64,000 bases of DNA from an uncultured delta proteobacterium (lineage in GTDB: Bacteria > Desulfobacterota > Binatia > Bin18), in assembly GCA_963733195.1 (NCBI GenBank), contig CAVTCR010000074.1, positions 106,551 through 170,550 of the forward strand, in the 5' to 3' direction. Of this stretch, positions 1-64,000 are shown one piece after another. The translations under genes were made by a program, and so were the position numbers. Under the pieces are notes generated by a model. The model was given only the letters and a program-made list of their open reading frames with translations. It searched no databases and was not told the origin of the DNA. Position 1 is the first letter of the stretch; every line of letters begins with the position of its first letter.

Positions 1-747
1 AAGGCCAGACACCGCTTTCATGAGCGGTGGGAACAGGCCACGCACGCGCGCGAGACTCATACTCTCTTCACGAAAAATATCGTTGAGACGCGTAAACTCT
101 GCAGCTTGCCAGTCTTCGCGAACGTAAGCGCGTATGACGTGCATGCCACTTACAGATTCTTGCACCCGAGTCGAGAGGTTTGCCAGTCCTTCTTGGACTT
201 TCAGCGTTTTCTCCATCATCTGCCGGCTCATGCGTTTGACGAACAACAACATGAATGGGTATGTCGCCAAGGCAGCCAATGTTAGCTGGGGATCCATCAT
301 CACCATCGCAGAGACCGCGTAGACGTAATACAGAGGGGTGTTTAACAGGTTGAGAATACCGAGTCCTAAGAGCAGGCGCACTGCGGTCACGTCGTTCACC
401 AAGCGTGACATCAAATCGCCAATCGCCTGACGTTGATAATAGCCCAGCGAGAGTTTTTGCAGGTGGGCAAAGAGATCATTGCGCAATTGGTATTCGATAT
501 CGCGTCCGACGTTGAAGATCATAAAGCGTGAGATCGACCGCACAATGCCTTGGACACAAGCGATGCCAATGATTACCAGCACATAAAACAGCACGTCATG
601 AAACGAACGGTGCTGTTGAATTGCTTCGATAGTCCACTTGAGCAACAGGGGAATCGACATCGCCAGGGTCGCGGAGGCGATCAGGCAGAGAATCCCGCGC
701 GCATAGCGGGCACGGTAGCGGACGATGTAACCCCACAGACGGTGCAT
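1..747 (-). CDS. ABC transporter permease/ATP-binding protein (MsbA/YheI-like exporter), 5' part; runs off window
   Basis: Manual translation from ATG at 747: MHRLWGYIVRYRARYARGILCLIASATLAMSIPLLLK...GRDIEYQLRNDLFAHLQKLSLGYYQRQAIGDLMSRLVNDV, typical of an ABC exporter transmembrane domain. Absent from the ORF track because there is no stop inside the window. Confidence 0.85.
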   Translation of the reverse strand, partial: MHRLWGYIVRYRARYARGILCLIASATLAMSIPLLLKWTIEAIQQHRSFHDVLFYVLVIIGIACVQGIVRSISRFMIFNVGRDIEYQLRNDLFAHLQKLSLGYYQRQAIGDLMSRLVNDVTAVRLLLGLGILNLLNTPLYYVYAVSAMVMMDPQLTLAALATYPFMLLFVKRMSRQMMEKTLKVQEGLANLSTRVQESVSGMHVIRAYVREDWQAAEFTRLNDIFREESMSLARVRGLFPPLMKAVSGL

Positions 748-800
748 GTTGTGTAGTTTTCACCATATCGACGAGACCAAGGAGCAGCAAGGGCTTTAGG

Positions 801-870
801 AAATGAAGAGTGAAGAATGACTGATTTTCTCATCTTAATTCTCAACTCTTAACTCTTCATTCTTAACTCT
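801..870. repeat. Short ~7-bp degenerate tandem repeats in inverted arrangement (AATGAAG/AGTGAAG ... CTTAACT/CTTCATT)
   Basis: aaatgaagagtgaagaatga...cttaattctcaactcttaactcttcattcttaactct overlapping the 3' end of the ligase gene. Confidence 0.55.
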
Positions 871-2103
871 TCTCTTTCCTGTCCCATCCGCGCCATAAGC
901 CCAGCAATAGCCCACATGACAATAACGACTTCGGCGTCGCCGAAATTGTGCTGCGTCAGACCACCAATCAGAAAGCCGATGATACTGAGAAAGGCGCCTA
1001 GAATCATGCTGCGGAACGGTTCATCCCCGGGAGGTATACATTGATAGGTTTCCCATCCCAGACGAAGCAACGACCAGAAGAAAAACAGAAAGGCTGCCAA
1101 TCCAAGTAGACCGATATCGACTCCCACTTGGAGAAAAGTGTTGTGCGCATGGCCAGTGTGATCCGCCTGCGGATGCTGTTCGTAGAAGGGATCGCGGAAT
1201 TTGCGATAATTCCCATAGCCCCACCCTAGCAATGGTCGCTCCTTGATCATCTCGATATTTGCTTGCCAGATATGACTCCGTGGGAGGTTCTGAACAAAAT
1301 CGAAGGTTGACTGGAAACGCTCCTGGACGCCTGCTCCGGCAGTGATGAGAAAAAGACCAAAGACGAGCACCCCACCCGTCACCCCGGCCAACGTTTTGCC
1401 ACCACGGATAACTCCGAGAAGAAACAACACGACAAGGTAGGCCAACCACACCCCACGAGTCAGAGAAAATAACAGGGCAAACACCATCAAGCTCCATCCT
1501 ACCGTAAGCAACAGTCGTTGGCGGAGTGCAAGCCCTGCACCTGACAACCAAACCGTCATAAACGTTAGAGGAAACAACAGATTGTGAGCAAAAGTAATCC
1601 CGGAAGGGTGAAAGCCTTTTGTACGCCATCCCTCGTCCTGCCCAAACCAGAAGGGGTCGAGTGAGGGCGGTTTCCCACGTAACTGTTTGTTGAGATCGAT
1701 TCCCGTGTAGTGCTGTACGATGCCATACGCAGCGACCACACTTGCCACTATCGCCAACAGCGAGATAAGGCGTTCAACGTCTTTGGGCTTCTGGATCAGT
1801 GTTGCCGTGACAAAGAATGCACCGACCAACCACAGCTTCCGATACCCAAGCAGTGAGTTTCCTACCGCAGGACAGAACACCGTCGAAAGCAGGAACGCAC
1901 TAAACAGTAGAAGGAGTGGACGATCAAGCGCTGTTGTCGGCCACCGCCGTTCTCGCCAACAAAGTATCGCACTCACCACAAGCACAAAGGGCAAGTGATC
2001 CTTGCTGAAAAGCAACCGGTAACGAGAACGTAGCAAAGAACAATGACAGGAATACAAAGGGCGTCAACTTGGAACTGAGAGTTATCCCAGTAACACGCGG
2101 CAC
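849..2103 (-). CDS. O-antigen ligase / O-oligosaccharyltransferase family (Wzy_C) membrane protein; probable frameshift near 1990
   Basis: Many TM segments, SLTRGVWL, RPLLGWGYGNY and HAHNTFLQ motifs. A more plausible N-terminus (GTG 2103, MPRVTGITLSSKLTPFVFLSLFFATFSLP) lies in another frame from ORF 849..2057. Confidence 0.85.
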
Positions 2104-2107
2104 TCGT

Positions 2108-3553
2108 TCACACTCCCTTGCGTGTTAACATCACCTTCACGGTTTCGGCCATTATCCGCATGTCTAACCACAAGGAGTAATTGTAAATATACGCAAGATC
2201 ATATTTGAGTTTGTATTCTGCTGTCGTGTGGTATTCACCATTCACTTGCGCGAGTCCAGTGAGTCCAGGTTTGACTTGCAAACGTTCGGCGTATCCTGGA
2301 ATCGTCCGCAAGAATCCCTCGACGAATTCTGGGCGCTCGGGTCGTGGACCGACCAAACTCATTGTGCCATTCAATACGTTAAAGAGTTGTGGAAGCTCGT
2401 CAATACGCATGGCCCGCAAGAAACGACCTACAGGCGTGATTCGTTCGTCATCCGCTCCTGCAAGTACCGGCCCAGTTGTGGCCTCTGCTCGATCGACCAT
2501 CGTACGCAGCTTGTACATCACAAACTCTTTACTGTCGCGCCCAACCCGGCGTTGACGATAGAACGTCGGCCCAGCCGATGTGAGTTTGATACAACACACG
2601 GCGACACATAACACAGGCAGGCTGAGCAGCAAAAGCACCGCCGCAATCCCAACATCCACCACTTCCTTGATAAGGAACGCGAGGTCCTCCTGTGGGTCTT
2701 TCAGGACTTCCACCAACGGCACATCGTGCAACCGTAACGTTGATACGCGACCGACTAAAATGTCATATACTGACGGTACCACTAACACCCGAGGACGGTC
2801 CTCATTCTCTCGCCATCCGCCCGAAGAGCGTACCAAACTATCGATAAACGAATCTTTCCAGGTCGGCTGTGAAAGAAGAATCACCTCCTCGATACTATGT
2901 TGACGCATGAGTTGAGGAAGATCCTCCACACTACCGAGCCATGGCACAGATGGGTGCGCGGCGACCGGTGTCGGTCCATCAACGGTCACCAATCCGACCA
3001 GTATCAGCCCCGGCGTATGGAAAACTTCTGGGAGTCCAGCTAAGAAGGTACGGAGTTCCTCTGTCGCACCAACCAACAGCACACGAAGTGGTCGCACGCG
3101 CGCGAGCCAACGCACTACCCATATGCGAAGGATCGTCACTCCCACGGTATTGAGTATCCATAACAAGACAAGCACAGAGCGGGGAAAGAACAGATCGCCC
3201 CGGAAAAAATACCACGCGGATGTCGCGAGCAACTGCACGCCTAACGCTGCTGCAACATTGGTCACTAATCGTGTTCGATGCACCAAAGCGTGAAGGTCGT
3301 AAAAACCAAAAAAGTACAGCAGAATGATTTGTGACGCTGCAAGGATGAACAACGGATGATTGACTTCGGTAAAACGAACCGATGGTAGGAGATCTGCGGT
3401 AAAAGGGAACGACACATGAATACGCAGCGCAAAAGCGAGGAGGTAGACCAAGAGGACGCAGAGAATATCTGCCAGCATCAAGACCAGCAGCGTGGTCTGG
3501 TACCGTAGTGTCGGTCGTCGTACTGTTGTCCCTGCTAGGGCAGTGTCTGCCAT
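2108..3553 (-). CDS. Polyprenyl-phosphate hexose-1-phosphate transferase (WcaJ/WbaP-type priming sugar transferase)
   Basis: N-terminal TMs plus Bac_transf motifs KLRTM, RITPVGRFLR, DELPQLFNVL, MSLVGPRPE, KPGLTGLAQV. Confidence 0.93.
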   Translation of the reverse strand: MADTALAGTTVRRPTLRYQTTLLVLMLADILCVLLVYLLAFALRIHVSFPFTADLLPSVRFTEVNHPLFILAASQIILLYFFGFYDLHALVHRTRLVTNVAAALGVQLLATSAWYFFRGDLFFPRSVLVLLWILNTVGVTILRIWVVRWLARVRPLRVLLVGATEELRTFLAGLPEVFHTPGLILVGLVTVDGPTPVAAHPSVPWLGSVEDLPQLMRQHSIEEVILLSQPTWKDSFIDSLVRSSGGWRENEDRPRVLVVPSVYDILVGRVSTLRLHDVPLVEVLKDPQEDLAFLIKEVVDVGIAAVLLLLSLPVLCVAVCCIKLTSAGPTFYRQRRVGRDSKEFVMYKLRTMVDRAEATTGPVLAGADDERITPVGRFLRAMRIDELPQLFNVLNGTMSLVGPRPERPEFVEGFLRTIPGYAERLQVKPGLTGLAQVNGEYHTTAEYKLKYDLAYIYNYSLWLDMRIMAETVKVMLTRKGV

Positions 3554-3563
3554 ACTGTGTTGT

Positions 3564-4394
3564 TTACAAAGGGGAAGGTGTATGAAGAGGCTGAACGTCT
3601 TCTAAACGACGATAGAGCCGCTGCCGAGAAAACAGGTACCGATGTTTCCAGAAGTAGTAGCTTATTCCCCACAGATGTTTCCAACTCAGCCCGGAAAATA
3701 ATGAGCGCGCCACTCGGCGCTCCTTATGAATGACCACCGCCTCCGGGTTGTAGATCACCTGCCACCCAGCTTGTCGTAGACGCAAACAGAAGTCGACATC
3801 TTCTGGTCCATAAAAAATCTTCTCATCCAGCAGCCCTACGGTCATCAGTGCTTCACGACGAATGACTTGGCACGCACCAATCACATAGTCAACTGCACGG
3901 ATGGAACTATGATCCCATTCGGCCATCTCGGTCTCGCGTCGAAGTTGCTGGACCTTCGCGACTGGCATCTGTCGTGCAAGCTTATCGAGCAGTGTCGGAT
4001 AAAAACGACAAGTGAGATGGAGTTGCCCTTCAAGGTCAGTAAGTTTCGGCGCACACAGCCCCACTCGGGGATGAGTATTCATATAGGCAATGAGACGATC
4101 GAACGCGCTGGGTTCCACAGCAGTGTCGTCATCAAGCAGGATAATATATTCCCCTTGTGCAACTCTGATGCCTTGATTCCGTCCGGGAGCAACGCCACGA
4201 TTGTCTCTGTTCACCATGAGTTGCATCCACGGAAACTCAAAACGTAAAGAAGCAGGAGTATATCCACGCGAGCCGTTATCGACGACAAGGACTTCATACG
4301 GACAGGTAGTGATAGCCTGCGGAAGAGACAGCAAACATCCACGCAAGAGGTCCGTCGAGTTCCACGTCAGAATTACAATCGAAGCTTTGATCAC
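3564..4394 (-). CDS. Glycosyltransferase family 2 (rhamnosyltransferase-like)
   Basis: SIVILTWN, VVDNGS, LLDDD, EDVDFCLR; GGAGG RBS upstream of GTG 4394. Confidence 0.88.
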   Translation of the reverse strand: MIKASIVILTWNSTDLLRGCLLSLPQAITTCPYEVLVVDNGSRGYTPASLRFEFPWMQLMVNRDNRGVAPGRNQGIRVAQGEYIILLDDDTAVEPSAFDRLIAYMNTHPRVGLCAPKLTDLEGQLHLTCRFYPTLLDKLARQMPVAKVQQLRRETEMAEWDHSSIRAVDYVIGACQVIRREALMTVGLLDEKIFYGPEDVDFCLRLRQAGWQVIYNPEAVVIHKERRVARSLFSGLSWKHLWGISYYFWKHRYLFSRQRLYRRLEDVQPLHTPSPL

Positions 4395-4399
4395 TACTG

Positions 4400-5411
4400 T
4401 TACCCCCTCCACCCTTTCGTCGATGAGAACGGACGATACAAAGAGTAAAAATCTTTGCGAGTTAACGCCAGTCGTGCCCACAGACGCGCGACACCCTTGA
4501 TCCCCAAAGACAGCAGCACCAATGGATATTCACGGATAGAGAGTGCGCGCCAGAAATGCGGCCAGTGGTACTGAGCAATCGGCCCCGCAACGAGCAGCTT
4601 CCTATGCTCTCGCAGAATCTGCAGCTTCCCACCCTCTGTTCGTACTCGTTCGGCAAAATAATCGCGCCATGTCATTGGAGGTACGAAAAAAACCTGCGCA
4701 TGCAGTTCTTTAGTCATATGCGACCGACCGACCGCCACTGTTAGCCATGCGTCTTCGAGCAAGAGATTGTCTGGAATTCCATTCGGAAGCACAGTTTTAC
4801 GCAGCAAGAGCAGTCGTCCTCCAGCATTGCCAAAATTAAAGCGGTAGGGAATCGCGCCCATCCGACCCCACAGGGTACCACCATCGGGCAGAAATGGGAC
4901 TTCCTGTGCGGCAACCAAGTTCAGCGTAGGCTCTTGCTGCATTCGTGTATAGAGCGCGTACACAGAGTTACGGTCAATTCGCACATCCGCATCAGAAAAA
5001 AGCACCATGGTCCCCTGTGCCCATCGCCAGAGGGTGTTCCAGGCTGGAGGTTTGCCCTTACGTTCGGTCAGTAAGATAGTGCAACGAGGAAAGGTTCTCG
5101 GTCCCCTCTCCTCTAGTGGGAAAGGGACAGGGCGAGGGGACCTATACTCGTCCCCTGCCCCTTCCTCATACTCTACCCACATTTCCTCACACTTCACCTG
5201 GTGCCGCTGACAAAACTCACGCATCGCCGTTAATGGGACGCATTCTTCTCCTAAGCGAATGCCATTGATGCAAATCAGTAGCTCAGTAATGAGCCCTGCG
5301 GGCAACCGCTGATGCAGGCATGCTTCGTGCACGCTTTCTAAGTGTTGTTCTGAGTCCAGGCTCACTCCCACGACAGGGAATAGCAATTGATAAGGAGTCT
5401 TGTATAAGCAT
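4400..5411 (-). CDS. Glycosyltransferase family 2; probable frameshift near 5340
   Basis: GKPPAWN, FSDAD and EDAWL motifs in ORF 4400..5386. The GT2 N-terminus MLIQDSLSIAIPCRG begins at ATG 5411 in another frame. Confidence 0.78.
5100..5142. repeat. REP-like palindromic element inside the GT2 coding sequence
   Basis: ggtcccctc...gaggggacc terminal inverted repeat with inner hairpin cccctctcctctagtgggaaaggg; encodes RSPRPVPFPLEERGP. Confidence 0.55.
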
Positions 5412-5456
5412 CGTCCTCAGCCGAAACCCCTGACATTGGCACACACTACACGAATA

Positions 5457-5552
5457 CCGCTCGTGCTGAGCGTAGCCCGAAGGGCGGAGTCGAAGCATGC
5501 GTTGTTAACCAATACCTTCATCCTTCGACTTCGCTTCGCTCAGGACGAACGG
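5457..5552. repeat. Intergenic REP/MITE-like imperfect inverted repeat
   Basis: ccgctcgtgctgagcg...gagtcgaagcatg (5457-5499) pairs with catccttcgacttcgcttcgctcaggacgaacgg (5519-5552). Confidence 0.7.
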
Positions 5553-5583
5553 AGCAACTATCCATCAGCGTAGTGTACGAATA

Positions 5584-6930
5584 TTATGAGATTTGATCGA
5601 TAAGCTTACGATAGTATCCTTCGATTGCTTCAGCATCGGCTGCAATAGACTGAACCGGAGGAAAGTGCTGCGATAGTTTCCCCACCAACGAGGGATCGGT
5701 GATGAACCGCTCCAAAGTCCGACGCAAATCCCCAACATCGCGCGGGCGGAAGAGCAAGCCATTCACACCATCCTGTATCCACTCCGGCATGCCACCGAAG
5801 GCAGCTGTCACAACAGGTTTTTTCGCTAGAAACGCCTCACGGATAACCAGTGGGGCGTTCTCGTACCAGATCGACGGAACTACCACGACATCGACCTCTC
5901 CGAGAATGCGCCCAACCTCATGATGCTCGTAGCGTCCCATCATACGGATGTGGGGGGAACTACGAAGCTGAGCAAGGAACTGTGCTCGGTCCGGATAAGG
6001 AGCGTAGTCAGCTTCGCCACCGTAAATACGCAGCTCTGCTCCTGTTAACGGGACAGCAGCCTCAACTAGGTGATGAACGCCTTTCACCGGGTCAACAACT
6101 CCAATATAGCCAAAGATCACAGGATCATGGGGCTGCCGTTTTCTGCCATTCTGGAGCATCATCGGTGGTAGCCCACACTCCGCAAAGAGAATCTTTTCCG
6201 ATGGAATACCGAACGCCAAGAACTGTTCTCGGAGGAATTGCGACGGCGCCAGAAAGAGTGATACAGCTTTACAGATCTCACGGATATGCGCCATACGTTG
6301 AGCAATCTGCAAGCATGCCTCAGCCGAAGGTCGGCGATGAGTAACGTACTTTGCATATACCCAACGGAGCCGATCTCTCAACCAACGATGTTTTCCCGGG
6401 GCGAGCCTCAGTTTTTGATATATTGGGATCAGTTGCCTAGACAGCAGATATCCAAAACAGCGCGCGCATCCCTCATCCGTTTGACCTGAACACACCGAAA
6501 GATCAGGCTTGAGAAATCGACCACGCTGGCAGATGAGCCAGTAATCGTGCAGGGTCATCACAACTGGGATTCTTCGTCGTGCAGTCTCCTCAACGCAAGT
6601 GGTCGAAAGATACATCAAGTGATGGAAGTGTACGACCTCTGGGGTGACAGCATCCAGGAAAGCGCTAAATTGCTCAGCAATGTCTGGATTGAGATAACTC
6701 CGGGTAAAGGTATTGAGGCGGGTGAAGGTGTTATTGACTCTCGTCACTGGCAAACCGTCGTAGCTAACCGTATCTACTGCACCCTCAGGTCGGTGGGGGT
6801 CATTCACGCGGGTGAAGACCTGGACCTCGTGCCTACGACGACGCAGTGCAGTAGCCAAGTGCGCTGCATACATCTCCGTCCCACCTAAACTTTCTGGTGG
6901 CATGCCTTGGACAACATGGAGGATCTGCAC
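5584..6930 (-). CDS. Glycosyltransferase family 4
   Basis: GGTE N-terminus, TLHDYW, KGVHHL, PSIWYENAPLVIREA. Confidence 0.9.
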   Translation of the reverse strand: MQILHVVQGMPPESLGGTEMYAAHLATALRRRRHEVQVFTRVNDPHRPEGAVDTVSYDGLPVTRVNNTFTRLNTFTRSYLNPDIAEQFSAFLDAVTPEVVHFHHLMYLSTTCVEETARRRIPVVMTLHDYWLICQRGRFLKPDLSVCSGQTDEGCARCFGYLLSRQLIPIYQKLRLAPGKHRWLRDRLRWVYAKYVTHRRPSAEACLQIAQRMAHIREICKAVSLFLAPSQFLREQFLAFGIPSEKILFAECGLPPMMLQNGRKRQPHDPVIFGYIGVVDPVKGVHHLVEAAVPLTGAELRIYGGEADYAPYPDRAQFLAQLRSSPHIRMMGRYEHHEVGRILGEVDVVVVPSIWYENAPLVIREAFLAKKPVVTAAFGGMPEWIQDGVNGLLFRPRDVGDLRRTLERFITDPSLVGKLSQHFPPVQSIAADAEAIEGYYRKLIDQIS

Positions 6931-7022
6931 GAGTGATATCCTTTTCCTTCTCTTCTATACCCAAACGGCACGGACAGCAGAAGAAGTGCCTTCCGGAAAC
7001 ATTGTTGTCCGTGGTTATCACC

Positions 7023-7931
7023 TCAGAGTGCCGTTCCCTTTGTTGGAGAAGGGTGGGTGCGAGAGGGTCCGTACAACTGTTCCCCGTCGCGGTGCCCTTT
7101 CTTATACCAGTAGATTCGGTTCAGAGCGAACAGGGGGTAACGACACAGCGCCACAAACTCGCGCTTTTGCCATAACTCACGTATGGTTTTATGGCTGCGT
7201 CCAATCATCGCGGCAAGTGAGGACTGCGATGGCGAGGATGCGGCTTGTGGATCAGGTACCTTGTGTCGTAAGGCGAGATATTGCCCCATCAGTCCCTCCT
7301 CATACCAGCGTCTCCGCCAGTAACGAAGCAATGGCGGGTGGCTATGGAACACGCTCGCATCGTGGACGTACCGAATAATGTACGGTGCCGGAAGCGTATA
7401 GGCCCACAGAAAATCTTCTCCTGAAGATGTTTCTTCATCGAACGGGACATCCTGCCACACACTTTTCCGCACCGCACTATTGGCATTGGAGAACGACGCC
7501 CGGACGGTGTTGTCAGCTTGGAGCGTATACGACTGCTCCAATTCTCGCTCTTCGAGCGGATTTACTCCTGGTATGGGCTTCTGTCGGCCATAGGTCGCCA
7601 CTACCAGTGCGTTATTCGTGAATGGGGTTACCAATTCTCGCAACCAGGAACGAGAACACGGCACACAGTGGGCCGAGAGAAACACAACATATTCACCATG
7701 AGCTAATGAGGCTCCGTGATTGAGCGCAAAACCGAATGTGAACTCGCCCGTAGGGATTTCCTCCAGTCGTACCGGAAAGCCACGCACAATCTCCACTGTC
7801 CGGTCTTTCGACCCTGAGTCTAGTACGATCACCTCATACTGTTCAGTAAACTCCTGCTCCAAAACCCTTTGTAGCACTGAGCCGATGAAGTGCTCTTCAT
7901 TTTTGCTGCGAATGACAATCGATACCCTCAT
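7023..7931 (-). CDS. Glycosyltransferase family 2 (rhamnosyltransferase-like)
   Basis: MRVSIVIRSKNE, DSGSKD, SNANSAVRK, GEDFLWA, FHSH. Confidence 0.88.
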   Translation of the reverse strand: MRVSIVIRSKNEEHFIGSVLQRVLEQEFTEQYEVIVLDSGSKDRTVEIVRGFPVRLEEIPTGEFTFGFALNHGASLAHGEYVVFLSAHCVPCSRSWLRELVTPFTNNALVVATYGRQKPIPGVNPLEERELEQSYTLQADNTVRASFSNANSAVRKSVWQDVPFDEETSSGEDFLWAYTLPAPYIIRYVHDASVFHSHPPLLRYWRRRWYEEGLMGQYLALRHKVPDPQAASSPSQSSLAAMIGRSHKTIRELWQKREFVALCRYPLFALNRIYWYKKGHRDGEQLYGPSRTHPSPTKGTAL

Positions 7932-7968
7932 GGCCAACATCCGCAGAACAGGAAACATGCGACTCGCT

Positions 7969-8700
7969 TCACAGCGGTTTCTTAAACAAAGTCACGCAAT
8001 CCTGATTTGGGGTATCCCAATCAATAATTTGGGATTTGACAACTTCAAGTCCTTCTTTGGCGCAGTAGTGGTGAAAAAGGTTTTGTGACATAAAGTTTCT
8101 CCACCCAGGATTGTCATGAATATTCCCTGTGGGATTCTTGTCGTAGTTCGAGTAGTGGCAAAACCCGTATCCACCAGGCTTCAGAACACGGTAGAAGTCG
8201 TGCAAATACGAACGAACAACATCACTGTCAAAATGGCCCATCGCATCGAAACAATAGACCAGAGAGACTTCACCACTCGGAATACCGCTCAACGTAAAGC
8301 CGTCATTCTGGATGTAAGTGATTTTCTTCTCTGTGGCAAAGCGTTGCTGGCAAAAGCGAATGTTATCTGCATTGATGTCAACCAGGTAGAGTTTCTTAGC
8401 TAACTCTAAAAGCTTTCTTGTGTTGCGACCATGACCGGCCGCCAAATCAACCACACAGGAAAAGTCACACCCCTGAATAAACGGCCAGACCGTTTGGCTC
8501 CACGCCTGCTCGATCCACTGCTCCGCAGACTCGTAATAGTCTAAAGCAACACGAGAGTGTCCCTTCCAGTCTTCTCCGACTTCCCCTGCCCATTTCGTCA
8601 GACGTTCTCGATCTGGAAGAAAACTCGTGAGAGAATGCTCAACAGTAGAGGTTTTGAGCTTTTGCTTGCTTCTACTCCACAAACCACGTAAACGTCTCAT
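7969..8700 (-). CDS. Class I SAM-dependent methyltransferase
   Basis: VVDLAAGHGRN motif I; RVLKPGG. Confidence 0.88.
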   Translation of the reverse strand: MRRLRGLWSRSKQKLKTSTVEHSLTSFLPDRERLTKWAGEVGEDWKGHSRVALDYYESAEQWIEQAWSQTVWPFIQGCDFSCVVDLAAGHGRNTRKLLELAKKLYLVDINADNIRFCQQRFATEKKITYIQNDGFTLSGIPSGEVSLVYCFDAMGHFDSDVVRSYLHDFYRVLKPGGYGFCHYSNYDKNPTGNIHDNPGWRNFMSQNLFHHYCAKEGLEVVKSQIIDWDTPNQDCVTLFKKPL

Positions 8701-9416
8701 GCAGATTTTTCCCTATCCTCGATCATCCCCCGACCCTGCCAACCAGAAAGGCCATTGATGTGCTCCCTGTTTCGCACGAGCGGCGTGTCCAGTTCGGCAG
8801 GGTGAGACAAGGTATGGTGGTCTCTCTCGGTTCCGCTCTGTGACGAAGGAGCGAACCGTAAGAGCCGTAAGCCACCCCACACGACCGGCTTTCCCATGTG
8901 AATGTCCTCTGTTCTCGTCGCATCTAACGAGAGCAGGCCACAGTCTATGAATGGGAGGTGTTTGCACGCTTCATCGATCGCCTCTTGGACTTCAAAGTAG
9001 TGGACATCATGAAAAAGCACATAACTGCCTTCATGCACGAAAGGGCTCACCGCCTCGATATCGCGTAGCACCCCACTATAGGTGTGATCTCCGTCTACAA
9101 AGATGAAATCAAAAGGCGACCCAAGCAATTCATGAGCCTTCGTAACTGCCTCCGGAGAAGCGGCGCTGAGGAAAGAAACTCGATGTGAGAGGTGTGCGAA
9201 GTGGTCCGGGGTAACCTGCGGAGCCGGATCAACACAGACGAGTCGTCCACTTCCCACAGCATCCATAGCCGCACAGATGATCATCGCCGCGCCTCCTTGA
9301 GCTGTACCAATTTCCAAGACGGAGGCAGGCCGCAACCCATAGATAAGGGAGTACAAGAGAAATCGCTCTGGCATCGTTAAGTGTGCAGGGGCATCATAAA
9401 TGATCTGGACTGACAT
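8697..9416 (-). CDS. Class I SAM-dependent methyltransferase (Methyltransf_24-like)
   Basis: VLEIGTAQGG, FIFVDGDHTY, LFHD. Confidence 0.88.
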   Translation of the reverse strand: MSVQIIYDAPAHLTMPERFLLYSLIYGLRPASVLEIGTAQGGAAMIICAAMDAVGSGRLVCVDPAPQVTPDHFAHLSHRVSFLSAASPEAVTKAHELLGSPFDFIFVDGDHTYSGVLRDIEAVSPFVHEGSYVLFHDVHYFEVQEAIDEACKHLPFIDCGLLSLDATRTEDIHMGKPVVWGGLRLLRFAPSSQSGTERDHHTLSHPAELDTPLVRNREHINGLSGWQGRGMIEDREKSA

Positions 9417-9456
9417 CTCACTTTCCTTTTGCTGGTAGGACGATTCTCCTCATGGC

Positions 9457-11925
9457 CTACGCAGTGAATCGTGCCCCGATCCGCAGAGCCTTTTTGAATG
9501 CCTGTTTAAGAACCGGAGAGCGCAAGACTTGCCGAGCAACCCAGGTGCTCCGCACCCGATTCACGAACCGCCCACCAATTTCATAGTCGCGCCAGGAGAT
9601 TCCATTGCCATTCGAGAGGAAATGGGCGGCGTTCGCTTGGGATGTCACGACCAGCTCGTTGCAGCGCCGCTCTAAGTTCTCGATATAGTCCCGTTGCGAA
9701 GTGATATAGCGATACTGATCCTCCCATGCCTCCCCTAATGTACGGATCTCTGCCTGTAATTGATCTCGATGCCGTTCCAAGGCCGCAACATATTCTTGCG
9801 ACGGTTCACCCACTAGTTGTGCGGGTTGAAACCAGTTCCGCCCCGGTCCATTAGCATTCTGGAGGTTGAAAAGTTCGACGCCCCATTCTCGGTAACGCTC
9901 CGGATGATGCTGAGTCAGCAAATCATATAGATAAAGAAATTGGTCACGATTAGCACTGCGGAACATCGAGCCAGCGCGAATACGATACCGGACCAACGGA
10001 TAGGGCAAGCTCACCGTCACGCCCCCCATGTCAAGCATCGCCAGCCAAGCTTCATAGTCCTCGAAATTGTACTCAAAGTTTGCGGCATTACGCGCCGCCC
10101 GCAAAAACGCAGTCCGCCGGACAACCGCGATAATCGCAATCATATTATGACCAAGCTGATAGGGAAATTCCCCGTTCCACGTCGGCCACAAGTCATTTGC
10201 TTCGCCAAAGAAACGCAACCAGGAACACACGATGGAGACGTTCGCGTAGCGTTGCATGACCTCAACGGACCGCTGAAAAAAATCGGGGCCGACGATATCA
10301 TCGGCATCAACGAGTGCCACGAATTCCCCACGTGCAGACTCTGCGCCAACTTGACGGGCGGAAGCTAACCCTTGATTCTCAGTATGAATGACCCGAAGGT
10401 GTGGCAGGCGTCGACTTTCGAGTTCGTGGAGAACCGCTAGACTCTTCGGCTCTGTGCTGCCATCATCAATAATAAGAATTTCACAGGGAGTATAGGTTGA
10501 TGCGAGAACGCTCTCGACCGTTTCTGGCAAGTAGTCACCGAGGTTATAAAAGGGGATGATAACGGACAGCAACCCAGCTTGCTCAGGGTCGCCCGCCGGA
10601 GCTGCCGCACTCGTAGGCTGGGCACTCGCCGAGAGTGTGTCTGGAACCACATTCACCGCCGGAAACATGCGCCGAGGGGCATGCTGAGCAATGACCGCCT
10701 CATAATGCCGCAGCCGCTGGGAGAGGATGACCTCAGGATCGCAGAGGGAACGAATGCGAGCTTGGGCATTCTGCGCAATGGCGTGATGCTCTTCCTCACT
10801 CAGCGCCAGGACTCTCTTTAACTGTTGTTCGAAGTGCCCAGGCGTATCCCAGTCGAACAGAAAACCGTTTACACCATCGCGTTCGATCAGTTCGGCTTGC
10901 CCACCAAACTGCGAAGCGAGCACGACTTGGCCCATCCCCATCGCTTCCATTGTGACATAGGAACAGCTTTCCCATAATGACGCGACCACCAGTGCCCATG
11001 ACTGTTGAACCTGGTTCCACATTTCCTCGTCGCTCTCAATTTTTCCCGTAAACCGCAGACGACCGGCGTCAACCCATCGTGCATAACGCTCGCGCAAATA
11101 CGCTCCAACCGTGGTTCCTTTGGGCCAAAAATCCGCATCGCTACCGATAAAGGTCAGAACAAAATCTTCTCCGGCTGCCCACAGACGGCTACACGCCTTG
11201 ACCAGCGGGAGAACACCTTTGAGTACCTGTACGCGCCCGACCGCAACCAAATGACGTGGTTGCACTTTTTGTGGAGCAACAGTCCGCCACGATAGCATTG
11301 GATGGGGCAGGATGTTCACATCAAGAGAACGACCAAGAGCGTGCTCAATTCGTTGCACGGCAAAGCGGGTCGGCGCATGCAAAGCGTCGGCAGCCGCGAT
11401 GCAGAACTTTTCCATCTGCCCCTCCCAATATTCCGGGAAGCGATAGCGTGGTACTTGATTGACCCGTGACAGTTCAAACGAGGGGCTGTGGAGGTGCACA
11501 AGAATCGGAATATTTTTGAGCGGCGTATTCTCGGTCAACTTGCGCTGCAACAGAAAATACGGAATCGCCACGTACTCTTGTGATTCAATGATATCGGGCG
11601 GTGGCAGGTGCTGCAAGAGTTTCACCACTTCCTCAGCTAATTGATAACTGAAGGCTGGCCAGTGTGCGAAGATGTTGTAGGGATACGCCGGGTGTGTATC
11701 TGGTTGCCCTCCTGGGTTCAGTTCATTCAACAGGGAGTCTCGTGGAACGACACCAATCAATCGTACTCCGGGGGCAAGCATGGTGTCACACGGCTTCCGC
11801 ATGTGAGCTAGAATCACGACTTCGTGTCCCGCAGCCCCAAGAACGCGCGCCCAGGTATCAACGTACCGTGCGATTCCCGCTGAAATTTCTTGAGGGATTT
11901 CTGAAGTCAACAACCAAATCCGCAT
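9457..11925 (-). CDS. Bifunctional GT4-GT2 glycosyltransferase with C-terminal coiled coil
   Basis: GT4 (AGIARY, ESCSYVTMEAM) fused to GT2 (SVIIPFYN, DDGS, VDADD, EDYE), then heptad-rich tail and basic amphipathic end. Confidence 0.88.
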   Translation of the reverse strand: MRIWLLTSEIPQEISAGIARYVDTWARVLGAAGHEVVILAHMRKPCDTMLAPGVRLIGVVPRDSLLNELNPGGQPDTHPAYPYNIFAHWPAFSYQLAEEVVKLLQHLPPPDIIESQEYVAIPYFLLQRKLTENTPLKNIPILVHLHSPSFELSRVNQVPRYRFPEYWEGQMEKFCIAAADALHAPTRFAVQRIEHALGRSLDVNILPHPMLSWRTVAPQKVQPRHLVAVGRVQVLKGVLPLVKACSRLWAAGEDFVLTFIGSDADFWPKGTTVGAYLRERYARWVDAGRLRFTGKIESDEEMWNQVQQSWALVVASLWESCSYVTMEAMGMGQVVLASQFGGQAELIERDGVNGFLFDWDTPGHFEQQLKRVLALSEEEHHAIAQNAQARIRSLCDPEVILSQRLRHYEAVIAQHAPRRMFPAVNVVPDTLSASAQPTSAAAPAGDPEQAGLLSVIIPFYNLGDYLPETVESVLASTYTPCEILIIDDGSTEPKSLAVLHELESRRLPHLRVIHTENQGLASARQVGAESARGEFVALVDADDIVGPDFFQRSVEVMQRYANVSIVCSWLRFFGEANDLWPTWNGEFPYQLGHNMIAIIAVVRRTAFLRAARNAANFEYNFEDYEAWLAMLDMGGVTVSLPYPLVRYRIRAGSMFRSANRDQFLYLYDLLTQHHPERYREWGVELFNLQNANGPGRNWFQPAQLVGEPSQEYVAALERHRDQLQAEIRTLGEAWEDQYRYITSQRDYIENLERRCNELVVTSQANAAHFLSNGNGISWRDYEIGGRFVNRVRSTWVARQVLRSPVLKQAFKKALRIGARFTA

Positions 11926-11927
11926 GC

Positions 11928-14598
11928 CTATTCCTTTGCTTGATGAAGTATGAGTCGGGATCGTATACGTAACCCGATCCGACGGGCAAGTCGCCCGAGT
12001 CGTTCTGGGAGTCGTCGCTGAAGTTCAACTCTCAACGCGTCACCCTCAGTAGCAAGCCGCTCCGTCTCTACCACGAGCCGTGCGCGTTCTTGTTCGAGAT
12101 CCGTAATGTAACGTTGCTGATTCTCAATATGACGTTGCTGATTCTCAATATGACGTTGCTGATTCTCAATGTGGGCTTTTTGCTCTTCCCACGATTTCCC
12201 TACCCGTTGTGAATCTGCCCATATTTGATCCTTCATCTGCTCCAGCTCTTGAATATACCGATATTGGTCCTCCCACGCCTTTCCCACCCGTTGCGCATCT
12301 GCCCATATTTGATCCTTCATTTGCTCTACCTCACGAATATAGGCAAGCTGGCGTTCGCTCTGCGCGTCAAGCGCAACGACACGGCGATGCCATTCAGCAA
12401 GGGCGTCAAGCGCATACTGCAGAGCTTTGGGTTCCTGTTTGCTCGCCGGTCGCTCGGCATAATGGTGGAGGGCATCCTGCCGCGCAAGCAGTGTCTCATC
12501 CACCTCGCGCTTAAATCGAAAGGCATGAGAGGCATTTTGTTGATGCCATCGATACAACAACAGCGGTTGGCTAATGAAACCAACATTTCCTTCCGCACAT
12601 AGTTTCATCCACATGACATAATCACAAGCAAATCCCAACCGTTCATCAAATTGTCCGATTTTTAACAAGTGTGCACGCCGTACCACTACCGCAGGCGCAC
12701 AAATGCGATTGCGAAAGAGAAGCTGGTAAAAATAAGCCTTCCCAGCAATGACACAATCGTCCACGGCATTGTCGATCCAGTCGATAGGTGGGTTCGGTGC
12801 CGCCGCCTCGATAAGAAACTCAACTGGAGGAGTGGACGAAAGCAATCGTTGGATCGGCGGCCAGCATCTCCACCTTTCTCGCTAGGTTTTCCGGTAACAT
12901 GATATCATCCTGATGAAAGATACAAATATACTCGCCACGAGCTAAAGAGAGGCAGCGATTCCAGTTTCCAGGAATCCCGAGCTGTGTCTCGTTCTGGTAG
13001 ATAGCAATACGGGGGTCGGTAAATGAACGAGCGATATCGAGCGTTGTGTCGGTCGATCCGTCATCGACAATCAATAATTCAAAATCCCTGAAGCTTTGCG
13101 AGAGAACACTCTCGATCGCCTCGGTCAAGAATGCTGCGCCGTTATAGGTAGGAATGCAGACACTCACAGAGATAGACTTCATCTCTTCGATCTGACGGCA
13201 GACAACGCTTTCTTTCCCTTCAGGAAGCGTCTGGAAAGTCTCGACACCTTGCTTACCTTCCTCTTTTGCAAAGGGGGGTTGAGAGGGGTCTTCGCATTGC
13301 GACGACAGAATCCCCTCACGCTGCGCATTTCCCTCTTTTTCCAAAGGAGGGAAATAAAGCTGCCCTTTCCGCTGTGTAATCACCTCTCCATAGATGTCCT
13401 CTATCTCGCTCGCATATTTTTCTATCGTCTTCACCGGCGGGACGGCCCTCCGTAAGCGCTCCAGGAATCCGGTATCCTTAATGCAGCGGGTGAGACAGCG
13501 TTGCAGATCTGCTGCATTCTCCGGCTCGAAGAGCAAACCATTAACACCATCTTGGATGGCCTCAGTCAGCGCTCCCCGTCGTGCGGCAATCACCGGCATC
13601 CCAGCAAAAAAGGCTTCACGGACCAGAATTGAGAAGGTCTCCTCCCAGATCATTGGCATGACTAAGACATCATGCCGCATCAAGATGTCACCAAGTTGGT
13701 CATGAGTATACGTTCCGCAGAATTTCACCGGGAGTTCTTTCGCGGTCTCGTGGAGTTGCGCGATGTATGTCGCCCACTGTGACCATTCGAGACCGTAGAG
13801 AGACACTTCCACAGCCTCGCTCGGCAGCCCCTTGAGTGCTTCGAGCAACACGTGTGCACCTTTATGCGGGGCGAGGACTCCAACGTAGAGAATCCGTAAT
13901 GGGGTACCAGATGGACGCGGAGAGCGTTCCTGTGTGACCCCTGGCACCGCCTTCACTCCAAGTGGGACCGCCCGCAACCGATCGGTCAAGAACGGGAAAT
14001 ATCCTCGCATCTTGTCAGCAAGAAAGACTGACGGCGTTATCACGACATCCGGGGCGTGCACTACCCTTTCCATGTCCGTAAACCGCTGACGGGCTTCCTC
14101 AGCCGAAGCCGACTCTTGCAGACACGCCACACACCGCTCACCCCGCTCCGGACCAGGACAAAGCCTCTGCTGCGCGTCCAGTAAATGCACGCGATGACAG
14201 GCAAAGAAAAAATCGTGCAAGCTCAGGACGGTCGGATAGCCAAGGGCTGGGGTAAGGCGGAGCAGACTTACAGAAAGATGTTGGGTGTGTTGGAAATGAA
14301 CAATTTCGGGACGGACACGTTCCAACAGTTGGAGGAACGGACGATTGAGCCAAGGATTGTCATACAGCAGGCGAAACGAACCACTCCGCGTGTAGTTGTT
14401 CACTATACGGACTACTGGAAGGCCGCCAAACGTCTCGTCATGGACGGTTCCTTCCTCGGCGGTCGCGTCATACACCCGCGTTATGATACTCACCTCGTGT
14501 CCACGCTGTTGTAAAGCTTGCGACAGATGAAGCGTGACTAATTCCGTTCCCGTCCACTCATTCGGCGGGAAGCCGTGCACAACTTGTAAAATGCGCAT
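11928..14598 (-). CDS. Bifunctional GT4-GT2 glycosyltransferase with coiled-coil tail; frameshift near 12825 joins ORFs 12820..14598 and 11928..12845
   Basis: The GT2 domain breaks at ...AFVHSS and continues in the second ORF (NRICAPAVVVRR, FDERL, CDYVMW). Confidence 0.82.
12111..12173. repeat. 3 x 21-bp tandem repeat encoding heptad HIENQQR
   Basis: acgttgctgattctcaatatg x2 + acgttgctgattctcaatgtg. Confidence 0.95.
13258..13354. repeat. REP-like double-hairpin element in frame in the GT4-GT2 linker
   Basis: cctcttttgcaaagggggg and ccctctttttccaaaggaggg hairpins in inverted arrangement; encodes FPPLEKEG...PPFAKEEG. Confidence 0.65.
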
Positions 14599-14605
14599 AG
14601 AGTGC

Positions 14606-16903
14606 TTATCTCCGTTTCACCTGCTCTTGAAAGGACAGACGCCGTACGAGCCACCGTGGCAATCGTTCGACTTGCTCACCTAACCAATAGCCTATATTTC
14701 CCGCAAGATGCCAGTTCACTGCCGGTCCCGCCCACTGCTTTAGCACCTCAGCCTTACTGTACCCCTTCTGCCGCCGCCAAAATAGCAAATCCAACTTGGC
14801 GACCCGTAACGCGCCAGTCAGACACTCTTGCAACGATCGCTGTGGAGGGTCACCAAACAATTTGTGCATCGCTACCGCGTGCTCGAAGTGACGACAGAAG
14901 TTCGTCCACGGCCCGTAGCTGTGGGAATGTATCACAATCGAATCTGCCGCATAGGCCGTCTTGCACCCTGCTTTCAGTACTTGATCAGCCCAGGCTTGAT
15001 CCTCAGCAAAGTCCACCTCAGGGAACGGAGAATGTTCCCAGAAAGAGCGACGGAGCACCGCACTCGTATTAGCAAAGAACCGATACAGATATCGATTCCG
15101 TTCGTAATCAGGGTTATCGATCATCGCGTGTACGCGCGACTCGAGTTTGCCGTGGAACTCGTACTCAACAATCCGGTGCCATTCCATCGGATGACAATCG
15201 GGCCGTGGTATATGACGGCTGTAAACCCCAACAATACTTGGGTCGTGGCGTAACGGAGCGAGCAGATTGTGCAACCAGCGTTCATTCGCCGGAGTCGCAT
15301 CTTGCGTGAGAAATACCAGCGTATCGCCGTGCGCATGTGAAGCTAACAAGTTGCGCGTTCGCCCATGTCCAAATTCCTGGGCAGGTATCTGCACAACAGT
15401 GACTCCGTATTGTTTCAAGATCTGCACCGTCTCGTCGCACGATCCAGAATCTATGGCAATGATCTCTTGGAGTCGAAAGTCTCCTTGCTGCTTGCGAACG
15501 CCATCGAGAACTTCAGCAAGGTAACGTGCGCCATTTTTCGTGGGGATGAGGACGGATACAGCAGGCACAGCCTGCCCTACTCTGTCATTGGCCGACAGTG
15601 GCGCGATTGTGTAGGGCGGGCTATGCCCGCCAAACAGTTGCCGCGAAACCTCTGTGATGTCCCCCTGGCCCCGCTGCGAGTGAACTTCACGATAAATCTC
15701 TTCCATCTCTTCCGCATACTCATTCACCGTTTTAAACTGTGACTTGACAGAACGCAGTCTCTCGATGAGACCGGGCTCGTTTAAGAGTCGCAGTAAGCAC
15801 CGTCGCAAATCCGCTACATTTTCGGGTTCGAATAACAGTCCATTCACGCCATCTTTTATCACAGCTGGTAATGCACCACGTCGCGCAGCGATAACTGGAA
15901 GTCCGGCCGCAAGAGCCTCGCGCGCAACCAACGAGAAAGTCTCCTCGCAAATCATAGGCATGACAAGCACATCATGAGCAGCCAGGATCTCGGCAAATTG
16001 CTCGTGCTGGTAACCCCCACAGAAGTGCACCGGAAGACCCGTGGCCTGCATGCGCAGTTGATCAGCATATGGCTGCCAATAAGGTAAGACTGCACCATAC
16101 AGGGAAGCTTCAACGGTACCAGCCGGAAGTTCTTTGAGGGCATCAACAAGAATATGTGCGCCTTTGGGAGGAAAGAGCAGTCCGCTATAGAGGAGACGCA
16201 GGGGTTTTCCCAATTGCCGTGGGCGAGGGTGAACCGAGGCGGGTTTGAGTCCCAAAGGGACAGCACGTATCTTGGGGTGCAATGCCGGGAAGTACTCAGC
16301 GATCTTCTCACTCAGAAATGTGGAAGGGGTGATGACTACCTGTGCAGCGTGCATCGACTGTTCCATTGTCGTAAAGCGATGATAGATGTCTTCTTGTGAC
16401 GCAATCCCCTTGAGACAGGGAACACAGCGCTCACCACGTTCGGGTCCGGTACACAACTTCCCTTGAGCATCAACCAGATGAATCCGCTGGCAAGGAAAAA
16501 AGAAGTCGTGCAAACTCAGGACAGTCTGATACCCCTGCGCGGCAGCAAGAGAAATGAGGCTCGCGGAAAAATGTGCAATATGCTGAAAATGAACAATATC
16601 TGGACGAACGCGCACTAAGAGCTTACGGAATAGTTCATCATAGAAAGGATTATCGTAGAACAAACGAAAGGTTGTTGTCTGGGTATGGTTATTAACCACT
16701 CGCCACACTGCGACACCGCTATACTGCTCTTCGCGCATGGAAAATTCGTCAGCCGTCCGGTCTTCGGTGCGCGTGAGTACAGTGACATTATGTCCACGTT
16801 CCTGTAGCGCTTGAGATAGATGAAGCGTGACCAATTCGGTCCCAGCCCAGGCATCAGGAGGGAATCCGTGGACGATCTGGAGGATGCGCATTGGTTTGGT
16901 CAC
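14606..16903 (-). CDS. Bifunctional GT4-GT2 glycosyltransferase (GT4 part paralogous to downstream neighbour)
   Basis: MRILQIVHGFPP..GTE, EETFSLVAREA, then SVLIPTKN, DSGS, TQDA, AEDQ. Confidence 0.9.
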   Translation of the reverse strand: MTKPMRILQIVHGFPPDAWAGTELVTLHLSQALQERGHNVTVLTRTEDRTADEFSMREEQYSGVAVWRVVNNHTQTTTFRLFYDNPFYDELFRKLLVRVRPDIVHFQHIAHFSASLISLAAAQGYQTVLSLHDFFFPCQRIHLVDAQGKLCTGPERGERCVPCLKGIASQEDIYHRFTTMEQSMHAAQVVITPSTFLSEKIAEYFPALHPKIRAVPLGLKPASVHPRPRQLGKPLRLLYSGLLFPPKGAHILVDALKELPAGTVEASLYGAVLPYWQPYADQLRMQATGLPVHFCGGYQHEQFAEILAAHDVLVMPMICEETFSLVAREALAAGLPVIAARRGALPAVIKDGVNGLLFEPENVADLRRCLLRLLNEPGLIERLRSVKSQFKTVNEYAEEMEEIYREVHSQRGQGDITEVSRQLFGGHSPPYTIAPLSANDRVGQAVPAVSVLIPTKNGARYLAEVLDGVRKQQGDFRLQEIIAIDSGSCDETVQILKQYGVTVVQIPAQEFGHGRTRNLLASHAHGDTLVFLTQDATPANERWLHNLLAPLRHDPSIVGVYSRHIPRPDCHPMEWHRIVEYEFHGKLESRVHAMIDNPDYERNRYLYRFFANTSAVLRRSFWEHSPFPEVDFAEDQAWADQVLKAGCKTAYAADSIVIHSHSYGPWTNFCRHFEHAVAMHKLFGDPPQRSLQECLTGALRVAKLDLLFWRRQKGYSKAEVLKQWAGPAVNWHLAGNIGYWLGEQVERLPRWLVRRLSFQEQVKRR

Positions 16904-16999
16904 GCAGTCGGCATGAACTTCTCAGCGGCAGTGTCACGTGGACGAGTATTTGACTTTGCGGTAGTGACGTGCCGAGCTATGTTTTATACGAAAGTCGCT

Positions 17000-18166
17000 A
17001 TGAGGAAAAGGTGTGCCATTCTGACCTCGTTCGATCCCTATGTTTTCAAAGGGGGAATCGAGACCTATACTCGGCAGATGCTCGACGCGCTCCGAGGTTA
17101 TGGTTGCGCTGTTGATATCTATCACACGCAGTTTCTTCCTGAAGGTGCTGACACTCACTCTTCCCCTTCCTCTTTCCACAGCCTTTTCTTAAACAACCTT
17201 TCCCAAGTCGGGAGAGCATTCTATCGCGTCGATCATTTGTACGACTTCGTGATCGCCCATGCGTTCTTCGGTTTCGCCTACTCTCCTCCACGTATCCCAG
17301 CATTCACGATTTTTCATTCGACCCATGCACAGTATGCAGAAGCAAATCGCGAACTGTTCTCAGCCGAGTGGTACTTTGAAGTCAAACACCTCTTTGGCCT
17401 CGGTGCCGAACGATTATCTACGGTTGGGAAAAAAGTGATCGCGGTAAGTGACGCAGTTGCGCACGAGGTGACCACCCATTACGGGGCTACGGATATCACC
17501 ACTGTTTTGACAGGAGTGGACCAGACGGTTTTCTTTCCGCGGCCATATAAGAAAGAGCTACGCGACCAGTTTGCTATTCCACGGGACGCGTTCGTAGGAG
17601 TGTTCCTTGCACGTTGGGGCGTCGACAAAGCCGTCGATGTTTTGCAGGAGATCATGGAGGCAACCCCAGGCGTTTTCTGGGTACTGATCCTCGGCACTGG
17701 AGCACCGTGTCCTTTGCAAGGAAGGCCAAATACCAGGATTATTGAAAATATCGAACGCAGTGAAGTCGCGGCGATTCTTTCGTGTGCGGATTTCCTTCTC
17801 CATCCCTCACGATACGAAGGTTTTGGCTTAGCCATTGCGGAAGCACTCGCCTGTGGCCTCCCTGTTATTGCCGCACCTGTTGGGGTTGCACAGTCGGTTC
17901 TCCAGAATCCACCGTTACAGTCGTTGTTGCTCCCTCCTTACAACGAAGGAAAACAACGCGTGATGACTACAGCAATTGAGGCGATTTCACGGTTGCGGAA
18001 AGACGCAGGCTTACATAACGCCTGTGCTGCAGCAGGCCTGGAGGTTGCGAGCCAGTCACTGACTCTGACGCAGTGGGAGCACGCGCTCCTCACTACTCTC
18101 GGCCTCACTGCAGAAAAAAGCGCTGAGGTACAACCTCCCTTGCCAAAAGAAGGATACGCATCGTGA
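17000..18166 (+). CDS. Glycosyltransferase family 4
   Basis: GGIETY, PSRYEGFGLAIAEALACGLPV; start set at ATG 17000. Confidence 0.88.
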   Translation: MRKRCAILTSFDPYVFKGGIETYTRQMLDALRGYGCAVDIYHTQFLPEGADTHSSPSSFHSLFLNNLSQVGRAFYRVDHLYDFVIAHAFFGFAYSPPRIPAFTIFHSTHAQYAEANRELFSAEWYFEVKHLFGLGAERLSTVGKKVIAVSDAVAHEVTTHYGATDITTVLTGVDQTVFFPRPYKKELRDQFAIPRDAFVGVFLARWGVDKAVDVLQEIMEATPGVFWVLILGTGAPCPLQGRPNTRIIENIERSEVAAILSCADFLLHPSRYEGFGLAIAEALACGLPVIAAPVGVAQSVLQNPPLQSLLLPPYNEGKQRVMTTAIEAISRLRKDAGLHNACAAAGLEVASQSLTLTQWEHALLTTLGLTAEKSAEVQPPLPKEGYAS

Positions 18167-19221
18167 ACACTGGGTTGCCACCGGCACAGCGGATCTTGGT
18201 TCTTGCCCCACACCCGGACGATGAAAGTCTGAGTTGCGGAGGTACGATTGTTCGCTATGTCAGGGATGGTGCAGTCGTCAGCCTCTTAGTAGTCTCGGAC
18301 GGAGCAGCGATTGAAGAACCAGATGGGTACCACGAAGATGTGGTCGCTATCCGTAGGCAAGAACTGACAGCCGCAGCAGCGATCCTCGGCATCTCACAGC
18401 TTCACGAAGTGGAACTTCCAGATGGCCAGCTCGTTCATCACCCAGGAAGAATCCGAGAAGCTATTCACGCGCAGCTCGCCGATTTTCGGCCTGACCTTGT
18501 CCTGGCTCCGTCTCCCATCGATGGACATAGCGATCACGTTACTGTTGGTCGCATTACGCTCCAGCTTTTTCGTGAAACTCCGGGATGGACGTTGGCTTTC
18601 TATGAGGGGCTTGCCCCTCTCCGTTTCAATTGGCTGGTAGAAATTACCGAGGTCGCTCCTCTAAAAGAAAAAGCTATTCACTGCTATCAACGTAGCCTTT
18701 TCCAACAGCCAACGCTCTTCTGGGAGGCATTTCATGCACTCAATGTAGCGAAATCAGCTTTTGTCCATCGTCCTGGTCTTTTTGAAGCCCTCTGGGTGTT
18801 ACATACTCCGCCCACAGATTACGAGATTATCGAGTGGGCAACCTATGGTTTTCAGCCGCACGATAACGGACAGCCTACATTACGAACAGTCCAGCAGATT
18901 GATGAACTACTGTTTGCCCTACAAGAGAAGGCAACAACCCTTGCTGATGTGCAGAAACGACACGACGCACTTCAGCGTGAGAATACTGAGCTTCAGCGTC
19001 AATTGCACGAACAAGTGGCCGTAGACACTGCCTTGCGACAAACTGTTGAATCACGCACTCAAGGATTCCAGCAAGAGCGCAGCCAATTTTCCTTAAAGTT
19101 TCCGCCGTTCCTTCGTCACCACGTCGAGCGTGCGTTTCCTCCCGGTTCACCCCGGCGTGCAGTGCTGGATGCTGTGAAGCGCCGTATCATTCAATACACG
19201 TCAAAATCACCAAGTGAGTAG
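18163..19221 (+). CDS. PIG-L/LmbE family de-N-acetylase with coiled-coil tail
   Basis: APHPDDE and DGHSDH metal-binding motifs. Confidence 0.9.
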   Translation: MNTGLPPAQRILVLAPHPDDESLSCGGTIVRYVRDGAVVSLLVVSDGAAIEEPDGYHEDVVAIRRQELTAAAAILGISQLHEVELPDGQLVHHPGRIREAIHAQLADFRPDLVLAPSPIDGHSDHVTVGRITLQLFRETPGWTLAFYEGLAPLRFNWLVEITEVAPLKEKAIHCYQRSLFQQPTLFWEAFHALNVAKSAFVHRPGLFEALWVLHTPPTDYEIIEWATYGFQPHDNGQPTLRTVQQIDELLFALQEKATTLADVQKRHDALQRENTELQRQLHEQVAVDTALRQTVESRTQGFQQERSQFSLKFPPFLRHHVERAFPPGSPRRAVLDAVKRRIIQYTSKSPSE

Positions 19222-20120
19222 TAGAAATGCTTAGCGAGCCAAGCCGCATTGAGCCGTTGGTCAAACAAGCGACATTCCAGCCAATGTTCGGTATCTTCGT
19301 CGCGGTAACATGCTGAACCGCACAGAAAGTGGCGTTCCCACGAAAACGGTGGAAACCATCCTTCTAACACCGCCGCGCCTTCGTCCTGTGCGACGTTTTC
19401 CACTCCGGCCAGTAACTGTTGCGGAAGGGTTTCGTCATCACGGGCAACTAAGAACTCCATAAGTCGCGCCGTTTCCTTCTGAACTCCAACCACAGCTAAC
19501 GCCGGCGCTGCAGGAATGGTCACTAGACGATAGTGGCGGTCCGGCCGCGCAAGATATCGCCACGAGAGATATGCCTGATCACGACAGGTCCCTATACTCA
19601 CATGCTGTCTCAGATGGTGCCACTGACTGTCCCAATTCAGCGGCAGTACATCATACACCGCGTCAGCAGGGGGACTTCCAGAGGGAAGGGAAGAGAGAGC
19701 TTTGAACACTTTGTGAACACGGGTAACAGGTTCATAGCCAACGAGCAGCTCACCGAGGCGTTTATGGCGTTCGGTCGGAAAACCATAGAGAAAAAGCCCC
19801 TGCCCCTCGCACAGCTCTCGCATAAACGCGAGCACGGTCTGCCGGAACAGCCCTCGACCTTGCTTGTGTGGATGAGCCATCACATCAATCGCATCCCACG
19901 CGTAGTGCTCCACCCCGTGCCAATGGACGCGCTGGCGGATTGTGCCGTAGTGACAGACAATTTCCCCATCCTCTTCAGCCACGAACGCAGGGGGGGCATT
20001 ACTATCACGGAGGTATTTCCAGCGCCACACTGCCGGTGACATTTCGCTCTGGAAGACAAGCGAGAACAGCCGTAAAATTCCGGCTTCATCTTCAGCGGTG
20101 GCGGGGCGAATAACTGCCAT
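19191..20120 (-). CDS. GNAT family N-acyltransferase
   Basis: VMAHPHKQGRGLF acetyl-CoA motif A, YGFP, YLSWRY. Confidence 0.85.
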   Translation of the reverse strand: MAVIRPATAEDEAGILRLFSLVFQSEMSPAVWRWKYLRDSNAPPAFVAEEDGEIVCHYGTIRQRVHWHGVEHYAWDAIDVMAHPHKQGRGLFRQTVLAFMRELCEGQGLFLYGFPTERHKRLGELLVGYEPVTRVHKVFKALSSLPSGSPPADAVYDVLPLNWDSQWHHLRQHVSIGTCRDQAYLSWRYLARPDRHYRLVTIPAAPALAVVGVQKETARLMEFLVARDDETLPQQLLAGVENVAQDEGAAVLEGWFPPFSWERHFLCGSACYRDEDTEHWLECRLFDQRLNAAWLAKHFYYSLGDFDVY

Positions 20121-20182
20121 GAAGGCATCAGCGGCTATGGGCGACTGCTACACGCTTCATCACCTACACTTTGCAATCTGTC

Positions 20183-21331
20183 TCATCTTTGTCGGTTATC
20201 ACTGTCTTTCACCGGCTTCTGCAAGAGAAACACGTCCTGATTGGCATCTTTGGCCCCACCAGGAACAAAATCGATGACAATCAATTCTCTCGCTAACACG
20301 TCACGAACATACGCTTCTGGATGATAGGCCGTACAATGATTGCTGCCGGAGAGTTCAGGGCTATACACCACCATTTCTCCCGCCGCAAACCGTTGTTGTT
20401 GGGCAAGCGGCAACGAGGAAATATGGGTTGCGCCGTGGACAGTCAAAAACAGAATTCCCCCAGGTTTCAATACCCGTGACAATTCGGCCATCCAGGCAAA
20501 CTGCAATGACGCTTCTAGGTGCGTAAAAATGGAAATGGTATACACCAAATCGAATTGAGCATCGGCATAGGAAAGTGGCGGCGATAATTCGTTGGTAGAA
20601 AACTGCGCAAAGGGAAACGCATTTCGACACCAGCCGATGAGATACGGATTGTAGTCGGTGCCAAAAAGCTTTGGGCCGTTAAGGGTCTGCCAGTGACGTA
20701 TCACGCGCCCACAACCACAACCAAAGTCGAGAATAGTGTCGAACCGATTGATATCGAAACCATTCTTGTTGAGCAGCCCTCTGATGCAGCGTGCACCGAG
20801 CAACCCACTCCAGTAAAATGGCTGGACCTGTGGCATTCCTGTCACCAACGCTACCAACTCAGGAGGCGGCAGGGGAAGACCGTCCGGTGCACCTTGCGCT
20901 CTCCATTCAACATCTGGTGGTTCTTGCAAAGCGAATACAACGCCGATGTTCTCCTCATGACACGTCATTCGATACTGTTGCTCAATGTACTGCTTGAATT
21001 GCACATGCAAGGCGAACCATTCCCAGGCAGACGCTGCAACTAGGAGAAACGCGGCCCCCTTGTTACGTAACGCCTCTATCTGGGCAATTATCGTACGATC
21101 GTCGGAAGGTATAGCGCTACTGCTCGCCAACACCAACGGCCATACGGTATGCTCTTCGCAGCGCAAGAGATTTGGAGTTTCCTGGGTAAGGAGGATGACT
21201 GTGGCATTATGAGGAAGCGAAAAGCGGAGGAGCCGTCGCAATCCTTCCCCACGAGACAGATCCTCACCCTCTCGTGTATGGTCCGCAAGACCGGGTGCCA
21301 GCAGATCTTCCATATCTCCTTCCTGTGACAT
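20183..21331 (-). CDS. Class I SAM-dependent methyltransferase with extra N-terminal domain
   Basis: ILDFGCGCGRV, SIFTHL, RVLKPGG; start moved to ATG 21331 to avoid overlap. Confidence 0.85.
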   Translation of the reverse strand: MSQEGDMEDLLAPGLADHTREGEDLSRGEGLRRLLRFSLPHNATVILLTQETPNLLRCEEHTVWPLVLASSSAIPSDDRTIIAQIEALRNKGAAFLLVAASAWEWFALHVQFKQYIEQQYRMTCHEENIGVVFALQEPPDVEWRAQGAPDGLPLPPPELVALVTGMPQVQPFYWSGLLGARCIRGLLNKNGFDINRFDTILDFGCGCGRVIRHWQTLNGPKLFGTDYNPYLIGWCRNAFPFAQFSTNELSPPLSYADAQFDLVYTISIFTHLEASLQFAWMAELSRVLKPGGILFLTVHGATHISSLPLAQQQRFAAGEMVVYSPELSGSNHCTAYHPEAYVRDVLARELIVIDFVPGGAKDANQDVFLLQKPVKDSDNRQR

Positions 21332-21347
21332 CAGGGTGCTCTCTCTT

Positions 21348-22490
21348 TTACACCGGAGAGGAGGCTTTCCGCCATCGCCACTGTTGCACGAGTCGCAAGT
21401 CCGGCAACGAAAAGAGTCGAGCAAAAAATTCTCCGTCTCTGAGTTGCGCCCAGACTTGGGTCGAAAGGATAAGCTTGTCAGCCGTGGAAAGAAACCGTGC
21501 GATCGCAGGGACACACAAGGGAAGAGGGGAGAGTTGCCATAAATGCTCCCCTATCAGAGGTTTTGGTAGTGAGAAAACCGGTGGCTCAATACAGGTGCCG
21601 AGATCCACCCCATCGCCAGGTTGCCATGAGTTATCTTTCCGCACTCGCCACTGCGTAGCCGCTCCTACTACGTTCCCTCCTAGCAGCTTGCCATAATACT
21701 TTCGGAAGTAGCGCATTTCTGACTCTTTCCCAGCTTGCTGTGCAGTCGAGACCTCTTGTCGGGCACTCTGATTATGCAGATGGATAACGTCCGCCGTTGG
21801 CACGTAATAAAGCCCATATCCTTTCTGTCGCATCCGTCGACACCAGTCCGTATCTTCGTAATAGAGACGAAACTGTTCGTCAAATCCACCACACGCTGCC
21901 AGTATCTCTTTGTGAGTCAAAAGGCTTGCCCCTGACAGCATGGGTTGAGGGAGGGATTTCTGCGTGCGCCAATACTGCAGCGCGCGTTCACGCCAGGTAT
22001 GCTCCAGCCACCGCCGCCCACGCTCCGATCGGCCCAGCATCGTTTCAAAGAAAGATCGCGTCAATGTTACTGGATCACTTGGAGGCAATAAGAATGTTTG
22101 CTCACGATCCCACCATAACCGGGGGCCTACGGCTCCACAACGCGGCAATCTACTAAACTCATCAACCAGCGTTTGCAACGCGCCGGGGACGTACCATGTG
22201 TCAGAATTGGAGAACAAGACGAAATCACTATCGGTTCTTTCTACTGCCTGATTGAGCGCAGCACCATACCCTCGGTTTTCCTCGTTATACACAACACGCA
22301 CGCCAATTCCGGATAACGCCCGCCGTTCGTCAGCACGCGAGGCATTATCGACAACGACGACATGCGGAGACTCAACTTTACCATCCGATCGATAGAGCCT
22401 CTGCGCTTGCAGAGAAGCCACACAGCGGTGGGTGAGTTCAGTGGTGTTGTAGTTGACGATCAGAACAGAGAGCAAAGGACGGGAAGGCAT
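21348..22490 (-). CDS. Glycosyltransferase family 2
   Basis: SVLIVNYN, VVDNAS, NSD, YYEDTDWC. Confidence 0.88.
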   Translation of the reverse strand: MPSRPLLSVLIVNYNTTELTHRCVASLQAQRLYRSDGKVESPHVVVVDNASRADERRALSGIGVRVVYNEENRGYGAALNQAVERTDSDFVLFSNSDTWYVPGALQTLVDEFSRLPRCGAVGPRLWWDREQTFLLPPSDPVTLTRSFFETMLGRSERGRRWLEHTWRERALQYWRTQKSLPQPMLSGASLLTHKEILAACGGFDEQFRLYYEDTDWCRRMRQKGYGLYYVPTADVIHLHNQSARQEVSTAQQAGKESEMRYFRKYYGKLLGGNVVGAATQWRVRKDNSWQPGDGVDLGTCIEPPVFSLPKPLIGEHLWQLSPLPLCVPAIARFLSTADKLILSTQVWAQLRDGEFFARLFSLPDLRLVQQWRWRKASSPV

Positions 22491-22542
22491 AGCGGTTGTT
22501 GGCCTTCATGACGGCCATACGGGGTATTCGACAAACCAATAG

Positions 22543-23550
22543 TTATGCCGAGCGAAAGACCTGCTCAATTCGTTCTGCCACACGCGCAAAAGTATACTGT
22601 CGCGCAATTTCCAGACCACGGCGACGTTGGCGTTGGCGTAATTCCTCATCTGTCAACAACTGACACAGGGCAAGACGCATGCCGTTCACATCACGTTCGG
22701 CAAAGAACAGTGCCCAGTCGTTCGTGTCGGCAAAGGCGCGAAACGTGGCGGTATCACTCACCGCTACTGGCACCCCACTAGCAAGTGCTTCTAACACCGG
22801 AAGTCCGAATCCCTCTCGTGCCAATGACGGTCCGAGCAAGACGTCACAGGAACGATACAAAGCTCCCATCTCAGTTGGATGCAATCGCACGTGATAGTCA
22901 TCCCCCACACCAAAGGCGGCTTCATCTGGGGAGCATCCCAATGCAGACACACGTACCACATGTACGGACATTTCTCGCTTGAGCGCGCGGAGGGCAGTAA
23001 GGCCATCAGCAATGCCTTTACAATCATCTTCGTACAATCCGACGAGCAAGACCCGGGGGATTTCGTTTTTCACCTGTTGTCGGTCAGCGAAAAACAGCGA
23101 ATGATTTATTCCTTGACCAACGGTGTAGGCTTTTTTTCCGAACCGCACCTGAATCAGTTGGGTCAACGGCTCGTGTACCGTGAGGATGAGCGTAGGTAAC
23201 CGATACACATCCTCGATCGTCGGACGATCGGTATCGTACGCTGGCGTATCTCCCTCGTACCCCTGGCAGAGGTGGACTGGGCGACCTTTACCAGATTGTA
23301 CGGCGGCTCGCACTGTGGGCCAAAATGTCCCGATGAGAAAATCACACTCAGGAAGCGCTGACGGCAGGAATTCATTGACTTGGCGAAAGGGCACTCGCAA
23401 CGGATACCAATCGGGACGTGCACCTTTAGAAATCACTTCGACATGATGCCCACGTTCTTGGAGCGCCTCGGCTTGCTCAAACGTGACTTTCACTCCACCG
23501 CACAGCGGGGTCCCCTCTGACAAGTAACAGATACGCATGCCTGTTCCCAT
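22543..23550 (-). CDS. Glycosyltransferase family 4
   Basis: CGGVKV, EGFGLPVLEALASG. Confidence 0.88.
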   Translation of the reverse strand: MGTGMRICYLSEGTPLCGGVKVTFEQAEALQERGHHVEVISKGARPDWYPLRVPFRQVNEFLPSALPECDFLIGTFWPTVRAAVQSGKGRPVHLCQGYEGDTPAYDTDRPTIEDVYRLPTLILTVHEPLTQLIQVRFGKKAYTVGQGINHSLFFADRQQVKNEIPRVLLVGLYEDDCKGIADGLTALRALKREMSVHVVRVSALGCSPDEAAFGVGDDYHVRLHPTEMGALYRSCDVLLGPSLAREGFGLPVLEALASGVPVAVSDTATFRAFADTNDWALFFAERDVNGMRLALCQLLTDEELRQRQRRRGLEIARQYTFARVAERIEQVFRSA

Positions 23551-23571
23551 CCTGCGGTTCTGACCTCACCC

Positions 23572-24801
23572 TCAACGAGCATCATGAGCAGCAAAGTTCG
23601 TAGTGGTCCTTGTCTCCTCTGTCCAGGTATGATCCAGGTGGAAGATGCCCCATTCTTTTTCGTCGGTCGCGATGGTGAAAGTTTGCTCAGTAACTTTCTG
23701 ATAGTAGATATGTACCCCGTGTTCATCAAGTAAGAAAACAACAATTCGGAATGATCCATTACTCAACAAAAGATTGGGAAAAGAAACAGTAACATTATAG
23801 GACAGCCGTCCAACAAATGGCCCACGTCCTTCTTTTAGGGTGGTCGTGGCAAAACAGGTCAAGTTATCGATACGGTCAATGGCAATGCCGAGATGAAATA
23901 AGCGATCCGGATGATCGCTTTTCCAGCGGACCTGCACACGCAACGACTCTCCCCGCTTCACCACCCGGACATTTTCCTGAAGAATGCCACCGTCAATGGC
24001 AACCTCTTCTATTTCACCACCGAGACGAAGGTCACGCCAGTGCTGTTCTGGTAGATGCTCTGTTTTCGCTTGCAGATAGGTTTCGTAGGCATTCACAACC
24101 TGTACAGTTGGCCCGTAGGCTTCAACCTGTCCGTTGCGCAACCATATCGCTTCCTGACAAAGCATATTGACGCTATAGAGTGAATGGGAACAGAGGAGTA
24201 CACTCCCCCCCTTTGCCTGGAACGTACTGATGCGATCGATACATTTCTTCTGAAAGTAGCCGTCGCCGACCGCCAGGGCTTCGTCAACAATAAGCAGGTC
24301 CGGATCAACACTCACTGCAAGAGAAAAAGACAGTCGCATCCCCATACCAGTGGAATAGCTTCTGAGGGGACGGTGCAAAAATTTCCCCAGCTCCGAGAAT
24401 TCTACAATTTCGGGCAGCTTCTCTTCCATTTGTTTGCGCGAGAAACCAAGCAGCGCTCCCCCGACGAAAAGATTTTCAAGGCCACTGAATTCAGGATGGA
24501 ACCCAGTACCAAGCTCGATAATAGAAGCAACACGACCCTGAACACTGACCGTTCCGGTCGTTGGAGTGAGGACCCCCGTAATGAGTTTGAGAAGTGTCGA
24601 TTTCCCAGCGCCGTTCTCTCCCAGAACCCCAAGGGATACCCCTTTTGGCAGGCTGAAACTCACGTTTTTGACAGCCCAGAAATCATCGTGATAATAGCGC
24701 CGCGAGAAAAGCTCTTTAAAGCGATCGATTGGATGCGCGTACAACCGATAACACTTCCCCAGGTTGTTAACAGTCAACAGCGCAGAAGGCGACACGTGCA
24801 T
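23572..24801 (-). CDS. wzt: Polysaccharide ABC exporter ATP-binding subunit with C-terminal carbohydrate-binding domain
   Basis: GENGAGKST, YSTGMGMRL, DEALAVGD, Wzt_C-like C-terminus; likely start ATG 24801. Confidence 0.92.
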   Translation of the reverse strand: MHVSPSALLTVNNLGKCYRLYAHPIDRFKELFSRRYYHDDFWAVKNVSFSLPKGVSLGVLGENGAGKSTLLKLITGVLTPTTGTVSVQGRVASIIELGTGFHPEFSGLENLFVGGALLGFSRKQMEEKLPEIVEFSELGKFLHRPLRSYSTGMGMRLSFSLAVSVDPDLLIVDEALAVGDGYFQKKCIDRISTFQAKGGSVLLCSHSLYSVNMLCQEAIWLRNGQVEAYGPTVQVVNAYETYLQAKTEHLPEQHWRDLRLGGEIEEVAIDGGILQENVRVVKRGESLRVQVRWKSDHPDRLFHLGIAIDRIDNLTCFATTTLKEGRGPFVGRLSYNVTVSFPNLLLSNGSFRIVVFLLDEHGVHIYYQKVTEQTFTIATDEKEWGIFHLDHTWTEETRTTTNFAAHDAR

Positions 24802-24822
24802 TTCTGTAGCGACTTTGATGGC

Positions 24823-24851
24823 AAAAAAAAGGGCGGGGATGTTCCCCGCCC
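24823..24851 (-). terminator. Rho-independent terminator after the secreted-protein gene
   Basis: Minus strand gggcgggga-aca-tccccgccc followed by T8. Confidence 0.88.
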
Positions 24852-24888
24852 ACGTGTTCACAACATAACGACCCGCAGCAATACGCAC

Positions 24889-26201
24889 TTACTCTGCGCC
24901 GGCTCCACCTTGGTAGTTCGTGTATTGCCGATGCGCTGGGAATAACGCATCCCATCGCAAAATTCCGACCCAGGCCCAGGATACCTCACCGAAGTTGTTG
25001 GCAAACTGCAGCGAGTACGCCACCGCCTGAATCGGCGGTCGCTACCCCCCTGCTCCCCACGTCGCCCCATATACGGATCGTAGCCACAATAGCCAAACTG
25101 CCCACAGACAAACTTAATCCGGAACCACCCGCCCGGTGCTCCCGGCGTGATGATCGCAGCCGTCGGCCGAAATTCACCTCATTCGGCAGGTTGAACGTCA
25201 CCGAATGCGAATTCTCATCCTCGTCATACACCGCCAAGTTCAACGCTCGCCGCCGCCCCAGTGGTGTTGCGATCCTTCCACAACCATACCTCCGACCGCC
25301 CATTCAACTCCGTCGCACCGAAAAATACCGCACGAGCAAACTCAACGGCGAATCCGGCTCTGCCCCACCGGTTGCATCCGCATCTCCCGTCTGCGCCACG
25401 TCTCCGGCTGGCCCATCAATCCGCTCCCGGTTCAAGGTCGCCATACACAAAGCCAGCACCATTACACGACACTGGAGCTGAGGTCTGCAGGAACACAAGC
25501 TCCACCACCCTGCTCCTCAACACACCGCGTCAGATAAAACCCGTCTGAGTTCAGATAGCCGACTGGCGCCTGAACAGCCCCGTGACCAAAGCATGGACTA
25601 ACTGCTTCAATGCTCACCGCATTGAACCCCGTCGCTGACCCGGCTGGCAAATTCGACCAAGTACGAATGCCCGACTAAAATATTCCAGTCCCCGAACGGA
25701 TACCCCGCTGCCCCGGAAATTAAACGTCGGCCCACTCACCACGTCCGCCGTCACATACCCTGCACAGAATGTTACACCATAGGACCGTCAACGACTCACC
25801 ACACCCGTCGGTGCAGGCGCTATCACGGCGAGGTCACTCGCGACACTCCTGCCCACCAACCAGTAAGTCTAACAAACTGCACGAAAACACATCGTGCGGC
25901 GTCAAGCTGACACTAAAATCATAAATGTGCGCGAAGTCACACTCCAGATCGTGATATGCACCCATGTTGCGCCACACCACTGAAGCGCTGACGTTGTAGC
26001 ACCTGCTGTGTTAGTCACCACCATCAACGTATCCTGCCACGAAAGCGGCCCCGGCGTTCGGATTAGACCTTGAAAAACGGAAATAATAATGTCGCCGCCG
26101 GTACATCATCCGGTATCCCAACCACCGCTCTCCCACGCCTACTACCCAAGAAGAATAGCCCTGCAACCAAAGTCACCACAGTCCTGCTCTCATTTTTGCA
26201 T
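24889..26201 (-). CDS. Secreted ~430-aa protein, candidate S-layer/major surface protein; multiple frameshifts
   Basis: AAGGAGG RBS before ATG 26201. Reassembled fragments: signal-like VVTLVAGLFFLG, GIPDDVPAATLLFPFFKV, QDTLMVVTNT, WVHITIWSV, YDFSVSLTPHDVFSC, AGYVTADVV, GFNAVSIEA, LAVYDEDENS, GGWFRI, WDALFPAHRQYTNYQGGAGAE-stop (24889). Confidence 0.7.
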
Positions 26202-26357
26202 TACTCTGCCTCCTTCCTTCTAAAATGCCGTAAGGGAATTGCAATACCTCTTGTAACCAAATACTGCTCACACTGCGTTACTGCCCCGATCTGATAATTG
26301 AAGCTTATGCTCTCCGCTCAGCTAAGCCCACTCCGGGCCTCTCTCTCATAGCCCACA

Positions 26358-26831
26358 TCACCTCCTTTCCATGTCCGTGCCGTCACCATCACTCGGGAAG
26401 TGATGATACCACTGGCCTCTGTTCCTCACCCAACGTTCTGACATTGACGAGGACACAGCCCGAGAGAGCCCCGGCAAAAGATATTCCGCTTTCAACTCCA
26501 CCTCCGCCTCATCTCCATTTTCCTTAATTGATTGAATCGTATACTTGGTGAAAACAATAGGCGCTGTGAGGATTTTCCTCAGGTAGGTTTGCTTATCAGG
26601 TACCCCTGGCGCTTCAAACTTATACGTTAATTCCGTTTTCTTTTCTATACGTAGTTTCCAGTATTCTTTTACTCGCTCTTCTAAGCTGACCGGCTTTCCA
26701 CCACACGAGGATGCTACCATGCCTAGGAGACTTAACGCAAACGCAATACGTACCGCCTTGCCGCTTTTGGATGAGCGCCCCTCTGCTTCATTATTCTGGC
26801 TGGGCATTCTTGTCAAGTGCAAACTACTCAA
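26358..26831 (-). CDS. Small putative lipoprotein (NTF2/SnoaL-like fold possible)
   Basis: Hydrophobic stretch ending VASSC (lipobox-like); LEERVKEYW...ERWVRNRGQWY. Confidence 0.65.
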   Translation of the reverse strand: MSSLHLTRMPSQNNEAEGRSSKSGKAVRIAFALSLLGMVASSCGGKPVSLEERVKEYWKLRIEKKTELTYKFEAPGVPDKQTYLRKILTAPIVFTKYTIQSIKENGDEAEVELKAEYLLPGLSRAVSSSMSERWVRNRGQWYHHFPSDGDGTDMERR

Positions 26832-26856
26832 CGTACGCTCACACCACCCCCAGATA

Positions 26857-28116
26857 CTACCGCCCTACCCACGCAATAATCTTTCCATCACCCTCGCCGG
26901 CATAGTTCGCCACAATCACATTCTGAGCGCTTTTCTCGCAGAGAAAAGCGCGAACTTTGTAGTTCCTTAATTTTTCCGATTCTGCAGCTGCTTGCAGCTC
27001 TTGGCGCTCAAACCAATTACCATCTGGTTGTTGGCTGTAGAGCTTCAATGTTCCGGTATACATACCAGCGGCAGCAATTTCTTTACGCCCATCTCCGTCA
27101 ACGTCAGTGGCGGTTACGCCACTGACCCAAAAGACTTGCGGAAGCCCCTGCGAAAGGTTGTTCCACTGACTCCCATCCCAGCGGTACACACGCGGGCCAC
27201 CATTCTGGTACATCGGCGCCCCGCCTACGCCCAACAACACTTCCGCTTTCTCATCGTTATCAAGATCAACGAGCTGGACGCTCCAGGCGATGATATGACT
27301 GGGTAACCCTTCTGCACTTACAGCATGCCATTTGCCATTGCCGTCGCTTAGCCAGAGAAACTGCGGTCGCGTATCATTGAGGCTCCCGGTAGCAATATCC
27401 GGAACGCCATCTCCATTCACTTCGCCAATTGCCACATCGTCGCCGAACAATCCCCTAGAGCCTTCAATTCCTTCAAATCTCCATCCCGAGGCCTCATTCC
27501 AGAGAATCCCGAGACCTTGGGGTTCATCATTTGATTCTCTCCCCGGAGCTTCAGAAAGGGCCACGAGATCTACACGCCCGTCCTTGTTCATATCGGCAGT
27601 CACAATCGCCCGGGAGCGGAAGGTGCGAACGCTTTCCGGTACGTTCGACTGTTCCTCCCACGGCCCACACGGCCCTGTGCCAGTGTTACTAAAGATGCGA
27701 ATGCCAGTTTCGTGCACAGCGATGGCAATCTCCATTTTCCCGTCTCCAGTAAAATCAGCGACGGTCACTCCGCCATATGCGTATTCCTGTTGAGGAAAGC
27801 CATTGTGCCCAACCCCCGTACACACCACCGGCTGCCAACGGTTTTCCCGACGCAAAAAAATGTGCGGCCACGGTTCTTTGCTCTTGCGAGGTGGAGCAGT
27901 AATGAGGTCGAGTTCACCATCGCCATCCATATCAGCAAAAGTAAAATCCTGTCGCCACAGATCTCCGCTTGGCAGTCCATCAGCCGCAACTACCAGGCTC
28001 TTTGGCCCTCCTGGTGACGGAGCATCAGACGTACAGGCACACACGAAAAGTCCGGCGCTCATGAATACCAGCATGAGCGCAACTCCCAGTCTCCAACTCA
28101 TCATCCTCCCATTCAT
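26857..28116 (-). CDS. FG-GAP/VCBS-repeat beta-propeller lipoprotein
   Basis: Signal peptide with Cys; repeated DxDGDGxxD(L/I) motifs (DMDGDGELDL, DFTGDGKMEI, DMNKDGRVDL, EVNGDGVPDI, DVDGDGRKEI). Confidence 0.85.
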   Translation of the reverse strand: MNGRMMSWRLGVALMLVFMSAGLFVCACTSDAPSPGGPKSLVVAADGLPSGDLWRQDFTFADMDGDGELDLITAPPRKSKEPWPHIFLRRENRWQPVVCTGVGHNGFPQQEYAYGGVTVADFTGDGKMEIAIAVHETGIRIFSNTGTGPCGPWEEQSNVPESVRTFRSRAIVTADMNKDGRVDLVALSEAPGRESNDEPQGLGILWNEASGWRFEGIEGSRGLFGDDVAIGEVNGDGVPDIATGSLNDTRPQFLWLSDGNGKWHAVSAEGLPSHIIAWSVQLVDLDNDEKAEVLLGVGGAPMYQNGGPRVYRWDGSQWNNLSQGLPQVFWVSGVTATDVDGDGRKEIAAAGMYTGTLKLYSQQPDGNWFERQELQAAAESEKLRNYKVRAFLCEKSAQNVIVANYAGEGDGKIIAWVGR

Positions 28117-28143
28117 ATCACTTTCCGTGATTATCCATATCTC

Positions 28144-28944
28144 TTAGAGAAGATCGGCAAACTCAGGTTCCAGTCGTGAAAAGACCCAGTGCCCAGAGAG
28201 CAACACCACAGCCGTCCACACACAGGGCGTCCCCAAGTCCGCAAGAGCGGGCAGGGTCCCTTCAAGGAGAATGGCACGATAGGAAGAAACGATCGGGGTA
28301 AACGGATTCCAGTGCCACACGGTCATAAACCGGGAAGGAACATACGACAACGGATAAATGATCGGCGTCAAGTAAAACCACACCATGAAAACCATCTGCA
28401 GGACCGGAAGCGTATCCCGCAACAGCGTCTGCACGCTCGCGGCGATCAGTCCAAACCCAAACGCGAGAGCCGTTTGTAAACATAACAATACCGGGAGGAG
28501 TGGCAGACTCACCCATGCCAGCCGTCCTGTCACTAATAGTGCGACAAGCAAGACGCTGAAACTGAGCACAGAAGCAACAAGACTTGCTAAGATACTGCTC
28601 ACCACCAGCACCACGGTAGGGAAGCGCATGGCTTTGACTAAGCTCGCATTATCGATAATCGCCGTTGCCGCCTTGGTAACGCCTTCCTGAAAACCAAGCC
28701 ACGGCAGAAGGCCGGCCAAGAGGTAAAAAGCAAACACTCCATGCCCGGCTTCAGTGGTAAACTTCACTTGCAGGATTGTGGAGAAGACAAACATATAGAC
28801 CAAAAACAATAAGAGTGGCTGAAGGATTGCCCATGCCAGGCCAAGAACGGATCCAGCGTAGCGAGCTCGGAGATCGCGGCGGACGAGCCCGGCAATCATC
28901 ACTCGGTGTGTCCACATCTGCGCGAACATAAACATCTTCCCCAC
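28144..28944 (-). CDS. wzm: Polysaccharide ABC exporter permease
   Basis: RDLRARYAGSVLGLAW, WFYLTPIIYP, NPF, FADLL. Confidence 0.92.
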   Translation of the reverse strand: MGKMFMFAQMWTHRVMIAGLVRRDLRARYAGSVLGLAWAILQPLLLFLVYMFVFSTILQVKFTTEAGHGVFAFYLLAGLLPWLGFQEGVTKAATAIIDNASLVKAMRFPTVVLVVSSILASLVASVLSFSVLLVALLVTGRLAWVSLPLLPVLLCLQTALAFGFGLIAASVQTLLRDTLPVLQMVFMVWFYLTPIIYPLSYVPSRFMTVWHWNPFTPIVSSYRAILLEGTLPALADLGTPCVWTAVVLLSGHWVFSRLEPEFADLL

Positions 28945-28989
28945 AGCGAGGCCGCACTTTACCGTGCTTCGCCTATGGGGTCAACCCAT

Positions 28990-30715
28990 TTAGCCACTCT
29001 TTGCTTCGAGCATTCGCCGTTTATCTGCCCAGCGTGCTTCTGCTTCTTTGTCGCCACGCTCTTTTGCCACTGCTTCCAATCCTGCATACACTCCCGGAGA
29101 GTTTGGCATCAACGCCGCAGCCTGTTGGAAAAATTGCTCAGCAGTATCGATATTTTTGAGCGCCAGGTTGACCCAACTGAGGAGATAGATGACACGAGGA
29201 TTGCGCGGCGCAATTTGTTGCGCCTGAGACGCATAGTGAAAGGCTTGGCCGTAGTGGCCACTCTCAAAAGCGAGTTCTCCCAACCCAACAACGGCACCAG
29301 AGTGTTGAGGAGTAATGGCAAGTGTCTCCGCGAATTCGCGTGCAGCATCGGAGAATCGTTTTTGCCTTTTGTATACACCAGCGAGGTTATAGTGTCCCCG
29401 TGCGCTTTGCGGTGCGGTCCGAGTCACGACCGACCAAAAAGTTTCTTCGTTTACCCAATCACGATTGCGTACAATCGTCCTTAAGACTGCTCCTGTCAGC
29501 AGTGCCAGCACGAGTCCATACGCCGTTGCAGCTCGTATGCGTTCCCATCCTTGTCTCTTCGCTAGCCCTACACCACACAGCGCATCAAGCAGCACTCCGA
29601 CGATTAAACAAAAACCAAACAACGGAACATAGAGATAATGTTCAGCAACGATCTCTTTGATAGGAATAATATGCGAGAGCGGAAGAATGCTCACCAGCAT
29701 CCACAACCCGCCATACCCACAGAGTGGAAACCTGCGCGCGAGCAGCGTCAAGCCGCCAGCAATACTCACAAGGATACCGAGAGCAAGCAACACGTCGGGT
29801 TGAGCGAATGAGGATGAGGCCGGAAAAGCATTGTACGAGTAATCGGCAAGGAGCGTACGTGGAAACACCATCAGACTCAGATCGTGGACCCAGATCCGCG
29901 CGACTGTGGCAAAATTCCCTTCGAGGCTCCCTCCGTACCACACCGAATTTCGAATGGTTGCCAAAAGGATCGCGCCGGAAAAATGCCACAACACTGCGCC
30001 CCCTAAAAGCAAGACGAAGAAATAGACTGCCCAACGCCGGCGGAGGGAGGCAACAACGCCTTCGTGCTGAACATCGTAGAGCCAGCACAGAAGGGGAAGG
30101 ACGATCGCGCTTTCTTTACTAAGAATCCCGAGCCCATACGCAACACACGACAACAACAGCCAGCCATAACGCCACCCGCTCGCACCCTCTGCGGCCCGAA
30201 AACGTAAGTAGGCCCACAGGCCGCAAAAGACACAGAGTCCGCCGAGGATATCGCGCCGACCGGAAATGTACGTAACCGCATCGGTCAGTACAGGATGCAG
30301 CGCCCACAAGGCAGCAACAAACACGGCAGGACGCCACCGCCATTCGTTCTCAGGAATCACTGTCGTCGGCTGCGATTGCGTGCCCGATCTAGAGTTGGTT
30401 AGTCGGAGGGTAATAAAAAAGACGAAACAGGCAGAGAGCCAGTGATAGAAAAGATTGCTCAGGTGCAGCACCCACGGCTGCATCCCACCCACGCGCACAT
30501 CGACGATGTAGGACAGATTACGAAACGGCCGATAGCCGAGAGATGTCGGTGACATGAGAAAGTGCGACAATGGACTGCGAACTCTGCACCACCGGATTCT
30601 CTACGACTAACATGTAGTCATCAAAAACAAACTCATTGCTCAGGGCATTGTAATAAGCAGCACCAATCGCCGCGGCAAGCACGAGACACACCAACAACTT
30701 CTTCATCACCTCCAC
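28990..30715 (-). CDS. TMTC-like GT-C membrane glycosyltransferase with C-terminal TPRs; frameshift near 30560
   Basis: FVFDD (ORF 30518..30715) + GYRP, LHPVLTDAVTYISGR, LSKESA, AEHYLYVP, RNRDW, TPR helices. Confidence 0.82.
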
Positions 30716-30737
30716 CTCTCATGAATGGGCGACACGA

Positions 30738-33089
30738 CTAGCGCGCCTCTGACTTATCCGGCAGTGAAGGCTGGTTCTGGCCCCCAGGAGTCGGAATCGC
30801 CGATTCATCAACCTGCAGACGCACCTTCGGTTTCTGTATCCGACCGAGAAGCCCCTTGAGTCCCTGGATACGTTGCTCGAATTCCTCTGTGACCGATCGC
30901 GCCTCTTGGCGGTTACGAATCACATGTGGGGTAATCAGGATGATTAACTCCGTCCGATCGACCCGGTCGCTTTCCGTACGAAAGATCCGGCCAAGCACGG
31001 GTACCTCCATCAAGAATGGGACACCCCTGCGAATCCGCCGGATTTGATCGTCAATAATGCCACCAATGAGTACCGACTCTCCATTCTGCACGACTACAGT
31101 CGTCTCCGTTTCGCGCGAGGTGAAGCTCGGCGAGTTGGTATTGCCAAATATGGCATCTCCTACCGCACTGACTTCTTGGCGAATTTCCATATTCACCAGG
31201 CCAGCCGAGTTGATCTGCGGCATAATCGTCAAAATCTTCCCGGTATCGCGATACTGAATGCTGTTTGAGACGAATGGGTCCGACGAGTTAAGATTCGTTG
31301 ACGTCGAGGTTAAGATTGGTATTTCCTCACCAATCAGAATATGGGCTTCTCGATTATCTGCTGCAATTACATGTGGCGTGGCAAGACTTCTCACGTTCGA
31401 GCGGGCCGCTAAGGCATTAATGAGTACCAAAAAAGTGTCACGGTCAGTAATGAACGAAAACAGTCCGCCCCCGCCTATTTTCGCCGCTCGTTTTGCAGAA
31501 TCGAGAAGCGCATTGTCAGAGATTAACCTCGACGTCGCCCCAGGGGTGGTGGTTGTACCATCTCCATCATCATGTCCCTGTCCCAAGGAGCTTGATCAAT
31601 ACCGCCGTTGGCAAGTGCCCATTCTACCCCAAACTCAAGGTTGTCTCCAAGACCTATCTCGGCAATGATCGTCTCGATCAGTACCTGTCGGGGCACGACA
31701 TCAATCTGACGCAGCACTTCCTTGATCATGCTGTAGTCTCGTGCCGTCGCAAGCACAACGAGTGAGTTTGTACTCTCGTCGGCGACGATACGGACTTCTT
31801 CCTTAAAGATCGGCTTTTCGCCTTCTTTGGGTGCAATGAGAATCGTTTGGGACCCACCACCTATCGCCCCACCACCGGGACCTCCGCCACGGCTACCACT
31901 GCGGCCCCCCTGCCACCCCCTAATCCACTACTGCTTCCGCCACCTAATCCACTACTGCTAGTCCGCCACTACTCTCCCACGGCTGCTGCGCCCGCCGAAT
32001 CCCCCTGACCCTGACCGCGTGCTCCCAGTCGACCCGCTCAGCCCTGTCTCTCCCAATCCAACCACCAATACCTCCCGCTGTACCTTGCTGGGCGCCTCTC
32101 CGGCCACTACTTCCCCCACCTCCCCCTTCAGCGCCGTAGAGCTGTCCAAGTACTTCGGCCAGGTCCACCGCTTTCGTATTCTCAACCGCATACACATGCA
32201 CGGTTCGCCCACCACCTTTTTCCGGCGGTACGTCAAGCACTTTGACCCACTTCCGTACTTCTGCGAGGATCTCTTTGTTAAATGCGATAACGACTATGGA
32301 ATTCAACCGGGTCATTGGAATAACAAAAACGCCGCGTTCATTCGCTGCTTTTGGTGTTACCCCATACGGTTCAAGCACGCCTTTAAGTTCGTCTCCGAGA
32401 TCTTCAACATTTGCGTTCTCGATGCGAAACACCTCTGGATACAAATTACGAAACATGTCGATATCAAACATCCGCGCGAGCTCTTTGAGACGCCCCACAT
32501 TTGATGCGATGTCAGAGATAATCACTAAGTTCGCCCGCGGATAGGCAATCACATCTCCGCCTGGAGAAACAAAAGGTTGCAGGACTTTTGCCATTTCTTC
32601 AGCTGCCAAGTGATCGACTTTCATCAGCTCTATGACAAATCGGTCCTCAGCATTCGCAGCGCGTTGCTCAGTTGCCGTATCAGTCACTTCGGCTCGTGTT
32701 TTCCCCTCACCGACCGGGGCGATTTGATAGAGATTCCCCACTTTGACAGCGGCAATACCATTCGCACGTAAAATTTGATGGAAGATCGGAAAGAGATCCC
32801 GACCTGCGATACGTCCACTGGTGCGAATAGTGACTTGCCCTTGCACTCGAGGATCAATGGTGTAGCTAATCCCCAGCGCAGTGGCGAGGCTGTGGATGAC
32901 CTCGCGGATATCCGCTCCTTCAAAGTTCAGCACAACCGCTTCGTCTCCACTTGTCGCTTCACGTCCAGCCGCGGGAGGCGCTGGTGGAGGCGCTGGAGCA
33001 GCTTCCCCTTCTTGGGCCATCACTCGAGTTCCCTGTATAAGCCAAGCGATGGCAATAGCAATCAGCGGTATCAACCTCTTACCCCTCAT
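30738..33089 (-). CDS. gspD: Type II secretion secretin; frameshifts in the Gly/Ser-rich linker region
   Basis: LNFEGADIREVI N0, N-domains, QVLIETIIAEI, GVPFLMEVPVLGRIF, RTELIILITPHVI spread over ORFs 31944..33089, 31523..31756, 30738..31586. Confidence 0.9.
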
Positions 33090-33128
33090 GTCTCTGTTCC
33101 TTTTGTTCCTCTCTCCAGTCTCTTGGCT

Positions 33129-33947
33129 TTACTCGCCATCTTCTTCTTCTTCTTCTTCCTCATTGTCGTCGCCTTCTGGGTTGGAATTCTCTCCCTGAGC
33201 CGCTGCTTCCTCGCGTGCAGCTCTGCGACGAATCCGACGTAAGCGCTGTTGCATTCTTTGAATATTGTCGCGCAATGCTTGCGCCTCTTCCGGTGCAGCT
33301 TGGGCAACGGCGGCTTGCTGGTTTGGATCAGCATCAGGCGCCTGAAGGACTCGCCCAGCTGGTGGCCCAGGACGGCCCACCCTTGCGTTGGGCTGCACAA
33401 CATTAGGGATGAGTCTTGGGGCTTGTTGCGAGGTTGCACTATCGAGAATCCGCAGTTGAAGAGGAACCACTTCTCCTCCTGCCCCAAGTGACAACTTCAC
33501 CTCAGCCGCTGTCACCTGCAAGAGTTGATATTGCCCGATCGAGTCCCCTTGTTTCACACGGATAACTTTGTTTCCTTGCGAGGTATCCGAAAGGAACGCC
33601 TCAGCGCGGGAACGGGTAAGGACGATCCCCACGAGTTTCAAGTGTGCAGGCGGATCAATTTTCTTGGGACCTTCGTCTGTTGTGACAGGGGCTGGGGTCT
33701 CCCCCCGAGCAGGGGAGAACAAGTCATTCTGCGCAATCGTCGCCACATAGGCGCTCATGGCATCAGGTGTAAGAGTTGGGAGGGGCCCTCCGGCCTCCGA
33801 GAGAGCGGGTGGAGCATTCGTCGTCTCTATCGGGGGCGTGGGTAACGAACGCCGCCATGTGGCAACGATCTTTCCACAGAGCATGAGAATGACTACTACT
33901 AACACTACGTGCAGAAGAGTACGAATACGCATGAGAATGCCACCCAA
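33129..33947 (-). CDS. T2SS inner-membrane accessory protein (GspC/GspN/PilP-like)
   Basis: N-terminal TM, Pro-rich linker, NDLFSPAR, LKLVGIV..AFL..VKQGDSI; located between gspM and gspD. Confidence 0.65.
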   Translation of the reverse strand: MGGILMRIRTLLHVVLVVVILMLCGKIVATWRRSLPTPPIETTNAPPALSEAGGPLPTLTPDAMSAYVATIAQNDLFSPARGETPAPVTTDEGPKKIDPPAHLKLVGIVLTRSRAEAFLSDTSQGNKVIRVKQGDSIGQYQLLQVTAAEVKLSLGAGGEVVPLQLRILDSATSQQAPRLIPNVVQPNARVGRPGPPAGRVLQAPDADPNQQAAVAQAAPEEAQALRDNIQRMQQRLRRIRRRAAREEAAAQGENSNPEGDDNEEEEEEEDGE

Positions 33948-34517
33948 TTACGACGGGGGCCCTCCTTGCATGATGCCACTGACCTCGAGAGTAACCGTCA
34001 ACGGGTTCGGCTTCGGCGCCCCGGCTTGCTGCATTCCAGCTATACGAATGTTATACGTTCCTCGGACTTCCAATGAAGAGACCATCAGTCGCCAGTCGCC
34101 ATATTCAACAGCAGACACAAAGCGCCCTAACTCTGGCAAGCCTCCACGCAGAGTCATTTGCACGGTGGTCTTACGAAATTCACCTGCCGGTTCATCACGG
34201 AGTGACACCGTTGTCAGCACGTCAAGCCCACTACTGCGGGCAAGATTTTGTAATCGGTCCTGAAGTTGCGACGCCGCTAACGCAGGGGTTCCCCCAGGAA
34301 TGAGATGTTGTCGAACATCCTGCACACGTTGGCGGAGTTGCGTCACTTGTTGTTCAATCTGTGGACCGCGATCGCGCTGACGCTCCATCTTCGCAACAAA
34401 GCTTGCTTGTTGCGCGATCTCATTCTCTAATTCTTCTGTATAGGCGCGATAGGGTTTGACAATTCCGTACACGAAAATGACCAATAGCAAGGCAGCCCCG
34501 GCAATCCCAAGCAGCAA
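33948..34517 (-). CDS. gspM: T2SS protein M (GspM/PilO-like)
   Basis: TM + coiled coil + LAASQLQDRLQ ferredoxin-like domain; synteny. Confidence 0.75.
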   Translation of the reverse strand: MLLGIAGAALLLVIFVYGIVKPYRAYTEELENEIAQQASFVAKMERQRDRGPQIEQQVTQLRQRVQDVRQHLIPGGTPALAASQLQDRLQNLARSSGLDVLTTVSLRDEPAGEFRKTTVQMTLRGGLPELGRFVSAVEYGDWRLMVSSLEVRGTYNIRIAGMQQAGAPKPNPLTVTLEVSGIMQGGPPS

Positions 34518-34553
34518 CTCGTTCCCGTGGTGCGCGCCCCTGCCACAGTTGTT

Positions 34554-35969
34554 TTATTCTTTGCATAGTTCTGTCTTTGCCCCCAGAGTGAAGGTCTCCC
34601 CTTGTGGAGTTGTCGTGAAAGGCGCCTTTGCCGTCACGTCCCGGAAGCAGGGAGAGTTTTCGAGTTGGGCAATGAGGTCAGCGGCAGACTGTGACCCAAG
34701 CCCACTCATTTCGACATCCCCTTCTTTGTAACGAAGATGGTTCAGATAATATTCCTTCGGGAAAAGTTCTGAGAGGGTTTTCACCACTGGAATCACTTTT
34801 TGTCGTGCCGTTCCATCGAGCAGTTGTAGTTGTTTTTGTAACTTAGAGATTTCTTCTTCCTGAGTTTGAACTTGCTGGACCGGAGCTTCGAGCGCGGCAC
34901 GCTGACGGGCGAGGTCTCTAAGGACACGGTGTTGCTGAAAAACAGAAACCACAGTCCATAGAATGCCGAGCATGCCGATTGTTCCCACCAACACCAGTGT
35001 CAACGGAGAGAGTCGTTTTTCCCGCCGGGCTCGCCGCTCCTCAGGGAGCAAATTAATTCCTCCATTTCCTTCACCAATCGCTTGCAACGCTGCCCCTACA
35101 GCCGGAAGTGCAGGAGGCGGAAGCACGTCACCATCGCTTAACCCGAACTGTGTCGTCGCCAGTGCTTGCAAGTCGTGGTCAACACTCACAGTGAAGGGTA
35201 AAAAAGGGGCAGCAAAACACGAGAAGAGAGGGGTCTCTGCCGGAGAAGCCCCAGGAAAACTTCTGGTGATTACTTGTGCTACCAACTCGTCAAGCTCTTC
35301 TTTGCCAATCTCTGTAGCAATCGGAATCACTTGACTGGCCAGTAATCGCTTTCCCTTGATGCTATTCATCTCCATCGAGTCTGCTTCAGGAACAAGAAGG
35401 AGACGTGGCCCCGCAGTTGGGTCTCCGCAAAACGCGAGGGTGCTCGTCAAGGCCGAACAACTGAGCGTCACCATTTGTAGGCGTAACTGCGCTTGCAGCA
35501 AAATCCCGAGATACTCTTCAACTTCTTGACGAGAAAGACCAAAGACCGTCACTTCGATGCGCTTCTCCTCGTGGCCAACATCCGAGGTTAGATAGTCGTA
35601 ATACAAATCTTCTTTTGGGAAGGGGAACAGTTGATCAACCTGATAGCCAATGACTTCGTGGATCACATCGCGAGCACTTTCTGGAACGACGATACGACTG
35701 ACATACGCCGTACGGCGCGGCAATGAGAGTACCGCTTGATCAGGAGTGGTGTCGATGTCTTGTAAAAAACCATTGAGCGCGTGATCGAACTCATCAAGTC
35801 GCTCGCGGCCCGCCTCCGGCAGCGGCACAGTACGGGCATGACGTAACGAAACGTTCATAAATCGTTTCATCACGTGTACGAAGCTGACATTATGCGTCCC
35901 TACCGCGATACCGACCCCGTGGAGAAAGTCGGCTTTCATCAGCCGCTGGAGAGTTGTATTTAGCTCCAT
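34554..35969 (-). CDS. gspL: T2SS protein L (PilM/PilN-like fusion)
   Basis: Actin-like cytoplasmic part (FPFPKEDLYYDY), INLLP motif, TM, PilN domain (LENSPCF). Confidence 0.8.
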   Translation of the reverse strand: MELNTTLQRLMKADFLHGVGIAVGTHNVSFVHVMKRFMNVSLRHARTVPLPEAGRERLDEFDHALNGFLQDIDTTPDQAVLSLPRRTAYVSRIVVPESARDVIHEVIGYQVDQLFPFPKEDLYYDYLTSDVGHEEKRIEVTVFGLSRQEVEEYLGILLQAQLRLQMVTLSCSALTSTLAFCGDPTAGPRLLLVPEADSMEMNSIKGKRLLASQVIPIATEIGKEELDELVAQVITRSFPGASPAETPLFSCFAAPFLPFTVSVDHDLQALATTQFGLSDGDVLPPPALPAVGAALQAIGEGNGGINLLPEERRARREKRLSPLTLVLVGTIGMLGILWTVVSVFQQHRVLRDLARQRAALEAPVQQVQTQEEEISKLQKQLQLLDGTARQKVIPVVKTLSELFPKEYYLNHLRYKEGDVEMSGLGSQSAADLIAQLENSPCFRDVTAKAPFTTTPQGETFTLGAKTELCKE

Positions 35970-36005
35970 GCTACTTCCATATTGCGGTTGCGGTTTAGGT
36001 GCGCA

Positions 36006-36422
36006 TTAGAACACATCGGCATTCAGTCCATCCCCTCCCGAGACCCCATCCGCTCCATATGAAAAGAGATCGAAGACCCCTTTCTCGCCTGGGCTGCGGT
36101 ATACATACGCATTTTGCCACGGATCACGCGGGACTTCTCTATCCGCTCGCAGATAGGGGCCATCCCAACGATCCAGACCCGATGGTCGCTGGAGCAACGC
36201 CTGTAGTCCTTCTTGAGAATTCGGATAGCGACCGACATCAAGACGGAAGGCATCCAGGGCGGTCCGCAGCATCTCCATTTGCGTCTTCGCGATTTTTGGG
36301 TTCTGCTTCTCTCCTACCCCCAGCAAGTTTGGTGCAACTAATGCCGCCAACAATCCCAGGATGAATACCACCACAAGAAGCTCGACGAGTGTAAACCCGG
36401 CCTGCATCACTCCTTTGTTCAT
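36006..36422 (-). CDS. gspG: T2SS major pseudopilin
   Basis: GFTLVELLVV prepilin site, ALDAFRLDVGRYP, WDGPYL, DPWQNAY, SYGADG. Confidence 0.95.
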   Translation of the reverse strand: MNKGVMQAGFTLVELLVVVFILGLLAALVAPNLLGVGEKQNPKIAKTQMEMLRTALDAFRLDVGRYPNSQEGLQALLQRPSGLDRWDGPYLRADREVPRDPWQNAYVYRSPGEKGVFDLFSYGADGVSGGDGLNADVF

Positions 36423-36447
36423 AACCTTCCTCGCAGAATAGCGATTG

Positions 36448-37686
36448 CTAGAAACCCGCTTGGTTAATACTAAAAATCCCTTGTAACAAGCCAATAACGA
36501 CAAAGCCGACAACGAGTCCCATCCCAAGGATAAGTGCCGGCTCTACCAAGGACACTAACTGTTTTAGTTGCGTATTCGTCTCCTTCTCGTAATACTCCGC
36601 CGTCCGCATCAACATTTCATCAAGCCGTCCAGTTTCTTCACCGACACTCACCATTTGTAACGCCAGTGTAGGAAACGCGCCACTGCGCCCCAATGGCCCA
36701 CTAATCCCTTGCCCTTCTCGTACGCCGCTTCGCACCTCTTTCAATGCGCTGCTGATCACTTGATTACTGACGACCGCTTCGACAACCTCAAGGGCCTGGA
36801 GTAAAGGGACTCCACTCTTCAGAAGAGTGCCTAAAGTCCGCGCAAAGCGTGCGACTTCTCGCTTGCGAATTAAGTCCCCTAAAAGCAACACCCGGAGTCG
36901 CCAACGATCCCAAGCAAACCGCCCGTGCGGGGTCGCAATATACCGATGTAAGGCCCATCCTATACTGACCACAATGAGAACTAAAACCCACCAATAGGCC
37001 TGAAACCATTCGCCTAAGTTTAATAGAAAGCGCGTCAGCACTGGGAGTGCAGGCCCCATGTCTTTGAAAATTCCTGCAAACTTCGGCAGAACGTACGTAA
37101 ACATAAAGAATACGGACGAGCCACCGACAAAAACCAACATTGCGGGATACGCCAGTGCTGCTTTGATTTGCTCTTGCACCTCCTGAGAACGTTCAAGATA
37201 TTCAGCAAGTCGCTGGAGCACGGTGTCCAGAAATCCGCCAATTTCTCCAGCCTTGACCATATTGACGTACAAAGGGGGAAAAATCTTCGGATATTCTGCT
37301 AACGATTCTGACAACGACTTCCCTTGCTGCACTGTGCGCAAGATTTGGGCAGTCGCTTGCTTGAGCTCTTCTTTCTCAGTGAGGCCAGTCAATACCGACA
37401 ATGCGCGGTCGAGCGGTAATCCTGACGAGATGAGCGTTGCTAATTCACGAGTAAAGATTTGTAGATCCTTTTGTCGGACTCTTCCTCGCCAGGGCAATTG
37501 AGGAAGCGAGAGTTGGCGCTGACCAGTCAGGGGCTTCGGCTGTGTCTCTCCAGGGGGTCGGATACGAAGAGGAAGGTAGCCCTGATCGCGCAGGCGCATG
37601 ACCACTGTCCGTTCCTCACCTGCTTCCATAACGCCCTCAATCAGTTTTCCTTGTGGAGTCGTTGCTTGGTAGTGGAATTGTGCCAT
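36448..37686 (-). CDS. gspF: T2SS inner-membrane platform protein F
   Basis: FTRELATLISSGLPL, GEIGG, GEETGRLD, LVEP. Confidence 0.94.
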   Translation of the reverse strand: MAQFHYQATTPQGKLIEGVMEAGEERTVVMRLRDQGYLPLRIRPPGETQPKPLTGQRQLSLPQLPWRGRVRQKDLQIFTRELATLISSGLPLDRALSVLTGLTEKEELKQATAQILRTVQQGKSLSESLAEYPKIFPPLYVNMVKAGEIGGFLDTVLQRLAEYLERSQEVQEQIKAALAYPAMLVFVGGSSVFFMFTYVLPKFAGIFKDMGPALPVLTRFLLNLGEWFQAYWWVLVLIVVSIGWALHRYIATPHGRFAWDRWRLRVLLLGDLIRKREVARFARTLGTLLKSGVPLLQALEVVEAVVSNQVISSALKEVRSGVREGQGISGPLGRSGAFPTLALQMVSVGEETGRLDEMLMRTAEYYEKETNTQLKQLVSLVEPALILGMGLVVGFVVIGLLQGIFSINQAGF

Positions 37687-37824
37687 GGCTTCGTCCTCTT
37701 GACCTCTTTCAGCCGTACTCGTAGACCTCATGCTTGTCAATGCGCGATCTGCACCATCAGTGAGAAAACATTGTCGTCTGCTATGCGATCCTCCCTGTCG
37801 CTCGCTCTTCCCTTAGGCAAGCCA

Positions 37825-39087
37825 CTACTTCTGGTCGATTTTGTCTCGTCGATCTTTATACCGAGGAAGCACATGAGCACCAAATGTCTCAAGTTGTTTT
37901 TTCAACTCCGTTCGTGGAAGTAATCCTTGATCAAGCAGCCAAGCAAACCATTCAGGATTAGCGGCTTCTACTAGTGTATCGATCCCATCGGTTACTGCAT
38001 TCACAGAGCCAGCGTAGAGATACTGCGCTTGTCTCATCCGTTCTACCGTCCATTCCTGAGAGGGGAGCCGTTCGGTATTGGCAGGGTAATCAAGTTCATC
38101 TTCAGGAAAACGGAACGCCTCCCAAAAACCAAAGTGCCCCCAGAAGCGCTTGTAGCCAACACCAACTAAACCTTGTTCCGCCAACCGATCGGCGGCTCGG
38201 ATGGAATCCGCAAAGTAGATCTGCCGGAGGACGCCAATACGTTCACCGACCGCAAGCCAGCGCCCTGCTCGTCCAGCCTCTTCTGCATAAATTTGTGCGA
38301 TATGACGCACCTGCTTTGGTTGCGAGAGAAGAATCATCGGAGCAATATCTTCACGGGCACACCAGCGTATAGTGGTTTCACTCGTTGAGAATGCTTGGAA
38401 AAGCGGCGGATGAGGTTTCTGATATGGTTTCGGCACTACATACAGCTCTTGCAAACGACCTTCTGCATCGACTTCTCCAGGAGCACCATACTCACGTGTC
38501 CATGGATGAGCTGGCCACGCCGTTCCAGTATTGTAGGGATATGGGTATTGATAGAACTCGCCACGGAAGCGGAAGGGTTTGTCATCCCACGCTAACTTGA
38601 GCACTCGATAGACTTCTTCAAAAGCGCGGCGGTTGGCATCATCCAGCGTCGCTGGGTCACTCATCGTAGCAGTCAGTAACACCTTTTGCGCCATTTGATC
38701 GAGCCAGCGCGACTGATACCCACGAGCTAAGCCGATAAAGGAGCGGCCTTTCGTCAGTTGGTCGAGCCAAGCCGTAGTAATCGCCAGGCGTAGGGGATCC
38801 CACCCTGGAAGCACATAGCCAATCGGTCCTATCTGTATCCGTTTGGTATGCAAGGCAACATAGAGAAGAAATTCTGGCGGACCACCAACCTCGAGCCCTT
38901 CGGTATGCAGATGATGCTCAGGAAAGGCGATAGCATCAAAGCCAACCTCTTCCGCAAGTTGTGCAAGTTCGACGACCTCGTCAAACATCGCTTGCCAGCG
39001 GTCAGTTCTACTAGCAAGTGGACGGAGGCGTTTCCTCTCCGCTAAAGAGCCGGACAAGGTTGGCAGCAAAAAAAGAATGAATTTCAT
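37825..39087 (-). CDS. LLM-class flavin-dependent oxidoreductase
   Basis: PEHH, GLARGYQ, PKPYQKPHPP. Confidence 0.9.
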   Translation of the reverse strand: MKFILFLLPTLSGSLAERKRLRPLASRTDRWQAMFDEVVELAQLAEEVGFDAIAFPEHHLHTEGLEVGGPPEFLLYVALHTKRIQIGPIGYVLPGWDPLRLAITTAWLDQLTKGRSFIGLARGYQSRWLDQMAQKVLLTATMSDPATLDDANRRAFEEVYRVLKLAWDDKPFRFRGEFYQYPYPYNTGTAWPAHPWTREYGAPGEVDAEGRLQELYVVPKPYQKPHPPLFQAFSTSETTIRWCAREDIAPMILLSQPKQVRHIAQIYAEEAGRAGRWLAVGERIGVLRQIYFADSIRAADRLAEQGLVGVGYKRFWGHFGFWEAFRFPEDELDYPANTERLPSQEWTVERMRQAQYLYAGSVNAVTDGIDTLVEAANPEWFAWLLDQGLLPRTELKKQLETFGAHVLPRYKDRRDKIDQK

Positions 39088-39141
39088 GTCTCAACAGCGC
39101 GGACCTGAGATAGTATGATTGTACATGATTCTGCGGTCGCG

Positions 39142-40096
39142 TTACACCTGGACAGCTAATGCTTCAAGCACCGCTGCACATAAGAGAGGAAAGAGAATTT
39201 CATGATGGCCGGTCAAATGAAATCCACGGCCACCGTTCTGGGTCGGACGGGTAACGATGTTCGTTGCGGGTCGATAGTGCCGAATGAAGTCGAGATCGAC
39301 CGTCGTAAAGGCATTCACCACATGTCCGAGATTACGCGCTAAAGATAATGCTTTCAGAAACACTTCAGGAATAATGACGGCAGACCCAAGATTAATGAAG
39401 ACTCCTCCTTCAAGCCGCGCGATAACTGACGTCAGCAAGTGAAAGTCGCGTAAACTCCCCTCGCCAAGTGCCGCGCCGTCGACCTGGGGATGCATATGAA
39501 TGATGTCGGTCCCTACTGCGACATGCACACACGCTGGAATGTCGAGCCACGCACTCGCCGCAAGAATACTCAGATGTTCATAGGGCAGCTTTGCTACGCG
39601 AATCTGTTCGCCTACCGCGCGCCCAATCCCAAACCCATCACGAGTAACTCGAAGGCGAATCGCCTCATTGAGAAACTCTCCTGTTTCACGTGCCATGCCA
39701 AAACTGCCATCTACGAGTGCAGTCCCCACATCCTCAGAGGTTGCCCCTTGATAAGCCAACTCAAAGTCATGGATGATCCCAGCGCCGTTCATAGCAACCG
39801 CAGAGACGATACCGCGCTCAAGAAGGTCAATGATAAGGGGAGAAAGCCCAACTTTCAGTGCGTGTGCGCCCATTCCCAGCACGACTGGTCGGCCGGCACG
39901 GACCGCTGACACGATCCGCGTAACGATCTCGTGGAAATCTCCCGCAGCAAGCGCCTGCGGCAAGCTACCGCAGAAACTCCTGTAATGTTCCTCCAGGCCG
40001 CCACGGTCGTCCAAGGAGCGCGCTGGCAACCTTACTGCTGCGCTGGGCCAGTGGATAGGTTCTGACCTGTGAGAAATCGAGCGGTGGAAATTTCAC
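39142..40096 (-). CDS. Deoxyhypusine-synthase-like protein; frameshift near 39975
   Basis: GAHALKVG, NGAGIIHDFE, GTDIIH, GSAVIIPEVFLKA, GHHE; N-terminus VKFPPLDFSQVRTYPL starts at a GTG overlapping the gmhA stop. Confidence 0.75.
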
Positions 40097-40683
40097 CGAA
40101 GATTCCTCGTCGGCTCGAAGAGCAGTTGATCCACGAGTTCACAGATAGTATGCCCAATGAGAATATGTACTTCTTGAATGCGTGGGGTGATAGGTGTCGC
40201 TGAGACACAGAGCAAGTGATCGACCTTCCCAACCATCTCTCCCCCATTGCCACCGGTCAAGCCAATAGTGCGAATACGTAGCTCCCGACACACGTCGAGG
40301 GCTCGGAGTACATTCGCAGAATTTCCACTAGTCGATAACGCAATGGCAATATCTCCAGGCCTTCCAAGCGCACGAATCTGCTTGGCAAAAAGGTCGGCTA
40401 CCCCGTAGTCATTCACAATAGAGGTCAACGCAGATGTATCAGTAGTTAAGGCAATGGCAGGAAGTGGTGGTCGTTCGATCAGATACCGATTGACGAATTC
40501 CGCTGCGATATGTTGAGCATCTGCGGCACTTCCACCATTACCAAACAGAAGAATTTTCCCGCCAGATTGGAGGACTTGCACGACTTCTTCAGTCGCACGG
40601 ACGAGTGCATCAGCACAGTCGTGAAGGAATTGCTGCTTAGCGGCAATACTGTCAGCAAAAATTGCAGCAATCGTTTGTTTCAT
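40093..40683 (-). CDS. gmhA: D-sedoheptulose-7-phosphate isomerase
   Basis: GNGGSAADAQH, STSGNS, RIQEVH. Confidence 0.95.
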   Translation of the reverse strand: MKQTIAAIFADSIAAKQQFLHDCADALVRATEEVVQVLQSGGKILLFGNGGSAADAQHIAAEFVNRYLIERPPLPAIALTTDTSALTSIVNDYGVADLFAKQIRALGRPGDIAIALSTSGNSANVLRALDVCRELRIRTIGLTGGNGGEMVGKVDHLLCVSATPITPRIQEVHILIGHTICELVDQLLFEPTRNLR

Positions 40684-40738
40684 CGTTGATAAATTTGATC
40701 TTAGGGAGCCGCGGAAACACCGTCAAGGCAAGAGTCTC

Positions 40739-40767
40739 TTGACAACTTTACACGTGCTCATTACAGT
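40739..40767 (+). promoter_or_regulatory. Sigma70-type promoter for 5S-tRNA-Gly unit
   Basis: TTGACA-17 bp-TACAGT, 19 bp upstream of 5S. Confidence 0.7.
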
Positions 40768-40785
40768 ACGCCGCACTGAGAATGT

Positions 40786-40903
40786 ACCCCGGTCTCAATG
40801 GCGGAGGGGCCACACCCGTTCCCATCCCGAACACGGCCGTTAAGCCCTCCAGCGCCGATGGTACTACGGTGTATGCCGTGGGAGAGTAGGACGAGGCCGG
40901 GGT
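40786..40903 (+). rRNA. rrf: 5S rRNA (stand-alone)
   Basis: Terminal helix accccgg/ccggggt; conserved cacccgttcccatcccgaacacgg, gttaagc, gccgatggtact, gggagagtagg. Confidence 0.95.
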
Positions 40904-40918
40904 TTCTCTTTTTGGTAA

Positions 40919-40990
<72 letters not shown>

Positions 40991-41014
40991 TCTGTAATAC
41001 CGCCTCGGCGTCTT

Positions 41015-41218
41015 ATGCGTACCACAGTTAAATGTCCTATCTGTCGACAAGAAACCTCGTGGCAAGGGAATCCCTACCGTCCCTTTTGTTCAGCCCGCTG
41101 TCGAACTACTGACCTCGGAGCGTGGGCCATGGATTCTTATCGTATTCCTGGGGAACAACCAATGGAAAACGACGAGAAAGAGACAGAACAACCCAAGACA
41201 GAACCTCGCAAAACGTAA
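41015..41218 (+). CDS. yacG: DNA gyrase inhibitor YacG
   Basis: CPIC...[15 protein letters not shown]. Confidence 0.92.
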
Positions 41219-41267
41219 CCAGTCCCCTCCCCCTTACGTTTTCTGTAATACGTTTTATGTTTTCCCC

Positions 41268-42071
41268 ATGCCCATTCATCCCACCGCGATTATTGATCCC
41301 CGTGCAGAGCTTCATGCGGAAGCTGACATTGGTCCATACGTAGTAATCGACGGCACTGTACAGGTTGGCCGCGGCACACGGGTGCTCGCTCACGCCGTGC
41401 TCACAGGGTGGACCGAGATTGGTGAAGATAATGTTATTCATATGGGGGCTGTCATTGGTCATGAACCACAGGACCTAGCATACAAAGGTGCGCAGACCTT
41501 TCTGAAAATCGGCCATCGCAACACGTTTCGTGAGCACAGCCAGATCCATCGCGGCACGGTTGAAGGCAGCGCAACCGTCATTGGCAACGACAACTATTTC
41601 ATGCACCACTCTCACGCAGCTCATAATTGTCTCATCGGCAACAACACAATCATCGCCGGTGGGGCTTTACTTGCTGGGTATGTACAGGTTGAAGATCGAG
41701 CCTTTGTTTCCGGGAACTGCGTGGTTCATCAATTTGTCCGGATTGGTACCCTCGCTATTCTAAGAGGATTGTCACGTACCAGTCGTGACGTTCCGCCGTT
41801 CTGCATCATGGATGGCACCCATACAGTCCGAGGTATTAACCTCGTCGGATTACGCCGCAGTGGATTCAGTCGCGAGCGCGTCCATGCCCTACGCAATGCA
41901 TTTGCCAGACTCTTTCGTAAACGCGTGAATCTGAAGCAAGCAGTTGCTGAACTCCGAACCGAAACCGATTCAGCGGATGTGTTGTATCTGCTCGACTTCA
42001 TCGAGCAATCGAAGCGCGGTGTGTGTTTTGGTCCGAAGAATAATCAGCCAGAAGAGTCGAGTGAGGATTAG
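41268..42071 (+). CDS. lpxA: UDP-N-acetylglucosamine O-acyltransferase
   Basis: IHPTAII, hexapeptide repeats, PQDL, IHRGT, VHQFVRIG, DVPPF, NLVGLRR. Confidence 0.93.
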   Translation: MPIHPTAIIDPRAELHAEADIGPYVVIDGTVQVGRGTRVLAHAVLTGWTEIGEDNVIHMGAVIGHEPQDLAYKGAQTFLKIGHRNTFREHSQIHRGTVEGSATVIGNDNYFMHHSHAAHNCLIGNNTIIAGGALLAGYVQVEDRAFVSGNCVVHQFVRIGTLAILRGLSRTSRDVPPFCIMDGTHTVRGINLVGLRRSGFSRERVHALRNAFARLFRKRVNLKQAVAELRTETDSADVLYLLDFIEQSKRGVCFGPKNNQPEESSED

Positions 42072-42110
42072 AAGGCGGCGATCGGATTCGAACCGGTAAA
42101 TGGAGGTTTT
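42072..42110 (-). repeat. tRNA-Cys 3'-end copy 1 (outermost att, 2 mismatches)
   Basis: aaggcggcgatcggattcgaaccggtaaatggaggtttt vs tRNA-Cys at 54443+. Confidence 0.9.
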
Positions 42111-42204
42111 TGGGTTGTGCGTTCGTTTAACCCTACACCGCTCTTCTCTGTGTGAGGGGAGCGGACTCAGGAAAGGAGGCTATGCTGTACCCTCATGGAG
42201 CGGG

Positions 42205-43369
42205 TCAAAACGTCACTCCCATCTCCAGCTTAAACCCGCGTTCTGTTTGCTGGTTCGGCGCACGTTTGCTTTGCGTGAACGATCCGCCAAGGGAGACTTG
42301 GGAATTCAGCTGATAATTCCAAGAGAATGTCGCCTGCTCCCACTTCATCTGGGTGCCCGTCAATCGTTGCCCATATTGGTAATTCCCACTAGCAGCGAGC
42401 TGGGGACTGAGAAAGTCTAACCGCAGGTCCCCGCCGAGACTCCCTGTGAGCGTAGTCAGAAGAAACCGATTCGCTTCCGCCTTGTTCGTCTCCTCACCTA
42501 TGATGCTTCGTCCTTCACAGCTCACTGTGGGATGCCAGCGAAAGGCAACGACTTGCCACGGGTCATGGGTAAAGCGGTCGCTCGGGGGTGTCATCCAACT
42601 CAGCGTTCCGACGACTTCTCCTTTGGGTCTGATGTCTCGGGTGCTGGGGTTGATGGCATACTCGCCGTTCGTCGCCAGTACCATGCGCAGCTGCCCTTTG
42701 CTGGCGTTTCCTCTCTCCTCGTCTGTTCCCAGCATGCCGAGATACCGTCCGAACCGCGGCTGAAGAACGCTTGCGGGCAGCAGGGTCACGTGCGTACGCG
42801 TGGTTCCCTTGATCGCGTTGGTGGCCTGGTCTTTCTTCGTACTCCCGGCATGCACTTCCAGGCCGAGATCAAAGCCGCCGTCGATCGTCACCCCGTCATA
42901 CGTCTGTGCCAGCGCTCCTGCGGGTGCGACTCGCCAGACCTGATCCACCCGCGGGGGAGGGACTTTCTTCGCCGCTTGCCCAAGGGATCGCTTGGGGTAT
43001 CCGGGTGCCTTGACGGCGGAAACGACCGAGGAGTCACGACGTGTAAGTCTCTGGAACCAAGGGCCAACGAGATCTTGTACAGGCGCCGGTAACGCACGCA
43101 AAGGTGGACCTGAGGGGTAGGCTCGTTCGTTCGTGATCAACGTGGCAAGTGGCTCTTTGCGATCGTCTCCTTCGCTTCCGGGACAACGGGCGCACATGCT
43201 CAGCCACCCCTAAGAGGTCGTGCGCAGGCAAACGCAGCCCAGTGCTAGCTGCCTCCGTCCCGATTCGCGCGTTGGGCACCAGAGGACTGGGGACAAGCGC
43301 ATCAGCCAGGACATGGTGATGAGAAAGCAGAACAATGAAGCCAACGAGACCATAGACACGCCAGTGCAT
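42205..43369 (-). CDS. Hypothetical exported protein with outer-membrane-type C-terminus; frameshift around 43200
   Basis: Signal-like MHWRVYGLVGFIVLLSHHHVLADA (43034..43369 ORF) + 330-aa ORF ending in alternating strands ...GFKLEMGVTF. Confidence 0.5.
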
Positions 43370-43698
43370 GGGTTCCTCTCCAGCTTTGGCACCGCTTTAG
43401 TGGGGAGTGGGTCCTCTATTCACCCTAGCTGACACGAAGGGAGCGGAGCAAGTTTTCGTCCGCAGACTGTTGAGTGGGTCTCGCCCGACTCGCCGGGCAG
43501 GCAAACGGGAAGATTGCTCGCACGTATGAGAGCGCAGAATATGAAGGCCCTCACGGGCTAATCGGGATAGAAGAGGGAAACCCTGCTTCCACAGTCCCAA
43601 GGACTTGCACGATAACGCGGGCATGGCCCCAGACCTGCCTGCCCCTTCTTCCTTACACAATGCTTTGGACTAGGATGGAAACAAGGGGGGAAGCAGGT

Positions 43699-44115
43699 AT
43701 GACAGCAAAAGCCATTCTCTTGGTCGAGGACAGTGCTGCAGATGTCTATCTCATTCAGCGGGCAGTGAAAGACTGTGGCCAGGATATCCAGCTCTGGAGC
43801 ATGGCCGACGGGGCCGAAGCCCTTCAGTTTCTGCGCAAAGCCCACCCTGTAGCACACGTACCGACCCCTGCCCTCATTATCATAGACCTTCTTTTACCCA
43901 AGATGAGCGGTGCCCAGCTTCTTACGGAAATCCGTCAGCTGCCGGCCTATCAGGCGACCCCGATTATCATCCTCAGTAGGATGGATAAAGAGAGAGAAGA
44001 AGCGTTCTGTCTTCAACTGGGGGCCACCGCGTATGTGCAGAAATCATCGAACTTTTACGGCTTCTTTAACTCCATCAAGGCTCTCGTTGGAGCGCTGGGT
44101 CAGGTCAGAACGTGA
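43699..44115 (+). CDS. Single-domain response regulator (Rcp1/CheY-like)
   Basis: ILLVEDS, IIIDLLLPKMSG, GATAYVQK. Confidence 0.88.
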   Translation: MTAKAILLVEDSAADVYLIQRAVKDCGQDIQLWSMADGAEALQFLRKAHPVAHVPTPALIIIDLLLPKMSGAQLLTEIRQLPAYQATPIIILSRMDKEREEAFCLQLGATAYVQKSSNFYGFFNSIKALVGALGQVRT

Positions 44116-44338
44116 GAGGGATGAAGAGCAGTCTAACGGTAAAGGATGACCAGGGTCAGACGTTTCTGGAGCACACCAAGGTGGAAACCACGCCGGCTCT
44201 GTCGCACCCTTTCAACACCCTACGTTATGTGGGAAGAGAGAAGAGACAAACTCACCACATCTTGGAAGTAACCAATTGGTACTATCACCTGTGCGATAGA
44301 ACCACAGATCCTCAGAGAGAACAGAGAGGAGTGCGCGT

Positions 44339-44683
44339 ATGTTGATCTTGCTCATCCACTGGTTGTTGAGCGCCCTCAGTCTGATGATGGTCGCCGCTTT
44401 GATTCCCGGGTTTCAGGTGCAGAACTTCATGGCCGCGCTCCTCGCTGTTGTCGTCATCGGTTTGATCAATGCGACGTTGGGACTGCTCCTCAAAGTCCTG
44501 ACCTTCCCCCTGACGATTGTCACTTTTGGCTTGTTTCTGTTGGTCATCAATGCCCTCATGTTACGCTTCGCCGCCGCGTTTGTGCCTGGCTTTACGGTGA
44601 ACGGATTCCTGCCAGCTTTTTGGGGCGCGCTCGTCCTCGCGCTTGTCAGCATGGTCCTGCGTGCGGTCGTCTTGCAGAAATGA
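44339..44683 (+). CDS. Phage holin family 4-TM membrane protein (YvlD-like)
   Basis: LTFPLTIVTFGLFLLVINA, VPGF motifs. Confidence 0.85.
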   Translation: MLILLIHWLLSALSLMMVAALIPGFQVQNFMAALLAVVVIGLINATLGLLLKVLTFPLTIVTFGLFLLVINALMLRFAAAFVPGFTVNGFLPAFWGALVLALVSMVLRAVVLQK

Positions 44684-45026
44684 AAGGGGTGATAAGCTCC
44701 ACAACCCATCCGCCACCGGAGCTGGTGTCAGAGCAGAGAGAGTCTGCTAAACGAGCATTACGAACTGTTCCGACAACGATCTGACTGACGGCATTGTCAA
44801 CTTGTTAATGCGATTCCCGGCAAAGGTTGAGGAGCATCGAGCCGAGAGGATATAGGCAGTCGTGCGAGAACGACTCACGCCCTGGAGGTCTCGATGCCCT
44901 ATCCAAGAGCAGAGAAGCGGGTCAGATACTTTACTCAAGCCGTAGGTGGCCATTGATGAGGCGCTCAAAGTCCTGCATTCTCTACCCTACCCGATGCTCT
45001 TTCCGCTAACCCGTTGACACTTAAAT

Positions 45027-45071
45027 AAGGCGGCGACCGGATTCGAACCGGTGAATGGAGGTTTTGCAGAC
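45027..45071 (-). repeat. tRNA-Cys 3'-end copy 2 (45 bp, identical to intact gene)
   Basis: aaggcggcgaccggattcgaaccggtgaatggaggttttgcagac. Confidence 0.95.
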
Positions 45072-45117
45072 AAAAAACAGACTGTGATATAGAGGTAAAC
45101 AGAGAGTGATAGAAGAC

Positions 45118-45146
45118 GAAAAGGCCCGGAGTATCCGGGCTTTTTC
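45118..45146. terminator. Bidirectional hairpin terminator
   Basis: gaaaaggcccgga-gta-tccgggctttttc. Confidence 0.7.
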
Positions 45147-45241
45147 ACGCCTACTGTCTTCACTGTATTTCCCGTATTCGTTAGTCTCACACGTGAACAA
45201 CTACCCAAATAACTACCCTTGTGACTAACTGAGCGGTGGGG

Positions 45242-45500
45242 TTACGCTTACGATAGACTTCACGGCGATGGCCGATTTTGATCACCAGGACAAGCAGACT
45301 TGTCGTGGATCTCGTAAAGTACCCGATAGTCTCCCACCCGAAGACGGTGCACGTTCCCATCTCCCTTCAGCTTCTTAATACCTGAGGGCCGTGGGTTCAC
45401 TTCCAGCTGCGTAGGGCTTGACGATGCGTGTTTGGATGTAGGGGGAAAGAGCAGCGAGGTCACGCTTCGCCCGGTTTGACAGTTAGACCGTGTAGGCCAC
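45242..45500 (-). pseudogene. RelE/StbE family toxin (in-frame stop and frameshifts)
   Basis: MAYTV*LSNRAKRDL...NPRPSGIKKLKG..HRLRVGDYRVLYEI...HRREVY. Confidence 0.8.
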
Positions 45501-45502
45501 TG

Positions 45503-45766
45503 TTACGCTCTGATTCCCAACTCTTTCACATGTTCGTCAAGGGCGTGGTCTTGTCGCCTTCGGCTCGCATTCCTCTTTGGCGCACGAAAATCTTCTACGT
45601 CTAGCCGATCGTCCAATTCTTCCAAGCGGGCAAGGTCTTCTAGGGGGACCAGGGCAGCGACAGCCTTCCCACGGCGATGCACAACAACTCGTTCCCGCTT
45701 GGTCACTACGCGAGACAGGGAATGGGAGAAAGTTTCTTGGCGTTTTTGGGTAGTGGGACGGGGCAT
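45503..45766 (-). CDS. Phd/YefM family antitoxin
   Basis: ERVVVHRRGKAVAALVPLEDL; upstream of relE. Confidence 0.8.
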   Translation of the reverse strand: MPRPTTQKRQETFSHSLSRVVTKRERVVVHRRGKAVAALVPLEDLARLEELDDRLDVEDFRAPKRNASRRRQDHALDEHVKELGIRA

Positions 45767-45940
45767 AGGCTTTATCTCCTTGCAGCTTTGTGCCTTATAC
45801 CACAGAGAATACAAAGAGGAGAACAGTTCATTGGCCTATCGTTAGTTCCGCTTCCAGTGGATGCTCCTTACGAAAACGGCTCACACCACGAATGGTAAAC
45901 CCCAATACATTTCCTTGCTCATTCACGCGCTCCATCATAG

Positions 45941-46895
45941 GGTTGTGTCAACTTTCAGGCCAAGGACGCTGTACAAGAATATAACCCTCTTAGGGATCGA
46001 CTTCTTAGGCAACCGCCAATGTTGTCAAGATAATCCGCATCCGGCCCAAAGGAAGTGCCCGTTGCCACGCTAACGACATCGATTCATTCCGCTGTGACCG
46101 TACGCGGAAGACATGGCGCATCTCGTCGTAGACCCGACAAAACCGCGCTGCCGACACGACACTCTTGAAGCCCCCCATCGACCGCGTCCGCTGTTTGATT
46201 CCTCGATGGTCCTGCTCCAGATGATTATTCAAATAGCGGTTCGTGCGATGGGTCACGGCTTCCCCCAATTCCGCTTTGAAGGCGCCGGGGTATGAGCCAT
46301 GGCCAGCAGTCGTAACCCGGTCGGGACGACCTCGGTGACAGTTCGGGCAGAATGGAAGAATGCCTCGGCGGCTACCTGATCTTGTCGCTCGCTCAGCAAC
46401 ACATCGACCAGGTTATCGTCTCGATCAATAGCCCGATAGAGGTAGGCCCCGGGGCCCTTCACTTTGAGATAGGTCTCGCCACAATACCAGCTCCGTCCCC
46501 CCTGCCGTGCCGATGCTTGCGGAGGATCTCACTCAGCACGGGTGCCAGCTTGGCTTCCCACTCCCGCACCGCTTCGTGGGTGAAGATGAGGCCTCGCTCA
46601 AGGAACATCTCGGCCAAGTCGCGTAAGCTCAGTTTGTACCGGATACGCCACAGGATCACTAAACAGATGACATCCGTGGGGTACTGCAGGCGATTAAACA
46701 GCGTGCCCGTCCGTTCATTAAATCCCCCCTCGCAGGTCCGACAGCGAAAGCGTTGGTAGCCCAGCTCTGTACGTTCTGGGCGCTCGGTGATTGCGGACGA
46801 CTGGCAGTGAGGGCAGTCCATCCCACCTCCTCTCCGAAACCGAATCCTATCTCCTCCCACCAACTTCGCCAATTGGCACGCAACCTGACAGAACC
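45941..46895 (-). mobile_element. IS6-family element copy A (frameshifted transposase ~46005-46822)
   Basis: IRs ggttgtgtcaactt / ggttctgtcaggtt; CPHC..CRTC, LSLRDLAEMF, YLYRAID, NNHLEQDHRGIKQR. Confidence 0.88.
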
Positions 46896-46966
46896 CAGAA
46901 CAGAGGGCACCGTTGCCGATGCCCCCGTAAGACAACCCTGGGTGGTAATGGACGTGGTGTGAGCGG

Positions 46967-48358
46967 CTACGGTACTCTGTTCATTTCCACAAACCGCAAG
47001 GCTCGATCCAAGACGTCCGTCTGTACGTTAAAGATCCCTCCTCCAGTGTTTCCGACTGTACAAACACCCTCGGAGAGGCCGTTGACGCCATTAATAGTAC
47101 ACTGGCCGCAGATGGCATGAGGGATATTCATCCACGAGTTGGCCAGTTCGCCAGAAAGAACGAATGAACTGCGGGGCCCGCTTGTGGCTCTCCCCCAACG
47201 GTATTCTGGATACACACCTTCTGGTTATTGGCCGTACTAAAGGTGCTGTTCCAGGCATGCCAATCCCCTGGAACGTTAGGGAGCGGGTTATCGATGTCAT
47301 TGAACCATGCCAAGGTCCCATTTTCTCCATCTTGGCACGTCCCGTCGATGGGCGCCCCCAAGATTTTCACCGCGTTGAAGGCCGGGGCGTGCTCTAAACT
47401 CCTTGATCAAGCCCAGGGCCAGACAGCCGCCACGACTATGACCGGCAATAATAATTTGTTTCAGGTCCGCGGGGGTAACCTTGGTCTTCAGCCAATCGAA
47501 TAAGCCCTGGCGAATTTGGGCTCTATAGGGAGAACCCCAATCATACTGGTGATCAGGAAAAGCCACGGCAAAGGTGTTATTTGGATTGATATTCATACCC
47601 GGTGGTGCACCGAGTAATCGCCCGACAAACGACGCGGCGCTAAAGGCTTGCGTTCCACAATTCTAATCATTGCACGCATCTTGCCAGTGATTCGGCTGCC
47701 CCGTGATATTGCCGGGACCGCCCCCGACGACGCCGCCACTGCTCACTCCATTCTGCCCCGCCAGCGCAATCAGTAAGGTTCGGGTATTGGCCGCCGGAGG
47801 TTCCGCCCAGATGGCGTAGCGCGTGCGGTGGATCTCCCAATTCCCGACGCCGGCCGCGCGCAATTGCGGAATCGTGTCATGGTAACAATCGCAATACCCA
47901 ATGGCCCTGCCACTTATACGAGGCATTCGGGCAGACATTCGAACAGAAACCGGCATACGTGGTTTTCTCTGTCGCCCTCTGGATCAGGAGCGAAGGTCCC
48001 CAGCCAGAGGGCACTGGTCCCGTCTGGCGATCATAATCATATTGTCAGATCATACGATGTCAGTGATCCTAGTACGAAGGCTCGCCTCGGTACGCATCGG
48101 CTGGCTCATGATGGTTACAGGGGCTGGGCGGGAGTCTCGGCAAAAACGGGACACATGACGCAAGAAAAACCGCGCCAATACCCTAATTTTCATCGCCCAG
48201 GTGTCTGCTTATCATATCGACAAGCCGGGCGTAGGGGGCGAGGATTGCTCATGGCTACGCCTGGGGGAACCGCGAGCCGCAAAGCTCAGCAGCATCAGGG
48301 CGAACGTAGCGCGACGGCCCAGGAGCCCTTGTCCTGAGTGGTAATGCTGCGTTTTCAT
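46967..48358 (-). pseudogene. Secreted alpha/beta-hydrolase-like protein, heavily frameshifted
   Basis: Signal-like MKTQHY..RRATFALMLLSF at 48358; LLIALAGQ, IIIAGHSRGGCL (GxSxG), GAIDG and WH fragments across ORFs 47663..47956, 47297..47596, 47128..47370, 46967..47215. Confidence 0.55.
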
Positions 48359-48477
48359 TGAAGTCTCTCCTTTTAACCGAGCAGGGGCTAGAGTTGTAGG
48401 TGAAAGTCCTCGATAGTGCAAAAGCGGAAACTGACACTGGAAACGGCGATGGGCCGTTAGGCCTGCGGCGGTCTCTC

Positions 48478-48746
48478 TAGGTCCCGCGTGGTGACGACTC
48501 CTACGGTGGCTTCGCGCGGACGATGGTGAGTCACCTGCGTGCAAGAATGCCAGCGTTCCTCGGGCGAGTGAAAAGCGCGGAGCGCGGCCCGAGACCATAT
48601 GCTCGACCCGGCCGTTGACGCGCAGTGGCCGTGGCGGCCGTCGCCATCCGGAACTGCACGACAAAGGCCCGACGGGGCGACAGGAGCGACTCCTCGGCGG
48701 ATCCCAGGCGTGCTCGCCGTGCGAGGTACAAGCGTGATTCACTCAC
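48478..48746 (-). CDS. Small conserved-looking hypothetical (AFVVQFR...GRVEH..SG motif), frameshifted
   Basis: LSPRRAFVVQFRM (48531..48746 ORF) joined to GRVEHMVSGRA (48212..48742 ORF); end approximate. Confidence 0.55.
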
Positions 48747-48893
48747 TGATTGACATTTCTTTTCGTCATGTCGTCAGCCTACGCATCGCCGCCGTTGAAT
48801 GCGAGATGCACATGCGTTGAGTTTGCGTGGAGTTTGCGTTGATTTTCCGTTGAGTTTTCGCTACAAGAGCGGAGTCGAGCGGAAGGAGGCCAC

Positions 48894-51800
48894 GTGCCGT
48901 CGGAAACTCTCATTCTCTTTCCCCCGTTCCGTCTGGATGTGCTCAACGAGCAACTGTGGCGGGACAACGAATTGGTGCCTGTCCGGCCCAAACCCTTTGC
49001 GGTGTCTGGCCTACTTGGCGACGCATCCAGGCCGTTTGGTCACCGCGGCGGAACTGCGCAAAGCCGTGTGGCCGGACACCTATGTGGGCGAGGGCTTGTT
49101 GCGGGGCTACATTCGTGAGGTGCGGATCGTGTTGGGGGATGATCCCGAAGTGCCGCGGTTTATTGAGACGGTGCCCCGGCGCGGCTATCGGTTCCTCGCG
49201 GTAAGTAGCCAGTAGTCAGTAGTCAGGAGTTAGTAGTCAGAGAGTGCAGAGACTCGAGGCTAGAGACTGGCCTCTCCTCCTAGCCCCCAGCCTCCAGCCT
49301 CCGCCCTCAAATCTCGTGGGCCGCGACACTGAACTCCACAACTCCACAGGTGGTTAGAAAAAGCCTTGAGCGGGAGCGGCAGGTGGTGTTCGTGACGGGG
49401 AGCCAGGGATTGGCAAGACCACGCTGGTCGATGCCTTTCTTGCAGGCATTGGGCAACTGGGAGTTAGGCATCTGGAGAGCAAGATCATCACAGCTCAAAG
49501 CCAATCTCCAATCGCACTGAAGCCACTCCCTGATGCCCAAAGCCCAATCCCGTCCCAGTCCTTGGATTGCGCGCGGGCAATGCATCGAGCACTACGGCGC
49601 GGGCGAGGCGTATCTGCCCGTGTTGGAAGCGTTGGGGCAGCTCTGTCGGCAGCCGGGAGGAGAGCAGGTGATTGCGCTGCTCAGTCGCTATGCGCCGACG
49701 TGGCTGGTGCAGATGCCTGCGCTGATGAGTGATGCAGAGCTAGAGGCGCTACAACGCAAGGTGCAGGGAGCGACGCGGGAGCGGATGCTGCGGGAGATGG
49801 CGGAAGCGGTCGAGGCCCTGACGGCAGAGCACCCGCTGGTGTTGGTGCTGGAAGACTTGCACTGGAGCGATTATTCCACGCTGGACCTGCTCTCGTTGCT
49901 GGCCCAGCGCCGCGGGCCGGCGCGCTTGTTGCTGCTCGCGACGTATCGGCCCGCAGATGTCATCGTGAGTGGGCATCCGCTGAAAGCGATGAAGCAGGAA
50001 CTGCAGGTGCATGGGCAGTGTGAGGAGTTGCCGCTAGGGTTTTTGACTGCCGCAGAAGTCAGCCAGTATCTGGCCGCTCGGTTTCCCCAGCAGCAGTTCC
50101 CCGTCAGAGCTTGGGCCGGATCATTCACCGGAGTACCGAGGGGAACCCGTTGTTCATGGTCAATGTGGTGGACGATTGGGTGCGCCAGGAGTGCTGGTTG
50201 AAACTGACGGGCAGTGGCAGCTAGCGGCCAGGTCGAAGACCTGGCGGCGGGCGTGCCGGAGAGCCTGCGGCAGATGATCGAGAAGCAACTGGAGCGGCTG
50301 ACGCCGGAGGAGCAGCGTATGGTGGAAACGGCGAGTGTGGTGGGGGGCGAGTTTTCGACGGCCGCAGTGGCGGCAGGACTAGAGGAGAAGGGGGAGCGTG
50401 TCGAGGAGTGGTGTGAGGGATTAGCCAAGCGGGAACAATTCGTACGGGCGCGGGGAACGGAGACGTTAGCGGAGGGGACGGTGACAGGGCGCTACGGGTT
50501 TGTCCACGCGCTGTATCAGCAGGTGCTGTATGAGCGGCTGGCGGCGGTGCGGCGCATCCGTCTGCATCGGCGCATTGGCGAGTGGGAAGAGGGAGCGTAT
50601 GGCGCGCGGGTCAGCGAGGTGGCGGCAGAACTGGCGATGCACTTTGAGCGCGGGCAGGACTACGAGCGGGCGGTACAGTATTTGACCGCAAGCAGGGCAA
50701 AATGCCCTGCGGCGCTCCGCGCCCTCAGGAGGCGATTGACCTGCTCACCAAGGGATTGGAACTGCTGCAAGACGCTCCCGGACACCCCGAACGCCTCCAG
50801 CAAGAACTCGCCCTGCAAATCACGTTAGGCGTGCCGCTGTTGATGACCAAAGGTATGCGGCTCCGGAGGTGGAACACGCCTACGCCCGGGCGCGCGAGTT
50901 CTGCCAGCAGATGGGAGAAATCCTCAACTCTTCCCGGTGCTGTGCGGGACTGTGGGGTTTTCATCTCGTCCGGGCGGAGTCTACAGACGGCGCGGGAGCT
51001 GGGGGAGCAACTCTTCCGCTCGCGCAGACCATACGCAGACCCTGACTCTCTCGTGTGGGCCCACAGCATGCTAGGGTTACCTCTGTTCTGGCTCGGAGAG
51101 TTTGCCGGCTGCCCGCAAGCACTTGGAACGGGGGATCATCTATACGACTCCGCAGCTTCACCGGCTACCGCACTCTTGTGGCGCGCAAGACCCGAGATGA
51201 TTGTCTCTCGTATGCGCTGCAACGCTGTGGCGCTTGGGGTATCCGGATCAGGCTCGGAAGGAGATGCCACGAGGCGATCGCTTGGCCCAGGAATTCTCTC
51301 ATCCCTTTTACTTGGCGTTCGCTCTGACTTTGCCGCCTGGCTCTCATCATGTTCCTCCGCGAAGTGGCGAGTGGTCCAGGAGCACGCAGAAGAAGCTCAT
51401 GCAGCTCAGCAGAACAAGGCTTTCCGTACTGGTTGGCTGGGGAACTGTCCTGCAGAGGTTGGGACTGGTACAGCAGGACAGGAAGAGGCAGGGATAGCAA
51501 GATGCGTCAGGGGATGGACGCCGAGCACGGGAGCAGAGCTTGAGCAGGTCGTAATTCTTGCCCAACTGGCCGAGGCGTATGGAAAGATGGGACAGGAAGA
51601 GGAGGGCTTTCTTTGCTGGCTGAAGCGTAGCAGCGGGTGAACAAGACCGGAGAACGTTGGTATGAGGCGGAGCTGTATCGGCTCAAGGGGGAGCTGACGC
51701 TGCAGCAGTCAGGCAATCGAACAAGTCAAAGGACAAAAGTCAAGACAAGACAAAAGAACTTGTCAGTCCTGGGTTCCCAAATCCTGGCCCGAGCCTCCAA

Positions 51801-52071
51801 GCCGAAGCCGAGGCGTGTATTTCTCAAAGCCATCGACATTGCCCGCCAACAACAGGCAAAATCGCTTGAGCTACGTGCGACGATGAGCCTGGTGCGGCTG
51901 CGGCAACACTAGGCTACGCCGCAGGGATCCCGCAGCACGCAACATGTTTCTCGCACGGCGCTTGCCGAAGCATATACCATGTTATCGGAGGTCTACCATT
52001 GGTTCACCGAAGGGTTTGCCATGAAAGATCTGCAGGAGGCAAAAGCGTTGCTCGAAGAATTGAGTCATTGA
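48894..52071 (+). pseudogene. Winged-helix (OmpR/CadC-type) - AAA/STAND ATPase - TPR transcriptional regulator, many frameshifts
   Basis: FIETVPRRGYRF, GxxGIGKT region ~49400, LVLEDLHWSD, GNPLF, YGFVHALYQ, WYEAELYRLKGEL, AKSLELRATMSL, WFTEGF..DLQEAKALL. Confidence 0.88.
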
Positions 52072-52382
52072 CGGATTGGGCCATTTAAACATTGAATCAA
52101 TGATAGCTACTCCCCCTGTCTCGTTCAGGGAGACGGTTGATGGGAGGCCGAGTAGTCTACGGCCTGCCTCCCTGCCACTATAACAAGCGTTACAGTATGG
52201 TGATTGCGGTAGTCATAGCGGTTTGGATCTCACTCGCTGTTAATACCCGATCATAGATCGCAAGTCATCCAGCTGCCCCTGCCACCTTCGGTCGCCTGCG
52301 CCACTGTTGGTTGAGTCCGGTGCTTCAGGCATAGGTTTCTACACCACTGTGAACCGGTAGAATGGGAAGTATGTCACAACAC

Positions 52383-52686
52383 GGTTGTGTCGCAATTCTT
52401 GATGATAAATGAAGTAAGACATCACCATTAGTTTGTTATGCCTTATGCAGCTAGGGAACAGAATTGTTCCGCCGGAGTTTGGCGGTCGTTCCTCGTAGTC
52501 ACTAGTTGTCCCTTGCGGATCGCGTGCATGACCTCGATCCCGGTGAGGGTGCAACGTGCACTCCAGAATGACTGAAAGCCGAGCCTCGGTTTCACTACGC
52601 GCTTTACGGCTCTATGATCTTGCTCTACGAGATTATTAAGATACTTCGATTGTCGAATGACAATGGTCGTCTTGTGGGTGCGGTTG
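52383..52686 (-). mobile_element. IS6-family remnant (3' part of transposase), truncated by copy B
   Basis: YLNNLVEQDHRAVKR..GFQSF..GIEVMHAIRKGQ; IR-like ggttgtgtcgca at 52383. Confidence 0.75.
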
Positions 52687-53572
52687 GATTCTGTCAGGTT
52701 TCGCGCCAGTTGGCGATGGCGGTGGTGGAGAGGAGACTTCGGCCTTGGGATGGTGGTGGAAGATGAACTGCCCGTACTGCCAGTCGACCACAACTACCGA
52801 GCGACCAGAACGCACCAGTGGGCTACCAACGATTTCGCTGTCGTACGTGCCAGCAAGGTTTTAATGAGTGGACAGGCACCCGGTGCAGCCGCTTGCAATA
52901 CCCCACAGATGATGTGGTCTGTTTGGTCGTGCTCTGGCGGGTGCGGTACACATTAAGCTTACGAGATCTTGCCGAAATGTTTCTGGACCGCGGCGTCGTT
53001 TTTACCCAGGAAGCGGTACGAGAATGGGAAGCCAAACTCGCGCCCGTACTGAGTGAAATCCTTCGGAAGCAGCGGCGGGGTCGGGTGGGGCGGAGTTGGT
53101 ATTGCGACGAAACCTATCTCAAAGTGAAACGCGGGAGCCGTGCGGCGGCCAGAGGCATTCTTCCGATCTGCTCGCACTGTTACTGAGGGTCGTGCCGGAC
53201 CGGGTTACGACGGATGGCCATGGCTCATACCCCGGAGCCATCACAGCGGAATTGGGGAAGCCGTGACCCATCGCACGAACCGCTATTTAAATAATCACTT
53301 GGAACAAGATCATCGAGGGATTAAGCAACGGACTCACTCGATGTGTGGATTCAAGAGTTTCGTGTCGGCTGAGCGGTTCTGTCGGGTCTACGATGAGGTG
53401 CGCGCTTTTTTTCGCGCACGATCCCAACGGAATGAATCGGTGTCGTTGGGTTTGCAACGTGCCCTGCATCTTGGTCGGGTGCGCGTGTTCATGGCGAGTT
53501 TAGCGGTTGCCTAAACGTTGATACTAGGCGGGAGGCCTCCCCAATCTCATTGGCTTGAAAGTTGCACCAACC
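52687..53572 (+). mobile_element. IS6-family element copy B (frameshifted transposase ~52763-53514)
   Basis: IRs gattctgtcaggtt / aagttgcaccaacc; DETYLKV, NNHLEQDHRGIKQR; closely similar to copy A. Confidence 0.88.
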
Positions 53573-53622
53573 TTTTCAACTACCCTGCCAGACATCCTTC
53601 CCGCTAAGTCATTGAATTGATT

Positions 53623-53653
53623 AAGGCAGCGACCGGATTCGAACCGGTGAATG
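53623..53653 (-). repeat. tRNA-Cys 3'-end copy 3 (31 bp, 1 mismatch)
   Basis: aaggcagcgaccggattcgaaccggtgaatg. Confidence 0.9.
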
Positions 53654-53717
53654 CAAACAATTACCCTTTTGACTACTGCTTGTTTCCTTTCTCTCTCTAC
53701 GCTAATAGCGTATAAGT

Positions 53718-54428
53718 GTGGAGTTTATCGAAACCCCAGCTTTTACGCGTAAGCTCCCAGCGTACATGAAGGATGAGGAGTACCAACTGCTTCAGCAGTT
53801 TCTGATGGAGAATCCAGATGTTGGAGATGTCATTCCTGACACAGGAGGGCTCCGCAAAGTGCGTTGGCAGGACCCTCGACGCGGGAAAGGCAAACGTGGC
53901 GGATTACGAGTTATTTACTACCACTTGGTCGTGGCGTCGCATCTCTGGTTGCTCACGCTGTACGATAAAGACGAAGCTGACGACCTCACCCCGAAGCAGA
54001 AGAAAGCCTTCCGCCAGTTGGGACAAGAAATCAAAGCGGCCTGGACAAGGACACAACAGCGGACGAAACGTTCGTCTCGCGACGAAGGAATCCACACGAT
54101 GGCACGCAAGAAGCAAAGCAACATTGGAGAAGAGATCCTTGAAGGCTTGCACGCAATCAAAGCCCACTATGAGGGGAAGATAACCCTTCGTACCTACACA
54201 ACAGAGGACAGGCCCTTACCCGCAAGTGGATGCGGAACTTATTCGTCATATCGAGAACGGCTGAACGTATCGCGGCGCGTGTTTGCCCGCCAGTTGCGAG
54301 TCAACGAGCGCACGTTGGAGAAATGGGAGCAAGGACGCGCGAAGCCGAACAAGCAAGCCGCAACGCTCATTCTGCTCACGCGCAAGTTTCCAGATACACT
54401 CAAGCGCTTAGCACAGTTCGCGGCGTAA
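53718..54428 (+). CDS. RelE/HigB-like toxin and HigA-like HTH antitoxin (antitoxin start ~54099) in one open frame
   Basis: FIETPAF, GDVIPDTGGLRKVRW, GKRGGLRVIYY, then RERLNVSRRVFA..TLEKWEQGR. Confidence 0.85.
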   Translation: MEFIETPAFTRKLPAYMKDEEYQLLQQFLMENPDVGDVIPDTGGLRKVRWQDPRRGKGKRGGLRVIYYHLVVASHLWLLTLYDKDEADDLTPKQKKAFRQLGQEIKAAWTRTQQRTKRSSRDEGIHTMARKKQSNIGEEILEGLHAIKAHYEGKITLRTYTTEDRPLPASGCGTYSSYRERLNVSRRVFARQLRVNERTLEKWEQGRAKPNKQAATLILLTRKFPDTLKRLAQFAA

Positions 54429-54443
54429 GAATTGAATTGACGA

Positions 54444-54516
54444 AGGCGGCGACCGGATTCGAACCGGTGAATGGAGGTTTTGCAGACCTCTCCCTTAACC
54501 ACTTGGGTACGCCGCC
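54444..54516 (-). tRNA. tRNA-Cys(GCA)
   Basis: GGCGGCGTACCCAAGTGGTTAAGGGAGAGGTCT-GCA-AAACCTCCATTCACCGGTTCGAATCCGGTCGCCGCCT. Confidence 0.96.
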
Positions 54517-54528
54517 GTAATAAGGAAA

Positions 54529-55643
54529 TCAAGAACTTACGGCAGTTTTGGAAGGTGTCACTCGGGCAACTGTCATTGTTTTTGTCATTGTTTGCGAAAG
54601 CAACGCCTGTTCGAGCCGTTTTGCGGCTTCCTGAAGATCGCTATCAGAGACAATATGGTAGCGGTCAAACACGGACCGGGTTTTGTGTCCAGCCATTTGC
54701 ATGGCGACTCGTTCGGGAATGGCTGCTCTGATCATATTCCGTACTGCTGTCCGTCTGAAGTCGTGCAGGATCTTACCCGGAAGTCCAGCAACTTGGCAAG
54801 CCCGATGCCAAACACGGTCATACTTGGTAATCCGTTTTCCATCTTTGTGGAAAACGTAGGAGATAATTTGCTCGGTCTCTCGCTGGACAGTCAGGGTCGT
54901 TTGCCGCTGCTCCTCTAATAGTGCTCTCAGTCTGGCCAGTCATATAGACCAGCCTTCCCTCTTTATTCTTCGTGCTCCCCATATCGAGACGAATCGTTCC
55001 CGCCTCAAAGTCTACGTTCCGCCATTGCAAGGCAAGCACCTCTGAAGCAAACCGCCATCCGGTCAGATACGCAAATGAGACCGGCGCTCTGAAAGGCTCA
55101 GGAAGATAAGGCAAGATCGTCTGCAACTCTTCCGCCTCAAAGAACCCGCCCGCGGCGGGCTTTCCTCTAGCTTCTTGGGGAATCGTGGCATCCTGACGAG
55201 GAGTTCTGCCTCCAGGGCAAGGTTGAAGCCGCGACGAAGGGTTGACGTTTCCCGGTTAATTTCCGCGTTTGCAGCGCCCTCGGTTTGCCGCCTCGCACGA
55301 AACGCCAGGATGTCAGCAACGGTAATCTCTGAGGCTCGCTTCCCTGCAAAGCACTGCCAAGTGTTTGCGATGCTGGCGAACTTGCTTGACCGTCTTACGA
55401 TTGTTCTCCTGATACTCCCGTTCGACCAAGTCGAGAAGACATTCAAACGTGATCTTGTCGGCCCCTACTACTAATGTTCCTTCCGCCCGTTGACCGAGCT
55501 TGGCTTGCAGCGCCTTGCGGGCTTCCGTCCGGTCTTTTTTCTTAGTCGGACTCCCACACTTGCTTGCCGTTGACGTAGTACGTCATCCACCATGTTTTTC
55601 CCCGTCGATAGACGGAGCCTGAACCATGTTTATATTTGGGCAT
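54529..55643 (-). CDS. Tyrosine recombinase/integrase, frameshifted
   Basis: MPKYKHGSGSVYRRGKTWW, ANAEINRE, YLTGWR, TKNKEGR, LHDFRRTAVRNM, GHKTRSVFDRY. Confidence 0.92.
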
Positions 55644-55669
55644 AATCTGTCCTCCTTTCTGCCCTGACG

Positions 55670-56296
55670 AGCTTAGCTTCTCCGTCGTTTCGCCATGTAG
55701 TCACATGTGTTCCCGCTTGCTTCCTTTCCGTACCATCTCTGTCCCCTTGTAAGTACAGGCAGGCGATAGTAGAGCTGGCGCTTGACCGGCACAAAGAGCT
55801 GTCAGATCGGGCACTGGCGAAACGGAAAAGGTGTATGTTCAGTACCCCTTAGCCGAGGTCCGCGCGCAAGCTATTGCCGGCAGGCGCGTCGTGGCGTTAT
55901 TTAGCACCCCCGATATAAGAGTCCATTCGGCGTCTAGAGCTATGCGCACCGGGACCGGTCGCCCTTCCAGTAACTGGGGGATTTTACTGGTTACGAATTT
56001 CCACACCAAGAGTACAAGCTCCTCGGCACACCATTGACGGACTTGGTCTTCGGACAGCCCTGCGGCAGACCTACGAGAGGAGGTTGAGGGAAGATGTGAT
56101 GCATCTCACGCTGCAAATCTTGAGCGAATTGGCGAATATCGTCATTCGGCTTACACGCGAAAGGAAGAAACACGCGCTCAGTCTCATCTCGCAATTCCAG
56201 CCGCTGCCACTCTTTGAGATCTTGGAACTTTGGGATTGAAGCCAAGCGGCATAGAGGACGGCTCGTTCACGCTGTGCGGTGTCCCATTGTGGTCCT
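55670..56296 (-). pseudogene. Hypothetical protein with C-terminal CxxC...C zinc-finger-like motif (satellite regulator-like), frameshifted
   Basis: Fragments of ORF 55991..56245 and FRQCPI..LFVPVKRQLY..PAC near 55750-55830; boundaries approximate. Confidence 0.4.
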
Positions 56297-56420
56297 TCTT
56301 CTCTCCTTGTGACTCTCTATCTCCGGTTGAATGTTAGCCAATTATTCAATCTCTTCTATATCAATAAATAGTTAACCATAATATATTTTGTTTTTTGAGA
56401 AACTTGCTATACCTACCTGT

Positions 56421-56595
56421 ATGGAAAGATATGTGACCGCAGACGAACTGGCACATTTTTCGGGATCAAGAAACCAACCGTGAGGCTATGGACGCGAAAA
56501 GGGATGCCACACTTGAAGTGCGGACGGCGCCTCGTGCGGTTCCAAATCGAGGCGGTCCAGGGAATGGTTGGCGCAGAAGCAGGGCGCAAAAATGA
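56421..56595 (+). CDS. Excisionase/AlpA-like HTH protein, frameshifted
   Basis: MERYVTADELAHF.GIKKPTVRLWTRKGMPHLKCGRRLVRF. Confidence 0.75.
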
Positions 56596-56684
56596 GGGAG
56601 CGGTGAAGCCTCTTGGGGCCATGACCTCTCGTGCTTTATTTCAGCGCCAGCCGAATCGCAAAGTGCATGAAAGGGGGGTGGAAC

Positions 56685-59452
56685 ATGCGAGCCGCTGAGG
56701 ATGTTGGAATAGACAACCATGCTGACGATATTCACGGCGCGCGAGGTCGTTCGCTGAGGCTCAGTGATCCAGCGCACTTTACGCGTTGGTATTACGGTGA
56801 AGATTGGCATGAATCCTCAGCGCTCTTCTTCTCGATCCACGACAAGGAGCGGAGAACACTCTACTTCACGCAAGAGGAAGCTGTCCGGCCAGACTTTGCC
56901 ACACGGTTGCAGCGCTTCAGCGACAAGAAGAACTCTTACTTCCACGTGTCTCTACATGATCCACAGGCAATAGAGGACGCATGGAAGAAGGATAACCCGA
57001 CCAAGGCGTTTCATCCTGCCTATGCTCGTGGGCGCAGTCAGTCGGCACGCCTCCTGCCGGCGTTATGGGTTGACATTGATATTCAGAGTCCAGTGCACGC
57101 GAGCGCGAACCTTCCCCCTACACTTGCAGATGCCATGTCACTGTTAGAGAGTTTCCCACTTCCTGCTTCACTGGTGTGGCACCAGGCAACGGAATGCAAG
57201 CGTTGTGGATGCTGCGGGAGCCGTGGATACTGAGTGCCGACCCGGACCGAGCGAGGCGCAGACACTCGCCCGGCACTTTATTGAAACCTTCGATGTTCTT
57301 GCCAAGAGGAGTGGGTGGAGCGTAGACCCGACACACGACCTTGCCCGGGTTCTGCGGTCTGCCTGGAACGATGAACTGGAAGCAGCCCGCGAATCCGCTT
57401 CCTGTTCGGATCTTGCGTGACAACCACGAGTCCCGGTACAACCCCAGCGACTTTGAGCCCTATCTGATCGACGTTTCCAAGAGCCGAGCATAAAGCGAAA
57501 GACCGAGAGCAAACTGGCAAGGGGCACGCTCAGGCGCAGATACGAAGAAGAACGCACCGCGATTTTACAGAGTTACGCGATGCGCTACGCGTGATCCCCG
57601 CGGTTGACTACGACACCTGGCTCAAAGTGGGATGGCCCTCCACTCTGTCGACCCTGGCGAGCTGGGGTTCGGTCTCTTTGAGAGTTGGTCGGCCACGTGT
57701 CCAGAGAAATACAGTCCGGAAGCGTGCCACAAGAAGTGGGCGAGTTTCCACAGCCACGAGGACGGCATCACTGAGAAAGACCATCTTCTGGTTAGCGATC
57801 ACGCGAGGATACGCGCCGCATGGCAACGGACACGCCGCCGCGCCTGCGTCCACCCCGGCAGGCTTTGCCGCCGATGGACGCGCCGGCGCGGCGGATTGCC
57901 GTCCCGGCAGGGACGGCACAGACAGTGCGGAGGCGTGGCCTGAGCCCCTAGCACTTCCTTCCGGGCTGCTTCCCGTCCCACGCTTTGCTGAAGCGCTCCT
58001 CCCGAACCTTTGCGTCCGTGGATTAGTGACATTGCCGAGCGGCTCCAGTGTCCACTCGATTTTCCCGCAGTCGGAGCGATCGGAGGACTCGCTGGTGTGG
58101 TAGGGAGGAAAATAGGCATTCGACCAAAGCGCTATGATGATTGGCTCGTGGTCCCCAACCTCTGGGGAGCGATCATCGGACGGCCAGGGATCATGAAGAC
58201 GCCAGCCCTGACGGAAGTGCTCAAGCCGCTGCACCGGCTGCAAATCCAGGCGCGCAAAGACTTCGAGAAGAAGAAACAAGAATGGGGAGCAGACCAACTC
58301 TACGGCAAACTCAAACGCGCAGACAAAGAAAAGGCCGCTAAAGAGGCTCTGAAAGACAGAAAGACCGAGGAGGCGAAGAAGCTTGCCCAGGAAGCGCTCG
58401 CGCCTGACGACAGCCCAGAACCGGTACAGAGACGCTACATTGTCAACGATAGCACGGTGGAAAAACTCGGCGAGATTCTCAAGGAAAATCCACGCGGCGT
58501 GCTGTACTTCCGGGACGAATTAATCGGGTGGTTACGCACGCTCGACCGCGAAGGCCATGAGAACGACCGAGCGTTTTACCTTGAAGCGTGGGACGGGAAA
58601 GGGTCGTATACGTATGATCGTATCGGGCGTGGCACGATTTTTATCGAGTCCGTCTGTGCCTCCATCTTCGGTGGTATTCCCCCCGGCCCGCTTGCTTCCT
58701 ACCTTCGAGCTGCCGTGCATGGGGGAACGCGTGACGACGACGGGTTACTCCAGCGCTTTCAACTCGCTGTGTACCCAGACGATCCTGGGGACTGGATCAA
58801 TGTGGACCGCTGGCCTGATACGACAGCGAAGAACACTGCGTTTGCGTTGTTTGAAAAGCTGGACACGATAGACCCGGCTGTCCTTGGGGGCACTATCGTT
58901 GAGGAAGAACCGGTTCCCTTCCTTCACTTTGCCCCAAGTGCCCAAGGATTTTTTGACGAATGGCGGAGCGATCTTGAACAAAAGATTCGTTCTCGTGATA
59001 TGCATCCAGCCCTTGAAGCGCACCTGGCAAAGTACCGAAGTCTGATGCCTTCGTTGGCTCTTCTCTTCCATCTGCTCGACATCGTTGACGGGAAAGGAGC
59101 AGGCGCGGTATCGGAGCACGCCGCGAAGCGGGCGGCTGGATGGTGTGATTTCTTGGAAGCCCACGCACAACGGATTTATCAAGCCGTAACCCAACATTCC
59201 CTCTTCGCTGCACGGAAACTTGCCGAACGCATTCAGGCAGGCGATCTACCAAATCCCTTCACCTCAGGGACAGTGCTGCAAAAAGGTTGGGCGGGATTGA
59301 TAACGCTGGAGGAGGTACGGGAAGCCGTACTGCTCCTTGAAGAATTGCACTGGGTACGCGGGAAAAAAGGGACTCCCGGAGAACAGGGAGGACGGCCAAG
59401 CTTTCATTATCAGATAAACCCTCGACTGGTACGAAAGAGGGAGGCCGCATGA
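56685..59452 (+). CDS. Primase (RepB/AEP-like) - PriCT-2 - DUF3987 (YfjI-like helicase) replication protein, frameshifted
   Basis: ALWVDID, DLARVLR, DYDTWLKVG(MAL)..WS..PEKY, PNLWGAIIGRPGIMKTP, DSTVEKL, RDELIG, DGLLQRF, GGRPS. Confidence 0.82.
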
Positions 59453-59474
59453 AGTACCTCAACGCGTTCCTGCA

Positions 59475-60047
59475 AGAAGCCGAAAATTCTCCTCCATCCC
59501 TATAGTGAGGTACCGACAAAACCGACAAAACTAGTTTTATCGGTTTTGTCGGGTGCTGCTCCTAGGGATATAGGAAAAAAATCAGCTTCCGAGATGGAGA
59601 AACGCCGTCCCTTCCTTCCTCGTCCTTTGGGGCAGGAAGAGGTGGTTGATCCCTTTCTTGCCTGGGAGGGAGTGTTCAACTGGCTGATTGCGCATCACTC
59701 TGAGCACTTCACTGCGATCTGTGAGGCCAGAAGAGGCCCTTCGGCGCTGGAGGCCCAAGGTGTGACGAACGGGACTGACTACGAAGCTGTGTGTCAAGAA
59801 CTGCTGAGACGCTTTGAAAGGGCACGGCGGCTGAAACTGAGCCACGGGTTCAAGATCTGGCTGCAATAACCACGGGGATCAGTACACGGAAGGAGCACCA
59901 ATGACCGCCCCCATGATCAAGAGTGCTGGCCTCTACGAGAAGCCGAAAATTCTCTCCATCCCTATAGTGAGGTACCGACGAAACCGACAAAACTAGTTTC
60001 ATCGGTTTTGTCGGGTAGGTTTTCTAGAGATGTGGGAAAAAAATCAA
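59475..60047. repeat. ~110-bp direct repeat (59475-59586 / 59938-60047), each copy containing a 40-bp iteron palindrome; putative replication origin
   Basis: ccgacaaaaccgacaaaact-agttttatcggttttgtcgg at 59513-59552 and variant at 59975-60014. Confidence 0.85.
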
Positions 60048-60119
60048 CCAGGGGTTCAAGGTCTGGATGCGGTAACCAACACAACGCCCACTTGAGGTGG
60101 GCAGAAAAAGAGAAGGAAA

Positions 60120-60361
60120 TGGTGACGGAAAAAGTAAGGTATCGCCTGACACTGACCGGGCACATGGACGGCACGCCCTATTTGCTGCTTGAGCCGCGTG
60201 ACAGCGACCTGAGTATTATCAAAGACAGTCCTGCCTGGCTGGGCATCGAATTAAGAGCAGGTACGCCGTTCAAGCAAGCGGAACAGGGGCGGAAAATGCT
60301 GGAAGAAACCATTGAGGGCCTCTCCTACACCCTGATACCTGAGCCCGATGACGCAACATAG
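60120..60361 (+). CDS. Small hypothetical protein
   Basis: AAGGA RBS before ATG 60120; clean 80-aa ORF. Confidence 0.45.
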
Positions 60362-60687
60362 GACAGCAAAAGGCGTTCACACAACGGAAGATTTATGCAG
60401 ATTAAACACATTTTGCCCACGCGCAGAGAGTATCTGAACGGCCGCCGCGAAACATTGGGTGCAAGTCGAATGTGAGACTGGAGAAATCGTCCACCCAACA
60501 TTTGCAACTTTATCTGTGTACCCCTGAGTTTCAACGATGCGTCTGTGAGCAAACGGGGATGCTGTATTTTTGTGAACTAGTGGAACGGAGCATGGCCCCA
60601 ATGGCGAGCCGCCGCATTTGGATGCGCGAAATTGAGCGGTGGATGCAACCGTAGAACAAGGCAGGAATTACGAAAGGACCTTACCCC

Positions 60688-61016
60688 ATGACCACGACCC
60701 TTACTTCCAAACAAGCACGCTTCGTGAGCAATACCTCGTCGATTTTAATGCCGCGCGTGCCGCGCGCGCCGCGGGATACAGCAAGAGAAGCGCCCGCTCC
60801 GTAGGGCAAGAGAACCTGACAAAACCTGACATTCAGGCGGCCATCGCTGAAGGACGCAAGCGACAATTGGAAAGGGTCCGGGTCACCGCCGACCTCGTAT
60901 TAGCGGGCCTCCTCACAGAAGCACAGGGCCAGGGAGCGGACACCACCCCGGCTGCCCGCGTGGCCGCGTGGACCCAGATCGGCAAGCATCTGGCCATGTT
61001 CACGAGACAAAGTTGA
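60688..61016 (+). CDS. Terminase small subunit, frameshifted
   Basis: KQARF..YLVDFNAARAARAAGYS..ARSVGQENLTKPDIQAAI..IGKHLAMF. Confidence 0.88.
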
Positions 61017-61111
61017 GGTGAGCGGCGGCCAAGATGAAGCCTACAAAGAGTTACTGGCGCTCGCGAAGGCGTACAATGCCGAGCTGGCGGCGGCGAACGG
61101 GAACGGCCACA

Positions 61112-61800
61112 ATGGGCCTGTTTGATGCGTTCCCGCCACATCTTGCGCGGATGGCAGAGCAGACGGCGCTGTACATGCGTGACCGCTACGCCTTCCTCAC
61201 AGAATGTGTGTACACCCAAGATGAAGTGGCGAAGGAAGACGAGCGGGTCAAATTGATCCCTGAGAAAGAGTATCTCCGGCTCCTCGTGGAGGAGTGGCAG
61301 ACCGTCTCCCCGCCTCATTATCCCCAAGTCCCGGCGGATGATTATCACCTGGAGTTTGTTGGGTCTCGACTTGTCCGAGGCGATGTTCTCGGAGTTGTCC
61401 CGCATCTTCGTGGTCTCTGACGACCTGGAGAAGTCGGCGATGCTGCTGAATCGCATCCTCTTCATGTATGACCGTATTCCGACCGACAAACTGCCAGTGA
61501 AGCCCAAGCCCGATGTGAAACGCGGCGTGAAAGGATTGCCGGTCTCGATTGCCTTCCCCGACCCTGGGCTCGTCTATTCACGCGCTGTCGCAGAATCCAG
61601 AAGACTTACGGCAAGAGGGCGCAACGCTGATTCACGTCGAGGAGTTTCATATTTGGCAGTGGCCGGAGGAATCCTGGCGGGCGATGCTCCCGACGATTAT
61701 GGGCGGTGGGCGGATCGTCGTGGTGGGGAATGCGCGAGGCGGGACGTTCTTCGAGCGGATGATTAAGGACGAGTTGAATAGGCCAGCGGGAAGAGAATAG
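61112..61800 (+). CDS. Terminase-large-subunit-like ATPase domain (no nuclease domain), frameshifted
   Basis: IIPKSRRMIITW (Walker A-type), GSSIHAL, LRQEGATLIHVEE (Walker B), VVVGNA motif III; stop at 61800. Confidence 0.7.
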
Positions 61801-62118
61801 ACAGTAGGGAAGGAGTGAGAAAAGGAACACAACTAGTGATTGATGGCAGGGGGCGATTCAGCGCCATGCCGGACTGCACGCGAATGGACAGGGACACGAA
61901 AGTCTCCGCATCCAGAAAGCCCGAGAGAGCCGGGAGCGATACCTCTGGATGCTTGATCCCCTCGCGTGGCGGCACCGGCTCTCCCGTGCCCATGTCGCCT
62001 CGTATGGCACCACGATCAATAACCCGGCGTTTCACGGCCGCGTGCTCGTCGTCAGTAATTATTTAGCCGAGCCGCTCCGGCGCACGCTGGAACTATCACT
62101 AAAAGGAGTATCCGACCC

Positions 62119-63936
62119 ATGAGTAATCGTCAGACTGTGAATACTGAACCGCAGCTCCCCATTGTGTATCACAAGACCGTGGAGATGCCGCTGTCACGGT
62201 TGCAGCCACACCCGTTGAATCGACCGGCAACCGGCATCAGCCGCCCACATATTGAAACCCTTAAAGCTCTCATTCAGCAAAATGGGTACAACGCCAGCCG
62301 ACCGTTAACGATACGACTACTTGGTGATGAATACCAAATCATCGAGGGACATCACCGGGTGATTGCAGCACAAGAACTTGGCTATGCGCTGTTGCCATGC
62401 GTGGTTGAGGATCTTGACGACGTTGCAGCAAGCCTCCGGCTGCTGACCAGTAACGAACAAGAAGGGAATCACCCACTCGATGTAGGATTGAATGCGCTCA
62501 AGAGTGGGCTGAGTGTCAGGGAGTTTGCCAAGAGAACGGGAGTCAGTAACAATTCTATTCAACGACGAATGGAAGCAGCCAAGGTTATTGATAGCTGTAC
62601 TGATAGCAGTACAGCAGGGTTGCAGGAACGATGGTCCCAATTAACGGAAATCCACGCGGCCCCCTCTTGGTCCTGGTCTGCCCTGGTGGAGAAGTTGCTA
62701 GAGGAGGAGTGGACGGTCGAGGGGACCCGCAAACAGGTCGCCCGGTTCAGTCAAGCTGCCCGCTGAGCTTCCTCCCTGGTTGGCTCTCCCCGCCATTGCC
62801 GCGATGCTCTTAGCTGATCACCAGAACCCTATCTCTGGGCTGCTCCAAGCAGAACACACCGCGCGCCAACGGATTCGAGAAGAATGAACTGGACGCTGAG
62901 CGGTTTCTTGCAGAGATAGACGACCTGTTACGTGAGCACACGTTTGCTGTGATCTCTACCCTCCAAGCGTCTCTTGATCCGATCCTCGCAGCGCAAGAGG
63001 ACCTCATGAAAGCCGCTCGGAAACAGGCGCATGACGAGCAACGCGAACGCGAAAGCCGGGCCACCCAGACCGCCCGTCTCCGGCGGGCATGTTCTCTTGC
63101 CGAATGGGAGGCTCTGCGTCCCGATGAACAAAAAGACCTGTTGACGTTCACTACGAGCACGACGACCACATTCAACAAACAAGAAAACGCCGACATTGAA
63201 TGGGCGCAATGGTCGTGGAATCCTATTAGTGGATGCAATCATGAGTGCAGTTATTGCTATGCTCGTCAGATTGCCAATCAGAAGCGCATGGAAAAAATCT
63301 ATCCGCATGGCTTCGCTCCGACGATCCATCCACACTCTTTGTTAGCCTGGCAGGGGCAGAAAGTGCCACAAGAAGCGGAGACCGATACGCGCTACCGCAA
63401 TGTGTTCACCGTGTCGATGGGGGATCTCTTTGGTCGCTGGGTGCCCACAGAATGGATTGAAGCGGTGCTCACGCAAGTTAAGGCAGCGGCGGAGTGGGAA
63501 CTTTTTGTTTTTGACCAAATTCCCTGGACGGATGACGGAATTTACCTATCCCAAGAATGCATGGCTGGGCACCTCGGTAGACCTGCAAGCCCGTGTGGCT
63601 GCGGCAGAGAAAGCCTTTGCGAAGGTTGAGGCTCCGGTTCGTTGGCTGTCCGTCGAGCCTATGCTGGAACCCTTACGGTTTAAGCACCTTGATCGCTTTC
63701 ATTGGCTGGTGATCGGCGGGGCATCACCGACAGATAAAACCCCTGCATGGAAACCCCCGTTTGCCTGGATCTATGACCTCGTGCAGCAGGCGCGGGATGC
63801 CGGGGTGAAAGTCTATTTCAAGAGTAATCTCCTGGGGAATCCGACCCGTATTCTGGAACTGCCCTTTGATGCACCTCTCACCCAGGACACCCTCCAGCTT
63901 CCTCCGGTCTTCAATTACCTGAAAGACGCGGCGTGA
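62119..63936 (+). CDS. ParB/Srx N-terminal domain + DUF5131 (phage Gp37/Gp68-like) protein, probably one frameshifted gene
   Basis: LQPHPLN, IIEGHHRV, HTH; then IEWAQWSWNPISGCNHECSYCYA, SMGDLFG, FLTK, WLSVEPML, WLVIGG, VYFK. Confidence 0.8.
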
Positions 63937-64000
63937 TCGCGCTCCTTGCACTGATCGGGCAGGATACGGACCTGCGCCGCTGAGGGAGGAGAAGCAGGAG

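Follow-up and report, generated by a model that had tools for sequence, protein, structure and literature searches.

The locus examined here raises the question of whether a type II secretion system (T2SS), the gene of a secreted protein and a large set of glycan genes that lie together share one task, and whether the glycan is attached to the secreted protein. The window, a 64,000 nucleotide stretch of one contig, comes from an uncultured soil bacterium of the Binatia and carries the locus mostly on the minus strand. To our knowledge, no S-layer has so far been seen in Binatia. The preliminary description had listed T2SS pieces, a GT-C enzyme, wzm and wzt, lipoproteins, glycosyltransferases (GTs), a priming transferase and a Wzy_C protein, and had read them as an assembly line for an S-layer glycoprotein. 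All of these parts are present by Pfam and NCBIfam. The content of the locus is partly as described, and the interpretation is partly supported. The glycan genes are:

849..2057, minus strand: Wzy_C family ligase, WaaL candidate (PF04932, 81.5 bits)
2108..3553, minus strand: WbaP-type priming transferase (polyprenyl-phosphate hexose-1-phosphate; Bac_transf 217 bits; TIGR03025 394 bits, cut-off 295.55)
3564..23550, mostly minus strand: glycan assembly block, with 10 GT genes carrying 13 GT domains (Pfam)
23572..24771, minus strand: wzt, ABC-2 ATPase (ABC_tran 76 bits; weak Wzt_C match of 23.8 bits, below the cut-off of 30.4)
28144..28944, minus strand: wzm, ABC-2 permease (ABC2_membrane 58.5 bits)

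The GT genes of the block are of the GT2 and GT4 types and include three GT4-GT2 fusions with coiled-coil tails, one of which (11928-14598) is frameshifted at about 12825 by frameshift-aware alignment. Three methyltransferases, a PIG-L deacetylase on the plus strand and a GNAT are the modifying genes. The true start of wzt is likely to be the ATG at 24771, judging from its translation and the position of the terminator. Together these genes would make up an ABC-transporter-dependent (Wzm/Wzt) pathway for a polysaccharide that is started by a WbaP-type primer, built by many GTs and modified with methyl or acyl groups. ABC-transporter-dependent O-antigens of the E. coli O8/O9a type have capped chains, a Wzt with a carbohydrate-binding domain and a WecA primer. 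The Binatia locus shares with these Wzm/Wzt, a C-terminal extension of Wzt, methyltransferases, coiled-coil multidomain GTs and a terminal Wzy_C ligase. It differs in that its primer is WbaP-type rather than WecA, its Wzt_C match is below cut-off, and the cluster is broken up by T2SS, lipoprotein and secreted-protein genes. There are two further Wzm/Wzt pairs in the genome, so the pair in the locus need not make O-antigen.

The secretion genes and the neighbouring GT-C gene are:

33948..37740, minus strand: gspM, gspL-like (PilM+PilN type), gspG and gspF (Pfam and NCBIfam)
33129..33947, minus strand: GspC-like ORF (PilP match at E 0.12 only; a weak assignment)
30738..33089, minus strand: gspD secretin (Secretin 155.6 bits, Secretin_N 93.1, N0 61.5)
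28990..30706, minus strand: GT-C fold glycosyltransferase with a C-terminal TPR domain, a TMTC/PMT-like layout (Pfam; 5' frameshift near 30585)

The gspM to gspF block matches NCBIfam models NF040576 (86.8 bits, cut-off 60), TIGR01710 (152.2, cut-off 88.85) and TIGR02120 (428.4, cut-off 424), and the position of the GspC-like ORF between gspM and gspD is conserved in relatives. None of the genome's 12 T2SSE matches is on the locus contig and minor pseudopilin genes are absent from the locus; the locus T2SS likewise lacks gspE and gspH-K in the relatives examined. A second T2SS, with E, F, G, K and D, is found on contig C81 of this genome. The gspD gene is present as two ORFs, with about 6 shifts by alignment and at least 2 net frame changes, located in Gly-rich (~31910-32060) and Thr/Gly-rich (~31572-31594) low-complexity linkers.

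TMTC enzymes, which are GT-C fold protein O-mannosyltransferases, carry TPR repeats. The locus GT-C family is like TMTC/PMT in having a GT-C membrane domain followed by TPR repeats, and an invariant acidic DD pair in its first loop (D29 and D30 in A5). In this genome the 5' frameshift removes the first helix and the FVFDDY motif. A model of the ortholog from genome G022 matches Pmt1-Pmt2 at Z 18.2 (361 residues aligned) and Pmt4 at 17.8; unlike a clear TMTC/PMT, it matches oligosaccharyltransferases (18.5 for STT3B, and 18.4) and ArnT (16.3) about equally, and PMT_2 is below cut-off. At E <= 1e-20 the gene is not detected in 22 of the 28 genomes of genus g8 or in any of the 8 of genus g3; in G015, the closed g8 genome examined, the module is present but this gene is missing.

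Between wzm and wzt lie:

26857..28116, minus strand: FG-GAP beta-propeller lipoprotein (FG-GAP_3 107.6 bits)
26358..26831, minus strand: small lipoprotein, predicted docking partner of SecFam (lipobox Cys invariant in 8/8 orthologs)
24889..26201, minus strand: SecFam, gene of a secreted two-beta-sandwich protein, broken in this assembly
24831..24851, minus strand: intrinsic terminator directly after SecFam (9-bp stem, 8 G-C pairs, T8)

The FG-GAP lipoprotein gene is syntenic in genera g1, g5, g9 and g10. The small lipoprotein gene is single-copy in this genome and has no family in Pfam or NCBIfam. The secreted protein had been placed at 24889-26201 with its own terminator; the gene and terminator are there, but the open reading frame is not, the longest open frame within 24889-26357 being 105 aa. 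Alignment with an intact paralog of the same genome (G000:C71:28746-30062, 439 aa) or with the syntenic ortholog of genome G002 (261 of 416 aligned residues identical) gives 11 or 14 frame switches, respectively, and 3 in-frame stops. The start codon and Shine-Dalgarno site (GGAGG) of the window copy are intact. A hairpin with a T-run, at -17 to -23 kcal/mol, follows 7 of the 8 in-locus copies examined. A strong terminator that is conserved, together with a strong Shine-Dalgarno site, is what one would expect of a structural gene expressed at a high level.

These frame breaks are probably long-read consensus errors of the assembly rather than decay. Five of the roughly 36 genes in 40 kb are affected, single-copy genes among them. 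Decay of the surface module in this strain, with SecFam and the secretin as pseudogenes and the surface protein lost, is considered somewhat doubtful. It would account for SecFam and gspD, which would be lost together, being the most damaged genes, and the SecFam shifts are away from long homopolymers. However, shifts are also present in the GT-C and GT4-GT2 genes and in the single-copy GSU2086, which is outside the module. Three of the four SecFam copies in this genome are frameshifted, including the paralogs on contigs C25 and C37. In the related strains X1 and X6, the missing letters are present exactly at the frame switch at 25073 and the in-frame stop at 25040/25041. Over the 233 nt compared with related strains there are 10 substitutions versus 5 indel events, and an indel to substitution ratio of about 1:2 between strains that are 95-99% alike greatly exceeds that of natural decay. 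The four sequencing runs compared with the window are 95-99% alike to it and come from strains other than the source; X1 gives the best cover, yet its contigs leave out the middle of SecFam (25140-26078), where the other three contribute small pieces only.

Strong SecFam matches are found in 9 genomes, and in each of them one copy has the small lipoprotein gene on one side and wzt on the other. This slot is on one contig in 6 relatives and split over contig ends in 2, the ninth being the window itself. SecFam is whole in 6/6 relatives whose single contig holds the full gene. The order T2SS, GT-C, wzm, lipoproteins, SecFam, wzt and GTs recurs in all 8 relatives carrying SecFam, as the proposed coupling of the T2SS, the secreted gene and the glycan genes had it; the T2SS genes share a contig with the slot in G002, G006, G020 and G010. 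A diverged form of the order recurs in the other genera examined. The succession of T2SS, lipoprotein, a different secreted protein and wzt is kept without a recognisable SecFam in G053 and in the closed genomes G015 (g8) and G017 (g3). The evidence therefore supports a coupling that is more than a chance neighbourhood.

Part of this conservation may be plain inheritance within one family, since synteny extends to flanking genes that have no evident link to the module (SIS, GSU2086, two ABC exporters and a luciferase-like oxidoreductase). Descent could in principle explain all of it: a T2SS and an O-antigen cluster would be neighbours without a joint task, and SecFam and the lipoprotein would be T2SS cargo or AlgX-like periplasmic export helpers. 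The equal synteny of the unrelated flanks between genera is in keeping with this, as are the ~12 kb of other genes between gspD and the lipoprotein gene in closed G017, the place of the AlgX carbohydrate-binding module (CBM) at the top of the SecFam C-domain matches, and the location of two of the four SecFam copies (contigs C71 and C37) away from glycan genes in the stretch seen. We nevertheless regard it as unlikely. The lipoprotein-SecFam slot splits wzm and wzt, or is flanked by both, in every genus examined, and a second, independent association exists: in this genome, G002 and G010 a SecFam paralog adjoins a further cluster with Wzt(Wzt_C), GT2 and methyltransferase genes. A similar interleaving in Aeromonas has a proven common purpose, according to the available part of PMC4483657.

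SecFam is an orphan family of the Binatia, modelled (pLDDT 73.9, pTM 0.78) as a pair of lectin-like beta-sandwich domains. For the N-domain the match is TM1070 (1nc7; Z 8.1, rmsd 3.0 over 111 aligned residues), and the best match of the C-domain is the AlgX CBM (4knc) at Z 5.8, with CBM32, CBM35 and galectins at Z ~4. These matches are modest, as for generic beta-sandwiches. Sequence searches of the PDB with SecFam were empty, and no relation of the family to VapA or any solved S-layer protein could be detected. Modelling of SecFam with the small lipoprotein predicts a complex. The ipSAE was 0.64, 0.69 and 0.72 in 3 runs (median 0.69), against 0.00 for the best of 3 controls; the score expresses model confidence and the alignments, self-made, were small (12 and 8 rows). 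This ipSAE mark is attained by 116 of 157 solved complexes versus 2 of 215 mismatched pairs, counts that apply only roughly here because the alignments for this pair were self-made. Partner pLDDT is at least 79 and contact agreement between runs at least 75%. The predicted interface is on invariant SecFam residues (D57, V106, S110, D113, Y185, V187, L189, G192, S193, G196 and R414 in A2 numbering). The lectin/CBM-like model and the predicted lipoprotein binding favour an anchoring role over a glycoprotein.

The slg clusters of Geobacillus stearothermophilus and Paenibacillus alvei encode WsaP, Wzm/Wzt and WsaB. Their hosts are monoderm, with SLH-anchored S-layers and without a T2SS, and their Wzy_C enzyme serves the S-layer protein specifically. 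The Binatia locus has the same enzyme logic, with a WbaP-type primer, Wzm/Wzt, possible chain-capping methyltransferases and a Wzy_C transferase. It might be supposed from this, as it was in the preliminary description, that Wzy_C acts as an O-oligosaccharyltransferase that puts the Wzm/Wzt-exported glycan on SecFam, and that the T2SS then exports an S-layer glycoprotein. In 9 genomes the secreted gene is embedded between wzm and wzt, and a paralog borders a second Wzt cluster; both observations are consistent with this. The ligase is also under every WaaL equivalog cut-off, all of its NCBIfam matches being sub-threshold (IctB 73.1 bits, PEP_O_lig_1 40.7, RfaL 37.8 and, faintly, TfpM 23.1). 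Unlike in the slg clusters, however, the distribution of Wzy_C is decoupled from the secreted family. Of 56 genomes of the order, 55 have one copy of a ligase ortholog and 12 have SecFam, a distribution more in keeping with an O-antigen ligase than with an enzyme dedicated to protein glycosylation. Ligase identity holds at 47-80%, while the cargo protein is unrecognisable between genera. LpxC and GT9 heptosyltransferases are present in this genome, its other Wzy_C genes are only in a Wzz/GNVR exopolysaccharide locus, and the locus Wzy_C is thus the sole WaaL candidate where lipid A is made. SecFam has no Ser/Thr/Pro-rich low-complexity stretch and resembles a glycan binder. In the diderm precedent, Aeromonas, the S-layer is tethered by lipopolysaccharide (LPS), with glycosylation unmentioned in the available part of PMC4413209. 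Glycosylation of SecFam by this route is accordingly judged quite improbable.

Among known systems, the Aeromonas vapA / sps-T2SS / wzm-wzt O-antigen locus comes closest, as described in the available portions of PMC4483657 and PMC4413209; a layout of this kind is already described for a diderm. The sps T2SS genes and vapA are located there between or beside wzm and wzt, vapA being the last gene before wzt in A. salmonicida A450 and before wzm-wzt in A. hydrophila AH-1. The Aeromonas with this surface-layer locus is a fish pathogen. Both systems have a second T2SS gene set ending in a secretin with a general T2SS elsewhere in the genome, a gene for a ~45-50 kDa secreted surface protein last before the ABC transporter gene(s), and a wzm/wzt-dependent glycan with large multidomain GTs. 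The lectin-like fold predicted for SecFam would permit tethering by LPS in Binatia, as in Aeromonas. The Binatia locus differs from these descriptions in belonging to another phylum, in having as its structural protein an unrelated orphan family with several paralogs per genome, in lacking T2SS E and H-K, and in carrying a small lipoprotein with predicted binding, the FG-GAP lipoprotein and the GT-C/TPR enzyme, all conserved. It is also family-wide, not a strain-specific insertion.

The reading preferred here, given about an even chance when taken as a whole, is that of a conserved surface module of one Binatia family, in which a T2SS, a lipoprotein and SecFam, and a Wzm/Wzt glycan form an Aeromonas S-layer-like system, the frameshifts being assembly errors. 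The polysaccharide would most likely be joined to lipid A-core by the locus Wzy_C protein, giving O-antigen. Its pathway would be interleaved with a second, partial T2SS and with a slot for the small lipoprotein and a secreted protein that evolves fast and is strongly expressed. SecFam would enter the periplasm via Sec and be moved across the outer membrane by the locus T2SS, its ATPase and minor pseudopilins probably borrowed from the complete T2SS on C81. The conserved face of its N-terminal domain would then dock on the small lipoprotein and its CBM-like C-terminal domain may bind the locus glycan. SecFam would therefore be a T2SS-exported surface protein anchored through both lipoprotein and glycan, and the overall function of the module would resemble that of the Aeromonas VapA / Sps-T2SS / O-antigen S-layer locus.

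The window is the end part of contig CAVTCR010000074.1 (C74), in a genome of 6.9 Mb that is divided over 87 contigs. The genes listed for this locus in the preliminary description were confirmed by ORF listing and by Pfam and NCBIfam scans, and are arranged as follows.

From 37740 down, minus strand: gspF, gspG, a gspL-like gene (PilM+PilN type), gspM, a possible gspC, and gspD
28990–30706, minus strand: GT-C/TPR gene (TMTC/PMT-like layout with TPR), after gspD
Next, minus strand: wzm, then the gene of an FG-GAP lipoprotein
26358–26831, minus strand: small lipoprotein of 157 aa
24889–26201, minus strand: window copy of the secreted two-beta-sandwich protein family (SecFam), followed by wzt
After wzt: 10 glycosyltransferase genes (13 GT domains), 3 methyltransferase genes, a PIG-L deacetylase and a GNAT gene
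Far end of the block, to 849: WbaP-type priming transferase and Wzy_C protein, with 2 ABC exporters beyond

Among the type II secretion (T2SS) proteins, NCBIfam equivalog cut-offs are reached by GspF (TIGR02120, 428.4 bits, cut-off 424), GspG (TIGR01710, 152.2 bits, cut-off 88.85) and GspM (NF040576, 86.8 bits, cut-off 60). The secretin GspD, its frame broken in the window assembly and single in relatives, has the Pfam domains N0 (PF21305, 61.5 bits), Secretin_N (PF03958, 93.1 bits) and Secretin (PF00263, 155.6 bits). Neither gspE nor genes for the minor pseudopilins GspH-K are found in the locus, and none of the genome's 12 T2SSE and 2 T2SSK matches is on C74. The loci of relatives likewise pass directly from a luciferase-like gene to gspF, without gspE or gspH-K between. 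The E, F, G, K and D components of another T2SS are encoded on contig C81 of the same genome.

Within the glycan genes, at 20183–22490, a methyltransferase ORF shares 167 nt, read in another frame, with the GT2 ORF upstream of it. Overlaps of 127–160 nt are present in two related genomes (G006 and G002), so either the overlap is conserved or the true start lies further downstream in all of them. Beyond the locus, a 5S rRNA gene (92.9 bits) is followed after 16 nt by tRNA-Gly(CCC) at 40788–40992 on the plus strand. Upstream of it is a minus-strand SIS-domain gene and no 23S rRNA gene, and it looks stand-alone. From 41000 to 64000 the G+C content is higher (up to 0.61 at 48–52 kb) and there are many short overlapping ORFs on both strands.

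The synteny comparison proposed in the preliminary description was run on relatives, and the T2SS, the secreted gene and the glycan genes are kept together. In all nine genomes with a strong SecFam match, a copy is located between the small lipoprotein gene and wzt. Six of these have it on one contig as a single open frame (G002, G006, G018, G020, G022 and G070), two are split at contig ends (G001 and G010), and the ninth is the window itself. Where contigs are long enough, the order luciferase-like gene, T2SS, GT-C, wzm, lipoproteins, SecFam, wzt and glycosyltransferases is retained, and in G006 it runs on to the priming transferase, the Wzy_C gene and the ABC exporters. A terminator is found 3' of SecFam in 7 of 8 in-locus copies. 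Flanking genes of unrelated kind are equally syntenic, which is a caveat on the coupling.

A diverged form of the locus is present in genus g8 (G053 and the closed genome G015), with T2SS, lipoprotein, secreted protein, wzt, wzm, glycosyltransferases and Wzy_C. The lipoprotein there has 26–29% identity, and the secreted protein is 330 or 560 aa long with similar ends. In the closed genome G017 (genus g3), the T2SS is followed by about 12 kb of other genes, then by a lipoprotein gene and the gene of a 693-aa secreted protein adjoining wzt. A pairwise BLAST search matches the secreted protein of G053 to SecFam residues 2–106 (E 1.9e-8). Profile comparisons of SecFam with the cargo proteins of G017 (probability 12%, E 0.0024) and G015 (probability 0.4%) are too weak for homology. 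In SecFam genomes and diverged genera alike, the slot between gspD and wzt thus always contains a small lipoprotein together with a secreted protein that changes fast between genera.

Two of the diverged loci have further differences. In G053 (locus L041, 16561–18042, from contig C4) about 1.5 kb between the GT-C and lipoprotein genes has only short ORFs in all frames; the same place holds wzm and the FG-GAP gene in the window, and the stretch may be broken or non-coding. In G015 (locus L058, 6991–7821 and 10656–11510, from contig C1) two membrane-anchored coiled-coil repeat proteins, one with units of the type ADIAEVKTELKADI, flank the lipoprotein and secreted-protein pair, at the places of the window's GT-C and FG-GAP genes.

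The Wzy_C protein is a polytopic membrane protein with a domain match above the cut-off (PF04932, 81.5 bits, cut-off 31.7). It had been proposed to glycosylate SecFam. It reaches neither the curated RfaL model (NF012031, 37.8 bits against 277) nor that of the O-oligosaccharyltransferase TfpM (23.1 against 600); the models are narrow, and these misses therefore fail to separate WaaL from a protein oligosaccharyltransferase. A PDB sequence search with it gave nothing useful. In a set of one genome per species of the order, 55 of 56 genomes, including all 31 of high quality, have a single ortholog (47–80% identity), whatever cargo protein fills the slot, and its occurrence is decoupled from that of SecFam (12 of 56). 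The only other Wzy_C matches in the genome are in a Wzz/GNVR exopolysaccharide locus, and the genome has matches to LpxC and three to GT9 (heptosyltransferase). This pattern fits an O-antigen ligase. The protein may instead be a general O-oligosaccharyltransferase, which would show the same distribution; the distribution therefore lowers, without eliminating, the proposal that the ligase glycosylates SecFam and the T2SS exports it as an S-layer glycoprotein. The preliminary interpretation is supported in part: the association of T2SS, secreted gene and glycan genes is conserved, but the data give no support to glycosylation of SecFam by the ligase.

A model of the GT-C/TPR enzyme (pLDDT 78.9) has the GT-C membrane fold and matches STT3B (Z 18.5 over 336 residues), Pmt1-Pmt2 (18.2 over 361) and ArnT (16.3 over 330). 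TPR repeats make up the C-terminal part of the protein, and its first loop has a DD pair that is invariant. The Pfam PMT_2 match is just under the cut-off (24.2 bits, cut-off 26.1), and TMTC_DUF1736 is matched in 2 of 13 orthologs, the best at E 1.4e-4, without reaching threshold. Foldseek and PDB profile searches with this protein were swamped by TPR proteins. The gene is found at E ≤ 1e-20 in only 22 of the 56 genomes and is absent from the module of closed G015, which is kept without it. This makes it an accessory part of the module.

The secreted-protein gene of the preliminary description is a coding stretch, but not an open frame in this assembly. The longest ORF in any frame within 24889–26357 is 105 aa. 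The stretch is nevertheless coding DNA, matching piecewise in three frames the intact 439-aa protein, with signal peptide, at 28746–30062 of contig C71 in the same genome. Frameshift-aware alignment gives 14 shifts and 3 stops against the syntenic G002 ortholog, with 261 of 416 residues identical, and 11 shifts and 3 stops against the C71 paralog. The Shine-Dalgarno site, start codon and terminator are all in place. The 1.4 kb without ORFs was first considered as a possible large non-coding RNA, an idea given up on the evidence of the three-frame protein match; at Rfam gathering thresholds the whole window has only the 5S rRNA and two tRNAs. In an alignment of the window with the corresponding region of 6 relatives (A4), some 35 nt (26325–26360), which cover the small lipoprotein gene's stop codon and the next bases, are nearly invariant across three genera, and the remainder of the 160–200-nt spacer upstream of the secreted gene is unconserved. 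Plus-strand GC skew is -0.19 and -0.24 over the secreted and two lipoprotein genes (24001–28000), and about -0.03 to -0.14 elsewhere in the locus.

Several explanations of the breaks were considered. An alternative genetic code is rejected, the read-through stops being a mixture of TGA, TAG and TAA and the neighbouring genes being open under table 11. Errors confined to homopolymers are also rejected, as most shift sites are outside long runs, though the first is in an A5 run. The breaks extend beyond SecFam. gspD is broken at two low-complexity linkers, a shift near 30585 detaches the first helix and FVFDDY motif of the GT-C protein, a GT4-GT2 gene is shifted at 12825, and a GSU2086-family gene near 40000 is probably broken. 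Over 40 kb, the damage affects about 5 of 36 genes, single-copy genes among them, and the SecFam copies on C25 and C37 of the same genome are frameshifted.

Contigs from four public runs of strains 95–99% alike, none of them the source strain, were compared with the window. Extra letters are present at 24958 and 24982 in two runs (X1 and X6), and in X1 also at 25041, an in-frame stop of the window copy, and at 25073, where the frame switches. In the 233 nt that were compared, 10 substitutions and 5 indel events were counted, and the related-strain comparison has 28 more indels besides those itemised. Natural decay is not known to leave nearly so many indels. The spread of the damage over the locus, the missing letters carried by related strains and the indel excess lead us to think that most of the breaks are consensus errors. 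Real decay of the secreted gene in the source strain is the less probable explanation, but it keeps some weight because no run is from that strain and the middle of the gene is barely covered: X1, the best-covering run, has no contig over 25140–26078, and the other three have only small pieces there. Short-read assemblies tend to break in the SecFam gene and long-read ones accumulate consensus errors there, a practical warning for the annotation of Binatia genomes.

Searches of Pfam, NCBIfam and PDB sequences gave no relative of SecFam. A large protein search returned 142 relatives, the best 120 of which are all named 'hypothetical protein' in their sources; the organism labels of the relatives listed are 'Candidatus Binatia bacterium' or 'Deltaproteobacteria bacterium', and many come from contigs of 1–2 kb. 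An Atlas search with the homologue P0016 found only unnamed clusters, from Binatota and Acidobacteriota. The 12 genomes of the order with a match were counted at E ≤ 1e-3, the 9 strong ones being of genera g1, g5, g9 and g10. In Thermoanaerobaculia, distantly related N-domains occur in fusions with DUF11 and CARDB surface repeats. A role for SecFam as a surface protein is plausible; that it might form a paracrystalline layer tethered by LPS is hinted at indirectly by its expression signals (terminator and Shine-Dalgarno site), by the lectin-like fold described below and by these fusions.

Several copies per genome are usual. There are 4 in the source genome; G010 has 4 matches of full length, and terminal fragments besides where contigs end. 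Of 22 SecFam loci in the reference genome collection, 8 begin or end inside the gene at a contig end. One X1 contig (record 3, 268 nt) has the last 49 nt of the gene, 171 other letters, and then codons ~25–41 (window matches 24889–24937 and 26078–26128). This joins two copies, which indicates a tandem pair in that population. Together, the copy number, the contig-end breaks and the X1 join mark SecFam as a repeated, strain-variable gene whose ends are conserved. A second paralog adjoins a cluster of Wzt (Wzt_C 85 bits), GT2 and methyltransferase genes in G010 (C23), G002 (C9) and the source genome. In the last it is frameshifted (C25:43426–44651) and follows PLP-decarboxylase and aldo-keto-reductase genes; its neighbourhood includes a giant gene with two GT2 domains and a Wzm/Wzt pair in which the Wzt_C domain is clear (C25:55895–59230 and C26:107688–114095). 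The G010 and G002 regions are laid out alike.

The AlphaFold model of SecFam has two beta-sandwich domains (pLDDT 73.9, pTM 0.78). The N-domain matches TM1070 (1nc7; ASRT/TM1070-like) with Z 8.1 over 111 of 116 residues (rmsd 3.0), a level common for models without clear relatives. Foldseek also finds 1nc7 (E 2.8e-5, TM 0.65–0.69 on the target), and beyond it every PDB match has TM < 0.3. The C-domain is closest to the carbohydrate-binding module of AlgX (Z 5.8), with assorted CBMs and galectins at Z ~4. As these fold matches are modest, 'lectin-like' is a lead, not a finding. A conserved D-T-L triplet was not used as a SecFam sequon, about one such triplet being expected by chance on a rough estimate.

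The small lipoprotein is single-copy in the genome, and its lipobox Cys is invariant in 8 of 8 orthologs. Complexes of SecFam and the lipoprotein were modelled from the mature parts of the G002 pair with custom alignments and had ipSAE values of 0.64, 0.69 and 0.72 (median 0.69), whereas the highest value among three controls was 0.00. Of 157 solved complexes 116 attain this score, as do 2 of 215 mismatched pairs, a calibration that is only rough for custom alignments. Partner pLDDT is at least 79 and the runs agree in at least 75% of contacts. The modelling supports, rather than shows, binding of SecFam to the small lipoprotein. The predicted interface (SecFam segments 50–63, 106–123 and 183–196) includes residues invariant across in-locus and out-of-locus paralogs, and all SecFam paralogs could therefore share one anchor.

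A comparable architecture is described for Aeromonas salmonicida A450 and A. hydrophila AH-1, where a dedicated T2SS (spsE-M, spsD) and vapA are inside an ABC-2 O-antigen cluster, vapA being the last gene before wzt in A450 and before wzm-wzt in AH-1, and where the A-layer is said to be LPS-tethered to the cell (PMC4483657, PMC4413209). The Binatia locus likewise has T2SS genes and a candidate surface-protein gene interleaved with the wzm and wzt of an ABC-2 glycan cluster. The likeness is one of architecture, not homology, the parts being apparently unrelated. Unlike in Aeromonas, there is an added lipoprotein partner, FG-GAP lipoprotein and GT-C enzyme, and no T2SS ATPase of its own. No title in the literature searched concerns secretion systems or surface layers of Binatia. 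For diderms the layout is not new, being described in Aeromonas (PMC4483657, PMC4413209).

The best reading, about as likely as not, is that the locus is a variant of the Aeromonas kind, a module within an O-antigen-type locus for a surface protein that is exported by T2SS and held by a lipoprotein and possibly by glycan. A fuller reading is a long shot as a whole. In it SecFam, as a multi-copy, fast-diverging lectin-like family, would form a lipoprotein-anchored coat exported by the dedicated T2SS; the out-of-locus and tandem paralogs would be exchangeable variants that keep the lipoprotein-docking face; and the TMTC-like GT-C/TPR enzyme would also O-glycosylate SecFam in the periplasm. If true, bacteria would have in this a secretion-coupled counterpart to the protein O-mannosylation carried out by TMTC enzymes in eukaryotes.

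Binatia are an uncultured lineage, widespread in soil and sediment, for which the locus gives a concrete candidate for the major surface protein. It also gives a testable pair, an orphan secreted family and an orphan lipoprotein. As a variant of the Aeromonas kind, it would be the second instance, independent in its evolution, in which an O-antigen cluster incorporates a T2SS and a surface protein.
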